Shown here: positions 1 to 64,000 of the stretch, one piece after another
Layout of the letters: each line of letters opens with the position of its first letter
Position numbering within the stretch: the first letter of the stretch is position 1
Source of the DNA: an uncultured Acidobacteriota bacterium
GTDB taxonomy: Bacteria > Acidobacteriota > Thermoanaerobaculia > Gp7-AA8
NCBI GenBank assembly: GCA_963741955.1
Contig: CAVUKB010000005.1
Span: 416,001-480,000, forward strand
Direction of reading: 5' to 3'
Length of the DNA stretch: 64,000 nt
Made by a program: the position numbers and the translations under genes
The notes under the pieces: generated by a model
Seen by the model: the letters and a program-made list of their open reading frames with translations, nothing else
The model's database searches: none
What the model was told of the DNA's origin: nothing

Positions 1-1
1 C

Positions 2-610
2 CTCGAGCAGGAGCGTCGCCGTCTTCCCTCCGATTCCTTTCACTCCCGGAATGTTGTCCACCGCGTCACCGGCGAGCGCGAGATAGTCGACGATCTGCTC
101 GGGACGCACTCCGAACTTCTTCACTACCAGCTCCGGTGTGTAACGGATCGACTTCCCGAAGTCGTACCCGACCACGTCGTCCGACACGAGTTGCAGCAGA
201 TCTTTGTCCGTGGTGACGATGACGAACGAGTGTCCTCCCCCGCGCAGCTGGTGCATGACAGTCGCGATCAGGTCGTCCGCTTCGTAGCGGTCGTCGATGA
301 AACAACGGCCTCCCATCGCCGCGGCGATCCGTTCGCACGCGCCGAGTTGCGCTTCGAGCTCGGGCGGCGGAAGGACCCGCTGCTGCTTGTACTCCGGGTA
401 CAGCTCGTTCCGGAAGCTGCTGTTCAGACTCCGGTCGAACGTGATGCCGAGGTGGGTCGGCTTCTCGTCCGCGATGAGCTTGAGGAGGAATGAGGCGAAG
501 CCGTACACCGCTTGCGCCGGATTGCCGCGGGGATCACGGATCGAGTCGGGAAGCGCGAAGTAGGCGCGGAAGATGTAGGGGCTCGCGTCGATCAGATGGA
601 TCGTGCTCAT
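2..610 (-). CDS. 5'-3' exonuclease (Pol I N-terminal / Xni-ExoIX-like), 3' end truncated by window edge
   Basis: Manual translation from ATG 610: MSTIHLIDASPYIFRAYFALP...YEADDLIAT...TTDKDLLQL...LAGDAVDNIPGVKGIGGKTA, the classic 5'-3' exonuclease and H3TH motifs. Not in the ORF track because it has no stop in the window. Confidence 0.9.
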   Translation of the reverse strand, partial: MSTIHLIDASPYIFRAYFALPDSIRDPRGNPAQAVYGFASFLLKLIADEKPTHLGITFDRSLNSSFRNELYPEYKQQRVLPPPELEAQLGACERIAAAMGGRCFIDDRYEADDLIATVMHQLRGGGHSFVIVTTDKDLLQLVSDDVVGYDFGKSIRYTPELVVKKFGVRPEQIVDYLALAGDAVDNIPGVKGIGGKTATLLLE

Positions 611-665
611 CAGGAGATAGTATTCCGAATTCGAAAATCCGCACCCCCGGTGACGCGTCCTCTAG

Positions 666-842
666 CCCGCATTTCTCACACCGTCTCGTCGCGAGGAGGC
701 GGAGAGCGGCTTGGATGCAAGGCGCGCGCAGCTTCGGCGACGAAGGCATAGTCGTAACTACGTCGAGGAGCCGAAGCTGCGCGCAACGCAGCAGACAGGC
801 TGCTATCCGTCTCCGCAGCAGAGACGGTGTGAGAAATGCGGG
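666..842. mobile_element. MITE-like element (177 bp) with perfect 22-bp terminal inverted repeats
   Basis: CCCGCATTTCTCACACCGTCTC (666-687) and GAGACGGTGTGAGAAATGCGGG (821-842), flanked by CTAG/TTAG. The interior is a long imperfect hairpin with no credible ORF. Confidence 0.75.
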
Positions 843-1104
843 TTAGGGGTGCGGATCCTCTGATCCGCCTCGAGAATCGTGTTGCTCGCGATGAAGAGTG
901 AGGCTGTGGCTGGATGCGGAGCATCGGTCACGCGACCGTCAGGCCGACGAAGCTCCGCCTCTGCCGCAGCGATCGTTTCGATCCGCTCTGAATACGATTG
1001 CCTCCGCGGATCGGAAGATCCGCTCCCCACGGTGACGCGTCCTCCCGGAGGATTCGCCCTGGGAGCGACTCAGCTGGCCGGGCGGTTGCAGCACGACCCG
1101 AGCC

Positions 1105-1836
1105 GTGGACCTCTACTTCCACGTTCTCCTTCTCGCGGCCATTCCGGCGGGAGCCAACTTCCTCGGCGGGGTGCTCGCCGAGATCCGTCCCGTCTCCCAA
1201 AAGACGCTGAACCTCACGCTTCACGGCGCCGCGGGCGTGGTCCTGGCGGTCGTGTCGATCGAGCTGATTCCGGATGCGCTGGAGGCGGAGCGCGCGTGGG
1301 TCTCCCTCATCGCTCTGCTGGTCGGCACCCTCGCGTTCGTCGGACTCGATCACTCGCTCCACATCGTGCAGTCGCGAGTCTCCGGAAGGAGCGTCTCGCG
1401 CGGCGCCTGGATGATCTTTCTCGCCGTGGCGATCGACCTCTTCAGCGACGGAATCATGATCGGAACCGGTTCCACCCTCTCCACCACTCTCGCGTTTCTC
1501 CTCGCTCTCGCGCAGGCGCCGGCCGATCTCCCGGAGGGATTCGCCACCATCGCCCGGTTCCGGAGTGAGGGGATGTCCCGCCGCAACCGTCTTCTTCTCA
1601 GCGCCGGATTCGCGCTTCCAATTTTTCTCGGGGCGACGATCGGATACTTCGGACTCCGCGGTGCGCCGCTCGTGGCCAGGCTCGCAGTCCTCGCCTTCAC
1701 CGCTGGAATTCTGATGACTCTCGTGGTGGAGGAGATCATCCCGGTGGCCCACGACGAGAACGAGAGTCACTTCGCAGCGGTGATCTTCATGGCCGGCTTC
1801 GTCCTCTTCACCGCTCTCTCGCTGTACGTCGACTAG
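1105..1836 (+). CDS. ZIP family divalent metal transporter
   Basis: Multi-TM protein with AAGVVLAVVSIELIPDA, DLFSDGIMIG, DLPEGFA and VVEEIIPVAH motifs. Confidence 0.85.
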   Translation: MDLYFHVLLLAAIPAGANFLGGVLAEIRPVSQKTLNLTLHGAAGVVLAVVSIELIPDALEAERAWVSLIALLVGTLAFVGLDHSLHIVQSRVSGRSVSRGAWMIFLAVAIDLFSDGIMIGTGSTLSTTLAFLLALAQAPADLPEGFATIARFRSEGMSRRNRLLLSAGFALPIFLGATIGYFGLRGAPLVARLAVLAFTAGILMTLVVEEIIPVAHDENESHFAAVIFMAGFVLFTALSLYVD

Positions 1837-1891
1837 CGATAGAGACGGGTGCAAAGCCGAGGGTAGCCGGAGTCATGCGATTCGGGAGAGA

Positions 1892-2836
1892 ATGCCTGAA
1901 CGGCGCGATGTCACGTTGAACGGATCTGCGTCGCGGAGCTCACACCCAGTGCATTTCCTCTTTCTCCTCAATCCTCGCTCCGGACGCAACCGGAACCTCG
2001 AAGGACTCGAGAGGTCGGTCAGAACGGCACTCGAACGCGGCTCGGATGCCGATCTGGAGACCTGTCCCCCCCTCGATGAACTGGATCGACGCATCGCCCA
2101 CGCAGATCGAGCGGGCGTCGACGTGGTCGTGGCGATCGGAGGCGACGGGACGGTGAACGAGATCGGCCGGCGTCTGATCGGCAGCCGGATGGCCCTCGGC
2201 GTCATTCCCACCGGCTCCGGGAACGGCTTCGCGCGGCATCTCGGGATTCCACTCGATCCCGCCGCCGCCCTTCTCGCCCTCGCTCGCGGGCGCGTCGAAT
2301 CGATCGACACGGCGGCCGCGAACGGCCGCCCGTTCCTGATGATCGCCGGGGTCGGATTCGACGCGCTGGTCGCCCATCGCTTCGCGGCACGAGGCTCGAG
2401 AGGTCTCCAGACCTATCTGAGGGAAGGGCTGACAAGCTATTTCACGTACAGGCCGGAGGAGTACCGGATCACCATCGACGGCCGAACCCGGGTCGAAGAG
2501 GCTTTCGTGGTCGCCATCGCGAACTCCAGCCAGTACGGAAACCAGGCCCGCATCGCCCCCCTCGCCTCTCTCCAGGATGGACTCCTCGACATCGCCCTGG
2601 TCCGTCACATCCCGCTGCTCTCCATGCCGTCGTTCTTATGGGACCTCTTCAACGGGTCGCTCCGCCCATCCGCGCATCTCGAGCTCCTGCACGGGAAAGA
2701 GATCGTCGTGGAGCGAGCCGCCGAAGGGGCGGCCCACCTGGATGGAGAGGCAGTGAGCCTTCCGGCACGGGTGACCTTCTCGCTCCGTCCCGGCTCCCTC
2801 CGCGCCGTCGTTCCCGCCTCCACCGACCGGATCTGA
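1892..2836 (+). CDS. Diacylglycerol/lipid kinase family protein (YegS/DgkB-like)
   Basis: NPRSG, GGDGTVNE, PTGSGNGFAR, GVGFDA, ANSSQYG and DGE motifs. Start position uncertain. Confidence 0.9.
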   Translation: MPERRDVTLNGSASRSSHPVHFLFLLNPRSGRNRNLEGLERSVRTALERGSDADLETCPPLDELDRRIAHADRAGVDVVVAIGGDGTVNEIGRRLIGSRMALGVIPTGSGNGFARHLGIPLDPAAALLALARGRVESIDTAAANGRPFLMIAGVGFDALVAHRFAARGSRGLQTYLREGLTSYFTYRPEEYRITIDGRTRVEEAFVVAIANSSQYGNQARIAPLASLQDGLLDIALVRHIPLLSMPSFLWDLFNGSLRPSAHLELLHGKEIVVERAAEGAAHLDGEAVSLPARVTFSLRPGSLRAVVPASTDRI

Positions 2837-2895
2837 GCCGCTCAGTATTTTTGCGCGGTCGCGATCGACCCACGCAGTGTGAGGGTCAGATCCCG

Positions 2896-3144
2896 ATGAC
2901 CAGATTCCGTCCCTACCTCAGAAGGCGCATCGATTCAGAGTCCAGCGGGAGCTTCGCCGAATATGAAGAACTTCAGGCGCTCGCCTCCGATCTCCTGGCA
3001 GACACCGACTGGGACTGGATCGAGGCAGACGTGGTCGAGCAGGAGCGCGCCCGGTTCGAGCGTTCGCTCTCACGCGTCGTTGCCGCCGTCGAAGAGAGCG
3101 ACGACGAATACGAGACACTCGTCGCCGCCGGCTCCCGGCACTGA
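2896..3144 (+). CDS. Small acidic hypothetical protein (82 aa)
   Basis: In-frame ATG at 2896 after GAGGG. Fills the gap between co-oriented genes and has protein-like acidic composition. Confidence 0.5.
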   Translation: MTRFRPYLRRRIDSESSGSFAEYEELQALASDLLADTDWDWIEADVVEQERARFERSLSRVVAAVEESDDEYETLVAAGSRH

Positions 3145-3236
3145 CCTTCTCGGGCCTCTCCCGCTCGCATCAGTTGCGTTCCCGGTTTACGATGCCCCGT
3201 GCCTGCGCGCTTGCCGCTTCAGGCGGAGGAGGTCCG

Positions 3237-4124
3237 TTGATCCGCCTGCTCGCACTGGTGGGTGTTCTCGGGATTTCGTTTTCGGCCATCTTCGTCCGTC
3301 TCTCGGGGACCAGCCCTTCGACTGCCGCGGTGTATCGGATGGTGTACGCGATCCCCCCACTCATCGCTCTCTGGTGGCCGGTTCGCCACCGGGACGACCG
3401 CTCACGTCGCGAACGGATGATGGGGGTGGTGGCGGGGTTTGCACTCGCAGTCGATCTCGCCCTCTGGCATCGCGCGATCCTCTACATCGGCGCCGGGCTG
3501 GCGACGGTGCTCGCCAATACGCAGGTCGTCTTCGTGGCACTCCTCGCGTGGCTTCTGCACCGTGAGCGACCGAGCGGCACCGCTCTGACCATGATCCCGG
3601 TGGTATTCGGCGGGGTGGCTCTGATCTCGGGGCTGGGCCGCTCCGGCGCGTACGGCTCCGATCCGCTTCTCGGCGTCCTGTTCGGAACTGCGGCCGGGCT
3701 CTCTTACACGTCGTTCCTTCTCGTCTTTCGCGCTTCGAACCGGCGGCTCGCTCCGGCGGTCGCACCGCTCCTCGACGCGTCGATCGGTGCGCTCGTCGGC
3801 TCGCTGATCCTCGCAGTCTTCGATCCTCATTTCACTCTCGTCTGGTCGTGGCCGGCACATGGATGGCTGATCGCTCTGGCACTCGTCGCACAGGTTTTCG
3901 GATGGATTCTCATCTCCTCGGCGCTTCCGCGGTTGCCCGCACTCGACACGTCGGTGATGCTCCTGCTCCAGCCGATGGCAACCGTGATCTGGGGCCTTCT
4001 GATTTTCGGGGAGAGTCTTTCAGGATGGCAGTGGAGCGGTGTCGGGTTGGTCCTGGCAGGAGTCGCGGTGATCTCTCTTCGCGGCACCATGCACCAGCCT
4101 GATTCGCAAGTGACGACCGGGTGA
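3237..4124 (+). CDS. DMT/EamA family transporter
   Basis: About 10 TM segments with duplicated EamA pattern (LATVLANTQ...LHRERP; LLQPMATVIWGLLIFGESL). TTG start chosen after GGAGGAGG. Confidence 0.88.
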   Translation: MIRLLALVGVLGISFSAIFVRLSGTSPSTAAVYRMVYAIPPLIALWWPVRHRDDRSRRERMMGVVAGFALAVDLALWHRAILYIGAGLATVLANTQVVFVALLAWLLHRERPSGTALTMIPVVFGGVALISGLGRSGAYGSDPLLGVLFGTAAGLSYTSFLLVFRASNRRLAPAVAPLLDASIGALVGSLILAVFDPHFTLVWSWPAHGWLIALALVAQVFGWILISSALPRLPALDTSVMLLLQPMATVIWGLLIFGESLSGWQWSGVGLVLAGVAVISLRGTMHQPDSQVTTG

Positions 4125-4254
4125 CCGCGAGTCCGGGAGGCGCCTGCGGATTGAAACAGAACTGTTCGCTCTCCTCTCCTGCCGGATACGTCCGCAACGC
4201 CTGAATCGCGAAATCCCGAGTTTCACCGGCGCCGTCACTCGCTATACTCTTCTG

Positions 4255-5868
4255 ATGGCGGATCGGGCGGCGGAAACGGAAGAACGACTCAGCGAGATCC
4301 TCAATCTCTTCTCGCGAAAAATCGGATCGACAAAAGGTGCGCTCTACGCCACACCTGGCGGAAAGGATCCCTACGAGCTGGTGACCTGGTACGGCTTCGC
4401 GTCGACTCCGCGGCGCCAGGTCAGCCGGAGCGACCTGATCGTCAACCGCCTCAACACACGACGGTCCGCTTTCTGGGTCAACGGCGCTTCGAGCGATCCA
4501 CGCCTGTACGAGCTGCTGTTTCACAGCGGGACCGACTCCATTCTCGTGGTTCCGATCTATCTCCAGAACCAGCTCGTCGGCTTCTTCGATCTCCGCGACA
4601 AAGCGGGAGGAGAACCGTTCGGGAATTCCGATCTCCCCCACGCGCGGGAGATCATCGAACAGATTCTTCCTCTTCTCTCACGCGGGGTTGTGACTTCCTC
4701 ATCCGGCAACGACAGGACCGCTTTGGCTGCAGCGCCCCCGGTGGATGAGGTGGCCGCACGCGAAGACGTGCTCCGCAGGACGATCCAGAAAGCGCATACG
4801 ATCGCAGACCGCGATCTCGCGCCGCACCGGGCTACGACCCGCACTCTCTCCGAAGCCGAGATCATGTCCATCGTTCCGGCACTCTCGCCTCTCCTTCAGC
4901 TCTCCGGCGTCTCGATGGCCGTATTCACCGCGTTCGGACATCTCGGCAATATTCAGCAGATCATCTCCCGGGCGTCGATCACCGACGAGGCGATGCGCGG
5001 ATTCGAGCAGAAACTGAAGAACTGGATCCGGAAGCACTGGAACCTGAAGATCTCCGACACCACCCGATCGACGGTGACTCTCCCGTTCGGCGAATCCGGG
5101 CCGAAGGTCCAGCCTGCGCACATCGGCACGGTGCTCAGCGCCGCCGTCGAGGTGAATGGAATTCCTGGTCTGGTCCTCAGCGTCGGATTCGAGACTGCGC
5201 CCAGCCGCCAGACCAAAGCTGCTCTCGCGCTCAACCTCGAGCTCGTGCAGCAGATGCTCCACTACTCACTTTCCCATCTGCGGATGCGCACTGCGAATCA
5301 GAAGATCGCGGAGCGCCTCCTGGAGCCGGACTTCCGCCGCTATCCCCGTCTGGCGGATCACTCCATGCGGGTGGCGATGCTCGCCGAACAGTTCGCGCAG
5401 TATCTCGACCTCTCGGCCGCCGAGATGGAGAACATCCGGCTCGCGGCATATCTCCACGACGCCGGAATGCGCCTTCTCGACTACGACCGGCTCTACGAGA
5501 AGCCCTCTTTCAACGATGACGACCGCCGTCTCGTGCGAGAGCACCCGGTACTCGGCGCGGCGTTGATCGCCGAATCAGCCCTCGGAGAAGAAATCGCGCG
5601 GGTCGTCCTCCACCACCACGAACAGCCGGACGGAAAAGGGTATCCTCACGGACTGACCGGAGAGCAGATTCCTCTCGGATCACGCATTCTCCGGATTTGC
5701 GAAACGTTCGACGCGATGACCTCTCACCACTCGTACCACGAGCCGGTTCCCGAGAGCGCCGCGCTCGCCAGCATCGTCCGGCTTGCCGGAGCGGAGTTCG
5801 AGCTCGACCTCGCCCACAAGTTCAACGAGATGCTCGTCAGGGCGTCTACCTTCGGAATGAACACCTGA
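4255..5868 (+). CDS. GAF + HD-GYP domain c-di-GMP phosphodiesterase
   Basis: N-terminal GAF-like region (SILVVPIYLQNQLVGFFDL). C-terminal HSMRVA, LHDAG, HHHEQPDGKGYP and FDAMTS motifs. Confidence 0.88.
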   Translation: MADRAAETEERLSEILNLFSRKIGSTKGALYATPGGKDPYELVTWYGFASTPRRQVSRSDLIVNRLNTRRSAFWVNGASSDPRLYELLFHSGTDSILVVPIYLQNQLVGFFDLRDKAGGEPFGNSDLPHAREIIEQILPLLSRGVVTSSSGNDRTALAAAPPVDEVAAREDVLRRTIQKAHTIADRDLAPHRATTRTLSEAEIMSIVPALSPLLQLSGVSMAVFTAFGHLGNIQQIISRASITDEAMRGFEQKLKNWIRKHWNLKISDTTRSTVTLPFGESGPKVQPAHIGTVLSAAVEVNGIPGLVLSVGFETAPSRQTKAALALNLELVQQMLHYSLSHLRMRTANQKIAERLLEPDFRRYPRLADHSMRVAMLAEQFAQYLDLSAAEMENIRLAAYLHDAGMRLLDYDRLYEKPSFNDDDRRLVREHPVLGAALIAESALGEEIARVVLHHHEQPDGKGYPHGLTGEQIPLGSRILRICETFDAMTSHHSYHEPVPESAALASIVRLAGAEFELDLAHKFNEMLVRASTFGMNT

Positions 5869-5873
5869 ATAAA

Positions 5874-6066
5874 TCCCAGGACTGCGTCCTGGGCTATTGT
5901 CAATCGCCCCTACGGGGCTCCCGGAGAATCGTCTTTCGCCCTTGAATCCCAGGACTGCGTCCTGGGCTACTGTCAAACGCCCCGACGGGGCTCTCGGATC
6001 GTGTTCTTCCTCCAATCAGTCCCAGGACTGCGTCCTGGGCTACTATCAAACGCCCCTACGGGGCTC
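5874..6066. repeat. Three 47-bp palindromic REP-like repeats at 73-bp period
   Basis: TCCCAGGACTGCGTCCTGGGCTA..TCAA.CGCCCC.ACGGGGCTC at 5874, 5947 and 6020, separated by different 26-bp spacers. Confidence 0.85.
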
Positions 6067-6115
6067 CCCGATCCTCGATCCCCGATCCTCGATCTCAGAT
6101 CTTAGATCTTAGATG
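6067..6115. repeat. Heptamer tandem repeat (NNNGATC) x7
   Basis: cccgatc ctcgatc cccgatc ctcgatc tcagatc ttagatc ttagatg. Confidence 0.8.
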
Positions 6116-6120
6116 CCTCT

Positions 6121-8754
6121 CTAACCTGCCTTCAGCTGTTCTTCGAAGATCTCGCCCGGCGCGGGTCGCGCGAAAAGAAATCCCTGACCGTACTCGCACT
6201 TCATCATCTTCAGCATGGCCAGCTGTTGTTCGGTCTCGATTCCTTCGGCGATGACCTCGAGGTTCATGGCGTGTGCAAGGGCGATCACGGTCCGGACGAT
6301 CTCCGCACTCTCGGGGTTCGCGATCATGCTGCCGACGAAGGAGCGATCGATCTTCAGTCCGTCCACACGGAACCGATGCAGGTAGCTGAGCGATGAATAG
6401 CCGGTGCCGAAGTCGTCGATGGTGATCTTCAACCCGAGGTCGCGAAGACTGACCAGCACGCGCGCTGCGCCATCGGGATCGCGCATGATCGCGCTCTCGG
6501 TGATCTCGAGGTGAAGCGAGCCGGGATCGACGTCGCATTGCCCGAGCTGCTCGCCGAGCTCCGCGGCCAGGTCAGGAGCGGTGAGCTGCATCGCGGAGAG
6601 ATTGAGGCTCATGGTCAAGGGAGGATCGGGGTGGAATCGATGCTCCCATTCGTGCAGCGTGCGGCACGCTTCCCGGAAGACCCACCGGCCGATCCTGGCG
6701 ATCAGACCCGTCTCTTCGGCGAGAGGAATGAACTCGTCCGGCATCACGATGCCCCGGGTCGGATGCACCCAGCGGATCAGCGCCTCGAAACCGACGATGT
6801 GTGAGGTGGCGAGATCGACGATCGGCTGGTAGTTCAGGCGAAACTCGTCCCGGTCGACCGCCCGTCGCAGCTCCGTCTCGAGCTCGAGCAGCTGTACCGC
6901 GCTGGCGTGCATGGTCTTTTCGAAGACCACCGACCGCGCTTTGCCGAGCGACTTGGCGCGGTACATCGCGGTGTCCGCATCGCGAATGACGTCCTCGGGC
7001 TTTTCGTATTCCGGTCCTCCGGGGGCGATCCCGATACTCGCAGTGATCGAGTACTGTCGGTCTTCGTCGTGGAATGGCATCCGCAGGACTTCCTGGACTC
7101 TTTCCGCGATCTGCAGGGCTTCGGTCTGGCTGTGAAGATCTTCGAGAAGGATCGTGAATTCGTCTCCCCCGAAGCGCGCCAGCGTATCGCCTTCCCGCAC
7201 CAGCGACGCCACTCGTTGAGAGACCTGCTTGAGAAGCCGGTCGCCGGTGTCGTGTCCCAGACTGTCGTTGATCACCTTGAAGCGATCGAGATCGAGGAAC
7301 AGAACCGCAAACCCGATCTTGTGTCGTCGTGCACGAGTGATCGCCACCGCCAGGCGGTCCAGAAAGAGGGGGCGGTTCGGCAGAGTGGTCAGCGGGTCGT
7401 GATACACCTCGTGCATCAGTTGATCTTCGGCGACCTTCGCTTCGGTGATGTCGGTCTGAGAGCCGGCCATCCGGACCGGGATGCCTCTTTCGTTCAGGAC
7501 GGCGAGGCCGCGGCAGAGCATGAAGCGATAGCCGCCCTCTTTCTGCCGCAGCCGGTACTCGCTCTCGAAGTGGGGCGACTCCGACTGCAGGTGCGCCGAG
7601 ATGCGCGCCTGCACCCGCTGAACGTCTTCGGGGTGAATCCGCTCGAACCAGACCTCGGGAGTCGAGCCGAGCTCCTCGTCGGAGTAGCCGATCATCGCTT
7701 TCCATCGCGGCGAGAAGTACAACTCCCCCGTCACCAGGTTCCAGTCCCAGAGGCCGTCGTTGGCGCCGGCGGCAGCGAGAGCGTATCGCTGCTCGCTCTC
7801 CTTCAGCGCGGTCTCCGCTTCGATTCGCTGCATCACCTCGTGCTGCAGATCGCTCACCACGCGCTGGAGATCCGCGGTTCGGTCGGCGACCCTCTTTTCG
7901 AGATCGTCTTTCATCCCTTCGAGCTCGGCACGCGCACGACTGAGCTGCTCATTCAGAACGAACAGTTCTTCGTTGCCCGCCTGGAGCTCGTCGAGCTTGT
8001 CCAGAAATGCGCTCTCGATCTGCGCCCGGTTGAGAAGCGCGAGCTTCGCTCCGTCCAGAAGATGATCGGGAAGAAGCCGTATGATCGCAGGGAATCCGTC
8101 GAGATTCACGTACGAGCTCGCGAGCGCGTCGTAGCTGGCTTCGAACGTGCGGTCCGCGAGCTCTTCACCGGTCAGATGCGCGAGCCGCGTGTGCAGGGCC
8201 GCCGAGAGGTCGGCCAGAAGCATGGTCCAGCCACGGGGAGTCCCCGGAATCGCGCGGTCCGGCAGCAACTCGCACGGAACACTCACCTCCGGGATCGAGG
8301 AGACCCATTGGGAAAGTCCCTCCAGAGCGCCGCCCCTGCTGCCGAGCAGATCCGCGGCTCTCTCGAGGACATTCACGAGGAACCGACGGGCCAGATCCAG
8401 CTCCTGCGCCGGCCGATCCTGAAAGATGATCCCGAAACGAGGGATTTCCAGGAGATCGGGAAAACGTGAGGCCACGAGCTCGCGCAGCTGCGCCTGGTCG
8501 AATCGATGGGACGGATCCGCCTGCACCAGGTACTGCTCGAGAAGGAGGTAGAGCGAAGGAAGCTCTTCACGCCGCCGCGAGATGGGAAGCCGGCGGAACG
8601 CAGCCACGCGCAATCGGGCGACCTCGGCGCTTCTGGGCGAAGTCATCTGACCGACGAGAAAGTCGACCAGATCCTTCACGTCGCGGTCGTCGTCCGTCCC
8701 CGTCGTCGCCGCGACTCGCGACCGCCAGAACCGCAAACTCTGCATCAACCCCAT
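6121..8754 (-). CDS. PAS-GGDEF-EAL diguanylate cyclase/phosphodiesterase with uncharacterised N-terminal domain
   Basis: Coiled coil, PAS (NDGLWDWN..IHPED), ARFGGDEF, FEALIRW and DDFGTGYSSL. Start placed at ATG 8754 rather than the track's 8910. Confidence 0.93.
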   Translation of the reverse strand: MGLMQSLRFWRSRVAATTGTDDDRDVKDLVDFLVGQMTSPRSAEVARLRVAAFRRLPISRRREELPSLYLLLEQYLVQADPSHRFDQAQLRELVASRFPDLLEIPRFGIIFQDRPAQELDLARRFLVNVLERAADLLGSRGGALEGLSQWVSSIPEVSVPCELLPDRAIPGTPRGWTMLLADLSAALHTRLAHLTGEELADRTFEASYDALASSYVNLDGFPAIIRLLPDHLLDGAKLALLNRAQIESAFLDKLDELQAGNEELFVLNEQLSRARAELEGMKDDLEKRVADRTADLQRVVSDLQHEVMQRIEAETALKESEQRYALAAAGANDGLWDWNLVTGELYFSPRWKAMIGYSDEELGSTPEVWFERIHPEDVQRVQARISAHLQSESPHFESEYRLRQKEGGYRFMLCRGLAVLNERGIPVRMAGSQTDITEAKVAEDQLMHEVYHDPLTTLPNRPLFLDRLAVAITRARRHKIGFAVLFLDLDRFKVINDSLGHDTGDRLLKQVSQRVASLVREGDTLARFGGDEFTILLEDLHSQTEALQIAERVQEVLRMPFHDEDRQYSITASIGIAPGGPEYEKPEDVIRDADTAMYRAKSLGKARSVVFEKTMHASAVQLLELETELRRAVDRDEFRLNYQPIVDLATSHIVGFEALIRWVHPTRGIVMPDEFIPLAEETGLIARIGRWVFREACRTLHEWEHRFHPDPPLTMSLNLSAMQLTAPDLAAELGEQLGQCDVDPGSLHLEITESAIMRDPDGAARVLVSLRDLGLKITIDDFGTGYSSLSYLHRFRVDGLKIDRSFVGSMIANPESAEIVRTVIALAHAMNLEVIAEGIETEQQLAMLKMMKCEYGQGFLFARPAPGEIFEEQLKAG

Positions 8755-9083
8755 ACCACGTCCACCCCGATCGATCCGCGCGAGCGATTGCAGGTTCCGT
8801 CCGGACCACCCGGGAGTCGCTCGCGACGTACATCCTGCCCACAGGTTAACTCCGATACGCAGCGAAAAGGAGCGGTTTCTTCCCACGGTTCGGCGAAGCC
8901 CGACGGTCACGCCGTTCGTCGACGGCTACCATCCTCCACCGCCACCGCCGCCGGTCGAACCACCGCCTCCGCCCATGGGGGTCCCCGCTGGTGCGGGTTC
9001 TTCTCTCGTGTACCGCGGATGATAGACCAGGCGTATAATTCCCGTTCAACAATCGTCCAAAACCTCGAATACGGGAGCTCGAT

Positions 9084-10901
9084 ATGCGTCATCACGATCG
9101 CACCAGGGGCCTCTATCTCTATCTGTTTCTCTTTCTGGCATCGTTCGTCGCGATGGCTGCCCTCGCAGCCGACCGCGCCGAGTCTCGCTTCTGGGCCGAT
9201 CCGATCGGGGATCAGCCGGTCGGGATCGCGCCTCACATGGCGTCCCGGGCCGTAGTACCGATGGCGACCGGCCTGGACAGCGCCATCGCCGGCGCCGTCG
9301 ATTCGATCCGCGCCATGCAGACGTGGAATGACGAGGGGAGACTTCCGCTCCGCAACGGCTTCTCCCGGCCGCTTCCTTCACCGGTCGAGTTCCGTCTCGG
9401 CGAAGTGGCCGCGGCGTCGACCGGGCACCAGATGGCCGGAGGTCTCGTCACCCGCGCGTCGAATGGAGATCTCATCTGGTCGACGAGCATTCACGTCGAA
9501 GATGCCTGGCGGCTCCGTCTCCACCTGAGTCACGTCGCGCTCCCACCCGGAACCGTGATGTGGGTGTACGGCAGCGGCGCTCAGGCGATCCGGTTCGACA
9601 CCGGGATCCAGCAGGGCGACACCCTCTGGACTCCGATGGTCGACGGCGACACGATCTGGTTCGAAGCCCGGCTTCCCGTGACGGCACAGAACTGCGCGTT
9701 CGACATCGATCGCGTCATGCAGCTCTTCACCGGCGACATGATCCGCTCGAACGTCCGCACCGCCGCGGGGCTGCATACAAAAGCCGAAGAATGCGTGCAG
9801 GACGCGACGTGCACCACCTCGTCCACCCTGAAAGGGATCAGCGCGTACCGCGCCGCGGTCGGCCAGATGCAGTTCACCGTGAACGGTGACGGCTACGTCT
9901 GCACCGGTGCGCTCCTCACTGATAAGGCAGGGTCACGTACGCCGTACTTCCTCACCGCGAACCACTGCATCTCCAGTGCGGCCTCCGCGTCTTCGCTCCA
10001 GGTGACCTGGGATTACAAGAGCAACACCTGCGGAGTCTGGAGCACCGCGACGGCCAATCCTTCAACGAGCGTCGGCGCTTCACTTCTGGTCACGAACCCG
10101 CGAAGCGACGTCACTCTCCTTCGTCTGAACAGCGTCCCCTCCAACCGCACGTTCCTCGGGTGGGACTCCACCCCGCTCTCGAACTCCACGAAGCTCTACC
10201 GGATCTCTCACCCGTACTCCGCGGTCTACGAAGACGTCTATCCGCAGGCCTGGTCGGAATCGAACGTCAGCACGTCGGTCCCCACCTGCCAGGGGAAATC
10301 GCGCCCTGATTATCTCTACGCAGTGAATACCAAAGGGGGGACGTTCGGCGGCAGCTCCGGCTCGCCGGTGATCGTGACCGATCAGAACGGCGATGGCCTC
10401 TACGTCGTCGGGCAGCTCAACGGCGGTTGCCCGAGCGTCACGGGACATGACCCCGGCGATGGTTGCGACTACACGAACCACGACCTCGACGGAGCGTTCT
10501 CCACCAGCTATCAGGATCTCAAGTCGTTCCTCAATTCTTCCGCTCCGGTGGTCTGCAATCCCGATTCGACCACCCTCTGCCTCAACAACGGCCGCTTCAG
10601 AGTGAGGGTGAGCTGGACGGATTTCAACAACAACACCGGAAACGGCCAGGCGATCAAGTACACGCCCGACTCCGGACTGATGTGGTTCTTCGATTCCACG
10701 AACATCGAGTTCCTGGTCAAGATCCTCAACGGCTGCGGCTTGAACAACCATTACTGGGTCTTCGCCGCCGCGACCACGAACGTCCAGTACACCATGACCG
10801 TGACCGACTCGCAGAACGGGACGACGAAGACTTACTCCAATCCTCTCGGAACGTCGGCACCGGCGATTACCGATACCGGCGCGTTCGCCACCTGTCCCTG
10901 A
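9084..10901 (+). CDS. Secreted S1 serine protease (lysyl endopeptidase/protease I-like) with extra C-terminal domain
   Basis: Signal peptide and propeptide. Catalytic motifs CTGALL, LTANHC, SDVTLLRL and GGSSGSP. About 115-aa C-terminal domain ending AFATCP. Confidence 0.88.
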   Translation: MRHHDRTRGLYLYLFLFLASFVAMAALAADRAESRFWADPIGDQPVGIAPHMASRAVVPMATGLDSAIAGAVDSIRAMQTWNDEGRLPLRNGFSRPLPSPVEFRLGEVAAASTGHQMAGGLVTRASNGDLIWSTSIHVEDAWRLRLHLSHVALPPGTVMWVYGSGAQAIRFDTGIQQGDTLWTPMVDGDTIWFEARLPVTAQNCAFDIDRVMQLFTGDMIRSNVRTAAGLHTKAEECVQDATCTTSSTLKGISAYRAAVGQMQFTVNGDGYVCTGALLTDKAGSRTPYFLTANHCISSAASASSLQVTWDYKSNTCGVWSTATANPSTSVGASLLVTNPRSDVTLLRLNSVPSNRTFLGWDSTPLSNSTKLYRISHPYSAVYEDVYPQAWSESNVSTSVPTCQGKSRPDYLYAVNTKGGTFGGSSGSPVIVTDQNGDGLYVVGQLNGGCPSVTGHDPGDGCDYTNHDLDGAFSTSYQDLKSFLNSSAPVVCNPDSTTLCLNNGRFRVRVSWTDFNNNTGNGQAIKYTPDSGLMWFFDSTNIEFLVKILNGCGLNNHYWVFAAATTNVQYTMTVTDSQNGTTKTYSNPLGTSAPAITDTGAFATCP

Positions 10902-10924
10902 CCGTCGGAGCAGCGGATCGACAC

Positions 10925-10957
10925 GAGGACGGACTCCGGTCCGTCCTCTTTTCGTTT
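10925..10957 (+). terminator. Intrinsic terminator
   Basis: GAGGACGGAC-TCCG-GTCCGTCCTC stem followed by TTTTCGTTT, just after the protease stop. Confidence 0.8.
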
Positions 10958-11011
10958 GCAGGCGCGCAGGCGCGGCGGTCAGCCGGCGGCGTGTGGCCCT
11001 ATGATGACTCC

Positions 11012-11578
11012 ATGCGCCGCACCTTCAGTCACGTGGTCGGGATCGACGACTTTCCTTTCGAGCGATCCCACCGGGGAGACGTGCGGATCGTGGGAACAGT
11101 CTTCGCCGGATCGCAGCTCCACGGAGTCGTCTCGTCGAGAGTGCGACGGGACGGCGCCAACGCGACCACCCGCATCGCCGCGATGGTGTACGGATCGAAG
11201 TTCCGGGAGCATCTGCAGCTGGTGATGCTGCAGGGAATCGCCGTCGCCGGATTCAACGTGGTCGATCTCGCACGACTGGAGCGCGAGACCGGACTCCCGG
11301 TGCTCGTGGTCGCCCGCCGCAATCCCGATCTCGACGCGATCCGCGACGCGCTTCTCACGCGCGTCCCCGGCGGCAAGAGGAAGTGGGCGCTGATCCAGGC
11401 CGCCGGTCCGATGCGACGCGCCGGCGAGGTATGGGTTCAGAGTGCGGGGCTGTCAGCGGAGGAGACTTCCACGATCCTCGAGCGCTTCGCGATCAACGGC
11501 GTGATCCCCGAGCCCCTCCGCGTCGCGCATCTGATCGCCGGCGGCATCGCGACGGGAGAGAGCACCGGCCGTGTGTAG
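11012..11578 (+). CDS. DUF99/UPF0215 family protein (endonuclease V-like fold)
   Basis: VVGIDDFPF, RRDGANAT, LQGIAVAGFNVVD and IPEPLRVAHLIA. True start is the ATG at 11012. Confidence 0.85.
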   Translation: MRRTFSHVVGIDDFPFERSHRGDVRIVGTVFAGSQLHGVVSSRVRRDGANATTRIAAMVYGSKFREHLQLVMLQGIAVAGFNVVDLARLERETGLPVLVVARRNPDLDAIRDALLTRVPGGKRKWALIQAAGPMRRAGEVWVQSAGLSAEETSTILERFAINGVIPEPLRVAHLIAGGIATGESTGRV

Positions 11579-11614
11579 TGGGCGTGCCCGGTGAGGGTCG
11601 TTCCTCCCGCCGTC

Positions 11615-12187
11615 CTACGCCCGCAGCGCAGCCATCCGTTTCTTCGACTCTTCCAGCACGCTCTGGTGAAGGCTGTTCCCGTGCGAATCCATGGTCACGA
11701 TGGCCATGAAGTCCTCCACCCAGAGGTGCCAGATGGCTTCGGGACTCCCCAGGTCCATCCAGTCGACGCCGTCGACTCGCTTGATCGCCGAGGCACAGAC
11801 CTGCGCCGCGCCGCCGATGGCGTGGAGGTAGACCGCGCCGTACTCTTTGCAGCCGGCCAGAGTCTTGGGCCCCATGCCGCCTTTTCCGATCACCCCTCGG
11901 ATTCCGTAGTCGCGCATCACTTCCCACTGGTACGGCTCTTCGCGCGAGCTGGTGGTCGGGCCGGCAGCCTTGCAGACCCACTTGTCGCCTTCCTTCACCA
12001 TCACCGGACCGCAGTGGTAGATGATCTGTCCCGCGAGGTCGACTGGAGGCTTGACCCCCTGATGAATGCGATGATGGACGGCGTCCCGTCCCGTGTAGAG
12101 GCGTCCGCTGATGGAGACGTTGTCGCCGACCTTCAGTCCGCGAATCGTCTCTTCGTCGATCGGTGTGGTCAATTTGATCGTAGCCAT
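11615..12187 (-). CDS. Fe-S fumarate hydratase/tartrate dehydratase, beta (C-terminal) subunit
   Basis: TGRDAVH, YHCGP, AGPTTSSRE, IGKGGM and MDSHGNSLH. Confidence 0.92.
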   Translation of the reverse strand: MATIKLTTPIDEETIRGLKVGDNVSISGRLYTGRDAVHHRIHQGVKPPVDLAGQIIYHCGPVMVKEGDKWVCKAAGPTTSSREEPYQWEVMRDYGIRGVIGKGGMGPKTLAGCKEYGAVYLHAIGGAAQVCASAIKRVDGVDWMDLGSPEAIWHLWVEDFMAIVTMDSHGNSLHQSVLEESKKRMAALRA

Positions 12188-12213
12188 GATCTCTTCTTCC
12201 CGTTCTCGTGCAC

Positions 12214-13149
12214 TCAGTAGAGCCACTTCTGGACGTCGGCGGTGGTCATCGAAAGCTCGCAGCCGCGGCGGCGGAACGCCCAGCACATGTAGGCGATGCT
12301 GACGAAGTAGCTGGCCGGCAACCGGTTGCGTTTCCCGATCTTGCAGCCGAGGAGCGTGGTATTCCCGCCGAAGCCCATCGGACCGATGCCGAGCTGGTTG
12401 GCTTTTTCCACCACCCGCTTTTCGAGATCGGACAGCACCGGGTCCGGATTCGAGTCGTCGAGCGTCCGCAGGAGCTGTTCCTTCGCGAACGCGTATCCCG
12501 TCCCACGGTCGCCGCCGATGCAGACGCCGAGGATTCCCGGTCCGCATCCCTGTCCCTGGGCCTGGATGACCGAGTCGAGGATCGCGTTCTCCACCCCTTC
12601 GAGCGTGCGGCCGCCGAGCTCCGGGTGCGGGAGGCTGTACTGCGCGTTCATGTTCTCGCAGCCGCCACCTTTGAGCATCACCTTCACTTCGACGTGGTCC
12701 TTCCGCCACTGGTGGAAGTGGAAGACCGGCGAACCGGGGCCGGTATTGTCACCGCTGTTCTTTCCGGTCACGCTGTCGACGCTGTTCTGCCGGAGATAAC
12801 CGACTCTCGTCGCCTCGCGCACCGCTTCCGTTGCCACCTCTTCGAACGTCAGCTGGTCGTAGCCGACCGGCACGTGGACGTAGAAAAGAATGGTTCCGGT
12901 GTCCTGACAGATCGGAAGCGAGTGCTCGACCGCCAGGCCGATGTTGCAGCCGATCACGTCGAGCGCGACGTCGGCGTTGGATCCCGGGGCTTCGGCTTTC
13001 CGGGCATCCCGGACCGACCGGGCGACGTCGTCCGGAAGGACGGTGCTGGTGCGGCGGATCAGCTCGAGGAGGTTGGTGAAAAGAGTCTGCTCCAGGGCCG
13101 ACTTGAACGAGGACCCCGGACGGGATGTTTCGGGTGCAGTTGCTGTCAT
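12214..13149 (-). CDS. Fe-S fumarate hydratase/tartrate dehydratase, alpha (N-terminal) subunit
   Basis: PICQDTG, LRQNSVD, KGGGCEN, GIGPMGFGG and MCWAFRR. Confidence 0.92.
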   Translation of the reverse strand: MTATAPETSRPGSSFKSALEQTLFTNLLELIRRTSTVLPDDVARSVRDARKAEAPGSNADVALDVIGCNIGLAVEHSLPICQDTGTILFYVHVPVGYDQLTFEEVATEAVREATRVGYLRQNSVDSVTGKNSGDNTGPGSPVFHFHQWRKDHVEVKVMLKGGGCENMNAQYSLPHPELGGRTLEGVENAILDSVIQAQGQGCGPGILGVCIGGDRGTGYAFAKEQLLRTLDDSNPDPVLSDLEKRVVEKANQLGIGPMGFGGNTTLLGCKIGKRNRLPASYFVSIAYMCWAFRRRGCELSMTTADVQKWLY

Positions 13150-13212
13150 TTCCGTAGTCTCCGGCGGGAAGTCTATAGCCCGTATGCACGGCCGGCAAGG
13201 ACGCACGTCACA

Positions 13213-13247
13213 GGCTCGGGGCTCGGGGCTCGGGGCTCGGGGCTCGA
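13213..13247. repeat. Heptamer tandem repeat (GGCTCGG) x5
   Basis: Directly visible in the divergent intergenic region. Confidence 0.85.
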
Positions 13248-13271
13248 GCATCTGTGATCGCGGGTTCACAA

Positions 13272-13299
13272 TTGCGTGCGGTCCGCCTCCGGTTAGAAT
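13272..13299 (+). promoter_or_regulatory. Putative sigma70-type promoter
   Basis: TTGCGT-N16-TAGAAT, 10 nt before GTG 13310. Confidence 0.45.
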
Positions 13300-13309
13300 C
13301 CGGAGCACC

Positions 13310-14617
13310 GTGACTTCCATTCCGCGGAATCCGCGTTCCCTCACCTGGCCGTGGATCCTCGCCGCGTTTCTCCTCCACGTTCTCCCGTTCGCCATGCGCC
13401 CTGCGCTTCTCGGCGGAGACGAGCCGCACTACGCTCTGATGGCGCATTCGATCGCCGTCGATCACGATCTCGATCTGCGGAACGATTACGCGGCCGTCGA
13501 CGCAGGGTCGAATGCAGCGGGACGGAAATTCGCCGGACGGACGCTCGACCCGCACCTGCGCCACTATGGCGACCGGATCGTCTTCTCCCACCCCCTCGGA
13601 CTCCCCGCACTCGTCTCTCCGGCGGTCTGGCTTCTCGACCGACTTGCACCCGGCGCGGCTCCCGATCTCCTCCTGGGCGGAATCACCCTCGCCCTCACCT
13701 TCGCCGCATTCCTCGGCGGGTGGTGGCTTCTTCTTCAGGTTCTCGACGATCGGCGCGCAGCGACCCTGGTCGCGTTCGCCATCTACTTCTCGACCCCGCT
13801 CTGGTTCTACAGCCGCACGTTCTTCACCGAGCCGTACACCTGGGCCTTCGCGGTCCTCGCCGTCGTGGCGCTCGCACGCGATCGCTGGATCACTGCTTCA
13901 ATTCTTCTTGCGCTCGTCTTTCTGGTGAAAGAGACGGGAATCCTCATCGTTCTCCCGATCCTCGTCTTCACTGCGTACCATCGGGGAGTGCGGCGCGCGG
14001 CAGAGCTCTCGATCGGACCGGCCGTCGCCGTTGCGATCTTCGCCACCAAAAACCTCCTCGTCTACGGATCTCCCCTCGTCACGTTTCAACCGTTCGAGCC
14101 CGGCAACCCTCTGCGAGGCCTTCTCGGCGAGACGTTCGACCTGCGTCATGGAATTCTCCCTTTCGCGCCGCTTCTGCTCATCGCAGCGGCCGGCTGGTTC
14201 ATGAACGGTCGCCGCGAGGAGATCTCCCGCTATCTACCGTTCGCGGCGTCAGTCGCTCTCTCGTACTTCGTGCTGATCTCGATCTGGACCGACTGGGGTG
14301 GTGGGTCGTGCTACGGACCCCGTCTCTTCGTTCCGGCGATACCCGCGTTCTCGATCTCGCTCGCGTGCGTCGAGCGTCCGGGACGGCGGCGTACGGTCGC
14401 GCGACTCCTCCTCGACGCGGCGATCGTCGCCGGCTTCGCAATCCAGTGCGCCGCCGCGACGAATCCCTTTGCCGCGTTCTGGTCGGCTTCAGTGATCGAG
14501 ATCGTGTACGGAAACCCGGCCGGGGCGATCGCGGGAGCCGTCGTTGCAGCGGCCGGACTCCACTTGCTCGAGCGGCGGGAGCCGGCACCGCCCCGGATCG
14601 TTCCGGAGAGCGACTGA
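13310..14617 (+). CDS. Polytopic membrane protein, GT-C fold glycosyltransferase-like (PMT/ArnT-related)
   Basis: GDEPHY motif after TM1, FTEP, many TM segments and WGGGSCYGPRLFVP. Confidence 0.7.
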   Translation: MTSIPRNPRSLTWPWILAAFLLHVLPFAMRPALLGGDEPHYALMAHSIAVDHDLDLRNDYAAVDAGSNAAGRKFAGRTLDPHLRHYGDRIVFSHPLGLPALVSPAVWLLDRLAPGAAPDLLLGGITLALTFAAFLGGWWLLLQVLDDRRAATLVAFAIYFSTPLWFYSRTFFTEPYTWAFAVLAVVALARDRWITASILLALVFLVKETGILIVLPILVFTAYHRGVRRAAELSIGPAVAVAIFATKNLLVYGSPLVTFQPFEPGNPLRGLLGETFDLRHGILPFAPLLLIAAAGWFMNGRREEISRYLPFAASVALSYFVLISIWTDWGGGSCYGPRLFVPAIPAFSISLACVERPGRRRTVARLLLDAAIVAGFAIQCAAATNPFAAFWSASVIEIVYGNPAGAIAGAVVAAAGLHLLERREPAPPRIVPESD

Positions 14618-14750
14618 CGCCCGCTTCGCTGTTCGCGAAAGAGGCTCCACCGGTTCTCCCCGACCTCGGCTCCGATCCGTCTCTCCGCGTTTCAATCCGC
14701 ACCGCCGGCACCCGGCGCTTCTGGCCCGAACCTTGCCCTTCCGCACCCCG

Positions 14751-15191
14751 ATGACTGGCTCGCTGTTCTGGTTCGCAAGCCTCGGCGCGGCGTACCTCCT
14801 CTTCTCCGGTCACGCCACCGTCGCGCAGGGAATCGCCGCCGCGATTGTCGGGGCTGCGGGTTCCGCTGTGGCCGCATGGCTCCGTCGTACTGGCGGACTC
14901 GAGTTCGCGGCGCCCGGCGGAGCGACCCTTGCGCGACTGGCCGCGATCCCCGCGAAGATTCCGTTGCAGGCCGCCCGGCTGGCGGGACTTCTCCTGCATC
15001 GGATGCTGATCCGCAAACAACTGCAGGGAGCACACGATCGCGTGCCCCTTCACAGCCAGGGCGACGCCGGACAGCGTGCGACGGAACGGGCGGTGATGAT
15101 GCTCGAGCTTTCCGCCACTCCCGAGACGTTCGTCGTCGGAACGGAACGGGATGCGTTGCTCATTCACCGTCTCGACGGAGGCTCATCGTGA
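14751..15191 (+). CDS. Mrp/Mnh antiporter subunit E-like
   Basis: Two N-terminal TMs and C-terminal SATPETFVV..LLIHRL. First gene of an overlapping operon. Confidence 0.7.
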   Translation: MTGSLFWFASLGAAYLLFSGHATVAQGIAAAIVGAAGSAVAAWLRRTGGLEFAAPGGATLARLAAIPAKIPLQAARLAGLLLHRMLIRKQLQGAHDRVPLHSQGDAGQRATERAVMMLELSATPETFVVGTERDALLIHRLDGGSS

Positions 15192-15451
15192 CCGGCTCTT
15201 CACTCTGGCTGATTCCCGCGAGCCTTCTCCTCCTCGCCTATCTCCCTGCACTCCGCGCAGTGACGAAAGGCGACACGAACATGCGTATCGTCGGACTCCT
15301 CTTCGCCACCGGCGTCACCACCACCGAGCTCTTTCTCCTGGTCGGCGCGCTCGGCCGCCTCACGTTCTCGGACATGATGATCGCTGCGGCACTGACCAGC
15401 TTCGCCGGCTCGATCTTCCTCATCCGGATGTACGCGAGGTGGATGTCGTGA
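15188..15451 (+). CDS. Mrp/Mnh subunit F-like
   Basis: 87 aa, 3 TM, GDTNMRIVGL..YARWM. GTGA overlap with upstream gene. Confidence 0.7.
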   Translation: MTGSSLWLIPASLLLLAYLPALRAVTKGDTNMRIVGLLFATGVTTTELFLLVGALGRLTFSDMMIAAALTSFAGSIFLIRMYARWMS

Positions 15452-15738
15452 CGTCCACGATCATCACCGCCGTCCTCCTCGCGACGGCCGTCCTCCTGGA
15501 ACTGGTCGGCGCCATCGGCCTTCTCTGGCTCCGCACCACCAAGGCAAAGCTCCACTACGCGAGCGGAACGACGTCGGCCGGAGTGATCCTCGTGGCGATC
15601 GCCCTCCTCGTCGCCAACGGTCTCTCCCCCGGCGGAGGAAAGGCGCTCCTGGCGGCGGTTCTCGTCGGGATTCTCGGTGGCGCAGTCACTCACACCATCG
15701 GTGCGGAAATCCATCGTGCCGGGAAGGAGCGCCGGTGA
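15448..15738 (+). CDS. Mrp/Mnh subunit G-like
   Basis: GAIGLLWL..AKLHYAS..VTHTIG. GTGA overlap. Confidence 0.72.
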   Translation: MTSTIITAVLLATAVLLELVGAIGLLWLRTTKAKLHYASGTTSAGVILVAIALLVANGLSPGGGKALLAAVLVGILGGAVTHTIGAEIHRAGKERR

Positions 15739-15980
15739 TCTCCATCTTTCACGCGACCATCCTCGTTCTGATCGCCATCACCGGAACTGCGACGGTGCTG
15801 GAGCATGATCCGAAGAAGCAGGTCCTGATCGCCAGCATCTTCGGACTGCAGCTCACGCTCTACTTCTTTTCCGTCAGCGCACCCGACGTCGCGCTCTCCG
15901 AGCTGGTGGTGGGGATGATCGCCCTCCCCGCCGTGACGCTGATCGCGATCGCGCGAATCGAAAGGGACCGGCAGAAGTGA
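15735..15980 (+). CDS. DUF4040 / MbhD-like small antiporter subunit
   Basis: APDVALSELVVG motif. Confidence 0.8.
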   Translation: MISIFHATILVLIAITGTATVLEHDPKKQVLIASIFGLQLTLYFFSVSAPDVALSELVVGMIALPAVTLIAIARIERDRQK

Positions 15981-16801
15981 ACCGCACCCAGCGCACGATC
16001 ATGTTTCTCTGCGGCGCAGCCGTGATGACCGTGCTGCTGGTCCTGGCGGTGCTGAGATTGCCGCCCGTGGGAGCGCGTCCGGACGAGCCCACCACCAACC
16101 CGCCGCGCGACGAGATCCATCGTTCCGCAGAAACGACCCACCGGCGGACCTCGCCTCCGCTTCCCCATCATGGCTACGGCGACACTCTCACCCGTCTCGC
16201 GCTCGCCCGTCGCCACGTCACCAACGCCACGACCGCCGTCATCTTCGATTTCCGCGGCATCGACACTCTGGGCGAGGAGTTCGTTCTCTTCACCGCCACC
16301 GCCGGCGTCGTCCTCCTCCTCCGCCGTGGTGAGAAGAGTCGCAGGAAGAGCCATGTCGCCGGACCCGTCGGAGCCGACGTCCGCCTCGGCGCGTATGGCG
16401 CGATCCCTCTCACCCTCGTCTTCGGCATCTATCTCGCGCTCAACGGTCACCTCGGGATGGGAGGCGGTTTTCAGGGAGGTGTGGTGCTCTTCGACTGCTG
16501 GATGATCTATTACGTCGTGGCCGGCTCCGAGGCCTACCACCGCGCCGCGCGGGACGACGTCGCCGATCTCCTGGAAGGTGCCGCTGCAGCGGGATTCGCT
16601 CTGGTCGGTCTCTCCGCGGTGGCCACCGGAGCCGCATTCCTCACCAACGTCCTTCCGTTCGGCAGGCTCGGCGATCTTCTCTCCGGAGGCACCATTCCGG
16701 TGATCGACTCGCTCGTTGCGATCGAAGTCGCGGCGGCGCTGATCGTGATTTTCACTCAGTTCGTTCAGCAGCTCGAGCGACCGCAGAGGAGTGAGCGGTG
16801 A
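15977..16801 (+). CDS. MnhB/MbhE-F-like subunit
   Basis: NATTAVIFDFRGIDTLGEE and GHLGMGGGFQGG motifs. Confidence 0.85.
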   Translation: MNRTQRTIMFLCGAAVMTVLLVLAVLRLPPVGARPDEPTTNPPRDEIHRSAETTHRRTSPPLPHHGYGDTLTRLALARRHVTNATTAVIFDFRGIDTLGEEFVLFTATAGVVLLLRRGEKSRRKSHVAGPVGADVRLGAYGAIPLTLVFGIYLALNGHLGMGGGFQGGVVLFDCWMIYYVVAGSEAYHRAARDDVADLLEGAAAAGFALVGLSAVATGAAFLTNVLPFGRLGDLLSGGTIPVIDSLVAIEVAAALIVIFTQFVQQLERPQRSER

Positions 16802-17145
16802 TGTCGCTCCTGCCGTATCTCGTCACTCTATGGCTGCTGATGGCGGGTCTCTACGGCGTGATCCGCAGCCGAAACCTGGTGCAGATGACCATCTGCCTAT
16901 GGGTGCTTCAGGCTTCGACGTACGTCCTCCTCCTTTCCATCGGATACGTCGCCGGAGCCGGCCCTCCGATTTTCGACCCGAGGCACATCGCACTCCCTTC
17001 GGTCGATCCGGTGGTACAGGCGATGACACTGACCGACATCGTCATCGGCGCGACGCTCACCGCCCTTCTTCTCGCCATGGCGGTCGAGCTGGAGATCCAG
17101 GCGGGGAAGACGAGCTCCGAGAACTCTCGCCCCCTGAGGAGATAG
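16798..17145 (+). CDS. Mrp/Mnh subunit C
   Basis: SRNLVQ and DPVVQAMTLTDIVIG. Confidence 0.88.
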   Translation: MMSLLPYLVTLWLLMAGLYGVIRSRNLVQMTICLWVLQASTYVLLLSIGYVAGAGPPIFDPRHIALPSVDPVVQAMTLTDIVIGATLTALLLAMAVELEIQAGKTSSENSRPLRR

Positions 17146-19173
17146 ATGGAGCACCTCGCCGCCTTCGCCTTCGCCGTTCCTCTCGTCGTGGCCGGCCTCC
17201 TCGTGGCCGGATCGAGCCGGATCCCGCGCGTGGTGGTCGATCTCGCGACCCTCGGGACTGCGATCTTTTCGACGACGTGCTGCATCATTCTCTTCGTCGC
17301 GTCGAGAGGTGCGCCGCTCGTCTACTGGTTCGGCGAATGGACTCCGCGAGGTCGCGCCGCGATCGGAATCGACTTCGTGGTCGACTCGCTCGGAGCCGGC
17401 GTCGCCTCGGTTGCCGGACTCCTGGTCGTCTTCGCACTGATCTACTCGATCCGTTACTTCGACGAGGTGAAGGCGCTCTTCCACGCGCTGATGCTGATCT
17501 TCCTCGCGTCGATGACCGCGTTCTCCTTCGCGGGCGATCTCTTCAACATCTTCGTCTTCTTCGAGCTTATGAGCATCTCCGCCTTCGCTCTCACCGGCTA
17601 CAAGATCGAAGAGGACTCGCTGGAGGGAGCATTCAACTTCGGGATCACCAACAGCATCGCGGGCTTTCTCCTCCTCACCTCGATCGGCTATCTCTATGCC
17701 CGGACCGGAAGTCTGAATCTCGCCGGGATGGGCGATCGCCTCTCGCTATCCCCTCACGATCCCCTCGTCGCGATGGCGTTCGTGTTCGGCATCACCGCGC
17801 TCTTCATCAAGGGAGGCATCGTCCCGTTCCACTTCTGGGTCGCCGACGCTCACGCCGTCGCACCGATTCCGGTCTGCGTCGTTCTTTCCGGAATCCTCGA
17901 CCCTCTCTGGATCTACGGAGCGACGCAGTTCTACTGGACGCTCTTCAGTGGCCCTCTCGAGCCGTTGCAGCATCGCCTCCGAATCCTCTTCCTGATCCTC
18001 GGGCTTCTCACCGCCGTCGTCGGCGCTCTGATGTGCTCCACCCAACGTCATCTCAAACGGATGCTTGCATTCTCGTCGGTGAGTCACATGGGAACCGTGC
18101 TGGCAGGATTCGCGTTCTTCGGCCCCGCCGCTCTCGCCGGCGCCTTGCTCTATCTCGCCGGACACGCGTTCATCAAAGGGAGCCTCTTCTTCGGAACCGG
18201 GAACCTGATGAACCGCTTCGGCTCGGTGGACGAGATCGACCTCTACGGGCGGGGAAAGGAGATGCGGGGGACAGGTCTTCTCTTTGCGATCGGCGGCCTC
18301 GCTCTGGGCGGACTTCCGCCGTTCGGAATCTGGTTCGCGGACACCATCGTCGATCACGAGATGACGCTACACGGCTTCTGGTGGAGTGGCGTCGTTCTCG
18401 TCGCGGCAACGGCGCTCACCGGGGCGACCGTTCTCCGCGCCGGGGGTCACGTCTTTCTCGGGGCAGGAACCATCGAAGATCTGCAGAAAAAGGCACCGAC
18501 CGCCGACGAGAGAAAGGAGACGTCGGGATCGAGCGGGAGAACGCCCCTGGTGATGATCCTCCCGGTGCTCCTGACTCTTCTCGCCGCACTTCTTCCGGCC
18601 ACCATCCGGCCGGTACCGGCCGCGTTCCGTGAAGCCGCAGAGCACTTCGTCGATCGTTCCGAGTATGCGGCACTGGTCCTGGACGGACGAGTCCCCCCTC
18701 CTGCCGTCGAAGCGCAGCCACGAGGCGCAACGCAGATCGGCGATGCGGCGCTGCGCGGCCTTCTGGCGACAGGGCTGATGCTCGTGATGGCGACCTGGAT
18801 GCTCCTCCGCGCTCCGGCCGTTCGCCGGCCGCGCTCGCGCAATACCGCGGGCATCATCGTCCGGCCTCTGCGCAAATCGCTCGAGCTCCTCGGCCGTCTT
18901 CACAGCGGAAAGGTCGCCGACTACGTCGCCTGGATCGTGGTCGGAGTCGCGGTTCTCGGTCTCGTCCTGATCTTCCCGCCATGCGCCGCGTCCAGCCCGC
19001 GAGGTCCGAGAGGTTCAGACCTCGAAGGGCCGAGCGTGTCGTGCGTAGCGCCGGTATCGAGGCCCGGTCTTTCAATTCGCGCAAATGAAATCCTGATCAC
19101 CCGCAGTACGTCCGTCCATCCGATATCGTCGCGACGGAGACACCCGCCCGTCCACAGCAAATCGCGCAAATGA
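17146..19173 (+). CDS. MrpD/NuoL-M-like proton-translocating antiporter subunit
   Basis: DLFNIFVFFELM, IKGGIVPFHFW and KRMLAFSSVSHMG. The C-terminal tail runs into the downstream repeat array. Confidence 0.88.
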   Translation: MEHLAAFAFAVPLVVAGLLVAGSSRIPRVVVDLATLGTAIFSTTCCIILFVASRGAPLVYWFGEWTPRGRAAIGIDFVVDSLGAGVASVAGLLVVFALIYSIRYFDEVKALFHALMLIFLASMTAFSFAGDLFNIFVFFELMSISAFALTGYKIEEDSLEGAFNFGITNSIAGFLLLTSIGYLYARTGSLNLAGMGDRLSLSPHDPLVAMAFVFGITALFIKGGIVPFHFWVADAHAVAPIPVCVVLSGILDPLWIYGATQFYWTLFSGPLEPLQHRLRILFLILGLLTAVVGALMCSTQRHLKRMLAFSSVSHMGTVLAGFAFFGPAALAGALLYLAGHAFIKGSLFFGTGNLMNRFGSVDEIDLYGRGKEMRGTGLLFAIGGLALGGLPPFGIWFADTIVDHEMTLHGFWWSGVVLVAATALTGATVLRAGGHVFLGAGTIEDLQKKAPTADERKETSGSSGRTPLVMILPVLLTLLAALLPATIRPVPAAFREAAEHFVDRSEYAALVLDGRVPPPAVEAQPRGATQIGDAALRGLLATGLMLVMATWMLLRAPAVRRPRSRNTAGIIVRPLRKSLELLGRLHSGKVADYVAWIVVGVAVLGLVLIFPPCAASSPRGPRGSDLEGPSVSCVAPVSRPGLSIRANEILITRSTSVHPISSRRRHPPVHSKSRK

Positions 19174-20072
19174 AATCGCGTTCGCGCGCGGTCCGTCTCT
19201 CCACCACGAATCGTCCGCCGCGCAGGCTCTCGTCCATCCATGGCAAATCCGTCCCCCGCGCCTGACGGCGGGGCCTAACGAGATGAGGCCCTTCGCACTG
19301 TCCCGCCCCATGATCCCGAGAGCCGGTACTCCCGGTCTTTCAATTCGCGCAAATGAAATCCTGATCACGCGCAGTACGTCCGTCCATCCGATATCGCCGC
19401 GACGGAGACACCCGCCCGTCCACAGCAATTCGCGCAAATGAAATCGCGTTCGCGTCGGGCCATCTCTCCACCACGAATCGTCCGCCGCGCAGGCTCTCGT
19501 CCATCCATGGCAAATCCGTCCCCCGCGCCTGACGGCGGGGCCTAACGAGATGAGGCCCTTCGCACTGTCCCGCCCCATGATCCCGAGAGCCCGTACTCCC
19601 GGTCTTTCAAATCGCGCAAATGAAATCCTGATCACCCGCAGTACGTCCGTCCATCCGATATCGCCGCGACGGAGACACCCGCCCGTCCTCAGCAATTCGC
19701 GCAAATGAAATCGCGTTCGCGCGCGGTCCGTCTCTCCACCACGAATCGTCCGCCGCGCAGACTCTCGTCCATCCATGGCAAATCGGTCCCCCGCGCCTGA
19801 CGGCGGGGCCTAACGAGATGAGGCCCTTCGCACTGTCCCGCCCCATGATCCCGAGAGCCCGTACTCCCGGTCTTTCAAATCGCGCAAATGCAATCCTGAT
19901 CACGCGCAGTAAGTCCGTCCATCCGATATCGCCGCGACGGAGACACCCTCCCGTCCACAGCAATTCGCGCAAATGAAATCGCGTTCGCGCGCGGTCCATC
20001 TCTCCACCACGAATCGTCCGCCGCGCAGGCTCTCGTCCATCCATGGCAAATCCGTCCCCCCGCGCCTGACGG
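19063..20072. repeat. Tandem array of about 268-bp units (about 3.8 copies)
   Basis: Units start at 19063, 19331, 19598 and 19866. Each carries two copies of CAAWTCGCGCAAATGAAATC 85 bp apart and a CCCCGCGCC-TGAC-GGCGGGG hairpin. Confidence 0.92.
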
Positions 20073-20166
20073 AACGATCGCTCATTCGGGTGACGACAAA
20101 ACGGCCCATCGGGTTCATAGTGGAAAGATCGAATCTGCGGCAACGCACGACTCTCGAGGTGATCTC

Positions 20167-20697
20167 ATGCCCATACGTGGAGATCTGAAGAGCATGCACG
20201 TAGGCGAACTGCTCGTGTGGATCGGACAGTTTCACAAGAGCGGCATGCTCGAGCTCCGCACCGCTGAGGGAGTGCACTCACTGGCCTTCGAACAGGGAAA
20301 CCTGATCTTCTCCGCCTCGCCAACCGAGGAAGGAACTCTCGGCCGGCTCCTGATCGAGCGGGGCGCGGTGAGCGAAGAGGAATACCAGAACGCGAGGGAC
20401 GAGAGAGAGAGGCGATCCGTCGCCGTCGCGAAGATCCTTCGCGATCTCCAGCTCCTTTCGGAGGAAGATGCGATTCGATTCCTGAGGAAGAAGGCAGAGA
20501 AGGAGCTCTTCACTCTGCTCCAATGCACCGACGGCGAGTTCTGCTTCGACGAGTCGATCATGCCGCAGCTCGATCTGCTTCCTCTCAGGCTGGACCTCGA
20601 CGGCGTGCTTCTCCGGGTCACGCAACACATCGATGAAAAAGGTGAGTATGATTTCGACTCGTCCGGGATCCACGTACGGCTCCCGAAAGAGAGGTAA
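20167..20697 (+). CDS. DUF4388 (PatA-N-like) domain protein
   Basis: IRGDLKSMHVGELL..KSGMLEL..FEQGNLIFS..LGRLL..DGEFCF. Confidence 0.82.
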   Translation: MPIRGDLKSMHVGELLVWIGQFHKSGMLELRTAEGVHSLAFEQGNLIFSASPTEEGTLGRLLIERGAVSEEEYQNARDERERRSVAVAKILRDLQLLSEEDAIRFLRKKAEKELFTLLQCTDGEFCFDESIMPQLDLLPLRLDLDGVLLRVTQHIDEKGEYDFDSSGIHVRLPKER

Positions 20698-20702
20698 GCG
20701 TC

Positions 20703-21254
20703 ATGCACGGTCAGGACACGGTCCGCTCACTCAGCCACCGGTTCGTACGGTCGTGGAAAGGCCGAAGCGCGCTGTTCATCGCCGTGATCGGCGGTCTCTT
20801 GCTGACCTCGTGCGCCTCGACCGGCCGCCCCGGCACCGGCGACCTCTCGTTCCGGATCACGTGGACCGGCCGCGCCGATGTCGACCTCTACGTCGAGAGC
20901 CCTCTCCGCGAGCCGGTGAACTACGTCCAGAACCGCGCCGCCTCCGGCGGATGGCTGGACATCGACTGCAACGTCCACGGCGTCAGCATGTGCGGAACAC
21001 CGATGGAGAACGTCTTCTGGCCGCGCGGCCGCGCACCGAAGGGGACATATCGATTCTGGGTTCAGCTTTCGAATCCTGAAGGACTGACCCCCGACGATCG
21101 TTACACTCTCGAAGTCCGGCGGGGAGAGCGGGTGGTCTGGTCGACTCAGGGCCAGGTTGTGGATCTCCCGGCCCACGTGCCGAATTTCGAAGTGGAGTTC
21201 CCCTCCTTCACCGTCCAGCCAATCGAACCCGAACGTTCCTATCAGACGAACTGA
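20703..21254 (+). CDS. Lipoprotein with YfaP/DUF2135-like domain
   Basis: Lipobox LLTSC; ITWTGRADVDLYVESP, GGWLDID and ENVFWP..GTY. Confidence 0.7.
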   Translation: MHGQDTVRSLSHRFVRSWKGRSALFIAVIGGLLLTSCASTGRPGTGDLSFRITWTGRADVDLYVESPLREPVNYVQNRAASGGWLDIDCNVHGVSMCGTPMENVFWPRGRAPKGTYRFWVQLSNPEGLTPDDRYTLEVRRGERVVWSTQGQVVDLPAHVPNFEVEFPSFTVQPIEPERSYQTN

Positions 21255-21337
21255 AGCCGCTGCTCCGAAAATCTATCTTCACGGTCGAACGCCCTCGAAC
21301 GCGGTATCTCCACGACTCGCGCCGGCCTGAAGAACGC

Positions 21338-21811
21338 TCAATGACAGTGTTGTGCGGAGAGGTGGCCGGATGCGGTTTCTCCCGAACCGCTGCGGCACGT
21401 GAACGCGACGTCGGCGTGCAGATCGTGGATCTCGTTGACCTCCCAACCTGTCCGGCCGAGCGACACCGCGAGCTCGGAACAGTCTGACGCGGTGAATACG
21501 ACTCCAGGTTCTTCCGGCCGTCCCGCATCGAAAAGTCGCAGACGTGCCGCTCCCGATGGATCGAGAATGAACCGCGCAATCGTACCGTCCGCGTCGCCGA
21601 AATCGGCGCCGTAGAAAAACTCGTACTCTCCCGAGCGGCAGCTCACCGGCGCGAATTCCCGATCCCCCAGAGCCTTACCGTGCAGCGTCGCAGTGCCACT
21701 CACTTCCGGGTGCATGACGGCCGTCAATCCTCCCGTTCTGCATCCTCCGCCGAGGAGTGCGAGCGTGACCGCCAGCAGCAGAGCATTCGACCATTGCGAT
21801 CTCATCGTCAT
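21338..21811 (-). CDS. Hypothetical lipoprotein
   Basis: Signal peptide with LGGGC lipobox and four further Cys. Confidence 0.6.
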   Translation of the reverse strand: MTMRSQWSNALLLAVTLALLGGGCRTGGLTAVMHPEVSGTATLHGKALGDREFAPVSCRSGEYEFFYGADFGDADGTIARFILDPSGAARLRLFDAGRPEEPGVVFTASDCSELAVSLGRTGWEVNEIHDLHADVAFTCRSGSGETASGHLSAQHCH

Positions 21812-21895
21812 CGGACCGATTCACCCGAAATCCGGAAGATCTGCCGGATCAAGACGAGGAGCGCCGCACGGCAGGCGGCGTTCCTCACTCCAGGT

Positions 21896-23515
21896 TCACT
21901 TCTTCGCTCCGGCCTTCGTCAGCAGCTTCACGTTCTCGGTGCAGTTCATCGCTCCGGCCATCATCAGCGCCGACGCACCGCCTGCGGACTTCGCATTCGG
22001 GTTCGCGCCCGCGTCCAGAAGCGCTTTGACCAGATCCGTCATCCCACATCTCTGGGATGCCCAGATCAGAGGGGTCGATCCGTTCTCGTCCTTCGCATTC
22101 ACGTCTGCGCCCGCCTTGATCAGGAAGACCCCGAGCGCGGGATCCGAGAGCGTCGACGCCGCAAGCAGAGGCGTCGTCGCGTGATCGATCGAGCTCTTCG
22201 AGTTCACGCTCAGGCCGTAGTCCAGAAACGCCTGCGCCGCTTCGAAGTTTCCCTCGTGCGCACTCGCCACGAACTGATCCTCGGTGAGCTCCCGGTATCC
22301 GAGCTCGTCGAGCTTCGCGGCCGCGGCTTCCTTCTGTTCGGCCGAGACCACTCGCTGCGCCGCAGCCTTCTTCACCGGAGCGGCCTTCCCACCGAGGAGC
22401 GCAGCGACATCCGGATGATCGGACGACCATTTCGCGGCGGTCCGTCCCACCCGGTCCTTGATCTTCGGATCGGCGCCGGCTGCGAGAAGTCTCTGGACGA
22501 CGTCGGCGTAACCAGCCTTCGCAGCCTGCATGAGAGGCGTATAGCCATCGGGCTTCGAGCGGACATTCACGTCCGCCTTTGCCGCGATCAGCTTCGCGAC
22601 CGCGCCGTCGTGTCCTTCTTCGGCCGCCGCGAGAAGCGCCGTCTTCCCGTCATACGTGGTGCGGGCGTTGACGTCGGAGCCCGAAGCCAGGAGCGCTTCG
22701 ACCGCTGCGGTGATCGCGGACTCCTCGACGTGGAACGACTCCATCCTGCTCCGCGGGATCCCGGCCATCGCAATCAGTGCCGTCCGTCCGGTATTCGACT
22801 CCTTTGCCTTCACGTCGGCTCCGGCTTCGAGGAGGAGTCGCACCGATTCCGTCTCTCCCCCGTCCGCCGCGGCGATCAGAGGAGTGGTACCGTCGGCGTT
22901 CGGCGTATTCAGGTTCGCTTTGGCCGCGATCAGTACCGGTGTGGTGCTGCGTCCATACGAAGCGGAAAGAAACAGCGGCGTCTCGCCCTTCCCATTCGGC
23001 GCGTCGACCCTGGCGCCGGCGTCGAGGAGGACCTTCAGCCGTGCCGGCTGATCCGCGATCACCGCTTCGTGCACGATCGTATTGCCGTCTTCGTACACCG
23101 TTTCGAGGCTGGCTCCGGCGGCGACGAGCAGCGGCGTGGCGTTGGCTCCGATCTGCCCGCTGTGGATGTCCGCGAACAGCGGGGTCTTGCCGTCCTGGTC
23201 CGCCAGGTTGACGCTGGCCTTCGCCTTCAGAAGCATCGCGACGAGTTTCGCATTGTCATCGTCCGCGGCCTCGAGCAGCGGCGTCCGTCCGGACGAGTCG
23301 CGCGAGTCGGGGTCCATCCCGGCTTTCAGAAAGAGCTCGACCGCTTTTGCGTCACCACTGTCCGCGACGCTGACCATCTCCGCGGGAGTGAAGTCGTGTC
23401 CCATCTTCTGCAGTTTCTTGCGGGCGGATGCAGCCTCGTCGGCCAGCACCGCCGGGGCTCCGACGATGAATAGAGCGAGAACGAGCGCGCAAACGCGGGA
23501 CGTACGTGACGTCAT
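21896..23515 (-). CDS. Secreted ankyrin-repeat protein
   Basis: Signal peptide from ATG 23515 (GGAGG upstream) and many G-x-TPL/TAL...LL-x-AGA-x-VN repeats. Confidence 0.9.
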   Translation of the reverse strand: MTSRTSRVCALVLALFIVGAPAVLADEAASARKKLQKMGHDFTPAEMVSVADSGDAKAVELFLKAGMDPDSRDSSGRTPLLEAADDDNAKLVAMLLKAKASVNLADQDGKTPLFADIHSGQIGANATPLLVAAGASLETVYEDGNTIVHEAVIADQPARLKVLLDAGARVDAPNGKGETPLFLSASYGRSTTPVLIAAKANLNTPNADGTTPLIAAADGGETESVRLLLEAGADVKAKESNTGRTALIAMAGIPRSRMESFHVEESAITAAVEALLASGSDVNARTTYDGKTALLAAAEEGHDGAVAKLIAAKADVNVRSKPDGYTPLMQAAKAGYADVVQRLLAAGADPKIKDRVGRTAAKWSSDHPDVAALLGGKAAPVKKAAAQRVVSAEQKEAAAAKLDELGYRELTEDQFVASAHEGNFEAAQAFLDYGLSVNSKSSIDHATTPLLAASTLSDPALGVFLIKAGADVNAKDENGSTPLIWASQRCGMTDLVKALLDAGANPNAKSAGGASALMMAGAMNCTENVKLLTKAGAKK

Positions 23516-23685
23516 CCGGCACCTCCAGTTCGATTCCAGGGAATGCGAGAGCGTAAACCTGCGCCCGGCGTAAATCAATCGAAATTCACGAGCTGACCCC
23601 CACCACTCCCGAATTTCCGATGTTTCCGCTTCTCCAGCGCCGTACCACCCGGAGCGGGTGAGCCGGCGATCGGCCGCATTCCGCA

Positions 23686-23716
23686 TCCGCAGCAGAGACG
23701 ATGTGAGAAATGCGGG
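23686..23716. repeat. Solo right end of the 666-842 MITE family
   Basis: TCCGCAGCAGAGACGATGTGAGAAATGCGGG matches 812-842 with one mismatch and is followed by CTAG. Confidence 0.8.
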
Positions 23717-23720
23717 CTAG

Positions 23721-23879
23721 GAGTCTGCGCGATAGGAACGTCCGTCGCGAGAAAGCGAAGCAGCGAGGCCAAATTCGATCGGATTTGAGGTGCGTAGCGG
23801 TGGCTACTCGCCGAAAATCCGGACGAATTTGGACCGCTGATCCGCTTTCGCAGCAGGACAGTTTCTACCGCGCAGACTC
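23721..23879. mobile_element. 159-bp MITE carrying the ends of the IS1182 element at 51753-53343
   Basis: Left GAGTCTGCGCGATAGGA and right GTTTCTACCGCGCAGACTC are identical to the IS ends. Flanked by CTAG/CCAG. Confidence 0.85.
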
Positions 23880-24064
23880 CCAGGGAAGAACGGGCGAAGA
23901 GCCGCCGGGCGCAGGACCGCTATAATCGTCGCTGCCCGTCGCGGCGACACCCTTCGAACGAAACGGACTTCGTCGAACGATCGTGCCTGCCGCGGTCCAC
24001 CAACCAATGGGAACGCGGGGCCGGCCCCGGGCCGTCCGTGGCGCTCCCGGGAGAACGAAACGAA

Positions 24065-25732
24065 ATGAGACTTGCCGTCCGCCTCTTCTTCATCCTGTTC
24101 CTCTTGAGCCTTCCCTCCTTCGCACAACAGACCAAGCCGACGCGCCAGCGGGTCGAGAAAACTCCGCAGACGACCCGGTCGAAGCAACCCGCCGAGCAGT
24201 CTCCGCAAACCCGGCACTCGGAGCAAACCCCCGCACCGGAGTCGCACGTCTCCGCGATGCCGAATGCCGGGGGCCGCGATTTCCACTTCGACATGACCGA
24301 ACAGCCCCCGGTCGTGACGCATCACACCGCGACTGTCGGAGGAAAGACGATCCACTACACGGCCACCGCCGGCCGGCTCCCGATCAAGGATGCCGAGGGA
24401 AAGATCGAGGCGGAGATGTTTTTCGTCGCCTACACCCACGATGGAGCGGAGGCCGCCAGCCGGCCTCTCACGTTCGCCTTCAACGGGGGTCCCGGATCCG
24501 CATCGCTCTGGTTACACATGGGTGCGCTCGGCCCGCGCAAGGTCGCGCTGGAACCGGAGGGGTGGCTTCCACCTGCGCCATATCACCTGACGGACAATCC
24601 GTACACGCCTCTCGACGTCACGGACCTCGTGGTGGTCGACGCGATCGGCACCGGATACAGCCGCCCCGCGGATGCCGCAGCCGGAAAGAAGTTCTGGAAT
24701 CTTCCCGGAGACATCGAGTCGTTCGGGGAATTCATCCGCCTCTACATCAGCCGCTACGAGCGCTGGTCATCCCCTCTCTACCTCCTGGGCGAGAGCTACG
24801 GGACGACGCGTGCCGCGGGTATCTCGGGATACCTCACCGATCGCGGGATCAACTTCACCGGGATCATTCTCCTTTCCGAAGTGCTGAACTTCCAGACCCT
24901 GGAGTTCGCGAAGACGAACGACGTTCCGTACCCGCTGATCGTCCCGAGCTACACCATGATCGCGGCGTATCACGGAAAGCTCGCACCGGATCTGATGCAG
25001 GACCTCGCGAAGACGCGCGACGAAGTGACGCAGTGGGCGCTCGGACCGTATTGGGAAGCACTGAACAAAGGCGACGCGTTGACCCCGCAGGAGCGTGACG
25101 CCATCGCGACGCAGCTCGCGCGCTACACCGGTCTTACGAAGCAGATCGCCGATCTCGCGAACCTCCGCGTCGACGTCGGCACATTCACTCACTGGCTCCT
25201 CGCCGATCAGAAGCTGCGCGTCGGACGACTCGATGCGCGCTTCACCGGTCCGGATCCGAACGGCTGGATGGATACTCCGTTCTATGATCCGAGCGGCGGC
25301 GAGACCACCGCGCCGTTCACTTCGACGTTCTACGATTACGTCCGCCGCGACCTCGGCTACAAGGTCGACACGCCGTACTACACGTCCGCACGGCAGTCGG
25401 GGATGTTCAACTGGAGCTGGAACGCCCCGGCCGAAGGTCCGCGACGTCGCGGCGACGAGTCGGGCTATCCCGACACAGCATCGGCGCTCCGCGCCGCGAT
25501 GGTGAAGAACCATTGGCTGAAGGTCCTGGTGATGGAGGGCTACTACGATCTCGCCACGCCGTTCGCTGCCGCGAACTACACCATGAACCACCTCGATCTT
25601 CCTGCGGAGTACCGGAAGAACATCTCATATGCGACGTACGAGGCGGGACACATGGTGTATCTCCGGATGAAGTCTCTCGAGAAGTTCCACAGCGACGTCG
25701 CGAACTTCATCCACGCGACCAGCGGACAATAG
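24065..25732 (+). CDS. Secreted peptidase S10 (serine carboxypeptidase)
   Basis: Signal peptide; FNGGPGSAS, GTGYS, GESYG, GYYDLATP and YEAGHMVY. Confidence 0.93.
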   Translation: MRLAVRLFFILFLLSLPSFAQQTKPTRQRVEKTPQTTRSKQPAEQSPQTRHSEQTPAPESHVSAMPNAGGRDFHFDMTEQPPVVTHHTATVGGKTIHYTATAGRLPIKDAEGKIEAEMFFVAYTHDGAEAASRPLTFAFNGGPGSASLWLHMGALGPRKVALEPEGWLPPAPYHLTDNPYTPLDVTDLVVVDAIGTGYSRPADAAAGKKFWNLPGDIESFGEFIRLYISRYERWSSPLYLLGESYGTTRAAGISGYLTDRGINFTGIILLSEVLNFQTLEFAKTNDVPYPLIVPSYTMIAAYHGKLAPDLMQDLAKTRDEVTQWALGPYWEALNKGDALTPQERDAIATQLARYTGLTKQIADLANLRVDVGTFTHWLLADQKLRVGRLDARFTGPDPNGWMDTPFYDPSGGETTAPFTSTFYDYVRRDLGYKVDTPYYTSARQSGMFNWSWNAPAEGPRRRGDESGYPDTASALRAAMVKNHWLKVLVMEGYYDLATPFAAANYTMNHLDLPAEYRKNISYATYEAGHMVYLRMKSLEKFHSDVANFIHATSGQ

Positions 25733-25733
25733 T

Positions 25734-26452
25734 TCCGCGAAGCGGGTCGCGCGTTCCGCGGGTCGCGCGTCCTGTGGGTCGCGCGTCTCGCGCGAGGCTC
25801 CCCGGCATCCTGCCGGGGAGCGATGGCGGCAACGCCACGCAAAACGCGCATCTCGCGCCGCAGTCCGTTCGTCTCTCGACTCTCGGGACGATCCTCGTAT
25901 CTCGCACCAGGCAGGGCGGCGCGGGACGCCGCCCTGCATCGGGCGAGGACGCCCAACCCACGACTGTGGGTCGCGCGTCTCGCGCGAGGCTCCCCGGCAT
26001 CCTGCCGGGGAGCGATGGCGGCAACCAAACGCGGATCGCTCCTCTCGCGCCGCAGTCCGTTCGTCTCTCGACTCTCGGGACGATCCTTGTATCTCGCACC
26101 AGGCAGGGCGGCGCGGGACGCCGCCCTGCATCGGGCGAGGACGCCCAACCCACGACTGTGGGTCGCGCGTCTCGCGCGAGGCTCCCCGGCATCCTGCCGG
26201 GGAGCGATGGCGGCAACCAAACGCGGATCGCTCCTCTCGCGCCGCAGTCCGTTCGTCTCTCGACTCTCGGGACGATCCTCGTATCTCGCACCAGGCAGGG
26301 CGGCGCGGGACGCCGCCCTGCATCGGGCGAGGACGCCCAACCCACTGGGCATCGGGCGAGGACGCCCAACCCACTGGGCATCGGACGGGACGTCCAACCC
26401 ACGACTGTGGGTCGCGCGTCTCGCGCGAGGCTCCCCGGCATCCTGCCGGGGA
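25734..26452. repeat. REP/REPIN-like array, 192-bp units (left of IS)
   Basis: Units start at 25772, 25964, 26156 and 26405. Bounded by GTGGG/CCCAC with four internal hairpins. Confidence 0.92.
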
Positions 26453-26485
26453 CTGGAGTTTGGCGTTTCTCGAGCAAGGCGCGAG

Positions 26486-27898
26486 CTACGAAGTGGCGTA
26501 CTGGACAGCCATTTCGGGGGTGACAGCGGATTTCGAGCGCTTCAGGTGTCGTGCGACGGGGGTCTGGAAGTCGGTGAAATTGGGGGGTTCGAAGTTGCGG
26601 ATGTGGCGAATGCAGGCGGATCGCATCGCGCGAAGGTACTGGCCGGTGGGTATTCGCCACTGATCGGGGATATCGTTGTCTCTCCACTTGGGCATCAGTT
26701 CGGGGGGCGCAGTGGAGCCGAGGCCGAAGCAATCGGCGGCAGCGAGGAGCATCATCGAGTAGACGGCTACGGCGAAAGCGGGCAGCGAGTCGACCGATCG
26801 CCGGTTGCGCACCTGCGCCTGGCCGACACCGAAGATCTGCTTTTCGTCGCGGTGATTGACCTCGATATCCCAGCGGCGGAAGTAGGCTTGGACGAGCTCG
26901 ACGAGCGAGAGTTTCAGGTCGGTACAGATCAGGAACGCCGGTTTGCGATACAGCAGGCGTGATTTCTTGCGGAGCCGATAGCCCAGTGGCCGGATCACGA
27001 CGAGCCGCAGAGGCAGTTCATAACCCGAAGTTTTCCAAAGCACGGGACCGATGGTCTTGATCGAACAGGCGTGTTCACGACCCGAGGCCCAGACTTGGAC
27101 CTGTTGCCAGTCGATGGATTGGTCCACGCGGAGTTGATCGGGTGTTGGGGCCTGATCGCCATACCAGCGCTTGCGTCCGCGAAGCGGTTGAGAGTTTGGA
27201 GGAAAGAACAGCTTCGCGTCGCCTCGGATGCGACCGATCAGGATCGTTCGTTCCGGCAAGTTCCGCAGAACCGTACGGTTGGTGTAACCGCCGTCAACCA
27301 CCGGCATCAGCACGCGCTCGCTCGCTCCGAGCTGGTCAAAGTCCTTGCGAGTTTGGATCAGCAGACGCGTTGCACCGATGGAAAGATTCTGCTCTTTCTG
27401 CTGGCGACGATACTCGGCACGTTCCTGCTCGGTTGCTCCGGCCCCCGGGCGAACCGCCGGAGGCTGGTGATTGAACCGGATCGGGAAGCTGCGCGCCGGA
27501 CCGGCAGACTGGCCAGTTAAAGGAACACTGATCGCAGCCTGAATGAACCGTTGGGCGCGGATCAAGTTCGTGTGGAAAGGCGGCGACATCGGATCGCGCT
27601 GATAACTCACGCCTGGGATCTTCATGCCCGTCTTGCGCAACTTCGTGTCATCCAGCGGCAGCACCAGCGGTGCGTCGAGCGGCAAGTACGCGAGCAGGTG
27701 TCGTTCGATGACTCTGAACATCTCGCTCACATCGAACCGACCCTCCGAGAAAACGCGATAGTCTGCCGACCAGTCCTGCTGCGGATCGCGGCCTGCTTCA
27801 ATCATTCCGCTTACCGTGTGTCGCCCGGTGCAGTTGAGCAGGCCGATGGCCAACCCACGAACCCGCTGAAGCACCCGAGCATCACAGGATCCATTCAA
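26486..27898 (-). CDS. DDE transposase (IS701/IS4-like)
   Basis: LPLDDTKLRKTG, VVDGGY and YFRRWDIEVNHRDEKQ. Only a weak TTG start; the frame stays open upstream to the A9 tract. Confidence 0.88.
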   Translation of the reverse strand: MNGSCDARVLQRVRGLAIGLLNCTGRHTVSGMIEAGRDPQQDWSADYRVFSEGRFDVSEMFRVIERHLLAYLPLDAPLVLPLDDTKLRKTGMKIPGVSYQRDPMSPPFHTNLIRAQRFIQAAISVPLTGQSAGPARSFPIRFNHQPPAVRPGAGATEQERAEYRRQQKEQNLSIGATRLLIQTRKDFDQLGASERVLMPVVDGGYTNRTVLRNLPERTILIGRIRGDAKLFFPPNSQPLRGRKRWYGDQAPTPDQLRVDQSIDWQQVQVWASGREHACSIKTIGPVLWKTSGYELPLRLVVIRPLGYRLRKKSRLLYRKPAFLICTDLKLSLVELVQAYFRRWDIEVNHRDEKQIFGVGQAQVRNRRSVDSLPAFAVAVYSMMLLAAADCFGLGSTAPPELMPKWRDNDIPDQWRIPTGQYLRAMRSACIRHIRNFEPPNFTDFQTPVARHLKRSKSAVTPEMAVQYATS

Positions 27899-27938
27899 TT
27901 CGTCGAAGATCGCGTTGAATGAGCGAAGAAGATTTCGA

Positions 27939-28148
27939 TCAGCGTTTTTTTTTGACCCGCTTCGCTTCGACGGTTCCGGTCGGATCCTTTGCCCGCTTGA
28001 GGATCAGCGTTCGCTTGTCCTCGATGACCCATTCGACGATCTCACCGCGAATGAATTCACAAGCTTGGGCCACGGCCGCGGGAAGGTTCACGTACCACTG
28101 CCTGCTCTTTGCACGAGCGATCAGCTGCACTTTGGTTGGAAATCCCAT
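27939..28148 (-). CDS. Small AbrB/MazE-like DNA-binding protein (IS orfA)
   Basis: [36 protein letters not shown] with a GGAGG RBS. Ends on the A9 tract. Confidence 0.75.
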
Positions 28149-28194
28149 GGTGACCTCCTTCTGGTCTAGTGATATAACTAGATACCACGGGACG

Positions 28195-28221
28195 AAAAAA
28201 AAGTCCAGAATTCCTGGACTT
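28195..28221 (-). terminator. Intrinsic terminator just inside the IS upstream end
   Basis: On the minus strand, AAGTCCAG-GAATT-CTGGAC followed by T8. Confidence 0.65.
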
Positions 28222-28255
28222 CCGCCCAACGACTCCGAGTTCCGCCAAACTCCAG

Positions 28256-28500
28256 TCCCCGGCATCCTGCCGGGGAGCGATGGCAGCAATCAAACGCAGA
28301 TCCCGCCTCTCGCGCCGCGGTCCGTTCGTCTCTCGACTCTCGGGACGATCCTTGTATCTCGCACCAGGCAGGGCGGCGCGGGACGCCGCCCTGCATCGGG
28401 CGAGGACGCCCAACCCACTGGGCACCGGACGGGATGTCCAACCCACTCGAGCATCGGACGGGACCTTCAGTCATCGAACAGGACGTCCAACCCGCTTGCC
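28256..28500. repeat. REP/REPIN-like array (right of IS)
   Basis: Continuation of the interrupted 192-bp unit plus degenerate sub-repeats. Confidence 0.88.
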
Positions 28501-28560
28501 CGGGCTCGGGTTGAGCCCGGACCCACTCTCGCGAGATACTCCGCACCCGGAGGTCCTTCA

Positions 28561-29865
28561 ATGCGTTCTCATCTCGCCCTCTTCACCATTCTCCTCGCCG
28601 CGTCGCTGCTCGTTCCGCAGGCTGCATCCGCAGCCGATGCCGCGCCCACGAACGTCCTCCTCCGCCCGGAGCGCGTCTTCGACGCCGTCAGCACCACGCC
28701 GCACGACGGCTGGGTCGTCCTGGTCACCGGGGACCGCATCGCTGCAGTCGGACCGGCCGCCGAGGTGAAGGCACCCGCAGGGGCGCAGGTGATCGACCTC
28801 CCGGGCATGACGCTTCTCCCGGGACTGATCGACGCGCACTCCCACATCTTCCTCCACCCCTACAACGAGACGCTCTGGAACGATCAAGTGCTGAAGGAAG
28901 CGCTCGCGTACCGGACCATCCTCGCGGTGAACCACTCGCGGGACACGCTGATGGCGGGATTCACTACGCTCCGCGATCTCGGAACCGAGGGGGCGGGTTA
29001 CGCGGATCTCTCGGTGAAGCAGGCCATTGAAGAGGGACGCATCCCCGGACCGCGGCTTTTCGTTGCGACGCGCGCCATCGTGGCGACGGGAAGCTATGGC
29101 CCCGGACCACGTGGCTTCGCTCCGGAGTTCGTTCCGCCGAAAGGGGCGGAAGAAGTGAGCGGCACGGCGGAGATTCTCAAAGCCGTGCGCGAGCAGGTCG
29201 GACACGGCGCCGACTGGGTGAAGGTGTACGCCGACTACCGCCGCGGCCCCGGCGGGACGGCTGCGCCGACCTTCTCGCTCGACGAGTTGAAGACGCTCGT
29301 CGATGAAGCACACAGCGCGGGACGCGAAGTCTCCGCACACGCGACCACAGCCGAAGGGATGCGACGCGCGGTGATGGCCGGCGTCGACACGATCGAGCAC
29401 GGCTACGGCGGGACGGACGACGTATTCAAACTGATGGCGGAGAAGGGCGTCGCGTTCTTCCCCACTCTCACTGCTGAAGAAGCGTACGGCGAATACTTCG
29501 AGGGGTACAAGCGCGGCACGAAACCGCTCACGCCCGGGATGCAGCAGGCGCTGCACGCGTTTCAGCTGGCGATGAAGGACGGCGTGACCATCGGATGCGG
29601 CAGCGACGTCGGCGTTTTCACGCACGGCGAGAACTACCGCGAAGTCGAGTGGATGGTGAAAGGCGGCATGACTCCGGTCCAGGCGCTCATGGCCGCCACC
29701 GCGGTCGACGCAAAAGTCCTCGGGCAGCAGGACCGCTTCGGCCGCGTGGAGAAAGGCCTTCTCGCCGATCTCATCGCCGTCCCCGGCGACCCGACGAAGG
29801 ACATCACCGCGATCGAGACCGTCCCGTTCGTGATGAAAGGCGGAGTGATCTACAAGCGGCCCTGA
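28561..29865 (+). CDS. Secreted metal-dependent amidohydrolase (Xaa-Pro dipeptidase/imidazolonepropionase-like)
   Basis: GGAGG RBS and signal peptide; [29 protein letters not shown] and ADLIAV. Confidence 0.9.
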
Positions 29866-29927
29866 TCCGGCTCTCCAACGACCTCGGCAGTCGCCCCGGC
29901 GAAGATGCGCTATCATCATGGCTTCCC

Positions 29928-31460
29928 ATGATCGATACGCCGCTCTCCCGTCGCGACGCGCTCCGGGTACTGGGCCTCACCATGGCCTCGCTCCCGTTCA
30001 TGCGAGGTCTCCGAGCAGAGGACGTCCCGACGCCGAACGTCATCTTCATCATGACCGACGATCAGCGGAAGGACGCGATGAGCGCGTACGGCAATACCAT
30101 CCTGAAAACGCCGAACATGGACCGGATCGCGAACGGCGGGGTCAGGTTCGAGGAAGCGTTCGTCACCAATTCTCTCTGCGCGCCGAGCCGCGCTTCGTTC
30201 CTCACCGGCCTCTACTCGCACTCCCACGGGGTCATCACCAACGGCGATGGACCACAGTTCTACAACGGTCCCGGTCTTCCGAAGGACCAGCCGACCTGGC
30301 CACAGCTTCTCCATGAAGCCGGCTACCACACCGGACTGGTCGGGAAGTGGCACCTCAAGTCGCAACCGACCGGATTCGACGACTGGGTCATCTTCCCGTG
30401 GCAGGGGGAGTACCACGATCCGGAGATGCTGGCGAAGGGAGTCCCGCTCCGTATGCGCGGTCATGCTGACGACGTGGTCGGCGATCAGGCGCTCGAGTTC
30501 CTCCGCAAGCGACCGCGGGATCGTCCGTTCTGCCTCCTCTACCAGTTCAAATCCCCGCATCGCACCTGGGGTCCCGCGAAGCGTTTCGCCCACACGTTCG
30601 ACGACATCGAGATCCCCGTTCCCCGCACCTTCGAAGACCGCCTGGTTGGAAGACCCGAAGCGGTCCGTGCCGCGGAGATGGAACTGGAGAACATGCCCGA
30701 TTACCGCGATCGCGTTCCTCTCTCCCTTCCTCCCGAAGAGCGGAAACGGAGAAACCTGCAGATCATGGTGAAGGACTACTATCGCGTGCTCCTGAGCGTC
30801 GACGAGAATGTCGGCCGCGTTCTGGACTTTCTCGACGAGCAGAAGCTCACCACCGACACGATCGTCATCTACACCTCAGACAACGGATTCTTCCTCGGCG
30901 AGCACGGCCTGTTCGACAAGCGGCTGATGTACGAGCCGTCGATCCGCATCCCGTTCGCGGTTCGCTATCCGCGGCGCGTTCCGGAAGGAGTGGTCGACCG
31001 GTCGCACATGATCCTCAACGTCGACGTGATGCCGACCGTCCTCCAGTTCGCGGGTGTTCCCGTCCCGCCGCGGCTGCAGGGCCGGAGCATGGTGCCGATC
31101 CTCGAGGGAGCCGACGTGCCGTGGCGCGACGCCTTCCTCTACGAGTACTACGAATATCCGGCCGGACACTGCGTGCGGAAGAACCGCGGCGTGCGAACCG
31201 GACGATGGAAGCTGATTCACTTCTTCGAACAGCCGGAAGAGTGGGAGCTTTACGATCTGAAGAATGATCCCGACGAGACGAAGAACCTGGCGTCCGATCC
31301 GAAATACGCGAGTGTCAGGACGTCGCTGATCGCGAGAATGGCCGAGCTGCGGAAAGAGCTCGGCGACAGCGATCCGCCCGGGCCTCCGCCGCGCGCGCAG
31401 GGCTGCCACGAGGGACATGCGTTGGGGTGGAGCGACTCCCCCACCGCGGTGCCGAAGTAG
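29928..31460 (+). CDS. Cys-type sulfatase with Tat signal
   Basis: SRRDAL twin-arginine; IMTDDQ, CAPSR, GKWHL, SDNG and DKRLMYE. Confidence 0.93.
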   Translation: MIDTPLSRRDALRVLGLTMASLPFMRGLRAEDVPTPNVIFIMTDDQRKDAMSAYGNTILKTPNMDRIANGGVRFEEAFVTNSLCAPSRASFLTGLYSHSHGVITNGDGPQFYNGPGLPKDQPTWPQLLHEAGYHTGLVGKWHLKSQPTGFDDWVIFPWQGEYHDPEMLAKGVPLRMRGHADDVVGDQALEFLRKRPRDRPFCLLYQFKSPHRTWGPAKRFAHTFDDIEIPVPRTFEDRLVGRPEAVRAAEMELENMPDYRDRVPLSLPPEERKRRNLQIMVKDYYRVLLSVDENVGRVLDFLDEQKLTTDTIVIYTSDNGFFLGEHGLFDKRLMYEPSIRIPFAVRYPRRVPEGVVDRSHMILNVDVMPTVLQFAGVPVPPRLQGRSMVPILEGADVPWRDAFLYEYYEYPAGHCVRKNRGVRTGRWKLIHFFEQPEEWELYDLKNDPDETKNLASDPKYASVRTSLIARMAELRKELGDSDPPGPPPRAQGCHEGHALGWSDSPTAVPK

Positions 31461-31629
31461 TCGAGAAACTCCGCGAGCGACCATCTCGCGCTCCGCGAAC
31501 CCGCTCCCGCCCCGTCCGAAGCGAGCTCTCGGGCTTTTCCATTTTTCCTGCCGAATTCACCGGATTCGAATGGTAATCGTGCGCGAGATCACGTCCGTCG
31601 CTCGATCCTGTCTTACAATAGTTCTCTAA

Positions 31630-32616
31630 ATGGTCCCATCCTTGTTCGGACTTCTGGATTCATTTCCAGCGGTAGAGGTGGTGCGTTTTCTGGTCGCCCG
31701 CGCGATGTCGGGGACGCTCTCCATTGCCTCCGGCGGCGGATTCGAGATCGTGTTCCGTCGCGGCCGCATCGTCGCTGCGTCCTGCCGCGGAGAGAACGCG
31801 GCCTCGGCTGCCGCGGAGATCGCGATTCGCGCGATGCTTCAGTGGACCGGAACGTTCTCGTTCGCAGATTCGATCGGCGATCCCGCCGGCTCCGTCGATC
31901 TCGATCCCGCCCAGTTGATCGCCACGGTGGAGGAACGCATCGATCAGAGCGTCCACTACCCGGCCGGCTCCGTCTTCCTTCTCGCCCGCGACATCGAAAC
32001 GGACGAACGATTCACGGCCGGAGAAGTCCGGGTTCTGCGGGAGCTCGACGGGACGCGTCCGATCGAGGAGGTGATCCGGGAGAGCGGTCTCGCGAGCGAC
32101 GAGGCGGCCGCAATCGTTGCATCGATGGTCCGCAGAGGATGGCTGATCTCCCGGCAGGGCTCGAAGATGAAGCTTCCCGCCGCACGACCTTCGGATTCCC
32201 CCGCTCCTGATCGGGCGGGCGTTCCACGTCCCCCCACCGAGGAGATGCCGGCACCTGCGGGATCGGCCGGGCCCGCCGAACCGAGCTCACGGGCGCCATT
32301 TCTCGCCTGTTTCACGCTCGACAATACCGCGAGCACGTCGTTCCCTCTCTTCGACGAGAGCTGCACGATCGGACGGAGCTCCAGGAATACGATCCAGCTC
32401 GATGACCCGAGCGTCTCCTCTTCGCATGCCCGCATCACGGCCACCGCCGATGGGCATCTCCTCGAGGACCTCGGGTCGAGCAACGGGACGTTCGTCAACG
32501 GCCGGAAGATCAGGACGGCGTCGCTGCGCGACAAGGACCGCATCCGGATGGGCGCGGTCTACATGGTCTACATGATTCCCGAAGTCCATCGACCCGAGAG
32601 CGAGCCTCGCCCATGA
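31630..32616 (+). CDS. DUF4388 + FHA domain protein
   Basis: N-terminal DUF4388-like region; C-terminal FHA (IGRS..VSSSHARI..DLGSSNGTFVNG). ATGA overlap with the next gene. Confidence 0.85.
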   Translation: MVPSLFGLLDSFPAVEVVRFLVARAMSGTLSIASGGGFEIVFRRGRIVAASCRGENAASAAAEIAIRAMLQWTGTFSFADSIGDPAGSVDLDPAQLIATVEERIDQSVHYPAGSVFLLARDIETDERFTAGEVRVLRELDGTRPIEEVIRESGLASDEAAAIVASMVRRGWLISRQGSKMKLPAARPSDSPAPDRAGVPRPPTEEMPAPAGSAGPAEPSSRAPFLACFTLDNTASTSFPLFDESCTIGRSSRNTIQLDDPSVSSSHARITATADGHLLEDLGSSNGTFVNGRKIRTASLRDKDRIRMGAVYMVYMIPEVHRPESEPRP

Positions 32617-35015
32617 CGGAGCTCGATCTCATCATCGTCGGCTCCGGACCCGCAGGATTGAGCGCTGCGTCTCACGCCGCGAGCAACGCTCTTCGCTACG
32701 TGGTCCTCGAGCGAGCTCCACACATCGCCGACACCATCCAGTGCTATCAGGCGCGCAAGTACGTGATGGCCGAGCCGATGGTCATCCCCGGGCGCGGCGA
32801 TCTCCCGTTCGAGGCGGGCTCGCGCGAGTCGATCCTCGACGCATGGAGTGTCCACTGTCGCGATCGCACGCTCCACATCGAGTTCGGAAAGGAAGTTCAG
32901 TCGATCGAGCGCGGCTCGTCCGGATTCACGGTCCGCACGAAGGACGGCGGAAGCTGGGCGGCCCCGAACGTGATCCTCGGCGTCGGCACGCAGGGATCTC
33001 TGCGGAAGCCGAACGTCCCGGGCGAAGATCTCCCCCACGTTTTCTATCGACTGGCCGACCCGTCCGATTACAGCGATCAGGATCTCGTCGTGGTCGGTGC
33101 AGGCGATTCCGCGCTCGAGATCGCACTCGCGCTCGCCGACGAGAACCGCGTCAGCCTGGTCGTCCGCTCGTCCGAGATCGTCCGGGCGAAGGAGAGCCTC
33201 ACCCGCGAGGCACTGAGTCGCGAAGCGAGCGGACGGATGACGATCTACTTCAGCGCGACTCTGCACAACATCGAGCCGGGATTCACCGATCTCGACGTTC
33301 GCGGAGAGATCGTCCGTGTTCCCGCACAGGCTCTCTTTCTCAAGCTCGGAGCGGTCGCACCACGGAAGTTTTTCGAGTCGTGTGGCATCGAGTACAGCGG
33401 GAAAGATCGCGACGCCATCCCTCTCCTCTCGGAGCACTACGAGACGAGCGTTCCGGGCCTCTATCTGATCGGCGCGGCAAGCGGACGCGATCTGATCAAA
33501 CTCGGGATGAATCAGGGATGGGAAGTCGTCGAGCACATCCTCGGGCACGAGGTCGAACCCGCCGACGAAGCGGTGCTGCGGGAGAGAGTTCCCTTTCTGG
33601 AAGGAACCGTCCACCAGAGGATCGGACAGCTCAGAGAAAAGATTCCGCTATTCGCGGCCGCCGAGGTCGAGCAGATCCGCGAGATGCTGCTCGCGACGGA
33701 GTTGCGGGAGTTCACGAACGGGCAGACCGTCATCCGGCAGAACGATTACACGAACGAGTTCCTGGTGATCGCGAGCGGCCGGGTCGAGGTCCTGGTCCGG
33801 AGCGAGGAAGGCGTGGAGAGCCGGGTCGCCGAGCTGACCGCGGGGAACTTCTTCGGCGAGATGAGTCTCATCTCGGGACGTCGCCGGAGTGCGACGGTGA
33901 ATGTGGTCGGCCCGGCGAAGATCTTCGCCATTCCGCGAAAAGCCATGCTGAAGCTGATCCGCACTTCGCCCGCAGTGCGCGATCTGGTCGATCGCGCATT
34001 CCTGATCCGGGCGATTCAGGGCTACCTCTTCCCGAATGTCTCCACCGCACGGCTGGGAGAACTGGTCGGACGTGCCGAGCTCCTCTCGCTCCCGAAGGGT
34101 CACGCGGTGTTCTACGAGGGCGCCGAAGGAGACGCGTTCTACCTCATCCGGAATGGAATGGTGAAGATCGCCCGCAAGTCGGGTGATCGGGAGCTCGTTC
34201 TCTCCTATCTCGTCGCAGGCAACTTCTTCGGAGAAACGGCACTCCTTTCGAACCAGCCGCGGACTGCGACCGTCACCACGATCTTTCCCTCCGACCTGAT
34301 TCGCCTCAGCCGCGACGATTTCCAGTCGTTCCTCGCGGCCAATCCTCAGTTCCGCGCCGACCCGATGAAGAAGCTCGAGGAGCGACGGATCGGCGCTCTC
34401 GTCGCCGATGCGACACCGGGAGCGGGGAACGTTCTGAGCGATCTGATTCGCGAAGAAGTGGTGATGGGGACGGACACCCTGATCATCGACGAGCATCTCT
34501 GCATCCGCTGCAGCAACTGCGTCCGCGCGTGCGAGGGCGTTCACGATGACGGTCAATCGCGGCTCTCGCTCACCGGCATTCGTCTGTACAACGTCCTCGC
34601 ACCGAACTCCTGCTGGCAGTGCGAGAACCCTCTCTGCATGCTCGACTGCCCGCCGGATGCGATCGCGCGCGACCCGCGAGGAGAGGTCTACATCCGGAGC
34701 AACTGCATCGGATGCGGAAACTGCGAGTCGAATTGTCCCTACGGCAACATCTTCATGATTCACCCCAAACCGAAGTGGGATCCATTCGGCTGGGTCAAGT
34801 CACTCTTCGCCCGCGCTGCGGGAAGATCGGCCGACGGCAACGGCGGCGAGCACGGCATCGAGCGGACTCTCGCCGTGAAGTGCGATCTCTGTCGCGACCT
34901 CGGCAGCGGACCGGCATGCGTGCGGAGCTGTCCCACCGGTGCCGCGCTGCGTCTCACGCCGCAGGAGTATCGCAGCACGCTGGAGGAGATCGTGATCACC
35001 AGAGGAGATCGCTGA
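32613..35015 (+). CDS. FAD/NAD(P)H oxidoreductase fused to two cNMP-binding domains and a 4x[4Fe-4S] domain
   Basis: GSGPAG and GAGDSA; FFGEMSL..RSATV and FFGETAL..RTATV; CIRCSNCVRAC, CWQCENPLCMLDCP, CIGCGNCESNCP and CDLC..ACVRSCP. Confidence 0.9.
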   Translation: MTELDLIIVGSGPAGLSAASHAASNALRYVVLERAPHIADTIQCYQARKYVMAEPMVIPGRGDLPFEAGSRESILDAWSVHCRDRTLHIEFGKEVQSIERGSSGFTVRTKDGGSWAAPNVILGVGTQGSLRKPNVPGEDLPHVFYRLADPSDYSDQDLVVVGAGDSALEIALALADENRVSLVVRSSEIVRAKESLTREALSREASGRMTIYFSATLHNIEPGFTDLDVRGEIVRVPAQALFLKLGAVAPRKFFESCGIEYSGKDRDAIPLLSEHYETSVPGLYLIGAASGRDLIKLGMNQGWEVVEHILGHEVEPADEAVLRERVPFLEGTVHQRIGQLREKIPLFAAAEVEQIREMLLATELREFTNGQTVIRQNDYTNEFLVIASGRVEVLVRSEEGVESRVAELTAGNFFGEMSLISGRRRSATVNVVGPAKIFAIPRKAMLKLIRTSPAVRDLVDRAFLIRAIQGYLFPNVSTARLGELVGRAELLSLPKGHAVFYEGAEGDAFYLIRNGMVKIARKSGDRELVLSYLVAGNFFGETALLSNQPRTATVTTIFPSDLIRLSRDDFQSFLAANPQFRADPMKKLEERRIGALVADATPGAGNVLSDLIREEVVMGTDTLIIDEHLCIRCSNCVRACEGVHDDGQSRLSLTGIRLYNVLAPNSCWQCENPLCMLDCPPDAIARDPRGEVYIRSNCIGCGNCESNCPYGNIFMIHPKPKWDPFGWVKSLFARAAGRSADGNGGEHGIERTLAVKCDLCRDLGSGPACVRSCPTGAALRLTPQEYRSTLEEIVITRGDR

Positions 35016-35016
35016 G

Positions 35017-35856
35017 GTGCCGGTCCGGAGACATGCAGGCCGCTGGCAGCTGATCTCGGCGCTTCTTCTCGCCGCACTGCTCGGCTCATACGTCTGGTAC
35101 GAGCAGCGCGAGCCGTTCACCCATGGCGGATCGACGATGGGTCTGATCTACGGAATCGTGGCGCTCGCGCTGATGGGCCTCCTTCTCTGGTTCGGCATCC
35201 GGAAGCGCTCCTACCGAAGCCGCTTCGGCACGCTCGAGGAGTGGCTGCAGTCGCACATCTATCTCGGCCTCTTCACGTTTGCGGTGGTGATCGCGCACAC
35301 CGGATTCCAGTTCCGCGATCGGATGGCGATCGCGCTCCTGATCGTGGTCACTCTGGTGATCGCCAGCGGAATCCTCGGCGCGATTCTCTACAAGACGGTG
35401 CCGCGTCTGCTCACCGAGGTCGACTCGAATCTTCCTGCGGACGCGATGTCGGAAGAGATGAACCAGCTGACGCGATCGATGTCGCGGGCCGCATCGGGCA
35501 AGTCGGCCCCGTTCCAGCGCATTTACAAACGGCTGGTGCAGGAAGCAATCCCTCCTCCTCTCGCGGGATGGCGTCTCCTGCTCCGTTCTTCGAACCGACG
35601 GAATCCCACCACTCGTCCGGACGACTGGTCGTCATTCCTGGGGATGGTTCCGGAAGACGAACAGGCGGAGCTGCGACAGCTTCTGGTGCTCTCACGGCAG
35701 CAGAAGGAACTGCAACTGCGCCTGGTTGCACAGCAGAAGTACCGTAACCTGCTCGATTTCTGGCTCTACATGCACCTCCCTCTTTCCATCGCCATGATCC
35801 TCCTGATCATCGCGCATCTGTGGGGCGTGTTCTATTACGGCAAAATCCAGTTCTGA
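35017..35856 (+). CDS. Membrane protein with two i/i+14 His pairs (cytochrome b / ferric reductase-like)
   Basis: SHIYLGLFTFAVVIAH and MHLPLSIAMILLIIAH in TM helices. Confidence 0.72.
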   Translation: MPVRRHAGRWQLISALLLAALLGSYVWYEQREPFTHGGSTMGLIYGIVALALMGLLLWFGIRKRSYRSRFGTLEEWLQSHIYLGLFTFAVVIAHTGFQFRDRMAIALLIVVTLVIASGILGAILYKTVPRLLTEVDSNLPADAMSEEMNQLTRSMSRAASGKSAPFQRIYKRLVQEAIPPPLAGWRLLLRSSNRRNPTTRPDDWSSFLGMVPEDEQAELRQLLVLSRQQKELQLRLVAQQKYRNLLDFWLYMHLPLSIAMILLIIAHLWGVFYYGKIQF

Positions 35857-35865
35857 GGAATCGGC

Positions 35866-38301
35866 GTGTCCTTTCTGCTTCAGAAGATCGACCGGCCCAG
35901 AGTCACTCTGGTCGAGGTGAAGTCGCCCCGATTGACGATCGGGCGAGGCACGGGTGCGGACCTTCGATCCGAAAACGCCGCGGTGGCGCTCGAGCACGCG
36001 GTCGTCGAACTGAGGAAGGATGCCGGATACGAGATCTTCGACCGGGGGAGCATCACCGGGACGTACGTGAACGGGCGTCCCATCGAGAGCCGGCTCCTCG
36101 CGGCAGGCGATCGGATCGAGATCGGCGACCTGGTGATGGACGTCCAGGTTGCGGCGGCGGATCGTCCCCTCTTCCTCCGCGTCGAGAAAACGCGGGAAGA
36201 GAACGAAGCTCCGCTTCAGACCGGCGCGGCGGACGAGCGTCCCGTCTTCCTCACCGGAGCGCGGGTCGGAGCGCCTCGGATTGACTTCTCCCGCGCCTAC
36301 GCACTGCGCCAGGGCTTTCTGTCGAAAGGTGGAATGGTCTTCTCCCTGATGGCCCTCACGGCGATTCTCGTTGCGGCGGCGATCATCGGTGCGAAGGGCC
36401 TCGCCTACCAGCCCGGGCCGATCTCCGTCGCGCACGCGACGGCGACCCGACCCGATGGCGAGCGCGTCATCGGCGAACACGAGTGCAACGCGTGTCACGT
36501 TCCCTTCGGAGGAGCGAGCAACCACAAGTGCGGCGAGTGCCACGAGCAGTCGTTCCACCAGGCGAGAGAAGCGAAGGTCGGCCCGTGCATCGACTGTCAC
36601 GCAGAGCATCGCGACGTCCCGAATCTCGCGATGGTCCAGGCACAGCAGTGCGTTCGATGTCATCGGAATCTCGAGGGGAGCTCCATCACCGCGAAACGAA
36701 CCATCACCGCGTTCGAGACCGACCATCCCGAATTCACGATCCGGCTGGCGAGCGGAAAGAACGAGGCGGTCAACACCGCGACGGCTCGTACCGCGGATGC
36801 GATTCCACTGAAGTTCAACCACCAGTGCCACCTTCAGGGAAAGTGCAATCTCACTCCGCCCACTGCGAGCGACCCGAGACGGGAGAAGGTCGAGCTTCAC
36901 TGTGTCTCCTGCCACACTTTCGATCCGCAGACCGGAGCGGCCCAGCCGGTCCGGTACGAGACCGCATGCTCGAAATGTCATCCGCTCACGTTCGACAATC
37001 GCTTTCCGCCCGTCCCCCATGGTCTCTCGCTCGAGACCGTCGCCGGAGTGATCGCGAACACGTACGCCGGGAACGAAGATCTGCTCACCAGATCGCCGTC
37101 CGAGATCGAAGGAATCTTCGCCCGGAGGGAACGACGCACCCTCGACACGTCGAGTATCGTCGTTCGAAACGCCCAACGCGTGATGCAGACCCGTTGCGCC
37201 CACTGCCACGTGATGGAGAAAGACGGACGCAACGTCGTTCCGGTGAAAGAAAGAGCGGTGTGGTTCCCGGGAATGCGCCGCTTCAACCACTCCGTCCATA
37301 TGGCGGAGACCCTGAAACTCTCGTGTGTGGACTGCCATCACGGAATCGGATCGAGCAGGAAGGCATCCGATCTCTCTCTTCCGTCGATCAACAGCTGCAA
37401 AGGATGCCATCGCGCCAGCGCAACATTCGCGAACGCAGGTCTCGGCACGTGCACGCGCTGCCACTACTACCATGAAGCGACCAGGAAGCTCGGCCCCGGA
37501 TGGACGGCACGTGCCAGCCTGGTCTCGACGAAACTCTCCAAACCAGTCATCCCGAACAAGGGATCGAACGACAAGCAGAAGAAGGGGTGGGACTTGATCC
37601 TGGCATTCGTCTGGCCGATGCTCGCCATCGGCGGAATCATCATCCTCGTGTTCCTTGCGGTCGTCGGAGTGGCGGTCTTCTTTGCCGCACGCCGCGACCG
37701 GCGTGCAGCCGGCGAAGCGCTGGCGGGAGTCGGTGCGGCGACGGGGCCGATTCAGAAACGGACTCCCTCCCCGGCGGCGCCATCTCCCCCACTTTCCTCA
37801 CCTTCGACGCCCTCTCCGGCCGCATCCTCGCCAGCCGCGCCCTCTCCGGCCGCACCCTCGCCGGCCACATCCTCTCCGGCGCCACCCTCGGCTGAGCCGG
37901 CGGTGCCGAAGGATGCGACGCCTTCCGTGCCCGAACCGACGATCGCGGTTCCTCTTCCTCAACCCGAGCCGCCTGCGAAGGACGGCAGCACGGTCATGAT
38001 CCAGTGGCACGGATCGCTGATCGGAACCGCCGGAAAGCTCGAAGGAAAACGCATTCCGGTGACCAGCGACGGGTTCTACATCGGCCGAGACAAGGCGGCC
38101 GCGACGCTGGTGATCGATGACGGACGCGTCTCCCGCCGTCATTTGTGGATCGGCGTGGAGGACGGCGAGGTCGTCGTCGTGGACCAGGGCTCCACGAACG
38201 GCACTTTCGTCAACGGAGAGCGCGTGACGCGGCGGGTTCTTGCCGCAGGTGATATCATTACCATCTCCGACAATGTTGCATCTCTGAAGTACGAAGTCTG
38301 A
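35866..38301 (+). CDS. FHA - TM - decaheme cytochrome c - TM - Pro-rich linker - FHA
   Basis: 10 CxxCH motifs between two hydrophobic segments, with FHA signatures (IGR..H..S.NGT.VNG-like) at both termini. Confidence 0.88.
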   Translation: MSFLLQKIDRPRVTLVEVKSPRLTIGRGTGADLRSENAAVALEHAVVELRKDAGYEIFDRGSITGTYVNGRPIESRLLAAGDRIEIGDLVMDVQVAAADRPLFLRVEKTREENEAPLQTGAADERPVFLTGARVGAPRIDFSRAYALRQGFLSKGGMVFSLMALTAILVAAAIIGAKGLAYQPGPISVAHATATRPDGERVIGEHECNACHVPFGGASNHKCGECHEQSFHQAREAKVGPCIDCHAEHRDVPNLAMVQAQQCVRCHRNLEGSSITAKRTITAFETDHPEFTIRLASGKNEAVNTATARTADAIPLKFNHQCHLQGKCNLTPPTASDPRREKVELHCVSCHTFDPQTGAAQPVRYETACSKCHPLTFDNRFPPVPHGLSLETVAGVIANTYAGNEDLLTRSPSEIEGIFARRERRTLDTSSIVVRNAQRVMQTRCAHCHVMEKDGRNVVPVKERAVWFPGMRRFNHSVHMAETLKLSCVDCHHGIGSSRKASDLSLPSINSCKGCHRASATFANAGLGTCTRCHYYHEATRKLGPGWTARASLVSTKLSKPVIPNKGSNDKQKKGWDLILAFVWPMLAIGGIIILVFLAVVGVAVFFAARRDRRAAGEALAGVGAATGPIQKRTPSPAAPSPPLSSPSTPSPAASSPAAPSPAAPSPATSSPAPPSAEPAVPKDATPSVPEPTIAVPLPQPEPPAKDGSTVMIQWHGSLIGTAGKLEGKRIPVTSDGFYIGRDKAAATLVIDDGRVSRRHLWIGVEDGEVVVVDQGSTNGTFVNGERVTRRVLAAGDIITISDNVASLKYEV

Positions 38302-38345
38302 CAACGTCTCGGCTTTGCCGCCGGACGGGCGTAGAGGGGAAAGGT

Positions 38346-40139
38346 GTGTCCTCGAAAATGACGAATGCAGGAATCCGTCGATCTCGAGTCCCCAGGGTCC
38401 TCATCCCGATCGTCGTCTTGGCGCTCCTCGGCGTCGGCATTCCGGCAGCCGCCGGAGAACGGGGACGCGGGGTCAGGACTCCATCATCGGTCCGTTTCAC
38501 CACCTCGCCTGATTGCGGCGGTTCGGCCGACGGCTCTCCCTGTCTCGAAGCCAGCGGAGAATTCGCACCTCTTCAGACCGACGAGGTGGAGACCCTCGCC
38601 CGCAATGCCGCGGCGGCTCTATCCGATCCGCACATGACCATCGCCGTCGTCGACCGCGCCGGGCGGGTGCTCGCGCTGGCGCGCAAGCCGGAAGCGGATC
38701 CGGCCAACGACGATCTGGCGGTCGGCCTCGCGCGCACCGCCGCATTCTTCAGTCACGACATGGCCCCGCTCTCCTCGAGGACGGTGCGATTCATCAGCGG
38801 AGTGCACTTTCCACCGGGAGTCCGGGATGCCCCCACCGCGCCGCTCTACGGGATCGAGAACACCAACCGCGGATGCGATCTCAACGTGACGTTCAACCCC
38901 GGAAAATGCGTCCCTCGGGCGACTTCGCTCAACGCTCTCCCGTGCAACGCATTCGACGCGCGCGGTTGCGGCACCGGTCCGGTGACCGGAAAGGTGCAGC
39001 CGTACGATTCTCATGACGGCGGAAAGCATCCGAGCTGGCTCGGACTCGAAGGGCCGGGCAACCCGAAAGGACTCCCGGTGAACGCGGGTGGCATCCCGAT
39101 CTACAGAGTGAGTGACGTGCGCGTGACCGGAGGATCGCTGGAGAACGGCACCGCGAATGTCCACGCCGAGGGCCCGGGTCATCTCGTCGGGGGAATTGGT
39201 GTGGCCGGCGTCCCATCGTCACAGGCCGAATTCGCCGCCTTCTCGAGCGTCGCTCTCAGCAGCAGTCATCTCTTCCCCGCGCCTTCGTTCCCGCTGCCTT
39301 CGCCGGGACGCGTCTTCATAGGGGGGGTCCGCGTTCCGTTCGTCGAACAGGGCATCCGGCCGACCGGCACTGAGGCCGGTTCCGCCGTCGACGCGACGTT
39401 CATCGTCGGACCGCAGACGGGAGGATGCGTCGCGAACCGCTATCTGGTCGGTCCCGCGGCCGGTTCCGCACTCTCCCGCGACGAAGTCGACCGGATCATC
39501 CACCAGGCATTCGATGCGGCGGAGCGAACCCGCGCCGCGATCCGCCTGCCGCTCGGCAGCTATGCACGGATGGTGTTCGCGGTCTCCGATCTCGACGGAT
39601 CGATCCTCGCGCTCTACCGGATGCCGGATGCGACAGTCTTCTCGATCGACGTCGCGGTGGCGAAATCGCGCAACGTGATCTACTTCAGCAGCGCCGACGT
39701 CTCTGCCGATCTCCCCGGCCTTCCCTCCGGAACCGCGGTCTCGAACCGGACCATCAGCTTCGGAGCTCAACCGCTCTTCCCCGCCGGTATCGACGGCACG
39801 ACTCCCGGTCCGTTCTTCGGACTCTTTCAGCACGATCTCGGCAACGTCTGCTCCCAGGGGACGCAGCTCGCGAATGCGAATCAGAACGGAGTGGTCTTCT
39901 TCCCCGGGAGCATCCCGCTCTACCGCGACGGCCATCTGGTGGGAGGGCTCGGCGTGAGCGGCGACGGCGTGGAGCAGGACGACTACGTTTCCTATCACGG
40001 CGCGGTCGGATTCCATCCGGCGATGTCGATCTGGTCGGATCAGCACGAGATCCGCGGCGTCCGCATTCCATTCCTCAAGTTTCCCCGGCATCCGGAGGAC
40101 GTGACCGAACAGACGAAGGAGACATTCGATGCACCGTGA
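38346..40139 (+). CDS. Exported heme-binding protein with two GlcG/HbpS-like domains
   Basis: Signal peptide; IAVVDRAG..GGIPIY..LVGGIGVAG and AVSDLDG..GSIPLY..LVGGLGVSG. Confidence 0.8.
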   Translation: MSSKMTNAGIRRSRVPRVLIPIVVLALLGVGIPAAAGERGRGVRTPSSVRFTTSPDCGGSADGSPCLEASGEFAPLQTDEVETLARNAAAALSDPHMTIAVVDRAGRVLALARKPEADPANDDLAVGLARTAAFFSHDMAPLSSRTVRFISGVHFPPGVRDAPTAPLYGIENTNRGCDLNVTFNPGKCVPRATSLNALPCNAFDARGCGTGPVTGKVQPYDSHDGGKHPSWLGLEGPGNPKGLPVNAGGIPIYRVSDVRVTGGSLENGTANVHAEGPGHLVGGIGVAGVPSSQAEFAAFSSVALSSSHLFPAPSFPLPSPGRVFIGGVRVPFVEQGIRPTGTEAGSAVDATFIVGPQTGGCVANRYLVGPAAGSALSRDEVDRIIHQAFDAAERTRAAIRLPLGSYARMVFAVSDLDGSILALYRMPDATVFSIDVAVAKSRNVIYFSSADVSADLPGLPSGTAVSNRTISFGAQPLFPAGIDGTTPGPFFGLFQHDLGNVCSQGTQLANANQNGVVFFPGSIPLYRDGHLVGGLGVSGDGVEQDDYVSYHGAVGFHPAMSIWSDQHEIRGVRIPFLKFPRHPEDVTEQTKETFDAP

Positions 40140-42183
40140 CCGTCGCTTCTCCGGTCGCGGATCATCTCTGTTCGCGATCGCTGCGCTGTTCCTTCTCCTG
40201 GCGCCGTTCTGCCGGTCGTCTGCAGCAGAGCCTCCGACCATCACCATCGACGGCGGGACGCTCATTTCGACGTCCTCGCTCCCGGTCGTCATATCAGGAA
40301 CGGCCTCGCCACCCGACGCGCTCGTTCAGGTCACGATCCGGGCCCGAACGATCTCGACTGTCGTTCGCGACGGACGCTGGCGCGTCGAATGGCCGGAACC
40401 GATTCCGGTCGGGACACACACGGTCGAAGCGGCGCTCGTCGACCGGTACCACACACTCGCCACCGCGACCTCGCTGTTGAAGATGACCGTGACGGCACGG
40501 CTCGCGAGAAAACCGCTGGACGCGGCGCAACCGAAGGAGACCACGGTCCGGCCGGCGCTTCGACCTGAAGACTACCAGGCGTTCCCTGACCGCTGGCGGA
40601 TCACTCCTCCCACCGACTACGACCTTCTGGTTCATCCGCGGTCGAAACTCGATCCGTACAACCAGAACATCCTCAAAGGGGACAAGCCGATCATCGGGCA
40701 GGAGATCTTCCTCGACCTCACCGGTATCTCCGACACGCTGGTGGAAGGGCGCAAGGTGCCCACCGGATCGACGGTCAGCGCGCGCAACCCGGGAAGCATC
40801 GACTTCTTCGGGGAGGGCGACCAGGCGTCGTTCGCAGAGAACGTTCTCCTCTCTGCCGATCTGTTCCGCGGTCAGACTGCATTCCGTCCCGCCGACTGGC
40901 GCGCTCGCCTCACGCTCGTCGGCAACTTCAATCACGTTTCCGTCCGCGAGAACGCCGTGGTGAACCCGGACGTCCGCCGCGGCACGTCACGAGATTCCGG
41001 CTACCTCGGAGTGCAGGAAGCCTTCTTCGAGAAGAAGATCGCGGATCTTTCGCCGAACTTCGATTTCGTCTCGATCCGCGCCGGCGTTCAACCGTTCGTC
41101 AGCGATTTTCGCGGATTCGTCTTCGATGACTCGAATCTCGGCGTCCGCCTCTTCGGCAACGCCCGATCGAACCGGTATCAGTACAACCTCGCCTGGTTCG
41201 ACCGCCTGGAGAAGGACACCAACAGCGGTCTGAATGTCATCGACAAGCTGCGCAAGCAACAGCTCCTCATCGCGAATCTCTACCGGGAGGACTTCCTGGT
41301 TCCCGGTTACACGGTCGAGGCGAGCGCTCATTACCTGAGGGATCGGGGACGCATCGCGTACGACAGCAACGGCTTCCTCGTCCGTCCCGATCCGATCGGC
41401 GATTTTTCTCCCCACCAGATCACCGCGACGTATCTCGGATTCGCCGGATTCGGAAGGCTCGGACGGATCAATGTCGATCACGCGCTCTACTACGTCTTCG
41501 GGAAGGACAGCCACAATCCGATCGCCGGGGCAGACCCGATCGGCGGCGGAGTCGGTCCCGATGGCGCCGCCGCCGGACGCGAGAGCGTCGACATTTCCGC
41601 GGAAATGGCGGCCGTCGAGCTGTCGGTGGATCGCGACTGGTACCGGCCGCGAATCGGATACTTTTACGCGAGCGGGGATCACGACGGCTTCGACCGGCAT
41701 GCGAACGGATTCGCGGCGATCTTCGCGAACCCGAACTTCGCGGGCGGGGGATTCAGCTTCTGGAACCGTCTCGGACTCCCTCTCCCCGGTACCGGCGTCG
41801 CGCTCCTCCACCGCGGAAGTTTCCTCCCCGATCTCAACAGCAGCAAGACTGAAGGTCAGCCGAACTTCGTCAATCCGGGCCTCCATCTCGCGACAGCGGG
41901 TGTCGACGTCGATCTCACCACGAAGCTCGTGCTCCTCCTCACCACCAACTATCTCCGGTTCGATCAGACTGACGTGCTGCAGGGCGTCCTCTTCCAGGAC
42001 GCGATCGACAGAGAGATCGGGTGGGACCTCTCGATCGGAGCGCGTTACCGGCCGTTCCTGAACAACAACGTGATGCTGCTGATCGGGACCGCGGCATTCG
42101 TTCCGGGAAAGGGATTCGAACAGATCTACGACAGGAAAGACACGCTCTACCAGCTTTTCACCGACCTCACGGTGAAATTCTGA
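40129..42183 (+). CDS. Probable outer-membrane beta-barrel with N-terminal Ig-like domain
   Basis: Signal peptide, alternating amphipathic beta segments and C-terminal Phe (DLTVKF). Confidence 0.7.
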   Translation: MHRDRRFSGRGSSLFAIAALFLLLAPFCRSSAAEPPTITIDGGTLISTSSLPVVISGTASPPDALVQVTIRARTISTVVRDGRWRVEWPEPIPVGTHTVEAALVDRYHTLATATSLLKMTVTARLARKPLDAAQPKETTVRPALRPEDYQAFPDRWRITPPTDYDLLVHPRSKLDPYNQNILKGDKPIIGQEIFLDLTGISDTLVEGRKVPTGSTVSARNPGSIDFFGEGDQASFAENVLLSADLFRGQTAFRPADWRARLTLVGNFNHVSVRENAVVNPDVRRGTSRDSGYLGVQEAFFEKKIADLSPNFDFVSIRAGVQPFVSDFRGFVFDDSNLGVRLFGNARSNRYQYNLAWFDRLEKDTNSGLNVIDKLRKQQLLIANLYREDFLVPGYTVEASAHYLRDRGRIAYDSNGFLVRPDPIGDFSPHQITATYLGFAGFGRLGRINVDHALYYVFGKDSHNPIAGADPIGGGVGPDGAAAGRESVDISAEMAAVELSVDRDWYRPRIGYFYASGDHDGFDRHANGFAAIFANPNFAGGGFSFWNRLGLPLPGTGVALLHRGSFLPDLNSSKTEGQPNFVNPGLHLATAGVDVDLTTKLVLLLTTNYLRFDQTDVLQGVLFQDAIDREIGWDLSIGARYRPFLNNNVMLLIGTAAFVPGKGFEQIYDRKDTLYQLFTDLTVKF

Positions 42184-42223
42184 GCGCCGACGAATCGAAG
42201 ATCACGGAAGACCACCGAAGACG

Positions 42224-45200
42224 ATGAGCAGACCGATGCGACGTTCGATACGACTTGTGGCCAGCCTCACGTTGATCGCGGGAGCGGTGCTGGTGATCGC
42301 GGAAGCTCCGCTCGCCGGCGATCCCACCCCCGAGAACGCCCTTCTCCGACAGTCGGCCGCAGATGCCGCTCACAAGAGCCGCGGTTGCATCAGCTGCCAT
42401 CACGGGATCGAGCCGATGCATTCTTCCCCTGCAGTGAGGCTCGGATGCACGGACTGCCACGGAGGCGATGCGTCCGCGATCTTCGTTCCCGGCAACGACG
42501 CGAAAGAGGTCGAGCTTCGCGCACACGTCCAACCCGTTCACCCCGAGCACTGGAGCCGCAACGGTCACCGATCCTCCGCCAATCCGGAGCGCTCTTACAC
42601 CTGGCTCAACGAGGAAACGCCCGAGTTCATCCGCTTCATCAATCCGGGCGATCTTCGCGTCGCGCCGGAGACCTGCGGAGCGTGTCACCCGAGCGAAGTG
42701 GTGCGCGTCCCTCGCAGCACCATGGCCACCAGTGCCACGTTCTGGGCCGCGGCCGCGTATGCGAACGGCATCCTCGATCTGAAGTACGGTGTGCTCGGCG
42801 AGAACTACACGCGCGATGGGCAACCTGGCGCGATCATTCCGAAAGCGAATCCGCAACAGCCTGATCCCGCGATGGGAAGCGTCCCTGCGCTCTACCCGCT
42901 TCCGCGATGGGAGCTCACCCAGCCGGGCGAGTACTTCCGCGCGTTCGAGCGCGGCGGCCGCTTGCAACCGACTACTCCTCCGGAGATCGGGAATCCGAAC
43001 CTCGAGGCCGAGCCCGGACGACCCGACATCCGCCTCAGCTCACGTGGCCGCGGGACCGGACTCCGGATCAGCCCCGCACTGATCAATCTCCACAAGACGC
43101 GCCTGAACGATCCGCATCTCTTTTTCCTCGGGACCAACGACCATCCCGGCGACTACCGTTCGAGCGGCTGCAGCGGATGCCATGTCGTTTATGCGAACGA
43201 CCGTGACCCGCTCCACTCCGGACCGTGGGCGGCGTATGGCAACACGGGGCTGTCCGCAACGAAAGACCCCACCATTCCTCACGACGAGAAGGGGCACCCG
43301 ATCGTCCACCGGCTCACCCGATCGATCCCCACCAGCCAGTGCATGTCCTGCCACATGCACCAGCCGAACTCTTTCCTCAACACATACCTCGGATACACCA
43401 TGTGGGACTACGAATCCGACGCCGATCTCCTCTTTCCGAAGGAGCAGCGGTATCCGACCGAGGAGGAGAAGCGAGCCAGTCTCGACCGGGATCCGGAAGG
43501 TGCTGCGGTGCGGGGCCTGTGGAGCAACGGGAAGTTCCTGGAGAACGTCCGTGACCTCAACGCAAAGGCGAAGCACACGCAATTCGCCGATTACCACGGA
43601 CACGGATGGATCTTCCAGGCGGTGTACCGCCGTGACCGGAAGGGACGGCTGCTCGACAAGGAAGGAAAGGTCGTCCCGTTCGACGATCCGCAGAAGTTCC
43701 AGAAGGCGGTCCATCTCGAAGACATCCACCTCGAGAAGGGAATGCACTGCGTCGATTGCCATTTCGACGTCGATTCTCACGGCAACGGGATGATCCACAC
43801 CGACTACGCCGCATCGATCGAGATCGAGTGTCAGGACTGCCATGGCACGATCGAGCGCACCTCGACGTTGCGGACGTCCGGCCCCGCCGCACCGGAGGGA
43901 GGAACGGATCTCTCTCTCGGCACGACGCCGTTCGGCCAGCGGCGGTTCGCGTGGCGTGGAGGAAGCCTCTACCAGCGGTCGATGCTCACACCCGGTCTGG
44001 AGTGGCGCGTCATTCAGGTCAAGGACAGCATCGATCCGGCTTCTCCCGACTACGACGAGCGCGCGGCGAGGGCGAAGACGATGCAACGCGACGGAACCAG
44101 CTGGGGCACGGCGGCCGGTCACGATCTCGCCCACCCCGAATCGGCGATGACCTGCGACAGCTGCCACTCGTCATGGATGACAAGCTGCTCCGGCTGTCAT
44201 CTGCCGCAGGAAGCGAACGTCCGCTCCCGGATGATCCGCTACGAGGGAAACACCACCCGCAACTACGCTTCGTACAATCCGGAGACCATCCGCACCGATG
44301 TCTTCATGCTCGGGATCAACGGAACGAACAAGGGACACCGCATCGCTCCGGTCCGCTCGTCCAGCGCGCTCGTTCTCAGCTCGACCAACGCGAGCCGCGA
44401 TCACATCTACATCCAGCAGCCGACCATTTCCGCTCCCGGGTTCAGCGGACAGGCGTTCAATCCTCACGTCCCTCACACCGTGCGCACCACCGAATCGAAG
44501 CAGTGCAGCGACTGCCATCTCTCGGAGGAGAACGACAACAACGCCTGGATGGCCCAGCTCCTCCTGCAGGGAACGGACTGGGTCAATCTCATCGGCCGTT
44601 ACGCGTGGGTCGCCGAAGAGAATGCAGGGCTCGAGGCGGTCGGAGTGACGGAGTGGGAAGAGCCGCAGGCGGTGATCGGATCGAGCCTCCAGTCGATCGT
44701 CTATCCCGACGACTACGCCGCGCATCAGAAGAGAAAGGGTGAGCTGGAGGTCGCACACCATCACCATGGCCATCAGGTGCGAAGCATCCAGCTTCGCGGC
44801 GAGTATCTCTACACCGCACAGGGAAGCGACGGATTGGTGGTGTACGACGTCGCCAACGTCGACAACAAGGACTTCTCCGAACGGATCGTCAGCGCACCGG
44901 TCTCGCCGCTGGGACAACGCACTTACGTCCGGACGAAGGACGCGACGTGCGTCGCACTTCCGACCACCATGCCGATGGCGCCGTCACGCAAGACGCCGCC
45001 ACTGAGTGGAGAGCAGAAGATCCACCCTATCTACCGCTATGCACTGATCGGAGATCGGGTGGAAGGAGTGGTGCTGGTCAACGTCGAGACGCTGACCGAC
45101 GGCGACCCGGAGAACAACTTCCTGAAGCGGGCGCTCACCTTCAACCCGGACGGTGCTCTCGATGGAACGACCGCGATCACCATCGCCGGCAACTACGCGT

Positions 45201-45922
45201 ACGTCGTCGGCGATCACGGATTGACGGTGCTCGACCTCGACGAGCCGCTCTCGCCGCGCATCGTCGCGAACGTCCCGGACATCGTGAAGGGCACCGGTGT
45301 CGACGTCCAGTTCCGCTACGCGTTCGTGACGGATCAGGACGGACTGAAAGTGGTCGACATCACGTTTCCGGAAAAGCCGGCGATCGTCGCACGACTCCCG
45401 ATCGAAGACGCTCACGGCGTGTACGTGGCCCGCACTTACGCCTACGTCGCAGGAGGCCGCAACGGAATGGTCATCGTCGACGTCGAGAACCCGGAGAGAC
45501 CGTTCGTCGACCAGACCTTCACCGGCGGCGTGCTGCGCGACACGCGCGACATCAAGATCGGATCGACCAACGCGAGTCTTTTCGCCTACGTCGCAGACGG
45601 GACGAACGGATTCCACGTCGTGCAGCTGACCTCGCCGGACCGTACACCAGGATACGAGGGATTCAGTCCTCGTCCGGCGCCCGTTCTGATCGCGAGCCGG
45701 AAGACCGAAGGCCCCGCAGTGGCTCTCTCGAGAGGCCTCGATCGCGACCGTGCGGTGGACGAGAGCGGCAATCAGGTCGCGGTCTTCAACCGGATCGGAG
45801 CGCGTCCGATGAATCTCCAGGAGATGCAGAGACTCTATCTGCGAGACGGAAAGATCTACCGGGTGAGTGACCGCCCGACGGCTCCCGAGAAGCACGACTC
45901 GCAACGGAGAAAAGAGCGATGA
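42224..45922 (+). CDS. Large exported decaheme cytochrome c with C-terminal LVIVD repeats
   Basis: 10 CxxCH; YAYV..GLTVLD, YAFV..GLKVVDI and YAYVA..GMVIVDV repeats. Confidence 0.88.
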   Translation: MSRPMRRSIRLVASLTLIAGAVLVIAEAPLAGDPTPENALLRQSAADAAHKSRGCISCHHGIEPMHSSPAVRLGCTDCHGGDASAIFVPGNDAKEVELRAHVQPVHPEHWSRNGHRSSANPERSYTWLNEETPEFIRFINPGDLRVAPETCGACHPSEVVRVPRSTMATSATFWAAAAYANGILDLKYGVLGENYTRDGQPGAIIPKANPQQPDPAMGSVPALYPLPRWELTQPGEYFRAFERGGRLQPTTPPEIGNPNLEAEPGRPDIRLSSRGRGTGLRISPALINLHKTRLNDPHLFFLGTNDHPGDYRSSGCSGCHVVYANDRDPLHSGPWAAYGNTGLSATKDPTIPHDEKGHPIVHRLTRSIPTSQCMSCHMHQPNSFLNTYLGYTMWDYESDADLLFPKEQRYPTEEEKRASLDRDPEGAAVRGLWSNGKFLENVRDLNAKAKHTQFADYHGHGWIFQAVYRRDRKGRLLDKEGKVVPFDDPQKFQKAVHLEDIHLEKGMHCVDCHFDVDSHGNGMIHTDYAASIEIECQDCHGTIERTSTLRTSGPAAPEGGTDLSLGTTPFGQRRFAWRGGSLYQRSMLTPGLEWRVIQVKDSIDPASPDYDERAARAKTMQRDGTSWGTAAGHDLAHPESAMTCDSCHSSWMTSCSGCHLPQEANVRSRMIRYEGNTTRNYASYNPETIRTDVFMLGINGTNKGHRIAPVRSSSALVLSSTNASRDHIYIQQPTISAPGFSGQAFNPHVPHTVRTTESKQCSDCHLSEENDNNAWMAQLLLQGTDWVNLIGRYAWVAEENAGLEAVGVTEWEEPQAVIGSSLQSIVYPDDYAAHQKRKGELEVAHHHHGHQVRSIQLRGEYLYTAQGSDGLVVYDVANVDNKDFSERIVSAPVSPLGQRTYVRTKDATCVALPTTMPMAPSRKTPPLSGEQKIHPIYRYALIGDRVEGVVLVNVETLTDGDPENNFLKRALTFNPDGALDGTTAITIAGNYAYVVGDHGLTVLDLDEPLSPRIVANVPDIVKGTGVDVQFRYAFVTDQDGLKVVDITFPEKPAIVARLPIEDAHGVYVARTYAYVAGGRNGMVIVDVENPERPFVDQTFTGGVLRDTRDIKIGSTNASLFAYVADGTNGFHVVQLTSPDRTPGYEGFSPRPAPVLIASRKTEGPAVALSRGLDRDRAVDESGNQVAVFNRIGARPMNLQEMQRLYLRDGKIYRVSDRPTAPEKHDSQRRKER

Positions 45923-47310
45923 ACATCAGCCGCAACCCACACCGAGCTCCGGGCAGGCGGGCTCAATCGATCTCGATCCCGGGTTGGTTCGCCCTGATCC
46001 TTCTCCTCGGATCCGGATCCGTGCCGGCCGCTCTCGCACAGATGACACCCGCAGCCGAGACTCCGGTCCTGAAGGAAGGGATGTACGTCGGGCCGGTCTC
46101 CTGCGCCGCGTCCGGATGCCACGGCAGTCCTGCACCGGTCGAGGGTGCGAAAGTGCTGATGAACGAGTACGACACCTGGCTCCACGCTCCTTCACCGACG
46201 CACGTACATGCGTGGGAAGTTCTTCTTCAGCCACTCTCCAGACGGATCGCGAAGAACCTCGGCCTCGAACAACCGCCCGAGAAATCGTCGGTCTGCATCG
46301 CCTGCCATTCGATGAACGTTCCGCAGAACCTGCAGGCCACGACCGGAGCGCTGGAGATCGCCGACGGCGTCTCGTGTGAAGGATGTCACGGGCCGGCCGG
46401 AGGATGGCTGGCCGGACACACCAGCGACGGGTGGTCGCACGCCGATTCCGTGGCGAAGGGAATGACCGATCTCAAGGACCTCCCGACCCGCGCTCGAACC
46501 TGTCTCGGCTGCCACATGGGCAACGACTCCAGGGAAGTCAACCACGACATGATCGCCTCCGGGCATCCGATCCTGAACTTCGAGCTCGACAACTTCTCGG
46601 GCAGTCCTCTCATGCCGAATCACTGGAAACCTGACCCCGCGCGGGACGGTGTGCCTGCGTGGGCCGTCGGACAAGTGGTTGCGCAACGCGAAGAAGCGGC
46701 CAACCTCGTCCGGCATGCCAACGGACCGCAGTGGCCCGAGTTCACGCACATGAGCTGCGCGAGTTGTCACCATCCCCTGAGGGAGGGAGAGTGGAGACAG
46801 GAGCGCGGATACCGCTACCGCCCCGGAATGCCTCTCCGGAGCCAGGCCCGATGGCTGGTGCTTCGTCACATCGTCGAAACCGCGGCCCCGCAGGAGTCCG
46901 CGCCGCTGACGGAAGAGATGGCGCAACTCTCCGACGCCGTCGGCCGGATGAAGGATCGAGCACGCATCGCGGAGCTCGCCGGTGCGGTGGAGGGCCGCCT
47001 CGATCGCGTTCTTCCGGCCGTGCAGGCGAAGAACTGGACGGACGCCGACGTCCGGAAGATGGTCGGCCTGATCGCCGGAGATGCCGATCGTTACGAGATC
47101 GCCGACCGGCAATCGGCCGAACAGGCCACCCTTGCCCTCATCTCTCTGGTCAGTCAACTCGATCGCTCCTCCCGCGGATCGATGTCGGGCACCGTCGACC
47201 AGCTCTATCAGCTCCTCCAGCGGCTCCGCTATCCCGACGAATACGACCGGAAGGAATTCGCCTCGACGCTACGTACGCTGCTGAAGCCTTCGACCGCGCC
47301 TGTGGGTTGA
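45919..47310 (+). CDS. Multiheme cytochrome c (c554-like, about 5 hemes)
   Basis: CAASGCH (CX4CH), CIACH, DGVSCEGCHGP, CLGCH and CASCH; signal peptide; ATGA overlap. Confidence 0.87.
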   Translation: MNISRNPHRAPGRRAQSISIPGWFALILLLGSGSVPAALAQMTPAAETPVLKEGMYVGPVSCAASGCHGSPAPVEGAKVLMNEYDTWLHAPSPTHVHAWEVLLQPLSRRIAKNLGLEQPPEKSSVCIACHSMNVPQNLQATTGALEIADGVSCEGCHGPAGGWLAGHTSDGWSHADSVAKGMTDLKDLPTRARTCLGCHMGNDSREVNHDMIASGHPILNFELDNFSGSPLMPNHWKPDPARDGVPAWAVGQVVAQREEAANLVRHANGPQWPEFTHMSCASCHHPLREGEWRQERGYRYRPGMPLRSQARWLVLRHIVETAAPQESAPLTEEMAQLSDAVGRMKDRARIAELAGAVEGRLDRVLPAVQAKNWTDADVRKMVGLIAGDADRYEIADRQSAEQATLALISLVSQLDRSSRGSMSGTVDQLYQLLQRLRYPDEYDRKEFASTLRTLLKPSTAPVG

Positions 47311-48363
47311 GCGCTCCGCCCGATGCAGGGCGGGGTATGTGGGTTGGGCGTCCCGCCCGATGCAGGGCGGGGTATGTGGGTTGGGCGTCCTCGCCCGATG
47401 CAGGGCGGGGTCCCGCGCCGCCCTGCCCAGCGCAAGTTACGACGATCCTCCCGAGTAAAGAGACTCGAACGCACAACCTCCCGAGAGGAACGATTCGCGT
47501 TTCGTTGACACCATCGCTCCCCGGCACGATGCCGGGGAGCCTCGCGCAGGATGCGCGACCCACTATGTGGGTTGGGCGTCCTCGCCCGATGCAGGGCGGC
47601 GTCCAGCGCCGCCCTGCCCAGCGCAAGCTACGACGATCCTTCCGAGTAGAGAGACGCGAATGCACAACCTCCCGAGAGGAACGATTCGCGTTTCGTTGAC
47701 ACCATCGCTCCCCGGCACGATGCCGGGGAGCCTCGCGCAGGATGCGCGACCCACTATGTGGGTTGGGCGTCCCGCCCGATGCAGGGCGGGGTATGTGGGT
47801 TGGGCGTCCCGCCCGATGCAGGGCGGGGTATGTGGGTTGGGCGTCCCGCCCGATGCAGGGCGGGGTATGTGGGTTGGGCGTCCCGCCCGATGCAGGGCGG
47901 CGTCCAGCGCCGCCCTGCCCAGCGCAAGCTAGGACCCCCCGAGTAGAGAGACACGAACGCACCGCCTCCCGAGAGGAACGATTCGCGTTTCGTTGACACC
48001 ATCGCTCCCCGGCACGATGCCGGGGAGCCTCGCGCAGGATGCGCGACCCACTATGTGGGTTGGGCGTCCTCGCCCGATGCAGGGCGGGGTCCCGCGCCGC
48101 CCTGCCCAGCGCAAGTTACGACGATCCTCCCGAGTAAAGAGACTCGAACGCACAACCTCCCGAGAGGAACGATTCGCGTTTCGTTGACACCATCGCTCCC
48201 CGGCACGATGCCGGGGAGCCTCGCGCAGGATGCGCGACCCACTATGTGGGTTGGGCGTCCCGCCCGATGCAGGGCGGCGTCCCGCGCCGCCCTGCCCAGC
48301 GCAAGCTACGACGATCCTCTCGAGTAACGAGACGCGAACGCACCACAGCGCGAGAGGAACGAC
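47300..48363. repeat. REP/REPIN-like array (191-bp units plus 37-bp sub-repeats), reverse orientation to 25.7-28.5 kb array
   Basis: Units at 47375, 47566, 47868, 48054 and 48245; 37-bp tandem units at 47757, 47794 and 47831. Confidence 0.92.
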
Positions 48364-48404
48364 AGGAGCTTCTTCCTCCGGGCCGAAAGATGTTCAGGAG
48401 AGCG

Positions 48405-50360
48405 TCAGCGTCCCGCGGTCTCTTCCTTCCCTGCGCGGGCGAGCGGATCCGCGGCGCGAGCGGCCGCGCGCAGCTGGTCCGGCGTGAGGAGATCGAGCTG
48501 CGGCAGAAGTGGCCGTCCCGAATCGAGTCCGGCGATCTCGCTCCGGTGGTGATCCATCCACGAAACCAGATCGCGGATCACCCGAAGGTTCGCCTGACCG
48601 TGCGGGGTCTGGTCGCCGAGGTTCGGATGCAGGATCCCGCCGGAAAGTGCGAGGCGGGGAAGCTCGGCGAACGCGATCTCCGAGAGCTTCGCGCGATACT
48701 CCAGCTCCTCGTTCGATTTGATTCCGAGCTCTTTGTCGATCACGTGCCGTCCTTCGTGCGCGAAGATCGATGATCCGCGAGTGGCGTCTTCGACTTTGCG
48801 CAGAAATGCGGTGCGGAGATCGGCATTTTTCAGCCCCTGCGACTGCAGATCTGAGCGGACACTCTCGAGCGATGCACGTTCGAGCCGGCCTCGCAGTCCG
48901 GGAAGAAATGCGTGCGGATCCTTCCGTGCGATCGCGTCGTCGGCGGAGGAATCGCGCGCAATCTCCTCATCCCACTTCCGGCGCTGATCCGGATCGGTGA
49001 GCCGGTTCCATGAGTTCACCGGCCCGTTCGCATACGCCGCCCGCACCTGGTAGATCGCATTCGGTTTCGCCCAGCCTCCGTGCTGAGACCTGAAGTCCCA
49101 GGCCCACGACTCGAATCCATTCGAGACCATGTCGTCCAGAACAATAAGCCGCACCTTCACCTCATGGCCGTACTGCTCCACGCTCTGGTCCGTATCCGAG
49201 ACCTCGTGTCCCAGGTGGAGATCGAGGTATCCGGCGGTGATTCCGACGTTGAGGTACGCGCCGTATCGCGCGCCGAGCGCCTGGTTGACGATGGGTCCCG
49301 TGGTCTCGAGCAGCTTCTTGAACGACGCGACGTCTGCACCAGGGGGAACGACCGGTGCCTTCCCCGGAAGCTGGAGCGAGTCCCATCGCGCAACCAACTC
49401 GCCCATCAGGGAGTGGAGCCAGGCCGGGCCGTCTCCTCTCCCGATCGCGAGCTTTCGGTAGTACTCGTTCGTGAGCGGCTCGATCGCTTCGATCAGATCG
49501 GCGTAAGCGAGGAGCGGCGCGAGATCCTCGCGAGCGCTCTCCGGGATCTCGTAGCGAGAAGCGACCAGCGAAGCATCGTGGAAGAAGCGGCTCGCACCGA
49601 GCGCACCGACCAGCTTCGCGTTGACCTCCGGATTCGAACCGTCCCATCCCGGGAGGATCTTCACCAGCGTGCCGTACGAAGGGCGCATCAGATTGTACGG
49701 TTCCCCTCCGGGAGGAACTCTGTAATACGACCGCCACGCTTCGAGAGCCGCTGGGCCGTCGTGATTGAGCAGCGCCGCCCGAAGAAGAAGCCTGGATGAT
49801 TCGAGCTCTCCCGGCTGGTCGTCCACCAGCGCCTTCAGCACCGGCTCCAACTCTTCCCCGATCTCCGGTCCCGCGTCCGGGGGGAGAGGTATCTTCTCGA
49901 TCTCGTGCATTGCTGCGGCAGCCCAGAGGAGACGCGCGCTCCTGGCCCGGCTTTCGAGGTCGGCGTGCAGCAGCGCGCGGAGTGCGGCATCGCGCGCCGT
50001 CGCGAAGCGGCCTCTCGCGTCCTCCAGCCGGGAGATCATCGCCCACGCATCCGAGCTCTTCTTTCCTTCGCGAATCACACCGTGCAGCAGTGCCTGCGCA
50101 TGATCGTCGTTCCCGTAGTAACGCCATTCCAGCAACGCGAGCCGGAGCTGCGCCTTCGCCCGGTCGTCTCCCGCTTCCGATGCCGCCACGCTCCGGTACA
50201 GCACCGCGGCCCGTCCTATGTCGTGTGCAGCGAACGCCCGGTCTGCCGCAGTGAGAGAGACTTCCGTTTCGGCGGCGCTCGAGAAGAGAGGAAAGGTGAT
50301 CAGCGCGACGAAGACGATCAGGATTGCGGTTCTGCGATCGATGCACATGGGCAGCTCCAT
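48405..50360 (-). CDS. Secreted helical/TPR-like protein with C-terminal HExxH motif (putative zinc metallopeptidase)
   Basis: Signal peptide, Ala/Leu-rich helical repeats and FAHEGRH..ELEYRA. Confidence 0.6.
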   Translation of the reverse strand: MELPMCIDRRTAILIVFVALITFPLFSSAAETEVSLTAADRAFAAHDIGRAAVLYRSVAASEAGDDRAKAQLRLALLEWRYYGNDDHAQALLHGVIREGKKSSDAWAMISRLEDARGRFATARDAALRALLHADLESRARSARLLWAAAAMHEIEKIPLPPDAGPEIGEELEPVLKALVDDQPGELESSRLLLRAALLNHDGPAALEAWRSYYRVPPGGEPYNLMRPSYGTLVKILPGWDGSNPEVNAKLVGALGASRFFHDASLVASRYEIPESAREDLAPLLAYADLIEAIEPLTNEYYRKLAIGRGDGPAWLHSLMGELVARWDSLQLPGKAPVVPPGADVASFKKLLETTGPIVNQALGARYGAYLNVGITAGYLDLHLGHEVSDTDQSVEQYGHEVKVRLIVLDDMVSNGFESWAWDFRSQHGGWAKPNAIYQVRAAYANGPVNSWNRLTDPDQRRKWDEEIARDSSADDAIARKDPHAFLPGLRGRLERASLESVRSDLQSQGLKNADLRTAFLRKVEDATRGSSIFAHEGRHVIDKELGIKSNEELEYRAKLSEIAFAELPRLALSGGILHPNLGDQTPHGQANLRVIRDLVSWMDHHRSEIAGLDSGRPLLPQLDLLTPDQLRAAARAADPLARAGKEETAGR

Positions 50361-50406
50361 TCGAGTGCGGCGCTTTCGCCGGCATCAGTTCTGTATCGAC
50401 TCTGGG

Positions 50407-50439
50407 TGCATACTGTACCCATTTAAGGTACACTACGCA
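50407..50439. promoter_or_regulatory. Palindromic putative GntR operator
   Basis: TGTACC-N7-GGTACA with extended imperfect arms, between divergent genes. Confidence 0.55.
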
Positions 50440-50458
50440 ATGACGGAAGCGTGACGGA

Positions 50459-51403
50459 ATGGACCCCACCCGAAATGACACCCGAGCCACACGCCTGGTG
50501 CAGCACTGCACCTACATGATCGCCACGGGAAAGTGGCGCCCAGGGGGGAGGCTCCCCTCGATTCGCGCCATCCGGCAGGAATGGGGACTGAACCAGAGCG
50601 CCGTGCAGTCGGCGTATGGCGCACTGGTGGAGGCTGGACTGGTCGAGAGCCGCGACCGCTCGGGCTACTTCGTCCGCGGCGGCGGCGAGATCGACCACAT
50701 CTCCCGGCATCGTCGGACTCTCTCCCGGATCCGTCACCGGATCTCCGAGATGGTTCGCGAGGAATCGGATCTTTCGCTGCTCGGGACTCTTCGCTATCTC
50801 ACCTCCCTCGAGGAGATCGAGCAGCTGCAGGAGCCCCGGGTCGCGTTCGTCGAGTGCACTCGCCTCCAGGCGGAGTCGCATGCCGCGGAGATCAGCGAGC
50901 GCCTCCAGATCCCCGTCGTTCCTCTGCTCCTCAGAGAGATGGAGAGACGCCGCCGGCCGCTTCCTCACCACGTCGAAACGGTCCTCACCTCCTCGTTTCA
51001 TTTCCAGAAGGTGAAGTCGATTCTTCATTCGCAGCCGGTTCGCCTCGCCCCCGTTCCGATTGAAGTTTCCCCGGAGCTCCACGGGCGAATCATCGATCCG
51101 AAAAAGCCGCTCGTCCTCCTCGAGAGCGAAGAGACCATGGCCGCCGATATCGCGCGCGATTCCGCGGCGATCCTCGGGCGAAAACCGGATGTGCAGATCG
51201 TTGACGATCCGGGACCGGTTCTCGCACTCCTGCTCGGCGGTGGGCGCAGGAAGAGGAATGCTCCGATCGTACTTCTTTCCCCGCGACTCTGGGGGAACCT
51301 CGACGAGACGTGGCGGTCCCACCCGAACGTCCTTCAGGTGTCGTTCCGAATCGCGGCGACTGCGTGGCCGCGCATCGCGGAGGAGTGCGGTCTGCCGTTC
51401 TGA
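50459..51403 (+). CDS. GntR family transcriptional regulator (YtrA-like HTH plus C-terminal domain)
   Basis: IATGKWRPGGRLPSIRAI..VQSAYGALVEAGLVESRDRSGYFV. Confidence 0.85.
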   Translation: MDPTRNDTRATRLVQHCTYMIATGKWRPGGRLPSIRAIRQEWGLNQSAVQSAYGALVEAGLVESRDRSGYFVRGGGEIDHISRHRRTLSRIRHRISEMVREESDLSLLGTLRYLTSLEEIEQLQEPRVAFVECTRLQAESHAAEISERLQIPVVPLLLREMERRRRPLPHHVETVLTSSFHFQKVKSILHSQPVRLAPVPIEVSPELHGRIIDPKKPLVLLESEETMAADIARDSAAILGRKPDVQIVDDPGPVLALLLGGGRRKRNAPIVLLSPRLWGNLDETWRSHPNVLQVSFRIAATAWPRIAEECGLPF

Positions 51404-51444
51404 CGGAGCGCCCCCTCTTGTTCAAGCGAATGCGGGATGGCGTT

Positions 51445-51752
51445 TGTGGGTTGGGCGTCCTCGCCCGATGCAGGGCGGGGTCCCGCGCCGCCCTGCCCCG
51501 CGCAAGTTACGACGATCCTTCCGAGTAGAAAGACTCGAACGCACCACAGCGCGAGAGGAACGATTCGCGTGTCGTTGACGCCATCGCTCCCCGGCACGAT
51601 GCCGGGGAGCCTCGCGCAGGATGCGCGACCCACTGTGCAGGGTGGCCACTGTGGGTTGGGCGTCTTCGCCCGATGCAGGGCGGGGTATGTGGGTTGGGCG
51701 TCCCGCCCGATGCAGGGCGGCGTCCAGCGCCGCCCTGCCCAGCGCAAGCTAG
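51445..51752. repeat. REP/REPIN-like array (left of IS1182)
   Basis: Same unit family as 47300-48363. Confidence 0.9.
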
Positions 51753-53343
51753 GAGTCTGCGCGATAGGACGTAAGTTCGGCGCTTCCTGATGATCTCGGG
51801 TGACGTCCGCTCGCGAGCGGCAGAACCGGGCCATCGAAGCGCCTTGGGGTTGATGGAGCCGTTCTCGGGGAGGTGGCAGCGCGAAACACTTGCTCGGCGG
51901 GACTTTTCGGGGTTGGATACTGCTCTGCCAGGGCTATTCGACCGCAACCAGAGCGCTCATTCGCTTCAGATTGATCACCAGGCACACCAGAGCCCATTCG
52001 CCGGCAACTTTGCGCGTCCCGCGGAGACTGAATCGTCGAAAGCCGAGAACGTTTTTGACCCAGCCAAACACCGGCTCAACGATCGCCTTTCGCCGGCGAT
52101 AGACCGCCTTGCCTGCAGGTGAGTCCAACTTCTGCTTCATCCGCAGAGTAGCGGGGAGCGTCGTCTCAGCTGCGGTTTCTTTGCCTTCTCGTCCGAGAGA
52201 AACATACGCATCGATCTTCTTCTCCTCCAACTCGATGAACGAGCTTTCCGACTTGTAACCGGTGTCGGCAACAACCTGGTCGGGGCTTGTTTCGCAATTC
52301 TGTTCGACCACCTCGACCAAAGGCACGAGTGATCCGCTGTCCGCCGCAGATTGTGTGATCTCGAATCCGACGATGAGTTGGTTATCGGCATCGACTGCGA
52401 TCTGCGCGTTGTAGCACTGCTGAAATCCTTCCTGGGACTTCATGATTCGGCTCTCGGAATCGGTGAAGTTCTCTTGCGCTTTGTCCTCAGGTACGCCGAA
52501 CTTCCGTTTGAATGGCTTACCCTTCTTCCTGGCCGGATCATCGTCGCCTTCGGAGCGACCAGCCTTCGTGTCCAGTTCCCGCTGTCGCTGTTCGAGTCGC
52601 TCTCGTGCATCTCTGATCTTTCGGATGCGTGTTTCCCGGCGCTGGAGCTCTTCGGGCAACTCATCCCCGCGTCGATCAACCCCGTACTCGGCATCCTCCC
52701 GGGCATCCTCTTCCGCCGCTGTGGCCAAAATCTCCGCGATCTCCTTCTCGAGCTTCGCTTCTTCCTTCTTCATCCGATCGTAGCTCATCGCCTTGTGCTT
52801 GCTGGCATTCGCTCGCACCTTCGACCCGTCGATTGCGATCCTCCCGAGCGTAACTAACCCTGCCTCCTGAGCGGTCCGAATGATCTGGACCAGCAATGAG
52901 CTGAATGCGTCCACGTTTTCAAGCCGAAAGTCGCAGATGGTCCGATGCGATGGAAAGTTCCCGGCTGCAAGATACCGGACGGCGATATCTTCATCGATCC
53001 GCCGGGCAATCTTGCGCGAGGAGAACGTTCCCGTCAGGTACGAATAGGTGATCAACTTGAGCATCATCCTCGGCTCGTAGGGCTGCTTCCGCCTGCCGTC
53101 GCCCTTGTACCGCTCGTAGAATGCACTCAGATCAAGCTGATCGATCATGTCGGAAACGAAGTGCGCCAAGTGACCCTCAGGGAGCCACTCGTATGGCGAG
53201 GGCGGAAGCAGCAGCGACTGCTCCGGTCGGTATGGCCTATACGTGGTCGGCATGACCTAATCTTAACATATTATCGTTACTACTAACCATTCACCTTTTA
53301 TCATGCCGATTTGCCGCGAACCGGGTTTCTACCGCGCAGACTC
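51753..53343 (-). mobile_element. IS1182 family insertion sequence, CTAG target duplication
   Basis: TIR GAGTCTGCGCG / CGCGCAGACTC. CTAG at 51749-51752 and 53344-53347. An empty-site equivalent is at 47921-47940. Confidence 0.93.
51934..53253 (-). CDS. IS1182 family transposase
   Basis: QSLLLPP..WLPEGHLA, AIDGSKVRANASKHK, NFTDSESRIMK, ADTGY and YRRRKAIVEPVFG. Confidence 0.95.
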   Translation of the reverse strand: MPTTYRPYRPEQSLLLPPSPYEWLPEGHLAHFVSDMIDQLDLSAFYERYKGDGRRKQPYEPRMMLKLITYSYLTGTFSSRKIARRIDEDIAVRYLAAGNFPSHRTICDFRLENVDAFSSLLVQIIRTAQEAGLVTLGRIAIDGSKVRANASKHKAMSYDRMKKEEAKLEKEIAEILATAAEEDAREDAEYGVDRRGDELPEELQRRETRIRKIRDARERLEQRQRELDTKAGRSEGDDDPARKKGKPFKRKFGVPEDKAQENFTDSESRIMKSQEGFQQCYNAQIAVDADNQLIVGFEITQSAADSGSLVPLVEVVEQNCETSPDQVVADTGYKSESSFIELEEKKIDAYVSLGREGKETAAETTLPATLRMKQKLDSPAGKAVYRRRKAIVEPVFGWVKNVLGFRRFSLRGTRKVAGEWALVCLVINLKRMSALVAVE

Positions 53344-54372
53344 CTAGGACCCCCCGAGTAGAGAGACACGAACGCATCGCCTCCCGAGAGGAACGATTCG
53401 CGTTTCGTTGACACCATCGCTCCCCGGCACGATGCCGGGGAGCCTCGCGCAGGATGCGCGACCCACTATGTGGGTTGGGCGTCCTCGCCCGATGCAGGGC
53501 GGCGTCCCGCGCCGCCCTGCCCAGCGCAAGCTACGACGATCCCTCCGAGTAACGAGACTCGAACGCAGCCCCGCGCGAGAGGAACGATCCGCGTCTGGTT
53601 GACACCATCGCTCCCCGGCACGATGCCGGGGAGCCTCGCGCAGGATGCGCGACCCACTGTGCAGGGTTGGACGCTCCGCCCGATGCAGGGCGGGGTATGT
53701 GGGTTGGGCGTCCTCGCCCGATTCAGGGCGGCGTCCCGCGCCGCCCTGCCCAGCGCAAGCTACGACGATCCTCCCGAGTAGAAAGACTCGAACGCACCGC
53801 CGCGCGAGAGGAACGATTCGCGTGTCGTTGACGCCATCGCTCCCCGGCACGATGCCGGGGAGCCTCGCGCCCGGAGGCGCGACCCACTGTGCAGGGTTGG
53901 ACGCTCCGCCCGATGCAGGGCGGGGTATGTGGGTTGGGCGTCCCGCCCGATGCAGGGCGGGGTCCCGCGCCGACCTGCCCAGCGCAAGCTACGACGATCC
54001 CTCCGAGTAACGAGACTCGAACGCAACCCCTCCCGAGAGGAACGATCCCCGTCTGGTTGACACCATCGCTCCCCGGCACGATGCCGGGGAGCCTCGCGCA
54101 AGATGCGCGACCCACTGTGTGGGTTGGGCGTCCCGCCCGATGCAGGGCGGCGTCCCGCGCCGCCCTGCCCAGCGCAAGCTACGACGATCCTCTCGAGTAG
54201 AGAGACTCGAACGCAACCCCGCGCGAGAGGAACGATTCGCGTGTCGTTGACGCCATCGCTCCCCGGCACGATGCCGGGGAGCCTCGCGCCCGGAGGCGCG
54301 ACCCACAGTTCGCGACCCACAGTGCGCGACCCACAGTTCGCGACCCACAGTGCGCGACCCACTGTGCGCGAT
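53344..54372. repeat. REP/REPIN-like array (right of IS1182) ending in 14-bp tandem repeat
   Basis: About 5 units, then CGCGACCCACAGT(T/G) about 5 times at 54297-54371. Confidence 0.9.
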
Positions 54373-54386
54373 GCACCCGGCCCGGC

Positions 54387-57300
54387 TCACCTCCCGGAGG
54401 ATCCGTCGAGCTCCGGAGCCGATCCATCGCCGCCGGTGATCGCAATCACTCGCCCACTCCCCTTCTCCAGGAGCAGCAGCCGCGAACGTCCGGCCGGAAC
54501 TCCGATGTCGCGTTGCCGCCCTTCGACCGAAACGCGGCGCACCGCGTCCTCCGCAGTCTCGTTCACCAGCACCACGAGGAAAGCGCGCGACGAGCGGAGG
54601 ACGCGCAGTGCGACACCGCCATCATCCGGCTGCGTCTCGACACCGGCGGCCTGGAGTGATGCCCCGAGGAGCGCGACCAGCGGCTCGTCCTCTCGCGCGT
54701 GCTCCAGCGGCAGCGGCTCGTGCCAAACTGCGCCGTCCAATCTCTCGAGCGGCGGCGCACTGCTCCGGCGGAGACTCTCCCGGAGATTGTGGCCGAACGT
54801 TGCGAGCGTCCCACGTCCCCATCGCGTCCTCTCGTGAAATGCGACCGGCCGCCCCTGGTCCGCGACGCCGAGCGCTTCGAGTGGAGGAGAGATCCCGCCG
54901 TACGGATCGCTGACCACCGCGCCGGTCACCAGAATCTTCGTCCCCTTCCCGGCCGCCGCGACGAGAGCCTTCGCTGCTGATTCAGGGAGCACCTCCGGAG
55001 AAGGGACGATCACCAGCTTCGCATCCAGCAGACGATCCGCAGTCACGATCTGATCCGAGATCGCAGACGGGACGACGCCGAAGCGTTCAGCGAGAACGCG
55101 GATCATCCGGCGGGCTCCCTCCGTCGCGGCGGGCCGATTCAGGAAGAGGCGTGTCTGCGGGATCACGATCACCACCTCGTCCGGTTCGAAGTCGTCGAGC
55201 CACGACGCCGCGGCGGCGAAGAACCTCGCCAGCTCCGGGACGACCCGGAGCTCCGGCTTCGCCGTTCCGTCCGGCCGGAAAAAGCCGATCACCGATTCGT
55301 TGTCGATCGGCATGTAGGGGTTGATGTTCCACGCCCACTCGACGGCACCCGCTCCACGCGCCGCGAACGCGTACGCGAACTTGCGCTCCAGAGCGCGCGC
55401 CGCGAACTCCGGAGAGCGCCACGGATTGCCGTCGGCATCCTCGAGACGCATCAGCCCCGTCTCCTGGAAGAGCATCGGCTTTTCCGGGACTTTCGCGAAG
55501 AGCCCTGTCGAGAGGACGTCGTCGTTCTGCCACCACGGGTGAACTGCCGTGTAGTCGACCGCGCCCGCGTGAAGCTGCTGCGACGGACGGAGCCAGGTTC
55601 CTCCCTCGTCCTGACCGAGCGTGACGAGAACCTCGCCACCGGCCGCACGAAGGACTTCGCGCGACCCGCGAGCCCATTCGGCCACCACGTCATTGGAGAA
55701 GCGGACGAAGTCCATCACCTTCCGCGGGCGTCGCCTCTCGCGGATCATCGCGTAGTCGAGCTCTTCGCGCCGCGGCAGATCGAAGAGATCCTCACCCGTA
55801 TCCTTCCAGAGCGTCCGCAGGCGCACTCCGTCGTCGCCGTGCTGCGTGACGATCCACTCGCGCCACGCCTTCCTCTCCCACTCATCTCTGATCGGCCGGT
55901 TGCTCCAGAGTCCTTCCGGCGGGGCGTACGACGGTTCGTTGATCAGGTCGTAGTGAATCCAGCCCACCCCGCGATACCGTTGCCCGACCGCGGTAAGGAA
56001 TCTCCGCTGTCCCTCCAGCGATCGCGGATCGAAATACGGATTCGATCCCCCGTATGCGGGCGGGAGAAACGCGAAGAACGTGAAGTTCACCACGATGCCG
56101 TGCCTGGCCGCCGTCTGGACGTACGCGTCGAGCGCACGAAGGATTGCTTCGTCGACCACCCCTGAATCGGACATCACCCGCGACCATCCGGTCCAGAGTC
56201 CGGTCCGGACGAAGTTGATCCCGAGCTTCTGCATTTGTGCGAAGTCGCGATCCCAGACGTTCGGATTCGGCTCGAACAGGAACTTCCGGTGGACGTCGGA
56301 GGCCATGTACGTCGTCCCGATCACCGGGAAGACCTTCCCGTCACGACGGAGCCAATCCTTCGAGACCGTCAGACGTGGCCCCGTTCGCAGCAACGCGTCG
56401 TCGCGGACCCAGAAGCCGGTCGTTGTCGCGGAAGGATTCCAATTCGCATCCGGGATCGAGACGTCGACGTGATGGAGGCCCGGCTTCAGACGCGTGGTCG
56501 CGAACGTCGCCGTCGCCCGCAGGGCATGGCGATCTCCCTCCAGCTCGAGCGTCTGACGTGCGAGCACCCGACCCGTATCGTTCCGGAGACGCAGCTCCGC
56601 TCGGCGGACGGCGCGCTCGTCGCGGCGCGGCGCCGCGCGCATCACGGCCACCTCGATCCTCGCCGCTTCTCCCGCCATCACGCTCGCATACACCGGTTGT
56701 GCGCGAACTTCGCTCGCCCCTTCCATCGCGCGTTCGACGACCGCGCGGATCAGAGACGGCGTGAGCGGCGCATCGGTCGGTGCGAAGATCCACCGCGCAC
56801 CGGCGCGATCCCCCAGCAGATGATCGATCTCGAACAGCGGACATGCGCGCGGGACTCCGTCCGCGTCGACCAGTTGCACGAGAGGCCTCAGCAGCGCATC
56901 CCGGTATCCTTCCGATCCGTGCTCCTGCGGTTGATCGGGACGGGTCGCGAGACGCACCGTCGGCTCCCACACGGTCGTGCCACCCGTCAGCGGAAGTGTC
57001 CAGTCGGGCTGAGGAAGAGCGGTCTGCACTCCTTCGCTGATGGCCACCGCCTCCGCCGGTCCGATCAGGAGCTCGTGCGCGTACGTCGGCTGCCGGTCGA
57101 GCACCTTCCATCTGCCGTCTTCGAACCGCACCGGCTGATGGAACGGGGCCCCGCCGAGGACCACGAGACTGCCGCCGCGATCGAGGAACGACCGGATCGA
57201 GCCCCACGCGTCGAGTGGAAATGCACTCCCATGCGGAAGAACGAGGACTCCGCGATCGGAGCCGCTCAGCATCTCCGTGAGATCCTCGATCGACGCCGCA

Positions 57301-57563
57301 ACGACGTGCGGCACTTCGCTCAACGCGGCTCTTACGGCGGCGCGATCGATCACCAGAGCATCGATGGTCGGAAATTCAGGCGGTGCGAACACAACGACGC
57401 GTGAACGTGAAGAGCGAGACTCGCCAGCCGGTCGCTGCACACCGGCACCCGAGGAATCCGCGACATACAACGAAAGGACGACCAGCGCAGTGACGAACCC
57501 GATGCGCGGGCGCAGACGTCCGGACGTTCCCGGTCGACGCACACATCCCGCGGCTGACGCCAT
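54387..57563 (-). CDS. Large secreted clan GH-A glycoside hydrolase (GH5/GH42 beta-galactosidase-like)
   Basis: RDFAQMQKLGINFVR, DLINEP (acid/base) and FQETG (candidate nucleophile). GGAGGT RBS before ATG 57563. Confidence 0.75.
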   Translation of the reverse strand: MASAAGCVRRPGTSGRLRPRIGFVTALVVLSLYVADSSGAGVQRPAGESRSSRSRVVVFAPPEFPTIDALVIDRAAVRAALSEVPHVVAASIEDLTEMLSGSDRGVLVLPHGSAFPLDAWGSIRSFLDRGGSLVVLGGAPFHQPVRFEDGRWKVLDRQPTYAHELLIGPAEAVAISEGVQTALPQPDWTLPLTGGTTVWEPTVRLATRPDQPQEHGSEGYRDALLRPLVQLVDADGVPRACPLFEIDHLLGDRAGARWIFAPTDAPLTPSLIRAVVERAMEGASEVRAQPVYASVMAGEAARIEVAVMRAAPRRDERAVRRAELRLRNDTGRVLARQTLELEGDRHALRATATFATTRLKPGLHHVDVSIPDANWNPSATTTGFWVRDDALLRTGPRLTVSKDWLRRDGKVFPVIGTTYMASDVHRKFLFEPNPNVWDRDFAQMQKLGINFVRTGLWTGWSRVMSDSGVVDEAILRALDAYVQTAARHGIVVNFTFFAFLPPAYGGSNPYFDPRSLEGQRRFLTAVGQRYRGVGWIHYDLINEPSYAPPEGLWSNRPIRDEWERKAWREWIVTQHGDDGVRLRTLWKDTGEDLFDLPRREELDYAMIRERRRPRKVMDFVRFSNDVVAEWARGSREVLRAAGGEVLVTLGQDEGGTWLRPSQQLHAGAVDYTAVHPWWQNDDVLSTGLFAKVPEKPMLFQETGLMRLEDADGNPWRSPEFAARALERKFAYAFAARGAGAVEWAWNINPYMPIDNESVIGFFRPDGTAKPELRVVPELARFFAAAASWLDDFEPDEVVIVIPQTRLFLNRPAATEGARRMIRVLAERFGVVPSAISDQIVTADRLLDAKLVIVPSPEVLPESAAKALVAAAGKGTKILVTGAVVSDPYGGISPPLEALGVADQGRPVAFHERTRWGRGTLATFGHNLRESLRRSSAPPLERLDGAVWHEPLPLEHAREDEPLVALLGASLQAAGVETQPDDGGVALRVLRSSRAFLVVLVNETAEDAVRRVSVEGRQRDIGVPAGRSRLLLLEKGSGRVIAITGGDGSAPELDGSSGR

Positions 57564-57712
57564 GAAGTCACCTCCCGTCCAGCCCGCCATGACAGTGAGG
57601 ACGAGTGCGACCGAACCATCTTCGTCGCTCGCTGATCACCGGCGGATCCATTCGACCGGCCTCATGACGGGAGCGCCGCGCGCTCACTGCTAAGGAGACT
57701 CCCGTCCTCCCC

Positions 57713-59197
57713 TCACCCCTTCAGTCCCCGCTTCATCGCCTTGTTCACCGTCTCCAGCACCTTCACCCGCGCGTAGTGCTTGTCGTTCGCGGGGACGATC
57801 GTCCACGGCGCGGCGGCGGTGCTGGTCCGTTCGATCATCTCGTTCACTGCGACCTCGTACGCGTCCCACTTCTCCCGGTTCCGCCAGTCTTCCTCCGTGA
57901 TCTTGTGCTGCTTCCACGGGACGACTTCGCGCTCCTGGAACCGCCGCAGCTGTTCTTCCTTCGTGATGTTCATCCAGAATTTCGCCAGGATGATGCCGCT
58001 CTCGACCAGCTGCTGCTCGAAGTCGTTGATCTCGCGATATGCGCGCGACCACTCTTCCGGCTTCGCAAAGCCTTCGACACGCTCGACGAGCACCCGTCCG
58101 TACCACGAGCGGTCGTAGATCGTGACGTGCCCCGCGCGCGGAAGGTGGCGCCAGAAGCGCCAGAGGTAATGCCGTGCGCGTTCTTCGTCCGTCGGCGCGG
58201 CGACCGAGATCACCTGATAGAGCCGCGCGTCGATCGCGGCGATCGCCCGCCGGATCGCTCCCCCTTTTCCTCCTGCATCCCATCCTTCGAAGAGGAGTAC
58301 CGTCGAGCGCTTCCCGTTCCACGCTTTCCACGCGTGTCGCGAGAGCTTCGCCTGCTGTTCTTCGATCGTTCCGTCGTACTCCTCCGGAGAGATCGAGGCG
58401 GTCATGTCGACGGAATCGAGAATCGTCGACAGCGGAGCCGCGTACGCCACGGCCGGCTCGGCGGGTGCGGCAGGAGGTGCCACCGCTCGAGGGGCACAGA
58501 GCTCCTCGAGCTTCTGGAGTACCGTCTGCGCGACCGTCAGGTCACGATAACGCGCGTTCGACGCTTCGATCACGTGCCACGGCGCGTCTGCAGTGTCGGT
58601 CATCCGGATCGCTCTTTCGGAGACCTCGAGAAACTTCTCGTACGAACGCGAGAACTTCTTCACCTCGGGATTCAGGCCCCACTTCTTCCCGTCCTTCTTC
58701 TCCCGCGCCTCGAGCCGTTTCTTCTGTTCCTTCTTCGTGATGTGGAACCAGAACTTCAGGATCAGCGTGCCGTCCTCGGACAGCTCGTGCTCGAAGAACG
58801 CGATCCGGTACATCTCTTCGTCGAACGTGTCCTGAGGCATGTCGCCCATCACCCGGTCGATGATCGGCGCGGTGTACCACGATCCGAACATGATCCCGAT
58901 GCTGCCCCGCGGAGGAAGCCGCCGCCAGAAGCGCCAGTAGCGAGGACGCTCGCGCTCTTCTTCCGAATCCTGCCAGAACGCCGTGGTCTGGATGCCGCGA
59001 GCGTCGAGCCATTCGTGAAGGCGGTTGACGACTTCGCTCTTCCCCGCCCCCTCCACACCGGAGACGACGATGATCACGCTTCGTCCGGTCTCGCGGAGCC
59101 GCCGCTGGGCATCCAGAAGCCGCGGCCGTATCTCCGTGAGCTGCTGCTCGAAATCGTCCCGGGCCACTTTCTGGCCGAGCTCTGCGGATTCGAACAT
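57713..59197 (-). CDS. pap: Polyphosphate:AMP phosphotransferase (two-domain PPK2)
   Basis: Two PPK2 domains (GVEGAGKS; FEGWDAGGKGG, YDRSWYGRVLVERVEG, ITEEDWRNR). AAGGAGG RBS. Confidence 0.92.
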   Translation of the reverse strand: MFESAELGQKVARDDFEQQLTEIRPRLLDAQRRLRETGRSVIIVVSGVEGAGKSEVVNRLHEWLDARGIQTTAFWQDSEEERERPRYWRFWRRLPPRGSIGIMFGSWYTAPIIDRVMGDMPQDTFDEEMYRIAFFEHELSEDGTLILKFWFHITKKEQKKRLEAREKKDGKKWGLNPEVKKFSRSYEKFLEVSERAIRMTDTADAPWHVIEASNARYRDLTVAQTVLQKLEELCAPRAVAPPAAPAEPAVAYAAPLSTILDSVDMTASISPEEYDGTIEEQQAKLSRHAWKAWNGKRSTVLLFEGWDAGGKGGAIRRAIAAIDARLYQVISVAAPTDEERARHYLWRFWRHLPRAGHVTIYDRSWYGRVLVERVEGFAKPEEWSRAYREINDFEQQLVESGIILAKFWMNITKEEQLRRFQEREVVPWKQHKITEEDWRNREKWDAYEVAVNEMIERTSTAAAPWTIVPANDKHYARVKVLETVNKAMKRGLKG

Positions 59198-59316
59198 GAC
59201 GAACCTCCTTTCGAGGCGGGAGATCCCCAGCATACGCCGGTTCCGCCCGGCGGGGTCAAGGGGACAGATCGCAGGGTCGTACAATGGAAATAGGCGTTCA
59301 CCAAAGGAGGGAAGCC

Positions 59317-60312
59317 GTGCAGAAGACCGTGGTTCTCACCCGCCGCGACGTCGAGGATCTCCTCCCGATGCGGGAGTGCATCGAGGTGATGGAGCGTGCG
59401 CTGCGCGAGCTGGCCACCGGTCGCGCTTTTCAGCCCCTCCGGACGGTCTCCCGAACCAGCGACGCCGTGGGGCTCCTCGGGCTCATGCCGGCATGGCGCG
59501 GCGGCGAAGAACCGCTCTGGAGCCTGAAGGAGATCTGCGTCTTCCCCGACAACCCATCCCGCGGTCTCGACACGCACCTCGGCGCGGTGCTCCTCCACAG
59601 CGGGCGGACCGGTGAGCTGCTCGCGATCGTGAATGCGGCGGCCATCACCGCCATCCGGACCGCAGCGGTGACCGCGGTGGCGACACGGATCCTGGCCCGA
59701 ACCGGCGCACGAACGCTCGCGATCATCGGAACCGGAGCGCAGGCCCGCTCGCATGTCGCGGCGCTCGCCTGCGAGCGCGACCTCGCGCGGGTCGTGATCG
59801 CCGGCCGGACGCGGGAGAGAGCGACCGCTCTCGCGACCGAACTGCAGCCGAAGTACGAATTTCCGATCGAACCGGCGGCCTCGATCGAAGATGCCGTTCG
59901 CGCGGCCGAGATCGTGGTCACGGTGACCAGCTCCGCCGAGCCGGTTCTGCGGCGGGAGTGGATTCGCGACGGCGCGCACGTCAACCTGGTCGGATCGAGC
60001 GTGAAGCACGCTCGCGAAGCGGATGGGCCGACCATCGCTGCGGCACGCCTCTACGTCGACCGGCGCGAGTCGTGCGTGAACGAGTCGGGCGACTACCTGA
60101 TGGCGCTCCGCGAAGGGGCGATCACGCCCGACCATATCGTCGCCGAGATCGGCGAAGTGCTCCGCGACCCGGCGAAGGGGCGCCGCGACGACCGCGAGAT
60201 CACGATCTTCAAATCGCTCGGGCTCGGGATCGAAGACCTCGCCGCGGCCGCACACGCGTACGCAAAAGCATCCGCTCGCGGAGTCGGCTCGCGCATCGAA
60301 TTCGATCGATAG
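59317..60312 (+). CDS. Ornithine cyclodeaminase / mu-crystallin family protein
   Basis: ITAIRTAA, IIGTGAQA, ESGD and FKSLGLGIEDL. AAGGAGG RBS before GTG. Confidence 0.92.
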   Translation: MQKTVVLTRRDVEDLLPMRECIEVMERALRELATGRAFQPLRTVSRTSDAVGLLGLMPAWRGGEEPLWSLKEICVFPDNPSRGLDTHLGAVLLHSGRTGELLAIVNAAAITAIRTAAVTAVATRILARTGARTLAIIGTGAQARSHVAALACERDLARVVIAGRTRERATALATELQPKYEFPIEPAASIEDAVRAAEIVVTVTSSAEPVLRREWIRDGAHVNLVGSSVKHAREADGPTIAAARLYVDRRESCVNESGDYLMALREGAITPDHIVAEIGEVLRDPAKGRRDDREITIFKSLGLGIEDLAAAAHAYAKASARGVGSRIEFDR

Positions 60313-60403
60313 CGCCAGGCCACTCGACGGAATCCCTGAGGAGAGCAGGCTCATAGGCCGCTCTTTCGTCCCCACCGGCCACCACTCACTCCCACCCGCG
60401 CTG

Positions 60404-60476
60404 CCCCTCCCTCTCCCCGTCCGGGGTCACGTCTTCAGCCGAGGTTCGACTTCGGGGAGAGGGTCAGGGTGAGGGG
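60404..60476. repeat. Inverted repeat of CCCTCTCCCC / GGGGAGAGGG REP-like type
   Basis: CCCTCTCCCCG ... CGGGGAGAGGGTCAGGGTGAGGGG. Confidence 0.6.
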
Positions 60477-60532
60477 CAACCCCGAAAATCGGATCGACGC
60501 CACTTGCCGTTTTGAATTGATCTTTCGATAGA

Positions 60533-60561
60533 TTGGGAACACCTCCCGGAGCTGCTATGCT
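60533..60561 (+). promoter_or_regulatory. Putative sigma70-type promoter for adhesin gene
   Basis: TTGGGA-N17-TATGCT with extended -10 TG and an AT-rich upstream segment. Confidence 0.4.
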
Positions 60562-60725
60562 CCCTTCGCCAGTTGTGCTCCGTCCCTCCCTACCGAAATC
60601 TCCGACCCTCGGCCGATTCCCACTCTCGCGTACAGTGCCCCAGCTCCGCAGGGATCAGACCGAAGATGCAGGACTTCGAGGGCGGGTCAGCGGAGCATGG
60701 CGGCGATTGCCTTTGGGGGTTAGCC

Positions 60726-63700
60726 GTGCACGAGAGTTCCGCCCGTCTGAGATCGATTCTCCTTCTTCTCGCCACCATCTCGTTCCTCTTCCCGCTGACG
60801 GCCGCCGCCGTCATCACGGTCACACCGATCGGGTCGAACCGCGCGACCGGCGTCAGTTTTTCGATTACCGTCCCGGCATCGATACCCGCGGGAAAGACGA
60901 TCGTGGTCGCGATCTCGAAGGTCGCGTACAACACCGTGCCGCTCGTGAGCGACAGTGCGGGGAACACGTACTCGCTCAGGCTCACCCAGGGCGGCGCGTA
61001 CGGCGACACGCATTGGGTCTTCGTCGCCTCGAATGCGAATGCTCTCTCCGCGGGCCAGTCGATCACTGTCGACCCGCAGACGAACCATGAAACGAGCGCC
61101 TGCGCGATCGCGCTGGGCGGCGTACTTAATCCTCAGGATGTCTCGGCATCGTCGTCCGCGCACACCGCGACCCCCTCATCCGGAACGGCGACCACCACGC
61201 AGGCGAGAGAGGTTCTCGTCGGCAGCATCTACTGGTGGGATCTGAGCCGGCCGGCAGCCACCGCCGGAGCCGGCTACACCATCCAGACCTCGACGCCCCG
61301 GACCGCGAACAGCAACCTCCTCCTCGAGACGCGGCTAGTCGGCTCCATCGGAAGCTATGCGGCCGATGCCACGCTCGCCACGGCGAGCGACACCATCGCG
61401 TCCATGCTCGCCTTCAAGGAAGCGCCTCAGGATGCCGACGGGACGCTCATCCCGTCGGGTGTCGTCATCGAGCCGGTTGCCCTCGACACGACGAACGACA
61501 CCGTCGGCGAAGCGGTGTCCCTCTTCGATTTCACGCTCTTCGACCAGGGGACCTCGGACGGCCTTCCGATGAACGTCTCCCAGATCGTCCTCCACGTCTC
61601 CGGAACTTCCTCCAATACGGAGCGGGGCGACATCACCTGGCGACTGAACGGACCCGACACGTCGAACGTCACCGGAACCTACAACGCCGCATCCCAGACC
61701 ATCTCGTTCTCCGGTCTCTCCATCTCCGTGGCGAACGGAGCGAGTGAGACGTACACGGTCAACGGCTACTTCAACACGAACACGGGCATCACCGACGGAC
61801 ACACCGTCATCCTGAGCGTCGACGGAGACACCGACGTCACCGTCGACGGAACGAAGACGCTGATGGGAACGACCTCCGCGGTGACCAACTCCACCGGAAC
61901 TCCGCTCAGCGTCATCGCCTCGACTCTCTCGTTCACCACCCAGCCGGCGGGCTCCGTTTCCGGATCGGCTCTCACCACCCAGCCCGTCGTCGCAGCCAGC
62001 GACGCGTTCGGGAACGTCGATCTCGGCTTTTCGAACAACATCAGCCTCACCGAGGCCAGCGCCGGGTCGCTCAGCGGAACCACCACGCTCGCCGCGACCT
62101 CCGGCGTCGCGACATTCACCAACGTCGCGTACACCGCCACCGCCGACCTGGAGAGCTTCACTCTGACCGCGGCGGCGAGCGGGTTGACGAGTGCCACCTC
62201 CAACAGCGTCACGTCCGACGTCGTCGCGACGAAGCTGATATTCACCACCCAGCCGGCGCCGACCTCGATCCAGTCGGGAATCTCGACCGCGTTCTCCACG
62301 GTCCCGGTGGTGCGCGCAGTCGACGCGAACAACACCGTCGACACCGGCTACTCGACCGACATCGTCCTCTCGGTCACCGATCCGAACGACGGAGTCGTCG
62401 ACGGAACGGTCAACAGCATGACGGGAACCGGCGACGCCGACGGCAGCGGGTCCACCGTCACCCTCACTCCGAGCTCGGGGAGCGCGACCTTCTCCAATCT
62501 CACCCTCCAGTACACGAATGGCGGCGCAACCGACTCGATCGCCCTCCGCGCGACCTCCGGCGGTCTCACCGCCGCGAACAGCAGCACCATCACTTCGAGC
62601 TCGCTGCCGATCGTCACCGACCCGAACATCAGCATCAGCGGCGGGAGCGGCATCGGCGGCGCCTACATCATCGGCGACACCGTCACCGCCACATGGAACA
62701 ACACCGCCGGCGGCGACAACAACGGCGGCATCACCGGCGTGACCGTCGACTTCTCCCAGTTCGGCGGAGGGGCCGCCGTTTCGGCGAGCAACAGCGCAGG
62801 CACGTGGACCGCCACATACACCATCACCGCGGGCGCGATCGACGCGACCAACCGCAACGTCAGCGTGAGCGCCACGAATGCATCCGGTACCACCACCACG
62901 CCCGACAGCACGAACGCGACCGTCGACAACATCGCTCCCACCGTCACCGACGGGAACATCAGCATCAGCGGTGCCTCCGGCACCGGCGGCACGTTCATCA
63001 TCGGCGACACCGTCACCGCCACCTGGAACAACACCGCAGGCGGCGACAACAACTCCGACACCATCACCTCCGTCACCGTCGACTTCTCCCAGTTCGGCGG
63101 AGGCTCCGGCGTCGCCGCCTCGAACAGCTCCGGCACCTGGACCGCGACCTACACCGTCGTCTCCGGCGCGATCGACGCGACGAATCGCAACGTCGCCGTC
63201 TCCGCGACCGACAACGCCGGCAACTCCAGAACCACGGCCGACAGCACGAACGCCAGCGTCGACAACGTTGCACCGACCGTCACCGACGCGAACATCAGCA
63301 TCAGCGGCGCCTCCGGCACCGGCGGCGCGTTCAAGATCGGCGACACCGTCACCGCCACCTGGGACGACACCGCGGGCGGCGACAACAACAGCGACACCAT
63401 CGTCGGCGTGACCATCGACTTCTCTCAGTTCGGGGGAGGCGCCGCCGTCGCCGCCTCGAACAGCTCCGGCACCTGGACCGCCACCTACACCATTACCGCC
63501 GGCGCCATCGACGCGACGAACCGCAACGTCAGCGTCACTGCCACCGACAACGCCGGCAACACCACCACAACCGCAGACACCACGAACGCCACGGTCGACA
63601 ACGGCGCACCCGGCGTCACCGACGCGAACATCAGCATCAGCGGCGCCTCCGGCACCGGCGGCACGTTCATCATCGGCGACACCGTCACCGCAACCTGGGA

Positions 63701-64000
63701 CGACACCGCCGGCGGCGACAACAACAGCGACACGATCGCCGGCGTCACCGTCGACTTCTCCCAGTTCGGCGGAGGCTCCGCCATCGCCGCTTCGAACAGC
63801 GCCGGCACCTGGACCGCCACGTACTCCCTCGTCTCCGGTGCGATCGACGCGGCGAACCGCAACGTCAGCGTCACCGCCACCGACAACGCCGGCAACACCA
63901 CCACCGCCTCGGACACGTCGAACGCGAGCGTCGACAACGTCGCGCCGACCGTCACCTCCGGCAACATCACCGTCACCGGCGGCTCTGGCCCGGGCGGCGA
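60726..64000 (+). CDS. Large secreted Thr/Ser/Gly-rich surface protein/adhesin with tandem 110-112 aa beta-rich repeats (truncated at window end)
   Basis: Open frame from GTG 60726 (or ATG 60666) to the window end, with a signal peptide (RSILLLLATISFLFPLTAAA). Repeats start at 62613, 62943, 63279, 63615 and 63951. Confidence 0.88.
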   Translation, partial: MHESSARLRSILLLLATISFLFPLTAAAVITVTPIGSNRATGVSFSITVPASIPAGKTIVVAISKVAYNTVPLVSDSAGNTYSLRLTQGGAYGDTHWVFVASNANALSAGQSITVDPQTNHETSACAIALGGVLNPQDVSASSSAHTATPSSGTATTTQAREVLVGSIYWWDLSRPAATAGAGYTIQTSTPRTANSNLLLETRLVGSIGSYAADATLATASDTIASMLAFKEAPQDADGTLIPSGVVIEPVALDTTNDTVGEAVSLFDFTLFDQGTSDGLPMNVSQIVLHVSGTSSNTERGDITWRLNGPDTSNVTGTYNAASQTISFSGLSISVANGASETYTVNGYFNTNTGITDGHTVILSVDGDTDVTVDGTKTLMGTTSAVTNSTGTPLSVIASTLSFTTQPAGSVSGSALTTQPVVAASDAFGNVDLGFSNNISLTEASAGSLSGTTTLAATSGVATFTNVAYTATADLESFTLTAAASGLTSATSNSVTSDVVATKLIFTTQPAPTSIQSGISTAFSTVPVVRAVDANNTVDTGYSTDIVLSVTDPNDGVVDGTVNSMTGTGDADGSGSTVTLTPSSGSATFSNLTLQYTNGGATDSIALRATSGGLTAANSSTITSSSLPIVTDPNISISGGSGIGGAYIIGDTVTATWNNTAGGDNNGGITGVTVDFSQFGGGAAVSASNSAGTWTATYTITAGAIDATNRNVSVSATNASGTTTTPDSTNATVDNIAPTVTDGNISISGASGTGGTFIIGDTVTATWNNTAGGDNNSDTITSVTVDFSQFGGGSGVAASNSSGTWTATYTVVSGAIDATNRNVAVSATDNAGNSRTTADSTNASVDNVAPTVTDANISISGASGTGGAFKIGDTVTATWDDTAGGDNNSDTIVGVTIDFSQFGGGAAVAASNSSGTWTATYTITAGAIDATNRNVSVTATDNAGNTTTTADTTNATVDNGAPGVTDANISISGASGTGGTFIIGDTVTATWDDTAGGDNNSDTIAGVTVDFSQFGGGSAIAASNSAGTWTATYSLVSGAIDAANRNVSVTATDNAGNTTTASDTSNASVDNVAPTVTSGNITVTGGSGPGG

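Follow-up and report, generated by a model that had tools for sequence, protein, structure and literature searches.

Hairpin-length target duplications around an insertion sequence with a Tn5-like transposase suggest target choice by DNA secondary structure

Each insertion sequence (IS) family is taken to have a fixed, characteristic length of target-site duplication, determined by how far apart the two active sites lie on B-form DNA. At the locus studied here, which lies in a 64,000-nucleotide stretch (the window) from an uncultured Acidobacteriota soil bacterium, the duplication on both sides of an IS is a hairpin that recurs in the surrounding repeat array. This raises the question whether the length of the duplication is set by the transposase or by the structure of the target.

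The studied locus and the copies in its genome

The first-pass annotation of the window had placed a hairpin on both sides of the element, and the repeat finder indeed returned an exact 21-bp direct repeat, TCCCCGGCATCCTGCCGGGGA, the two copies of which are 100% identical and directly abut the IS ends (Table 1). Because the loop reads TCC on either side, these flanks repeat each other directly and do not continue the terminal inverted repeats. The latter are perfect over 13 bp (CTGGAGTTTGGCG ... CGCCAAACTCCAG), and their CTGGAGTTTGG motif is kept across relatives. As DNA, the left copy of the duplication folds at −11.2 kcal/mol (z −5.2). Intact units of the array carry the hairpin once each, at 25799, 25991 and 26183, as had also been described. 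The further statement that the duplication coincides exactly with the stem-loop had to be corrected, because the full palindrome of the array spans 25 bp with an 11-bp stem (GC TCCCCGGCA TCC TGCCGGGGA GC), and the cuts in the studied copy fall 2 bp inside this stem on each side. The 21-mer occurs 108 times genome-wide, in arrays in which the copies are 167 bp or more apart. When the two flanks of the IS are placed on uninterrupted paralogous repeats, they share exactly 21 bp (166 candidate pairs, including one trivial self match).

Table 1. Features of the insertion sequence and its target in the window.
Feature	Position	Strand	Basis
Insertion sequence, 1803 bp	26453..28255	- (gene strand)	Genome copies and a metagenome contig of 1803 nt
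Left target-site duplication copy, 21 bp (9-bp stem, 3-nt loop)	26432..26452		Repeat finder (D4)
Right target-site duplication copy, 21 bp	28256..28276		Repeat finder (D4)
Terminal inverted repeat, orfA-distal end	26453..26465		13/13 complementary to 28243-28255 (I1)
Terminal inverted repeat upstream of orfA	28243..28255		Repeat finder; relatives
Non-coding satellite array, 192-bp units (insertion target)	25772..26431	+	TRF; resumes 28277 to ~28500
orfA, 69 aa, probable SpoVT/AbrB (MazE-like) DNA-binding domain	27939..28148	-	Translation, relatives, AF2
A9 run (T9 on the + strand) in the orfA/orfB overlap, candidate transcriptional slippage site	27945..27953	-	Conservation
orfB open frame, 505 codons stop to stop, +1 relative to orfA, DDE transposase	26486..28003	-	Pfam, NCBIfam, fold

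The genome holds five copies of the IS, which are 100% identical over positions 1-1803, and the studied IS is a recently active copy. All five are flanked by palindromic duplications, of 20, 21, 21, 24 and 27 bp, representing four different sequences. Insertions into one REP hairpin occurred in both orientations, with a duplication of 21 bp for one and of 27 bp for the other. The duplicated hairpins fold as DNA at −8.2 to −15.0 kcal/mol, and none of 200 shuffles folds as well. Chance is thus excluded, since five of five identical copies have such flanks, which differ in sequence and all fold beyond the shuffles. For three of the five copies, the flank overlap on paralogous empty sites equals the exact duplication length, and these empty sites hold one hairpin. 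As regards the copies in unique DNA (L001 and L003), no intergenic orthologue of the empty site was found among 30 related genomes, in which the coding flanks alone were matched, at 66-77% identity. Among public reads, the element was present solely in contigs of one soil study, with no RNA run listed among its carriers. One of these metagenome contigs measures exactly 1803 nt and has a depth about 4.5 times that of its flanks, and two further insertion flanks in the soil contigs are also hairpins; a contig bridging an empty site was not found among the public contigs of this study that carry the element.

Target sites in relatives

Homologues of the transposase number more than 3229 proteins at E ≤ 1e-3. 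We examined 85 loci, at 66 of which both ends were identified and at 57 of which both flanks were readable. Matched duplications of 16-28 bp were present at 38 of the 57 readable loci, namely the five copies from the genome under study and 33 events in relatives from many phyla. Every one of the 38 is a palindrome that pairs symmetrically about the midpoint of the duplication, and short non-palindromic duplications were not encountered in either set. Relative to the outermost base pair, the cut is offset by +1 in 26 events, by 0 in five and by +2 in three, the remaining four showing offsets of −1, −1, −2 and −4. The length of the duplication therefore equals that of a palindrome that was there beforehand, centred on its dyad and usually extended by one unpaired nucleotide per side. 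Of 121 flanks, 111 have a perfect stem of 6 bp or more that ends within 0-3 nt of the element; among 3000 control positions, 32 do.

The hairpin is not carried along by the element, as identical copies sit in different hairpins both in the five own-genome cases and in one Opitutales genome with 16 identical copies. The target hairpins are mutually unrelated in sequence and are used in both orientations; their stems, rich in AT or in GC depending on the event, share no common sequence, and several of the hairpins carry the tetranucleotide GTAG. They include several REP-like families as well as unique terminator-like hairpins. The earlier idea that REP arrays serve as landing sites thus stands as far as REP hairpins are indeed used, but has to be widened to hairpins in general. 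In a second lineage, a single hairpin was seen in 19 of 19 uninterrupted repeat copies inspected. A base preference is superimposed on this pattern: G occupies duplication position +6 in 59 of 76 half-sites, as opposed to 35% in 6586 own-genome hairpins, relative to which C is also enriched at positions +4, +5 and +8 of the cut-site profile. Recognition is therefore not purely structural.

At 19 of the 57 readable loci the left and right hairpins differ. Unmatched flanks we ascribe to assembly or to recombination between copies; this was demonstrated directly at a single locus (L076), where the partner hairpin lay at a contig end, adjoining the other IS end, beyond an assembly break. An additional 20-bp palindromic pair was split over two contig ends, and all 27 copies in the three genomes of highest contiguity have matched duplications. 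An incompletely explained exception is the fairly contiguous genome G032, in which three of four complete copies of a related IS have unmatched hairpin flanks.

The transposase, orfA and the known families

The transposase matches Pfam DDE_5 (1.4e-16) and NCBIfam NF049999 (transpos_IS701_3), the latter with 177 bits for the 505-aa frame and 171.9 bits for 470 aa at a cut-off of 170; by an E-value criterion (E ≤ 1e-5) rather than the bit cut-off, NF049999 also matches 28 of 28 relatives (best 3.4e-64). The classic IS701 model NF033540 gives just 53 bits against a cut-off of 150, the NCBIfam IS4 models give 16-35 bits against cut-offs of 115-250, and neither an IS1182 nor an IS5 model was among the Pfam and NCBIfam matches. 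Residues Y339-R342-E346-K353 (spacing Y-2-R-3-E-6-K), D83/D84 and D202 are invariant in an alignment of 28 sequences. The modelled transposase has a Tn5-like fold, with Tn5 transposase as the best Foldseek match (E 4e-9, TM about 0.5), and a search of PDB sequences with the transposase profile returned nothing significant, so that the relation to Tn5 is apparent by fold alone. No ISfinder name was obtained through the plasmid collection, in which the homologues are distant (23-26% identity) and all labelled 'transposase'. The element is accordingly scored as IS701 family, within a large clade with a Tn5-like fold; the initial assignment to an IS701/IS4-like transposase holds.

Upstream of the transposase, orfA is conserved in 26 relatives. 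Its product is modelled by AF2 with a beta-beta-alpha-beta-beta layout (pLDDT 77.8), the top Foldseek matches being MazE, VapB, C56, AbrB and SpoVT at weak E-values of 0.17-3, and Pfam MazE_antitoxin weakly matches 14 of 27 orfA sequences. These data suggest that orfA probably encodes a SpoVT/AbrB (MazE-like) DNA-binding domain. A role of orfA in target choice was rejected: subgroups with a HARE-HTH ORF in its place also duplicate hairpins (palindromic duplications of 19, 20 and 28 bp), and hairpin choice is therefore a property of the DDE core.

All 29 unique elements with the AbrB-like orfA have a run of eight or nine A residues. Relative to orfA, the orfB frame is −1 behind an A9 run in 18 of these elements, +1 behind A9 in eight, −1 behind A8 in two and +1 behind A8 in one. 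Conservation of the orfB frame starts at the run, and in three of the 29 a stop codon immediately precedes it. That A9 is kept with orfB at −1 and, in close relatives, at +1 fits slippage of RNA polymerase in either direction. Slippage was taken to call for a conserved run of 8-9 A in the orfA/orfB overlap together with a conserved ORF organisation, and both were found. The active transposase would then be a fusion of OrfA and OrfB that arises through polymerase slippage on the A9 run and joins the AbrB-like domain to the DDE core, and OrfA alone may serve as a regulator. Use of A9 runs for transcriptional slippage has been reported for IS elements in the relevant part of Baranov et al. 2005 (PMC1088944); the conserved run of nine, sometimes eight, A residues and a layout implying a fusion protein are shared with those elements, whereas they belong to other IS families as named there and here the same A9 is kept with orfB in both alternative frames.

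A single transposase ORF is the norm in IS701 (ISfinder tables), and the duplication made by Tn5, on bent B-form DNA, has a constant length of 9 bp, a DNA hairpin being formed at the transposon end during excision. Our element resembles Tn5 and IS50 (IS4 family) in the fold of the modelled transposase and in the YREK signature, and differs from them in the variable length of the duplications in its clade. With the IS701 family it shares terminal inverted repeats and a DDE transposase matching DDE_5 and NCBIfam IS701 models. According to the family description in De Palmenaer, Siguier and Mahillon 2008 (PMC2266710), however, IS701 elements measure 1400-1550 bp, duplicate exactly four bp and for the most part lack the YREK motif, whereas the present element has 1803 bp, two ORFs overlapping at the A9 run and the full motif, and all 38 matched events are hairpin duplications. 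A complete YREK motif and a Tn5-like transposase are features of the IS4 family (sensu De Palmenaer 2008), but duplications of about 8-13 bp are typical of that family, and the IS4 profile scores lie below their cut-offs.

In the literature searched we found no description of hairpin-length duplications, and the only related papers returned were those on IS1272. In staphylococci, IS1272 and TnSha1 (IS1182 family) target hairpin-forming inverted repeats with no sequence consensus (Furi 2016, PMC4923244; Wan 2017, PMC5678879), and some IS1182 members target palindromes according to Siguier 2015 as cited in these papers. Targets of our clade likewise lack a consensus, but by the accounts given in the relevant sections of PMC4923244 and PMC5678879 IS1272, which has an IS5/IS1182-type transposase, deletes or replaces the hairpin without duplicating it, whereas the studied clade has a DDE_5 transposase and duplicates it intact on both sides. 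Other elements land in REPs, namely ISPsy8, ISPa11, ISPpu9/10 and ISRm22, as well as IS1397, ISKpn1 and IS621 as cited in the same source (Tobes and Pareja 2006, PMC1525189). Our clade shares with them the use of REP hairpins, several of its targets carrying the REP-typical GTAG. As described in the part of that source dealing with them, those elements insert at a fixed position within one specific REP, which is split, with repeats of 0-6 bp; unlike them, the studied clade accepts hairpins of unrelated sequence and cuts beyond the stem, and two intact hairpins remain.

Target capture and its implications

Whole-hairpin duplications next to the element suggest that the enzyme recognises DNA shape over DNA sequence, and our main reading, to which we assign a probability of roughly 0.68, is that the IS is a member of a large clade, with a Tn5-like fold, whose transpososome selects target DNA by its secondary structure. 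The cut sites follow structure rather than sequence or a fixed stagger, as the length tracks the palindrome and all 38 events show symmetric cuts. A more specific proposal is that this widespread Tn5-fold DDE clade, which has thousands of metagenome homologues and is represented in eight or more phyla, captures the target in the form of a four-way junction; we regard it as evenly balanced. Under the main reading, the palindrome would be engaged as a pair of hairpins, either in an extruded cruciform or in one induced by the transposase, and strand transfer would take place at the 5' feet of both arms. Each arm would remain joined to its 3' flank, and gap repair would copy the arm and place the whole hairpin on both sides of the element. 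This outcome corresponds to pathway b of Wan et al. 2017 (PMC5678879), which is purely hypothetical for IS1272 in the Discussion and the Fig. 13 legend of that paper and would be the rule in the studied clade. Under capture as a four-way junction, the clade would behave as a junction resolvase does, but one that integrates DNA.

The initial proposal of structure-directed cleavage at the base of a cruciform is supported, as neither of the two refuting outcomes named with it was seen, namely short non-palindromic duplications at other copies and a hairpin that moves as part of the element's ends; the cruciform itself we infer from the geometry of the products, and the studied copy was cut inside the stem rather than at its base. 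With 6-12 bp, the stems are short for an extrusion that occurs spontaneously under physiological supercoiling, and the protein would therefore have to drive or trap it.

The observed base preferences, with G at +6 and C at +4, +5 and +8 enriched relative to own-genome hairpins, would also be expected if a two-fold symmetric transpososome read a weak half-site in a dyad of B-form DNA and cut with an unusually long stagger, without any extrusion, and the commonest duplication lengths of 21-22 bp come close to two helical turns. We nonetheless consider this unlikely, as the length follows the outer edge of the stem over the whole range instead of keeping a constant distance, the stems are AT-rich or GC-rich depending on the event, one and the same REP hairpin yielded both 21 and 27 bp, and the staggers would place the cuts on different helical faces, 54-95 angstroms apart. 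A fixed B-form stagger is in any case excluded by duplications that track stem length. Marginally less probable still are transient single-stranded hairpins at replication forks or transcription bubbles, with the two ends joined in separate steps and no cruciform formed. Short palindromes fold readily when single-stranded, and several targets resemble terminators or REPs of transcribed intergenic DNA, such as the L003 hairpin about 6 nt past the stop codon of a gene. Yet in each of the 38 events the two strands were cut with strict symmetry, from which it follows that both strands were in equivalent structures simultaneously, and the DDE strand transfer that yields duplications requires both strands.

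That the repeated hairpins were not made by transposition, and represent element ends, pre-existing tandem hairpins, recombination or chance, is very improbable. The loci with differing left and right hairpins could be read in this way, as could the adjacency of REP-like hairpins of different families in some genomes. This reading is already contradicted by the single hairpin at empty paralogous sites, and identical copies would not be expected within different hairpins. Moreover, array hairpins in the genome under study are less than 167 bp apart solely where the IS intervenes, and a scan of the 6586 own-genome hairpins for tandem duplication, in which excision footprints were also sought, returned a single match, which lies inside a 16-nt microsatellite and was rejected as a footprint.

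If secondary structure does direct target choice, a Tn5-like enzyme is able to read DNA shape, and if capture as a four-way junction is true, the length of the duplication is set by the secondary structure of the target and not by the geometry of the transpososome. In that case the clade would be the first group of DDE insertion sequences whose duplication varies in length and is defined by structure. Insertion leaves the terminator or REP hairpin of the host intact and places hairpins on either side of the element, so that little damage to the host is to be expected; this offers a mechanism for the known clustering of IS elements at REPs and terminators as well as for a low-damage lifestyle. 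Where automatic IS annotation is geared to duplications of 2-14 bp, it will put the ends of elements from the studied clade in the wrong place. The old question whether short REP and terminator palindromes extrude in vivo becomes testable by a simple integration assay, and a shape-directed integrase could be a probe for non-B DNA. Duplications of 16-28 bp that equal the length of a hairpin would indirectly point to short palindromes being engaged in bacterial chromosomes in the form of hairpins, and under capture as a four-way junction the elements would be a natural reporter of the sites at which hairpins or cruciforms form in the chromosomes of living bacteria.

The insertion in the window and the five copies in its genome

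The 1803-bp element ends, as judged from the sequence and a repeat finder, in perfect 13-bp inverted repeats (CTGGAGTTTGGCG and CGCCAAACTCCAG), and an identical 21-mer, TCCCCGGCATCCTGCCGGGGA, is present on either side of it. The loop of this 21-mer reads TCC in both flank copies, which identifies them as a direct repeat, as opposed to a prolongation of the inverted repeats. The insertion site is a non-coding array of 192-bp units with a single hairpin per intact unit, and the genome has 108 occurrences of the 21-mer, all of them within arrays and never less than 167 bp apart other than across the element. The first-pass annotation had claimed that an entire 21-bp hairpin was duplicated as the target site. 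The 21-bp direct repeat does correspond to the stem-loop, but it does not coincide exactly with the stem, since the array palindrome is 25 bp in total and the repeat ends 2 bp inside its 11-bp stem on each side. The targeted hairpin is part of a dispersed satellite with array periods of about 170–310 bp, located mostly on contigs C5 (the contig of the window) and C4, and the array also includes a short sub-repeat.

Positions of the element, its genes and the repeats around it (window coordinates unless stated otherwise)
Feature	Position	Strand	Remarks
Insertion sequence	26453–28255		
Left 21-mer	26432–26452		
Right 21-mer	28256–28276		
orfA		minus	69 aa; upstream of orfB; conserved in 26 relatives
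orfB		minus	open 505 codons; DDE transposase
Nine-A run	27945–27953		at the end of orfA, inside the overlap with orfB
Array, left part	25772–26431		
Array, right part	28277–28500		
Hairpins of intact array units	25799, 25991, 26183		
29-bp sub-repeat	26320–26402		within the array
Tandemly duplicated hairpin	C5:1091480–1091525		outside the window; 23-bp unit, inside a 16-nt repeat run

The window occupies C5:416001–480000 of a genome that spans 5.4 Mb in 16 contigs, and the closest named protein hit points to Thermoanaerobaculia. This genome contains exactly five full-length copies of the element and lacks fragments of it; the copies agree at all 1803 positions (100% identity). In view of this identity, the window insertion is not only real but also recent. 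At all five copies the exact direct repeat is a complete palindrome (20, 21, 21, 24 and 27 bp), and these palindromes have four unrelated sequences, which shows that the hairpin is not carried by the element as part of its ends. Nor did short non-palindromic duplications turn up at the other copies, the five repeats all being palindromic and 20–27 bp long. The window copy and the fifth copy share one REP-like hairpin as their target; the fifth copy is in the opposite orientation, with its cuts placed 3 bp farther out per side (27 versus 21 bp). When folded as single-stranded DNA, the five duplications reached −8.2 to −15.0 kcal/mol, and 0 of 200 shuffled sequences folded as well. No open frames of at least 110 codons were found to enter any of the five insertion sites. 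The loops of two of the five targeted hairpins (loci L001 and L002) are similar to the IS terminus, one of them containing CTGGAGT, the first 7 nt of the element, which may be a coincidence.

Dispersed repeat families supply the flanks at three of the five copies. When placed on uninterrupted members of these families, the two flanks share a stretch exactly as long as the duplication (21, 27 and 21 bp, based on 166, 176 and 21 candidate pairs, respectively, each including one or two trivial self hits), and the unfilled target therefore has one hairpin. The remaining two copies are located in unique intergenic DNA, where one hairpin has a terminator-like position about 6 nt past the stop of a conserved gene (L003); no orthologous empty site was found for these two copies in the related genomes examined, all of which belong to other genera. 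None of the claims made here depends on the unpublished genome that this search included. A second lineage gave the same picture: in an Acidobacteriota genome where the element is present six times, all 19 of the 19 uninterrupted copies of the targeted repeat have a single hairpin, with the right-hand flank directly after it. The genome of the window has only one tandemly duplicated hairpin, which is probably not an excision footprint as it sits in 16-nt repeats.

Target duplications among the relatives

The protein collection contains more than 3229 homologues of the transposase at E ≤ 1e-3, and Pfam DDE_5 is matched in nearly all that were listed. A profile scan of one genome per species yielded 80 loci from Acidobacteriota, Planctomycetota, Verrucomicrobiota, Kiritimatiellota, Hydrogenedentota, Bacteroidota, Pseudomonadota and further phyla. 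Together with the five copies described here, these 85 loci were searched for the conserved end motif CTGGAGTTTGG, and both ends were located at 66 of them. Nine of these lack one flank because the contig ends, leaving 57 for comparison. Matched duplications were observed at 38 loci (35 exact, one with 1 mismatch and one with 2), and the left and right sequences were unlike at 19. The matched duplications range from 16 to 28 bp, with a mode of 21–22 bp, and each of the 38 is symmetrically self-complementary around its own centre, with no more than one internal mismatch. Relative to the outermost base pair, the cut lies 1 nt outside in 26 events, at the pair in 5, 2 nt outside in 3, and 1–4 bp inside in 4. 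A single Opitutales genome has 16 copies in 16 different hairpins. When single flanks were considered, a perfect stem of 6 bp or more (loop of at most 6 nt, stem ending within 3 nt of the IS end) adjoined the IS end in 111 of 121 cases, as compared to 32 of 3000 control positions drawn from the same loci; the remaining 10 flanks are mostly palindromes with one mismatch. Hairpins were also found at two further insertion junctions on soil metagenome contigs. In a longer variant (L027; 2376 bp, about 570 bp extra), the ends are perfect over 16 bp and the duplication is a 23-bp palindrome. Several targeted hairpins (L008, L015, L052, L079 and one metagenome contig) are immediately preceded on the 5' side by GTAG, a tetranucleotide characteristic of RAYT-bound REP sequences; true REPs are thus among the targets.

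Both flanks are hairpins at 17 of the 19 unmatched loci, and the three genomes with the best contiguity have matched copies only (27 of 27). A search of the genome of L076 showed that the hairpin on one side of this locus recurs at a contig end beside the opposite IS end, so the mismatch represents an assembly join across the repeat; a second 20-bp palindromic pair in the same genome is divided between two contig ends. The fairly contiguous Hydrogenedentota genome G032 has four complete copies (L128–L131) of a related 1904-bp IS, one of them with flanks that agree at 20 of 21 bases and the other three with different REP-like hairpins on the left and the right. A 23-bp hairpin to the left of one copy recurs to the right of another, a pattern expected from recombination or rearrangement between IS copies. 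Unmatched flanks are likely to stem from recombination or misassembly, which is demonstrated at one locus only. At least three copies of the 1904-bp IS (L133–L135, L141–L143) share the same insertion of about 1.17–1.23 kb near position 203–206, two of them with a 4-base query overlap resembling a 4-bp duplication. The insertion has the appearance of a nested element, later copied along with its host IS.

The transposase and the upstream ORF

OrfB matches Pfam DDE_5 (1.4e-16) and the NCBIfam model NF049999 (IS701_3; 177 bits, cut-off 170), the latter also being matched by 28 of 28 relatives at E ≤ 1e-5. Invariant in the alignment are D83/D84, D202 and Y339-x2-R342-x3-E346-x6-K353, which constitutes a complete YREK signature. 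The AlphaFold model (pLDDT 81, pTM 0.79) has Tn5 transposase as its best Foldseek match (E 4e-9, probability 1.0, TM about 0.5), with piggyBac as the next family.

The predicted fold of OrfA is beta-beta-alpha-beta-beta, and its best structural matches, all weak, are of the SpoVT/AbrB type (MazE, VapB, C56, AbrB and SpoVT); Pfam MazE_antitoxin weakly matches 14 of 27 members. Conservation in the orfB frame starts at the A run, and in three elements a stop codon directly precedes the run. Among 29 unique elements, orfB is in the −1 frame relative to orfA in 20 (A9 in 18, A8 in 2) and in the +1 frame in 9 (A9 in 8, A8 in 1). The +1 group includes the window element and its closest relatives, and five of its nine members are near-identical copies from one genome. 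A9 is retained under both frame relations, even in the close relatives L006 (+1) and L007 (−1). Since slippage both adds and drops bases, this sequence pattern suggests that two-directional RNA polymerase slippage fits better than −1 ribosomal frameshifting. Slippage runs of nine A's in IS elements are described by Baranov et al. 2005 (PMC1088944). A second subgroup (L060, L061, L066, L070 and L080–L082) has a HARE-HTH orfA without an A run (PF05066 matched in 7 of 7, 4 above cut-off), and one element (L025) has a DUF6788 ORF in place of orfA. The upstream ORF is thus modular, being mostly AbrB/MazE-like, and the end motif and hairpin flanks are constant throughout. Palindromic duplications (19, 20 and 28 bp) occur in elements with a HARE-HTH orfA too, so the choice of hairpins most likely belongs to the DDE core.

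A proposed mechanism and its relation to known systems

In DDE transposition, both 3'-OH ends of the element are joined to the target, one to each strand and with a 5' stagger; the duplication arises when the gaps are repaired. Because the duplication equals the hairpin, is centred on the dyad and ends one base outside the stem, the attack on each strand would have taken place where its hairpin arm begins, at the 5' foot. In B-form DNA the cut sites would lie 16–28 bp apart on varying helical faces, whereas the base of a cruciform keeps them adjacent; we therefore propose that an extruded or protein-induced four-way structure is captured as the target, which would offer neighbouring attack positions whatever the stem length. 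Cuts inside the stem, as at the window copy, would reflect a junction that had migrated partly into the palindrome. Two observations speak against purely structural recognition. The stems are short, so that extrusion would need protein help, and a base preference exists: G is found at duplication position +6 in 59 of 76 half-sites versus 35% in 6586 hairpins of the genome that holds the window, although the half-sites are not independent, as one half of a palindrome mirrors the other and a single repeat family accounts for five events. The 38 matched sites also show an excess of C at positions +4, +5 and +8 of the duplication. These preferences may reflect a base contact by which the precise cutting position is fixed.

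Profile scores place the transposase in the IS701 family, in which a single ORF is the norm, yet the present element has two. The description of this family by De Palmenaer et al. 2008 (PMC2266710) gives a duplication of exactly four bp, a length of 1400–1550 bp and a mostly absent YREK motif, unlike the 16–28 bp duplications of this clade, the 1803 bp of the element and its complete YREK. The fold and the YREK motif resemble the IS4 family, but the element fails the IS4 profile models and the 8–13 bp duplication. Hairpin-length duplications by any IS were not described in the literature searched; individual ISfinder entries with long repeats may exist, and the duplications of IS1182 are reportedly given there as '0-60 bp'. 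The known REP-targeting ISs use a fixed position in one REP with 0–6 bp repeats (PMC1525189), and the hairpins that serve IS1272 and TnSha1 as targets are deleted (PMC4923244, PMC5678879). IS1272 attacks the 3' feet and loses the hairpin, whereas the present element would attack the 5' feet and duplicates it, an outcome drawn by Wan et al. 2017 (PMC5678879) in their model for IS1272 as hypothetical pathway b, the branch in which the hairpin ends up on both sides. The element can be classed as a DDE insertion sequence whose target choice is defined by structure and whose duplication varies in length, and it exemplifies a family-wide rule that is apparently undescribed.

Follow-up and report, generated by a model that had tools for sequence, protein, structure and literature searches.

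A two-module gene cluster in an Acidobacteriota bacterium is a candidate cell-envelope electron-transfer system

An eight-gene cluster and its conservation

The window analyzed here, a 64,000-nucleotide stretch of an Acidobacteriota contig, contains eight open reading frames (g1–g8) that all lie on the forward strand between positions 31630 and 47310, with a largest gap of 44 nt. The coordinates given in the original prediction, which described eight co-oriented genes with overlaps or gaps under 50 bp, were thereby confirmed. The domains it had named were also found, by Pfam or sequence motifs in g1–g5, g7, and g8 and as a predicted barrel in g6. The genes are as follows.

g1, 31630–32616 (+): DUF4388 plus FHA protein, cytoplasmic, 328 aa
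g2, 32613–35015 (+): cytoplasmic fusion of an FAD/NAD(P)H flavoprotein, two cNMP-binding domains, and a four-cluster ferredoxin, 800 aa
g3, 35017–35856 (+): inner-membrane protein, putative di-heme cytochrome b, 279 aa
g4, 35866–38301 (+): bitopic decaheme cytochrome with two FHA domains, 811 aa
g5, 38346–40139 (+): secreted protein with two GlcG/HbpS-like (DUF336) domains, 597 aa
g6, 40129–42183 (+): outer-membrane protein, predicted to have an Ig-like domain and an 18-strand barrel, 684 aa
g7, 42224–45922 (+): secreted decaheme cytochrome with a C-terminal LVIVD beta-propeller, 1232 aa
g8, 45919–47310 (+): secreted pentaheme cytochrome, 463 aa

From g1 to g8, the successive junctions are a 4-nt overlap, gaps of 1, 9, and 44 nt, an 11-nt overlap, a 40-nt gap, and a 4-nt overlap. 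Across the cluster, we counted 24 CXXCH motifs and one invariant CX4CH motif, which agrees with the expected number of about 25 c-type hemes. Scans of positions 30800–48400 returned no promoter-like sites (1.8 expected) and nine terminator-like sites (9.4 expected). A search for sequencing runs containing the stretch listed a single soil-metagenome DNA run, which may be its source, and no RNA run.

Dozens of species-level genomes keep the cluster in synteny, as had been anticipated. Upstream of the g6 homologue, where 53 loci extend for 8.6 kb or more, g5 was present in 52, g4 in all 53, g3 in 48, and g2 in 46. Downstream, where 60 loci extend for 5.2 kb or more, all 60 contain g7 and all 60 contain g8. 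None of the eight window ORFs flanking the cluster had a match in the 80 loci. In a sample of 401 Acidobacteriota genomes, for which the g6 and g3 tallies take in the unpublished genome G054, g6 was present in 41, a g3-family gene in 81, and both in 38. The eight genes form two modules, A (g1–g4) and B (g5–g8). In five of five non-Acidobacteriota genomes examined, the two modules lie apart, in two cases on the same contig at distances of 14 and 20 kb, and module B can therefore stand without module A nearby.

Module A at the inner membrane

Pfam identified FHA (E = 5.5e-21) and DUF4388 (E = 1.4e-9) in g1. An FHA ORF ends less than 400 nt from the start of g2 in at least 25 of the 41 loci with enough upstream DNA, a BLAST count that is a lower bound. 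The g2 protein comprises a TrxR/YpdA-like flavoprotein (residues 5–320), two cNMP-binding domains (about 345–590), and a ferredoxin (about 620–790). These parts are matched in Pfam by Pyr_redox_3 (6.8e-35) and also Pyr_redox_2, by cNMP_binding in two stretches (2e-43), and by Fer4 families, including Fer4_11 (PF13247, 8.7e-7); the NCBIfam matches to YpdA and HydN/NrfC/DmsB were all below cut-off. Four Cys motifs at 630–640, 667–679, 698–708, and 757–773 follow the four-[4Fe-4S] ferredoxin pattern of the NrfC/DmsB/HydN type. In 47 of 47 sequences, the 16 Cys residues are invariant and both FGE...R[ST]A cNMP cassettes are conserved. Both cassettes of g2 read as intact, and the domain content would point to control by cyclic nucleotides or phosphothreonine.

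The AF2 model of g3 (pLDDT 86) shows five helices bearing the motifs W76-x3-H80-x13-H94 on TM3, S117-G118-x-x-G121 on TM4, and W249-x3-H253-x13-H267 on TM5. His80, His94, His253, and His267 are invariant in 50 of 50 sequences. They are likewise unchanged in all 61 members of a second set, diverse relatives with 21–52% identity, in which just eight alignment columns are fully invariant. The two His pairs are spaced i/i+14 on two helices, as in the di-heme domains of ferric reductases and cytochrome b561 (PF01794, PF01292). Weak Pfam matches to Ni_hydr_CYTB (cytochrome-b561), Ferric_reduct, and DUF4405 occur in 41, 25, and 13 of the 50 members, respectively. Window g3 has no DUF4405 match in Pfam, and it falls under the gathering scores for Ni_hydr_CYTB (25.9 vs 30.1 bits) and Ferric_reduct (20.4 vs 28 bits). 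Its model gave no PDB match at E ≤ 0.001 with Foldseek, and VIA-align returned generic helical bundles only, at Z 8–9.5, within the stated background for helical proteins. Judged from its sequence, g3 is a putative di-heme cytochrome b. The family comprises 4619 50%-identity representatives at E ≤ 1e-3, and its genes adjoin other multiheme proteins with 7–34 hemes. A single biochemical test would therefore annotate many genes now labeled "hypothetical" in bacteria of soils, sediments, and marine habitats, iron oxidizers among them.

In g4, a cytoplasmic FHA domain is followed by a TM helix (151–181), ten periplasmic CXXCH motifs (207–533), a second TM helix (574–611), a Pro/Ser-rich linker, and another cytoplasmic FHA domain. 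Pfam matched FHA in two stretches as well as Cytochrome_C7; the heme motifs and TM helices come from motif and hydropathy counts. All 53 loci encode a g4 homologue with 9–10 hemes, and cytochromes of this type are repeatedly accompanied by FHA domains. The C-terminal FHA was detected in at least 25 of 64 g4 homologues, a lower bound from BLAST on which no conclusion rests. Despite its module A FHA/TM architecture, the heme domain of g4 is closer to the module B cytochrome (30–32% identity vs 22–23%).

Multimer prediction for the oxidoreductase and the membrane protein, part of a check that had been suggested for this cluster, favored a g2–g3 complex. It scored 0.65 in three of three runs, compared with 0.09 for the best of three controls, although custom alignments and riding hemes place it outside the tool calibration and the score may be owed in part to likeness with solved four-cluster-ferredoxin/membrane-anchor complexes. 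Of solved complexes, 116 of 157 attain the score mark of the tool, as do 2 of 215 mismatched pairs. The runs share at least 88% of contacts, with a partner pLDDT of at least 69. The predicted interface places two Cys motifs of g2, the first and the fourth (contact residues 627–643 and 763–776), against the g3 cytoplasmic loops 63–77, 125–136, and 243–247, right beneath His80 and His253.

Independent gene fusions join the same parts in varied ways. Binatia, Methylomirabilota, and a "delta proteobacterium" MAG encode a protein of roughly 1300 aa that combines three FHA domains, a TM helix, 9–10 hemes, another TM helix, Fer4, and Pyr_redox_3; it is complete in three of the four genomes examined and ends at a contig edge in the fourth. 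Its gene adjoins a g3 homologue and a gene for a cNMP–Fe-S protein. Likewise, two other Acidobacteriota loci encode cNMP, Fe-S, and g3 parts in a single ORF of 826–828 aa. Because the Fe-S wire and the flavoprotein are fixed partners of g3 in the fusions and in the predicted docking, NAD(P)(H) rather than quinone is suggested as the inner end. An electron path from cytoplasm to periplasm through module A is well supported by these sequences and models.

Module B at the outer membrane

The g5 protein has a signal peptide and conserved Cys, and it matches the Pfam HbpS-like family in two stretches (1.1e-24). Its profile retrieved EfgA/GlcG (3.2e-15), a PduO-type protein (2.5e-9), and HbpS entries (2e-4 to 0.02) from the PDB. 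Twin-arginine export of g5 was considered and dropped, as the orthologues carry ordinary Sec-type signal peptides.

The 40129–42183 product, g6, was modeled by AF2 (pLDDT 82.1) as a beta-barrel protein, as predicted. A signal peptide is followed by a periplasmic Ig-like domain (37–119), a linker, and an 18-strand barrel (183–683) with a C-terminal Phe. A highly conserved 70-residue extracellular loop (515–584) contains GGGFSFWN. AlgE was the best Foldseek match (E = 2.4e-18), with TM-scores on the target of 0.6–0.69. VIA-align likewise placed AlgE at Z 24.6 (rmsd 3.1, 366 aligned residues) and OpdQ/OccD/OccAB/MOMP/chitoporin at Z 20–23. MtrB was not among the 50 matches listed by Foldseek or VIA-align, beyond which other families may still match. 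Window g6 has no Pfam match. At E ≤ 0.1, none of 17 g6 members matched any Pfam barrel family, for example the alginate-export family; Ig-like domains alone were matched, with Big_13 in 12 of the 17. Homologues of g6 fall into more than 7358 90% clusters. As modeled, g6 is a real, channel-sized 18-strand pore of the AlgE/OprD class and not an MtrB-like sheath, which leaves electron passage across the outer membrane unsupported. A barrel beside a multiheme cytochrome thus need not be an Mtr-like conduit, a point that bears on metagenomic calls of extracellular electron transfer.

The ten CXXCH motifs of g7 (residues 55–765) are invariant in 59 of 59 sequences, and identity is 62–68% across 28 homologues, Binatia and Methylomirabilota among them. 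Pfam identified LVIVD (1e-22), and the NCBIfam match to ExtM (1.3e-21) was subthreshold. Sequence and profile searches of g7 against the PDB gave nothing below E = 0.07. The ESM Atlas holds cytochrome–LVIVD clusters in several phyla, labeled "hypothetical protein" or by domain content only. LVIVD domains are typical of cell-surface proteins, and a surface-exposed g7 would therefore fit. In g8, a CX4CH motif at 62–68 and four CXXCH motifs are all invariant in 58 of 58 sequences, and a region at about 300–463 extends past the last heme motif. It matches Cytochrome_C554 in Pfam (4.6e-8) and, by phmmer against the PDB, cytochrome c552 (5ze8, 1.4e-4) and c554 (1e-3). It alone scores against the MtrA/DmsE profile (TIGR03508, 24 bits vs a cut-off of 192) and Mtrc-MtrF_II-IV (16.8 vs 30), both below threshold. 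Sequence motifs revealed no Cys lipobox or lipoprotein signal in g7 or g8.

Electron path, alternatives, and known systems

We propose that the operon encodes a two-module cell-envelope electron-transfer system, in which module A is a regulated NAD(P)H-fed exporter and module B functions at the outer membrane, in the periplasm, and we give this reading about an even chance. The flavoprotein part of g2 would oxidize NAD(P)H and pass the electrons down its four [4Fe-4S] clusters, the final one resting on the cytoplasmic face of g3. Two bis-His b-hemes of g3, stacked through the inner membrane, would carry them across to the ten c-hemes of g4, which its two membrane helices would hold beside g3, and this route would skip the quinone pool. 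The cNMP-binding domains of g2, like the FHA domains that g1 and g4 carry, would be positioned to switch or assemble the path. We infer that the cofactor sites are occupied and that flow is outward. With the inside negative and the outside positive, the membrane potential favors outward electron movement, as it does for NOX/FRE enzymes. We further infer the order g4 to g8 to g7: the translationally coupled g8 and g7 would accept electrons from g4, with g7 as the terminal redox protein. The likewise coupled g5 and g6 may admit a small substrate or product through the outer membrane without sheathing a cytochrome.

Electrons from NAD(P)H would thus probably reach the outer membrane region via flavin, Fe-S clusters, two membrane hemes, and about 25 c-hemes. 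The inner half of the continuous path to the outer membrane that had been claimed is upheld by the invariant His residues, the docking, and the fusions, whereas its outer-membrane passage is not. The term "trans-envelope conduit" goes too far for an 18-strand channel with a long conserved loop and for g7 and g8 proteins that lack a lipoprotein signal. If the inner module works as read, it would be a bacterial inner-membrane electron route without quinones, gated by signaling molecules; we know of no characterized respiratory or extracellular-electron-transfer system with signal-gated, quinone-free electron passage. It is conceivable, though doubtful, that module A is a split NOX-like machine whose electron wire is directly switched by cAMP/cGMP bound inside the flavo-Fe-S subunit and by Ser/Thr-kinase signaling through the FHA domains of the cytochrome, spending NAD(P)H without the quinone pool on a 25-heme chain that ends in a propeller-cytochrome enzyme with its own outer-membrane channel. 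If true, this would define a new class of extracytoplasmic reductase under regulation, which might for instance acquire metals reductively, detoxify, or produce extracellular superoxide, and which would be widespread in Acidobacteriota of soils, in Binatia and Methylomirabilota, and elsewhere.

We consider it unlikely that the cluster is a true porin–cytochrome conduit of the MtrCAB/Pcc kind, with g6 enclosing g8, g4, or an N-terminal portion of g7, with g7 on the surface, and with NAD(P)H electrons delivered to acceptors that are insoluble or extracellular, such as Fe(III)/Mn(IV) oxides or humics. The order of a membrane or periplasmic decaheme protein, a barrel, and a large multiheme protein does recall mtrA-mtrB or omaB-ombB-omcB, the barrel–g7–g8 block is strictly kept (60 of 60 loci), and LVIVD repeats belong to the cell surface. 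Related clusters have been interpreted in this way by He et al. 2017 (PMC5566968) and in the ptd preprint (bioRxiv 10.1101/2023.11.21.568154), as described there. However, g6 has 18 strands and its best matches are AlgE and Occ/OprD channels (Z 20–25), with MtrB outside the 50 matches listed by either structure search, where an unlisted family may yet fit, and the conserved loop 515–584 may fold into the lumen. Neither g7 nor g8 has a lipobox, the 62–68% identity of g7 between phyla is unusual for surface cytochromes, and g4 cannot reach far because two membrane helices tether it.

Inward uptake, in which g7/g8 would oxidize a periplasmic or extracellular donor (such as Fe(II), Mn(II), or a compound of sulfur or nitrogen entering via g6) and pass electrons through g4 and g3 to quinone, with g2 as a regulatory or side branch, seems distinctly improbable. 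The c554-like features of g8 bring to mind the donor-side pair HAO/c554, and the g3 family resembles quinone-reactive b cytochromes. Inward flow to quinone was proposed for PCC3 and the related PCC4 cluster, whose hosts are described as mostly from Fe(II)-oxidizing niches (He et al. 2017, PMC5566968), and for the Ferrigenium FHA-nonaheme cytochrome, whose trio is reported as expressed in all Fe(II)-oxidizing conditions tested (bioRxiv 10.64898/2026.01.22.701106). Against this direction, the flavoprotein and Fe-S wire are fixed to g3 by fusions and by predicted docking at the cytoplasmic heme, NAD(P)+ reduction by such donors would run steeply uphill and against the membrane potential, and no quinone site was identified in g3. 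It is very unlikely that A and B are independent neighbors, with A feeding another periplasmic acceptor and B having its own electron source. Their separation in the five non-Acidobacteriota genomes, the 43 of 81 g3-positive Acidobacteriota genomes without g6, and the g3-family genes beside other multiheme proteins of 7–34 hemes would agree with independence. Nevertheless, the modules are contiguous in 46–48 of 53 Acidobacteriota loci and separated by gaps under 50 nt in the window, a g3-family gene accompanies g6 in 38 of 41 genomes, and the single membrane decaheme g4 joins module A architecture to a heme domain nearer the module B cytochrome.

The cluster is a real, uncharacterized variant of a candidate kind already in print. 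Flieder et al. 2021 (PMC8528874) describe a Thermoanaerobaculia cytochrome/barrel cluster, but it lists an NHL-repeat protein, a PPIase-like protein, and other cytochromes, and we therefore do not equate it with the present one. The text of a preprint on peat EET1–4 (10.64898/2026.05.27.727921) contains no FHA, LVIVD, propeller, or barrel. Literature searches on LVIVD with cytochrome or multiheme, HbpS with multiheme, and Thermoanaerobaculia multiheme cytochromes returned nothing on the present gene set. The closest relatives are the candidate porin–cytochrome cluster PCC4 (He, Barco, Emerson and Roden 2017, Front Microbiol 8:1584, PMC5566968) and ptdABCDEFG, which has the PCC4 core parts (bioRxiv 10.1101/2023.11.21.568154), both stated there to be of unknown function. 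Together with the syntenic loci, these bear out the expectation of uncharacterized homologous clusters in other taxa; with the core gene set already published, the novelty of the system had been overstated.

The "IMP" of PCC3/PCC4 is described with features that g3 shares, namely five helices, SGXXG on TM4, and a WX3HX13H motif on each of TM3 and TM5 (PMC5566968). Both kinds of cluster have a pfam13247-type Fe-S gene directly upstream of the membrane protein, a cNMP-binding domain, and an FAD/NAD(P) oxidoreductase, as well as a decaheme, a pentaheme, and a porin, a likeness of motifs and descriptions rather than of compared sequences. As PCC4/ptd are described, their cytochromes have 4, 5, and 10 hemes, whereas those here have 10 (g4), 10 (g7), and 5 (g8), with no tetraheme gene. 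Unlike in PCC4/ptd, the flavoprotein, cNMP, and Fe-S parts are fused here in the 800-aa g2, which ends 1 nt before g3, and the decaheme carries two membrane helices and two FHA domains. The DUF4388-FHA gene, the decaheme–LVIVD propeller protein, and the tandem GlcG/HbpS-like protein are additional, and soil Acidobacteriota, not marine or Fe-oxidizing Proteobacteria, are the hosts. The Ferrigenium straubiae trio shares the inner module, namely a membrane-anchored FHA-nonaheme cytochrome whose FHA domain faces the cytoplasm, a 5-TM protein, and a cytoplasmic [4Fe-4S] protein (bioRxiv 10.64898/2026.01.22.701106). As described from transcriptomes only, it has no barrel, propeller cytochrome, or fused flavoprotein, and the preprint reports no redox motif for the 5-TM protein and proposes flow to quinone.

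MtrCAB, PioAB, MtoAB, and Geobacter Pcc also have multiheme cytochromes beside an outer-membrane barrel and possible flow toward the surface. However, g6 is of the 18-strand AlgE/OprD class, compared with the 26-strand MtrB sheath, and the MtrA/DmsE and MtrC/OmcA families have subthreshold matches only and no lipoprotein cytochrome counterpart here. Electrons enter Mtr from quinol via CymA/NapC-type proteins, whereas here a flavo-Fe-S protein and a di-heme b protein would provide the input. The two putative stacked bis-His b-hemes of g3, on two helices with i/i+14 histidines, would be shared with the NOX/FRE ferric-reductase-domain enzymes, MsrQ, and FdnH–FdnI of formate dehydrogenase-N. The cytoplasmic NAD(P)H flavin donor is a NOX-like feature, and the four-cluster Fe-S wire on a heme-b subunit is FdnHI-like. 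By contrast, g3 forms a separate family from NOX/FRE/MsrQ under Pfam thresholds, the g2 flavoprotein is TrxR/YpdA-like rather than FNR-like as in NOX/FRE, the Fe-S wire is cytoplasmic, on the side opposite to FdnH, and the acceptor would be a c-type multiheme chain.

Gene content and conservation of the cluster

The ORF check of the window recovered eight ORFs, g1-g8, all on the + strand and at the positions of the original prediction, with which the junctions and the scanned domain content also agree. In order, the junctions are a 4-nt overlap, a 1-nt gap, a 9-nt gap, a 44-nt gap, an 11-nt overlap, a 40-nt gap, and a 4-nt overlap. Gene content was assigned from Pfam and NCBIfam scans together with motif counts.

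Genes of the cluster (31630-47310, + strand)
g1: DUF4388 and FHA domains (Pfam/NCBIfam scan)
g2: TrxR/YpdA-like flavoprotein with two cNMP-binding domains and four Cys motifs of the four-cluster-ferredoxin type (Pfam/NCBIfam scans, motif counts)
g3: membrane protein, 279 aa
g4: FHA, TM, ten CXXCH, TM, Pro/Ser linker, FHA (Pfam/NCBIfam scans, motif counts)
g5: signal peptide and two HbpS-like/GlcG domains
g6 (40129-42183): no Pfam family
g7: ten CXXCH and LVIVD repeats
g8: four CXXCH and one CX4CH

Motif counts over g1-g8 gave 24 canonical heme motifs and one variant, matching the proposed total of about 25 c-hemes. The topology of g4 is self-consistent, with both FHA domains cytoplasmic and every heme motif between the two hydrophobic segments. 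Amidohydrolase and sulfatase genes lie upstream of the cluster, and the Pfam scan found no family for the ORFs downstream.

Homologs of g6 fill more than 7358 clusters at 90% identity. With each species represented by a single genome, a scan yielded 130 relatives, and the eight window proteins were compared by ORF-level BLAST with the best 80 of these 130 loci, among which Thermoanaerobaculia MAGs are the closest named loci. Where at least 8.6 kb was available upstream of g6 (n = 53), g5 was found in 52 loci, g4 in 53, g3 in 48, and g2 in 46; in the 53rd locus, g5 lies downstream on the other strand. With at least 5.2 kb downstream (n = 60), g7 and g8 were each present in 60/60. The synteny expected by the original prediction is thus kept elsewhere for g2-g8, and the heme counts are retained (9-10 in g4, 10 in g7, and 4 plus the CX4CH in g8). 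The eight window ORFs that flank the cluster have no match in the 80 related loci, and therefore the unit is g1-g8. The loci without g2/g3 comprise two from Binatia, two from 'delta', one from Methylomirabilota (short flank), the Thermoanaerobaculia locus L024, and two more in which a longer g4 puts g2 beyond range. Among 401 sampled Acidobacteriota genomes, including the unpublished genome G054, g6 (E<=1e-20) occurs in 41, a g3-family gene (E<=1e-10) in 81, and both in 38, counts that are not independent because the genomes are related.

Further features were seen in the window. The two transposase genes (Pfam DDE_5 and DDE_Tnp_1/DUF772) flank the cluster together with its unconserved neighbors. 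The 651-aa ORF has no counterpart among the best 80 of the 130 related loci. Largely ankyrin-repeat proteins are uncommon in bacteria.

Other features of the window
21896-23686, - strand: 596-aa protein, mostly ankyrin repeats (Ank_2, E 2.2e-57)
26486-27898, - strand: DDE transposase gene
48405-50360, - strand: 651-aa ORF without a Pfam family
51934-53253, - strand: DDE transposase gene
54387-57590, - strand: 1067-aa ORF without a Pfam family

The inner-membrane side and the two modules

The AF2 model of g3 (pLDDT 86) shows a helical cytoplasmic insert and five long membrane helices. The third helix carries His80 and His94 and the fifth carries His253 and His267, both pairs being spaced i/i+14. 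In line with the four-His membrane protein of the original prediction, all four residues are invariant in 50/50 close homologs and in 61/61 representatives at 21-52% identity, among which only eight columns in total are invariant. From the positive-inside rule, one heme would be held near the cytoplasm by His80 and His253 and another near the periplasm by His94 and His267. Fold searches with the g3 model gave no informative match. Weak family matches among 50 members were to cytochrome b561 (41/50), ferric-reductase (25/50), and DUF4405 (13/50); the window copy has no DUF4405 match and scores under the threshold of the other two families. The family numbers 4619 representatives (50% identity) at E<=1e-3 and 2510 at E<=1e-10.

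The docking of g2 onto g3 was predicted in a single complex containing g3, g2 residues 596-800, and two riding hemes. The score was 0.65 in 3/3 runs and 0.09 for the best control, to be read against a mark reached by 116/157 solved complexes and 2/215 mismatched pairs, with our own alignments and the ligands lying outside the tool's calibration and resemblance to solved complexes being able to yield a pass. Contact agreement between runs was at least 88%, and partner pLDDT was at least 69. The predicted interface is a sensible one: g2 contributes its first and fourth Cys motifs (627-643 and 763-776), and these meet g3 loops 63-77, 125-136, and 243-247, which are predicted to be cytoplasmic and lie directly below His80 and His253. 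Both cNMP cassettes of g2 are conserved (FGEMSL...RRSAT and FGETAL...PRTAT).

A whole-genome search found a g3 homolog elsewhere in the genome in 5/5 non-Acidobacteriota genomes, where it belongs to a three-gene unit.

Proteins of the three-gene unit
Protein 1: two cNMP domains and Fe-S, ~510 aa
Protein 2: g3-like membrane protein, ~357 aa
Protein 3: ~1300 aa, with three FHA domains, a TM helix, 9-10 heme motifs, a second TM helix, a Fer4 dicluster, and a Pyr_redox_3 flavoprotein

The ~1300-aa fusion was examined in four of these five genomes, the contig of the fifth being too short; it is whole in three and cut by the contig end in the fourth. Two genomes carry the unit and the g4core-g5-g6-g7-g8 block on one strand of a single contig, separated by 14 kb in one genome and 20 kb in the other. 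Ten more g3-family loci from other Acidobacteriota have varied neighbors: a cNMP/Fe-S protein adjoins the g3 relative in 4/10 (in two of these four as one ORF of 826-828 aa), flavoproteins in 5/10, and a separate FHA protein in 1/10, with an FHA domain inside a multiheme cytochrome in two more. Because the unit stands apart in non-Acidobacteriota and the neighbors of g3 vary in other Acidobacteriota, module A (g1-g4) and module B (g4core-g8) are separable. Membrane-anchored cytochromes beside the g3 relatives of the ten loci carry 7, 10, 29, 32, or 34 hemes, and the three highest counts suggest that in other lineages the g3-type inner-membrane module feeds very long heme wires.

Heme-rich cytochromes near or next to g3-family genes
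L103, 9207-11842: 29 CXXCH
L107, 9304-13434: 32 CXXCH
L109, 13194-15758: 34 CXXCH

In the whole-genome search, the g3-like matches of four non-Acidobacteriota genomes (L089-L092, from G001-G004) each contain one in-frame TGA. The g3-like ORFs called in the three of these genomes examined are 356-357 aa, which probably places the TGA ahead of the true start. A conserved trio precedes module B in Binatia and 'delta' loci, encoding family-less proteins of ~461 aa and ~201 aa and a Peptidase_M10/dockerin protein of ~725 aa, which is split in L063.

Loci with the conserved trio
L048, 2129-6650
L063, 2272-5874
L068, 2131-6477

The outer-membrane side and the proposed electron path

The beta-barrel foreseen for g6 is recovered in its AF2 model (pLDDT 82.1, pTM 0.72), which comprises an Ig-like domain (37-119), a low-confidence linker, an 18-strand barrel (183-683), and a terminal Phe. 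AlgE entries are the top Foldseek matches (E 2.4e-18), and a search independent of Foldseek also places AlgE at Z 24.6 (rmsd 3.1 Å, 366 aligned), followed by OpdQ, OccD2, OccAB, MOMP, and chitoporin at Z 20-23, all of them 18-strand substrate-specific channels. Strands 13 and 14 are joined by a 70-residue loop (515-584) that ranks with the best-conserved regions of g6; strand parity places it outside the cell, and it may fold into the lumen in the manner of the constriction loops of such channels. The g5 gene is translationally coupled to g6 by the 11-nt overlap, and its profile-search relatives are GlcG/EfgA, PduO-C, and HbpS proteins, which are binders of heme or small ligands. Ordinary signal peptides without a lipobox were found in g7 and g8. 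Since g7 keeps 62-68% identity between Acidobacteriota, Binatia, and Methylomirabilota, it would resemble a tightly constrained enzyme more than a fast-evolving surface cytochrome.

The best-supported reading, to which we give an even chance, is a path from NAD(P)H through g2, g3, and g4 to g8/g7, with g6 as a small-molecule passage. Electrons would pass from NAD(P)H to FAD and four [4Fe-4S] clusters, all within g2, cross the inner membrane via the two b-hemes of g3, and arrive at the ten c-hemes of g4, which would hand them to periplasmic g8 and g7; a small substrate or product would move through the outer membrane by way of g6 with g5. Such a path would dissipate rather than conserve energy, which would explain the built-in sensors.

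The original prediction was of a trans-envelope conduit, and its inner half is supported by the predicted g2-g3 docking and the invariant His residues. Its outer half is probably too strong a claim given the 18-strand barrel and the missing lipobox. The MtrB barrel has 26 strands, and a multiheme protein sheathed by the 18-strand g6 pore is unlikely; a true Mtr-like conduit is accordingly improbable in our estimate. Inward electron uptake to quinone, the direction drawn by He et al. 2017, we consider doubtful, and putative outward flow is favored as being in line with the membrane potential and the NAD(P)H-type flavoprotein. That two systems are merely adjacent would sit with the separability of the modules but is very improbable; in the window's lineage a single decaheme, g4, joins them, with the FHA/TM architecture of module A and a heme domain nearer the module B cytochrome (30-32% versus 22-23% identity).

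Comparison with known clusters

A decaheme-LVIVD protein, a tandem GlcG-like protein, a DUF4388-FHA gene, and a single-polypeptide flavo-cNMP-Fe-S subunit were not found in our literature searches, a negative on which the supplements and figures of the preprints may bear. In a Ferrigenium preprint (10.64898/2026.01.22.701106), an FHA-nonaheme cytochrome is accompanied by a [4Fe-4S] protein and a five-helix membrane protein in which its authors saw no redox motif. The candidate set ptdABCDEFG, as described in its preprint (10.1101/2023.11.21.568154), includes a pentaheme, a porin, an FAD/NAD(P) oxidoreductase, a tetraheme, a cNMP-binding 2x[4Fe-4S] protein, a ferric-reductase-like membrane protein, and a decaheme, and its function is called completely unknown by its authors. 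He et al. 2017 (PMC5566968) defined the candidate clusters PCC3 and PCC4. In PCC4 they describe a porin, periplasmic cytochromes with 4, 5, and 10 hemes, and a pfam13247 Fe-S gene, downstream of which a conserved inner-membrane protein of five helices is encoded; this protein bears the WX3HX13H motif twice, has SGXXG on TM4, and is predicted to hold two b-hemes. Compared with that description, g3 has exactly the SGXXG and both WX3HX13H motifs of the PCC4 membrane protein. The g1-g8 cluster is a variant of an already noticed, experimentally untouched cluster type.
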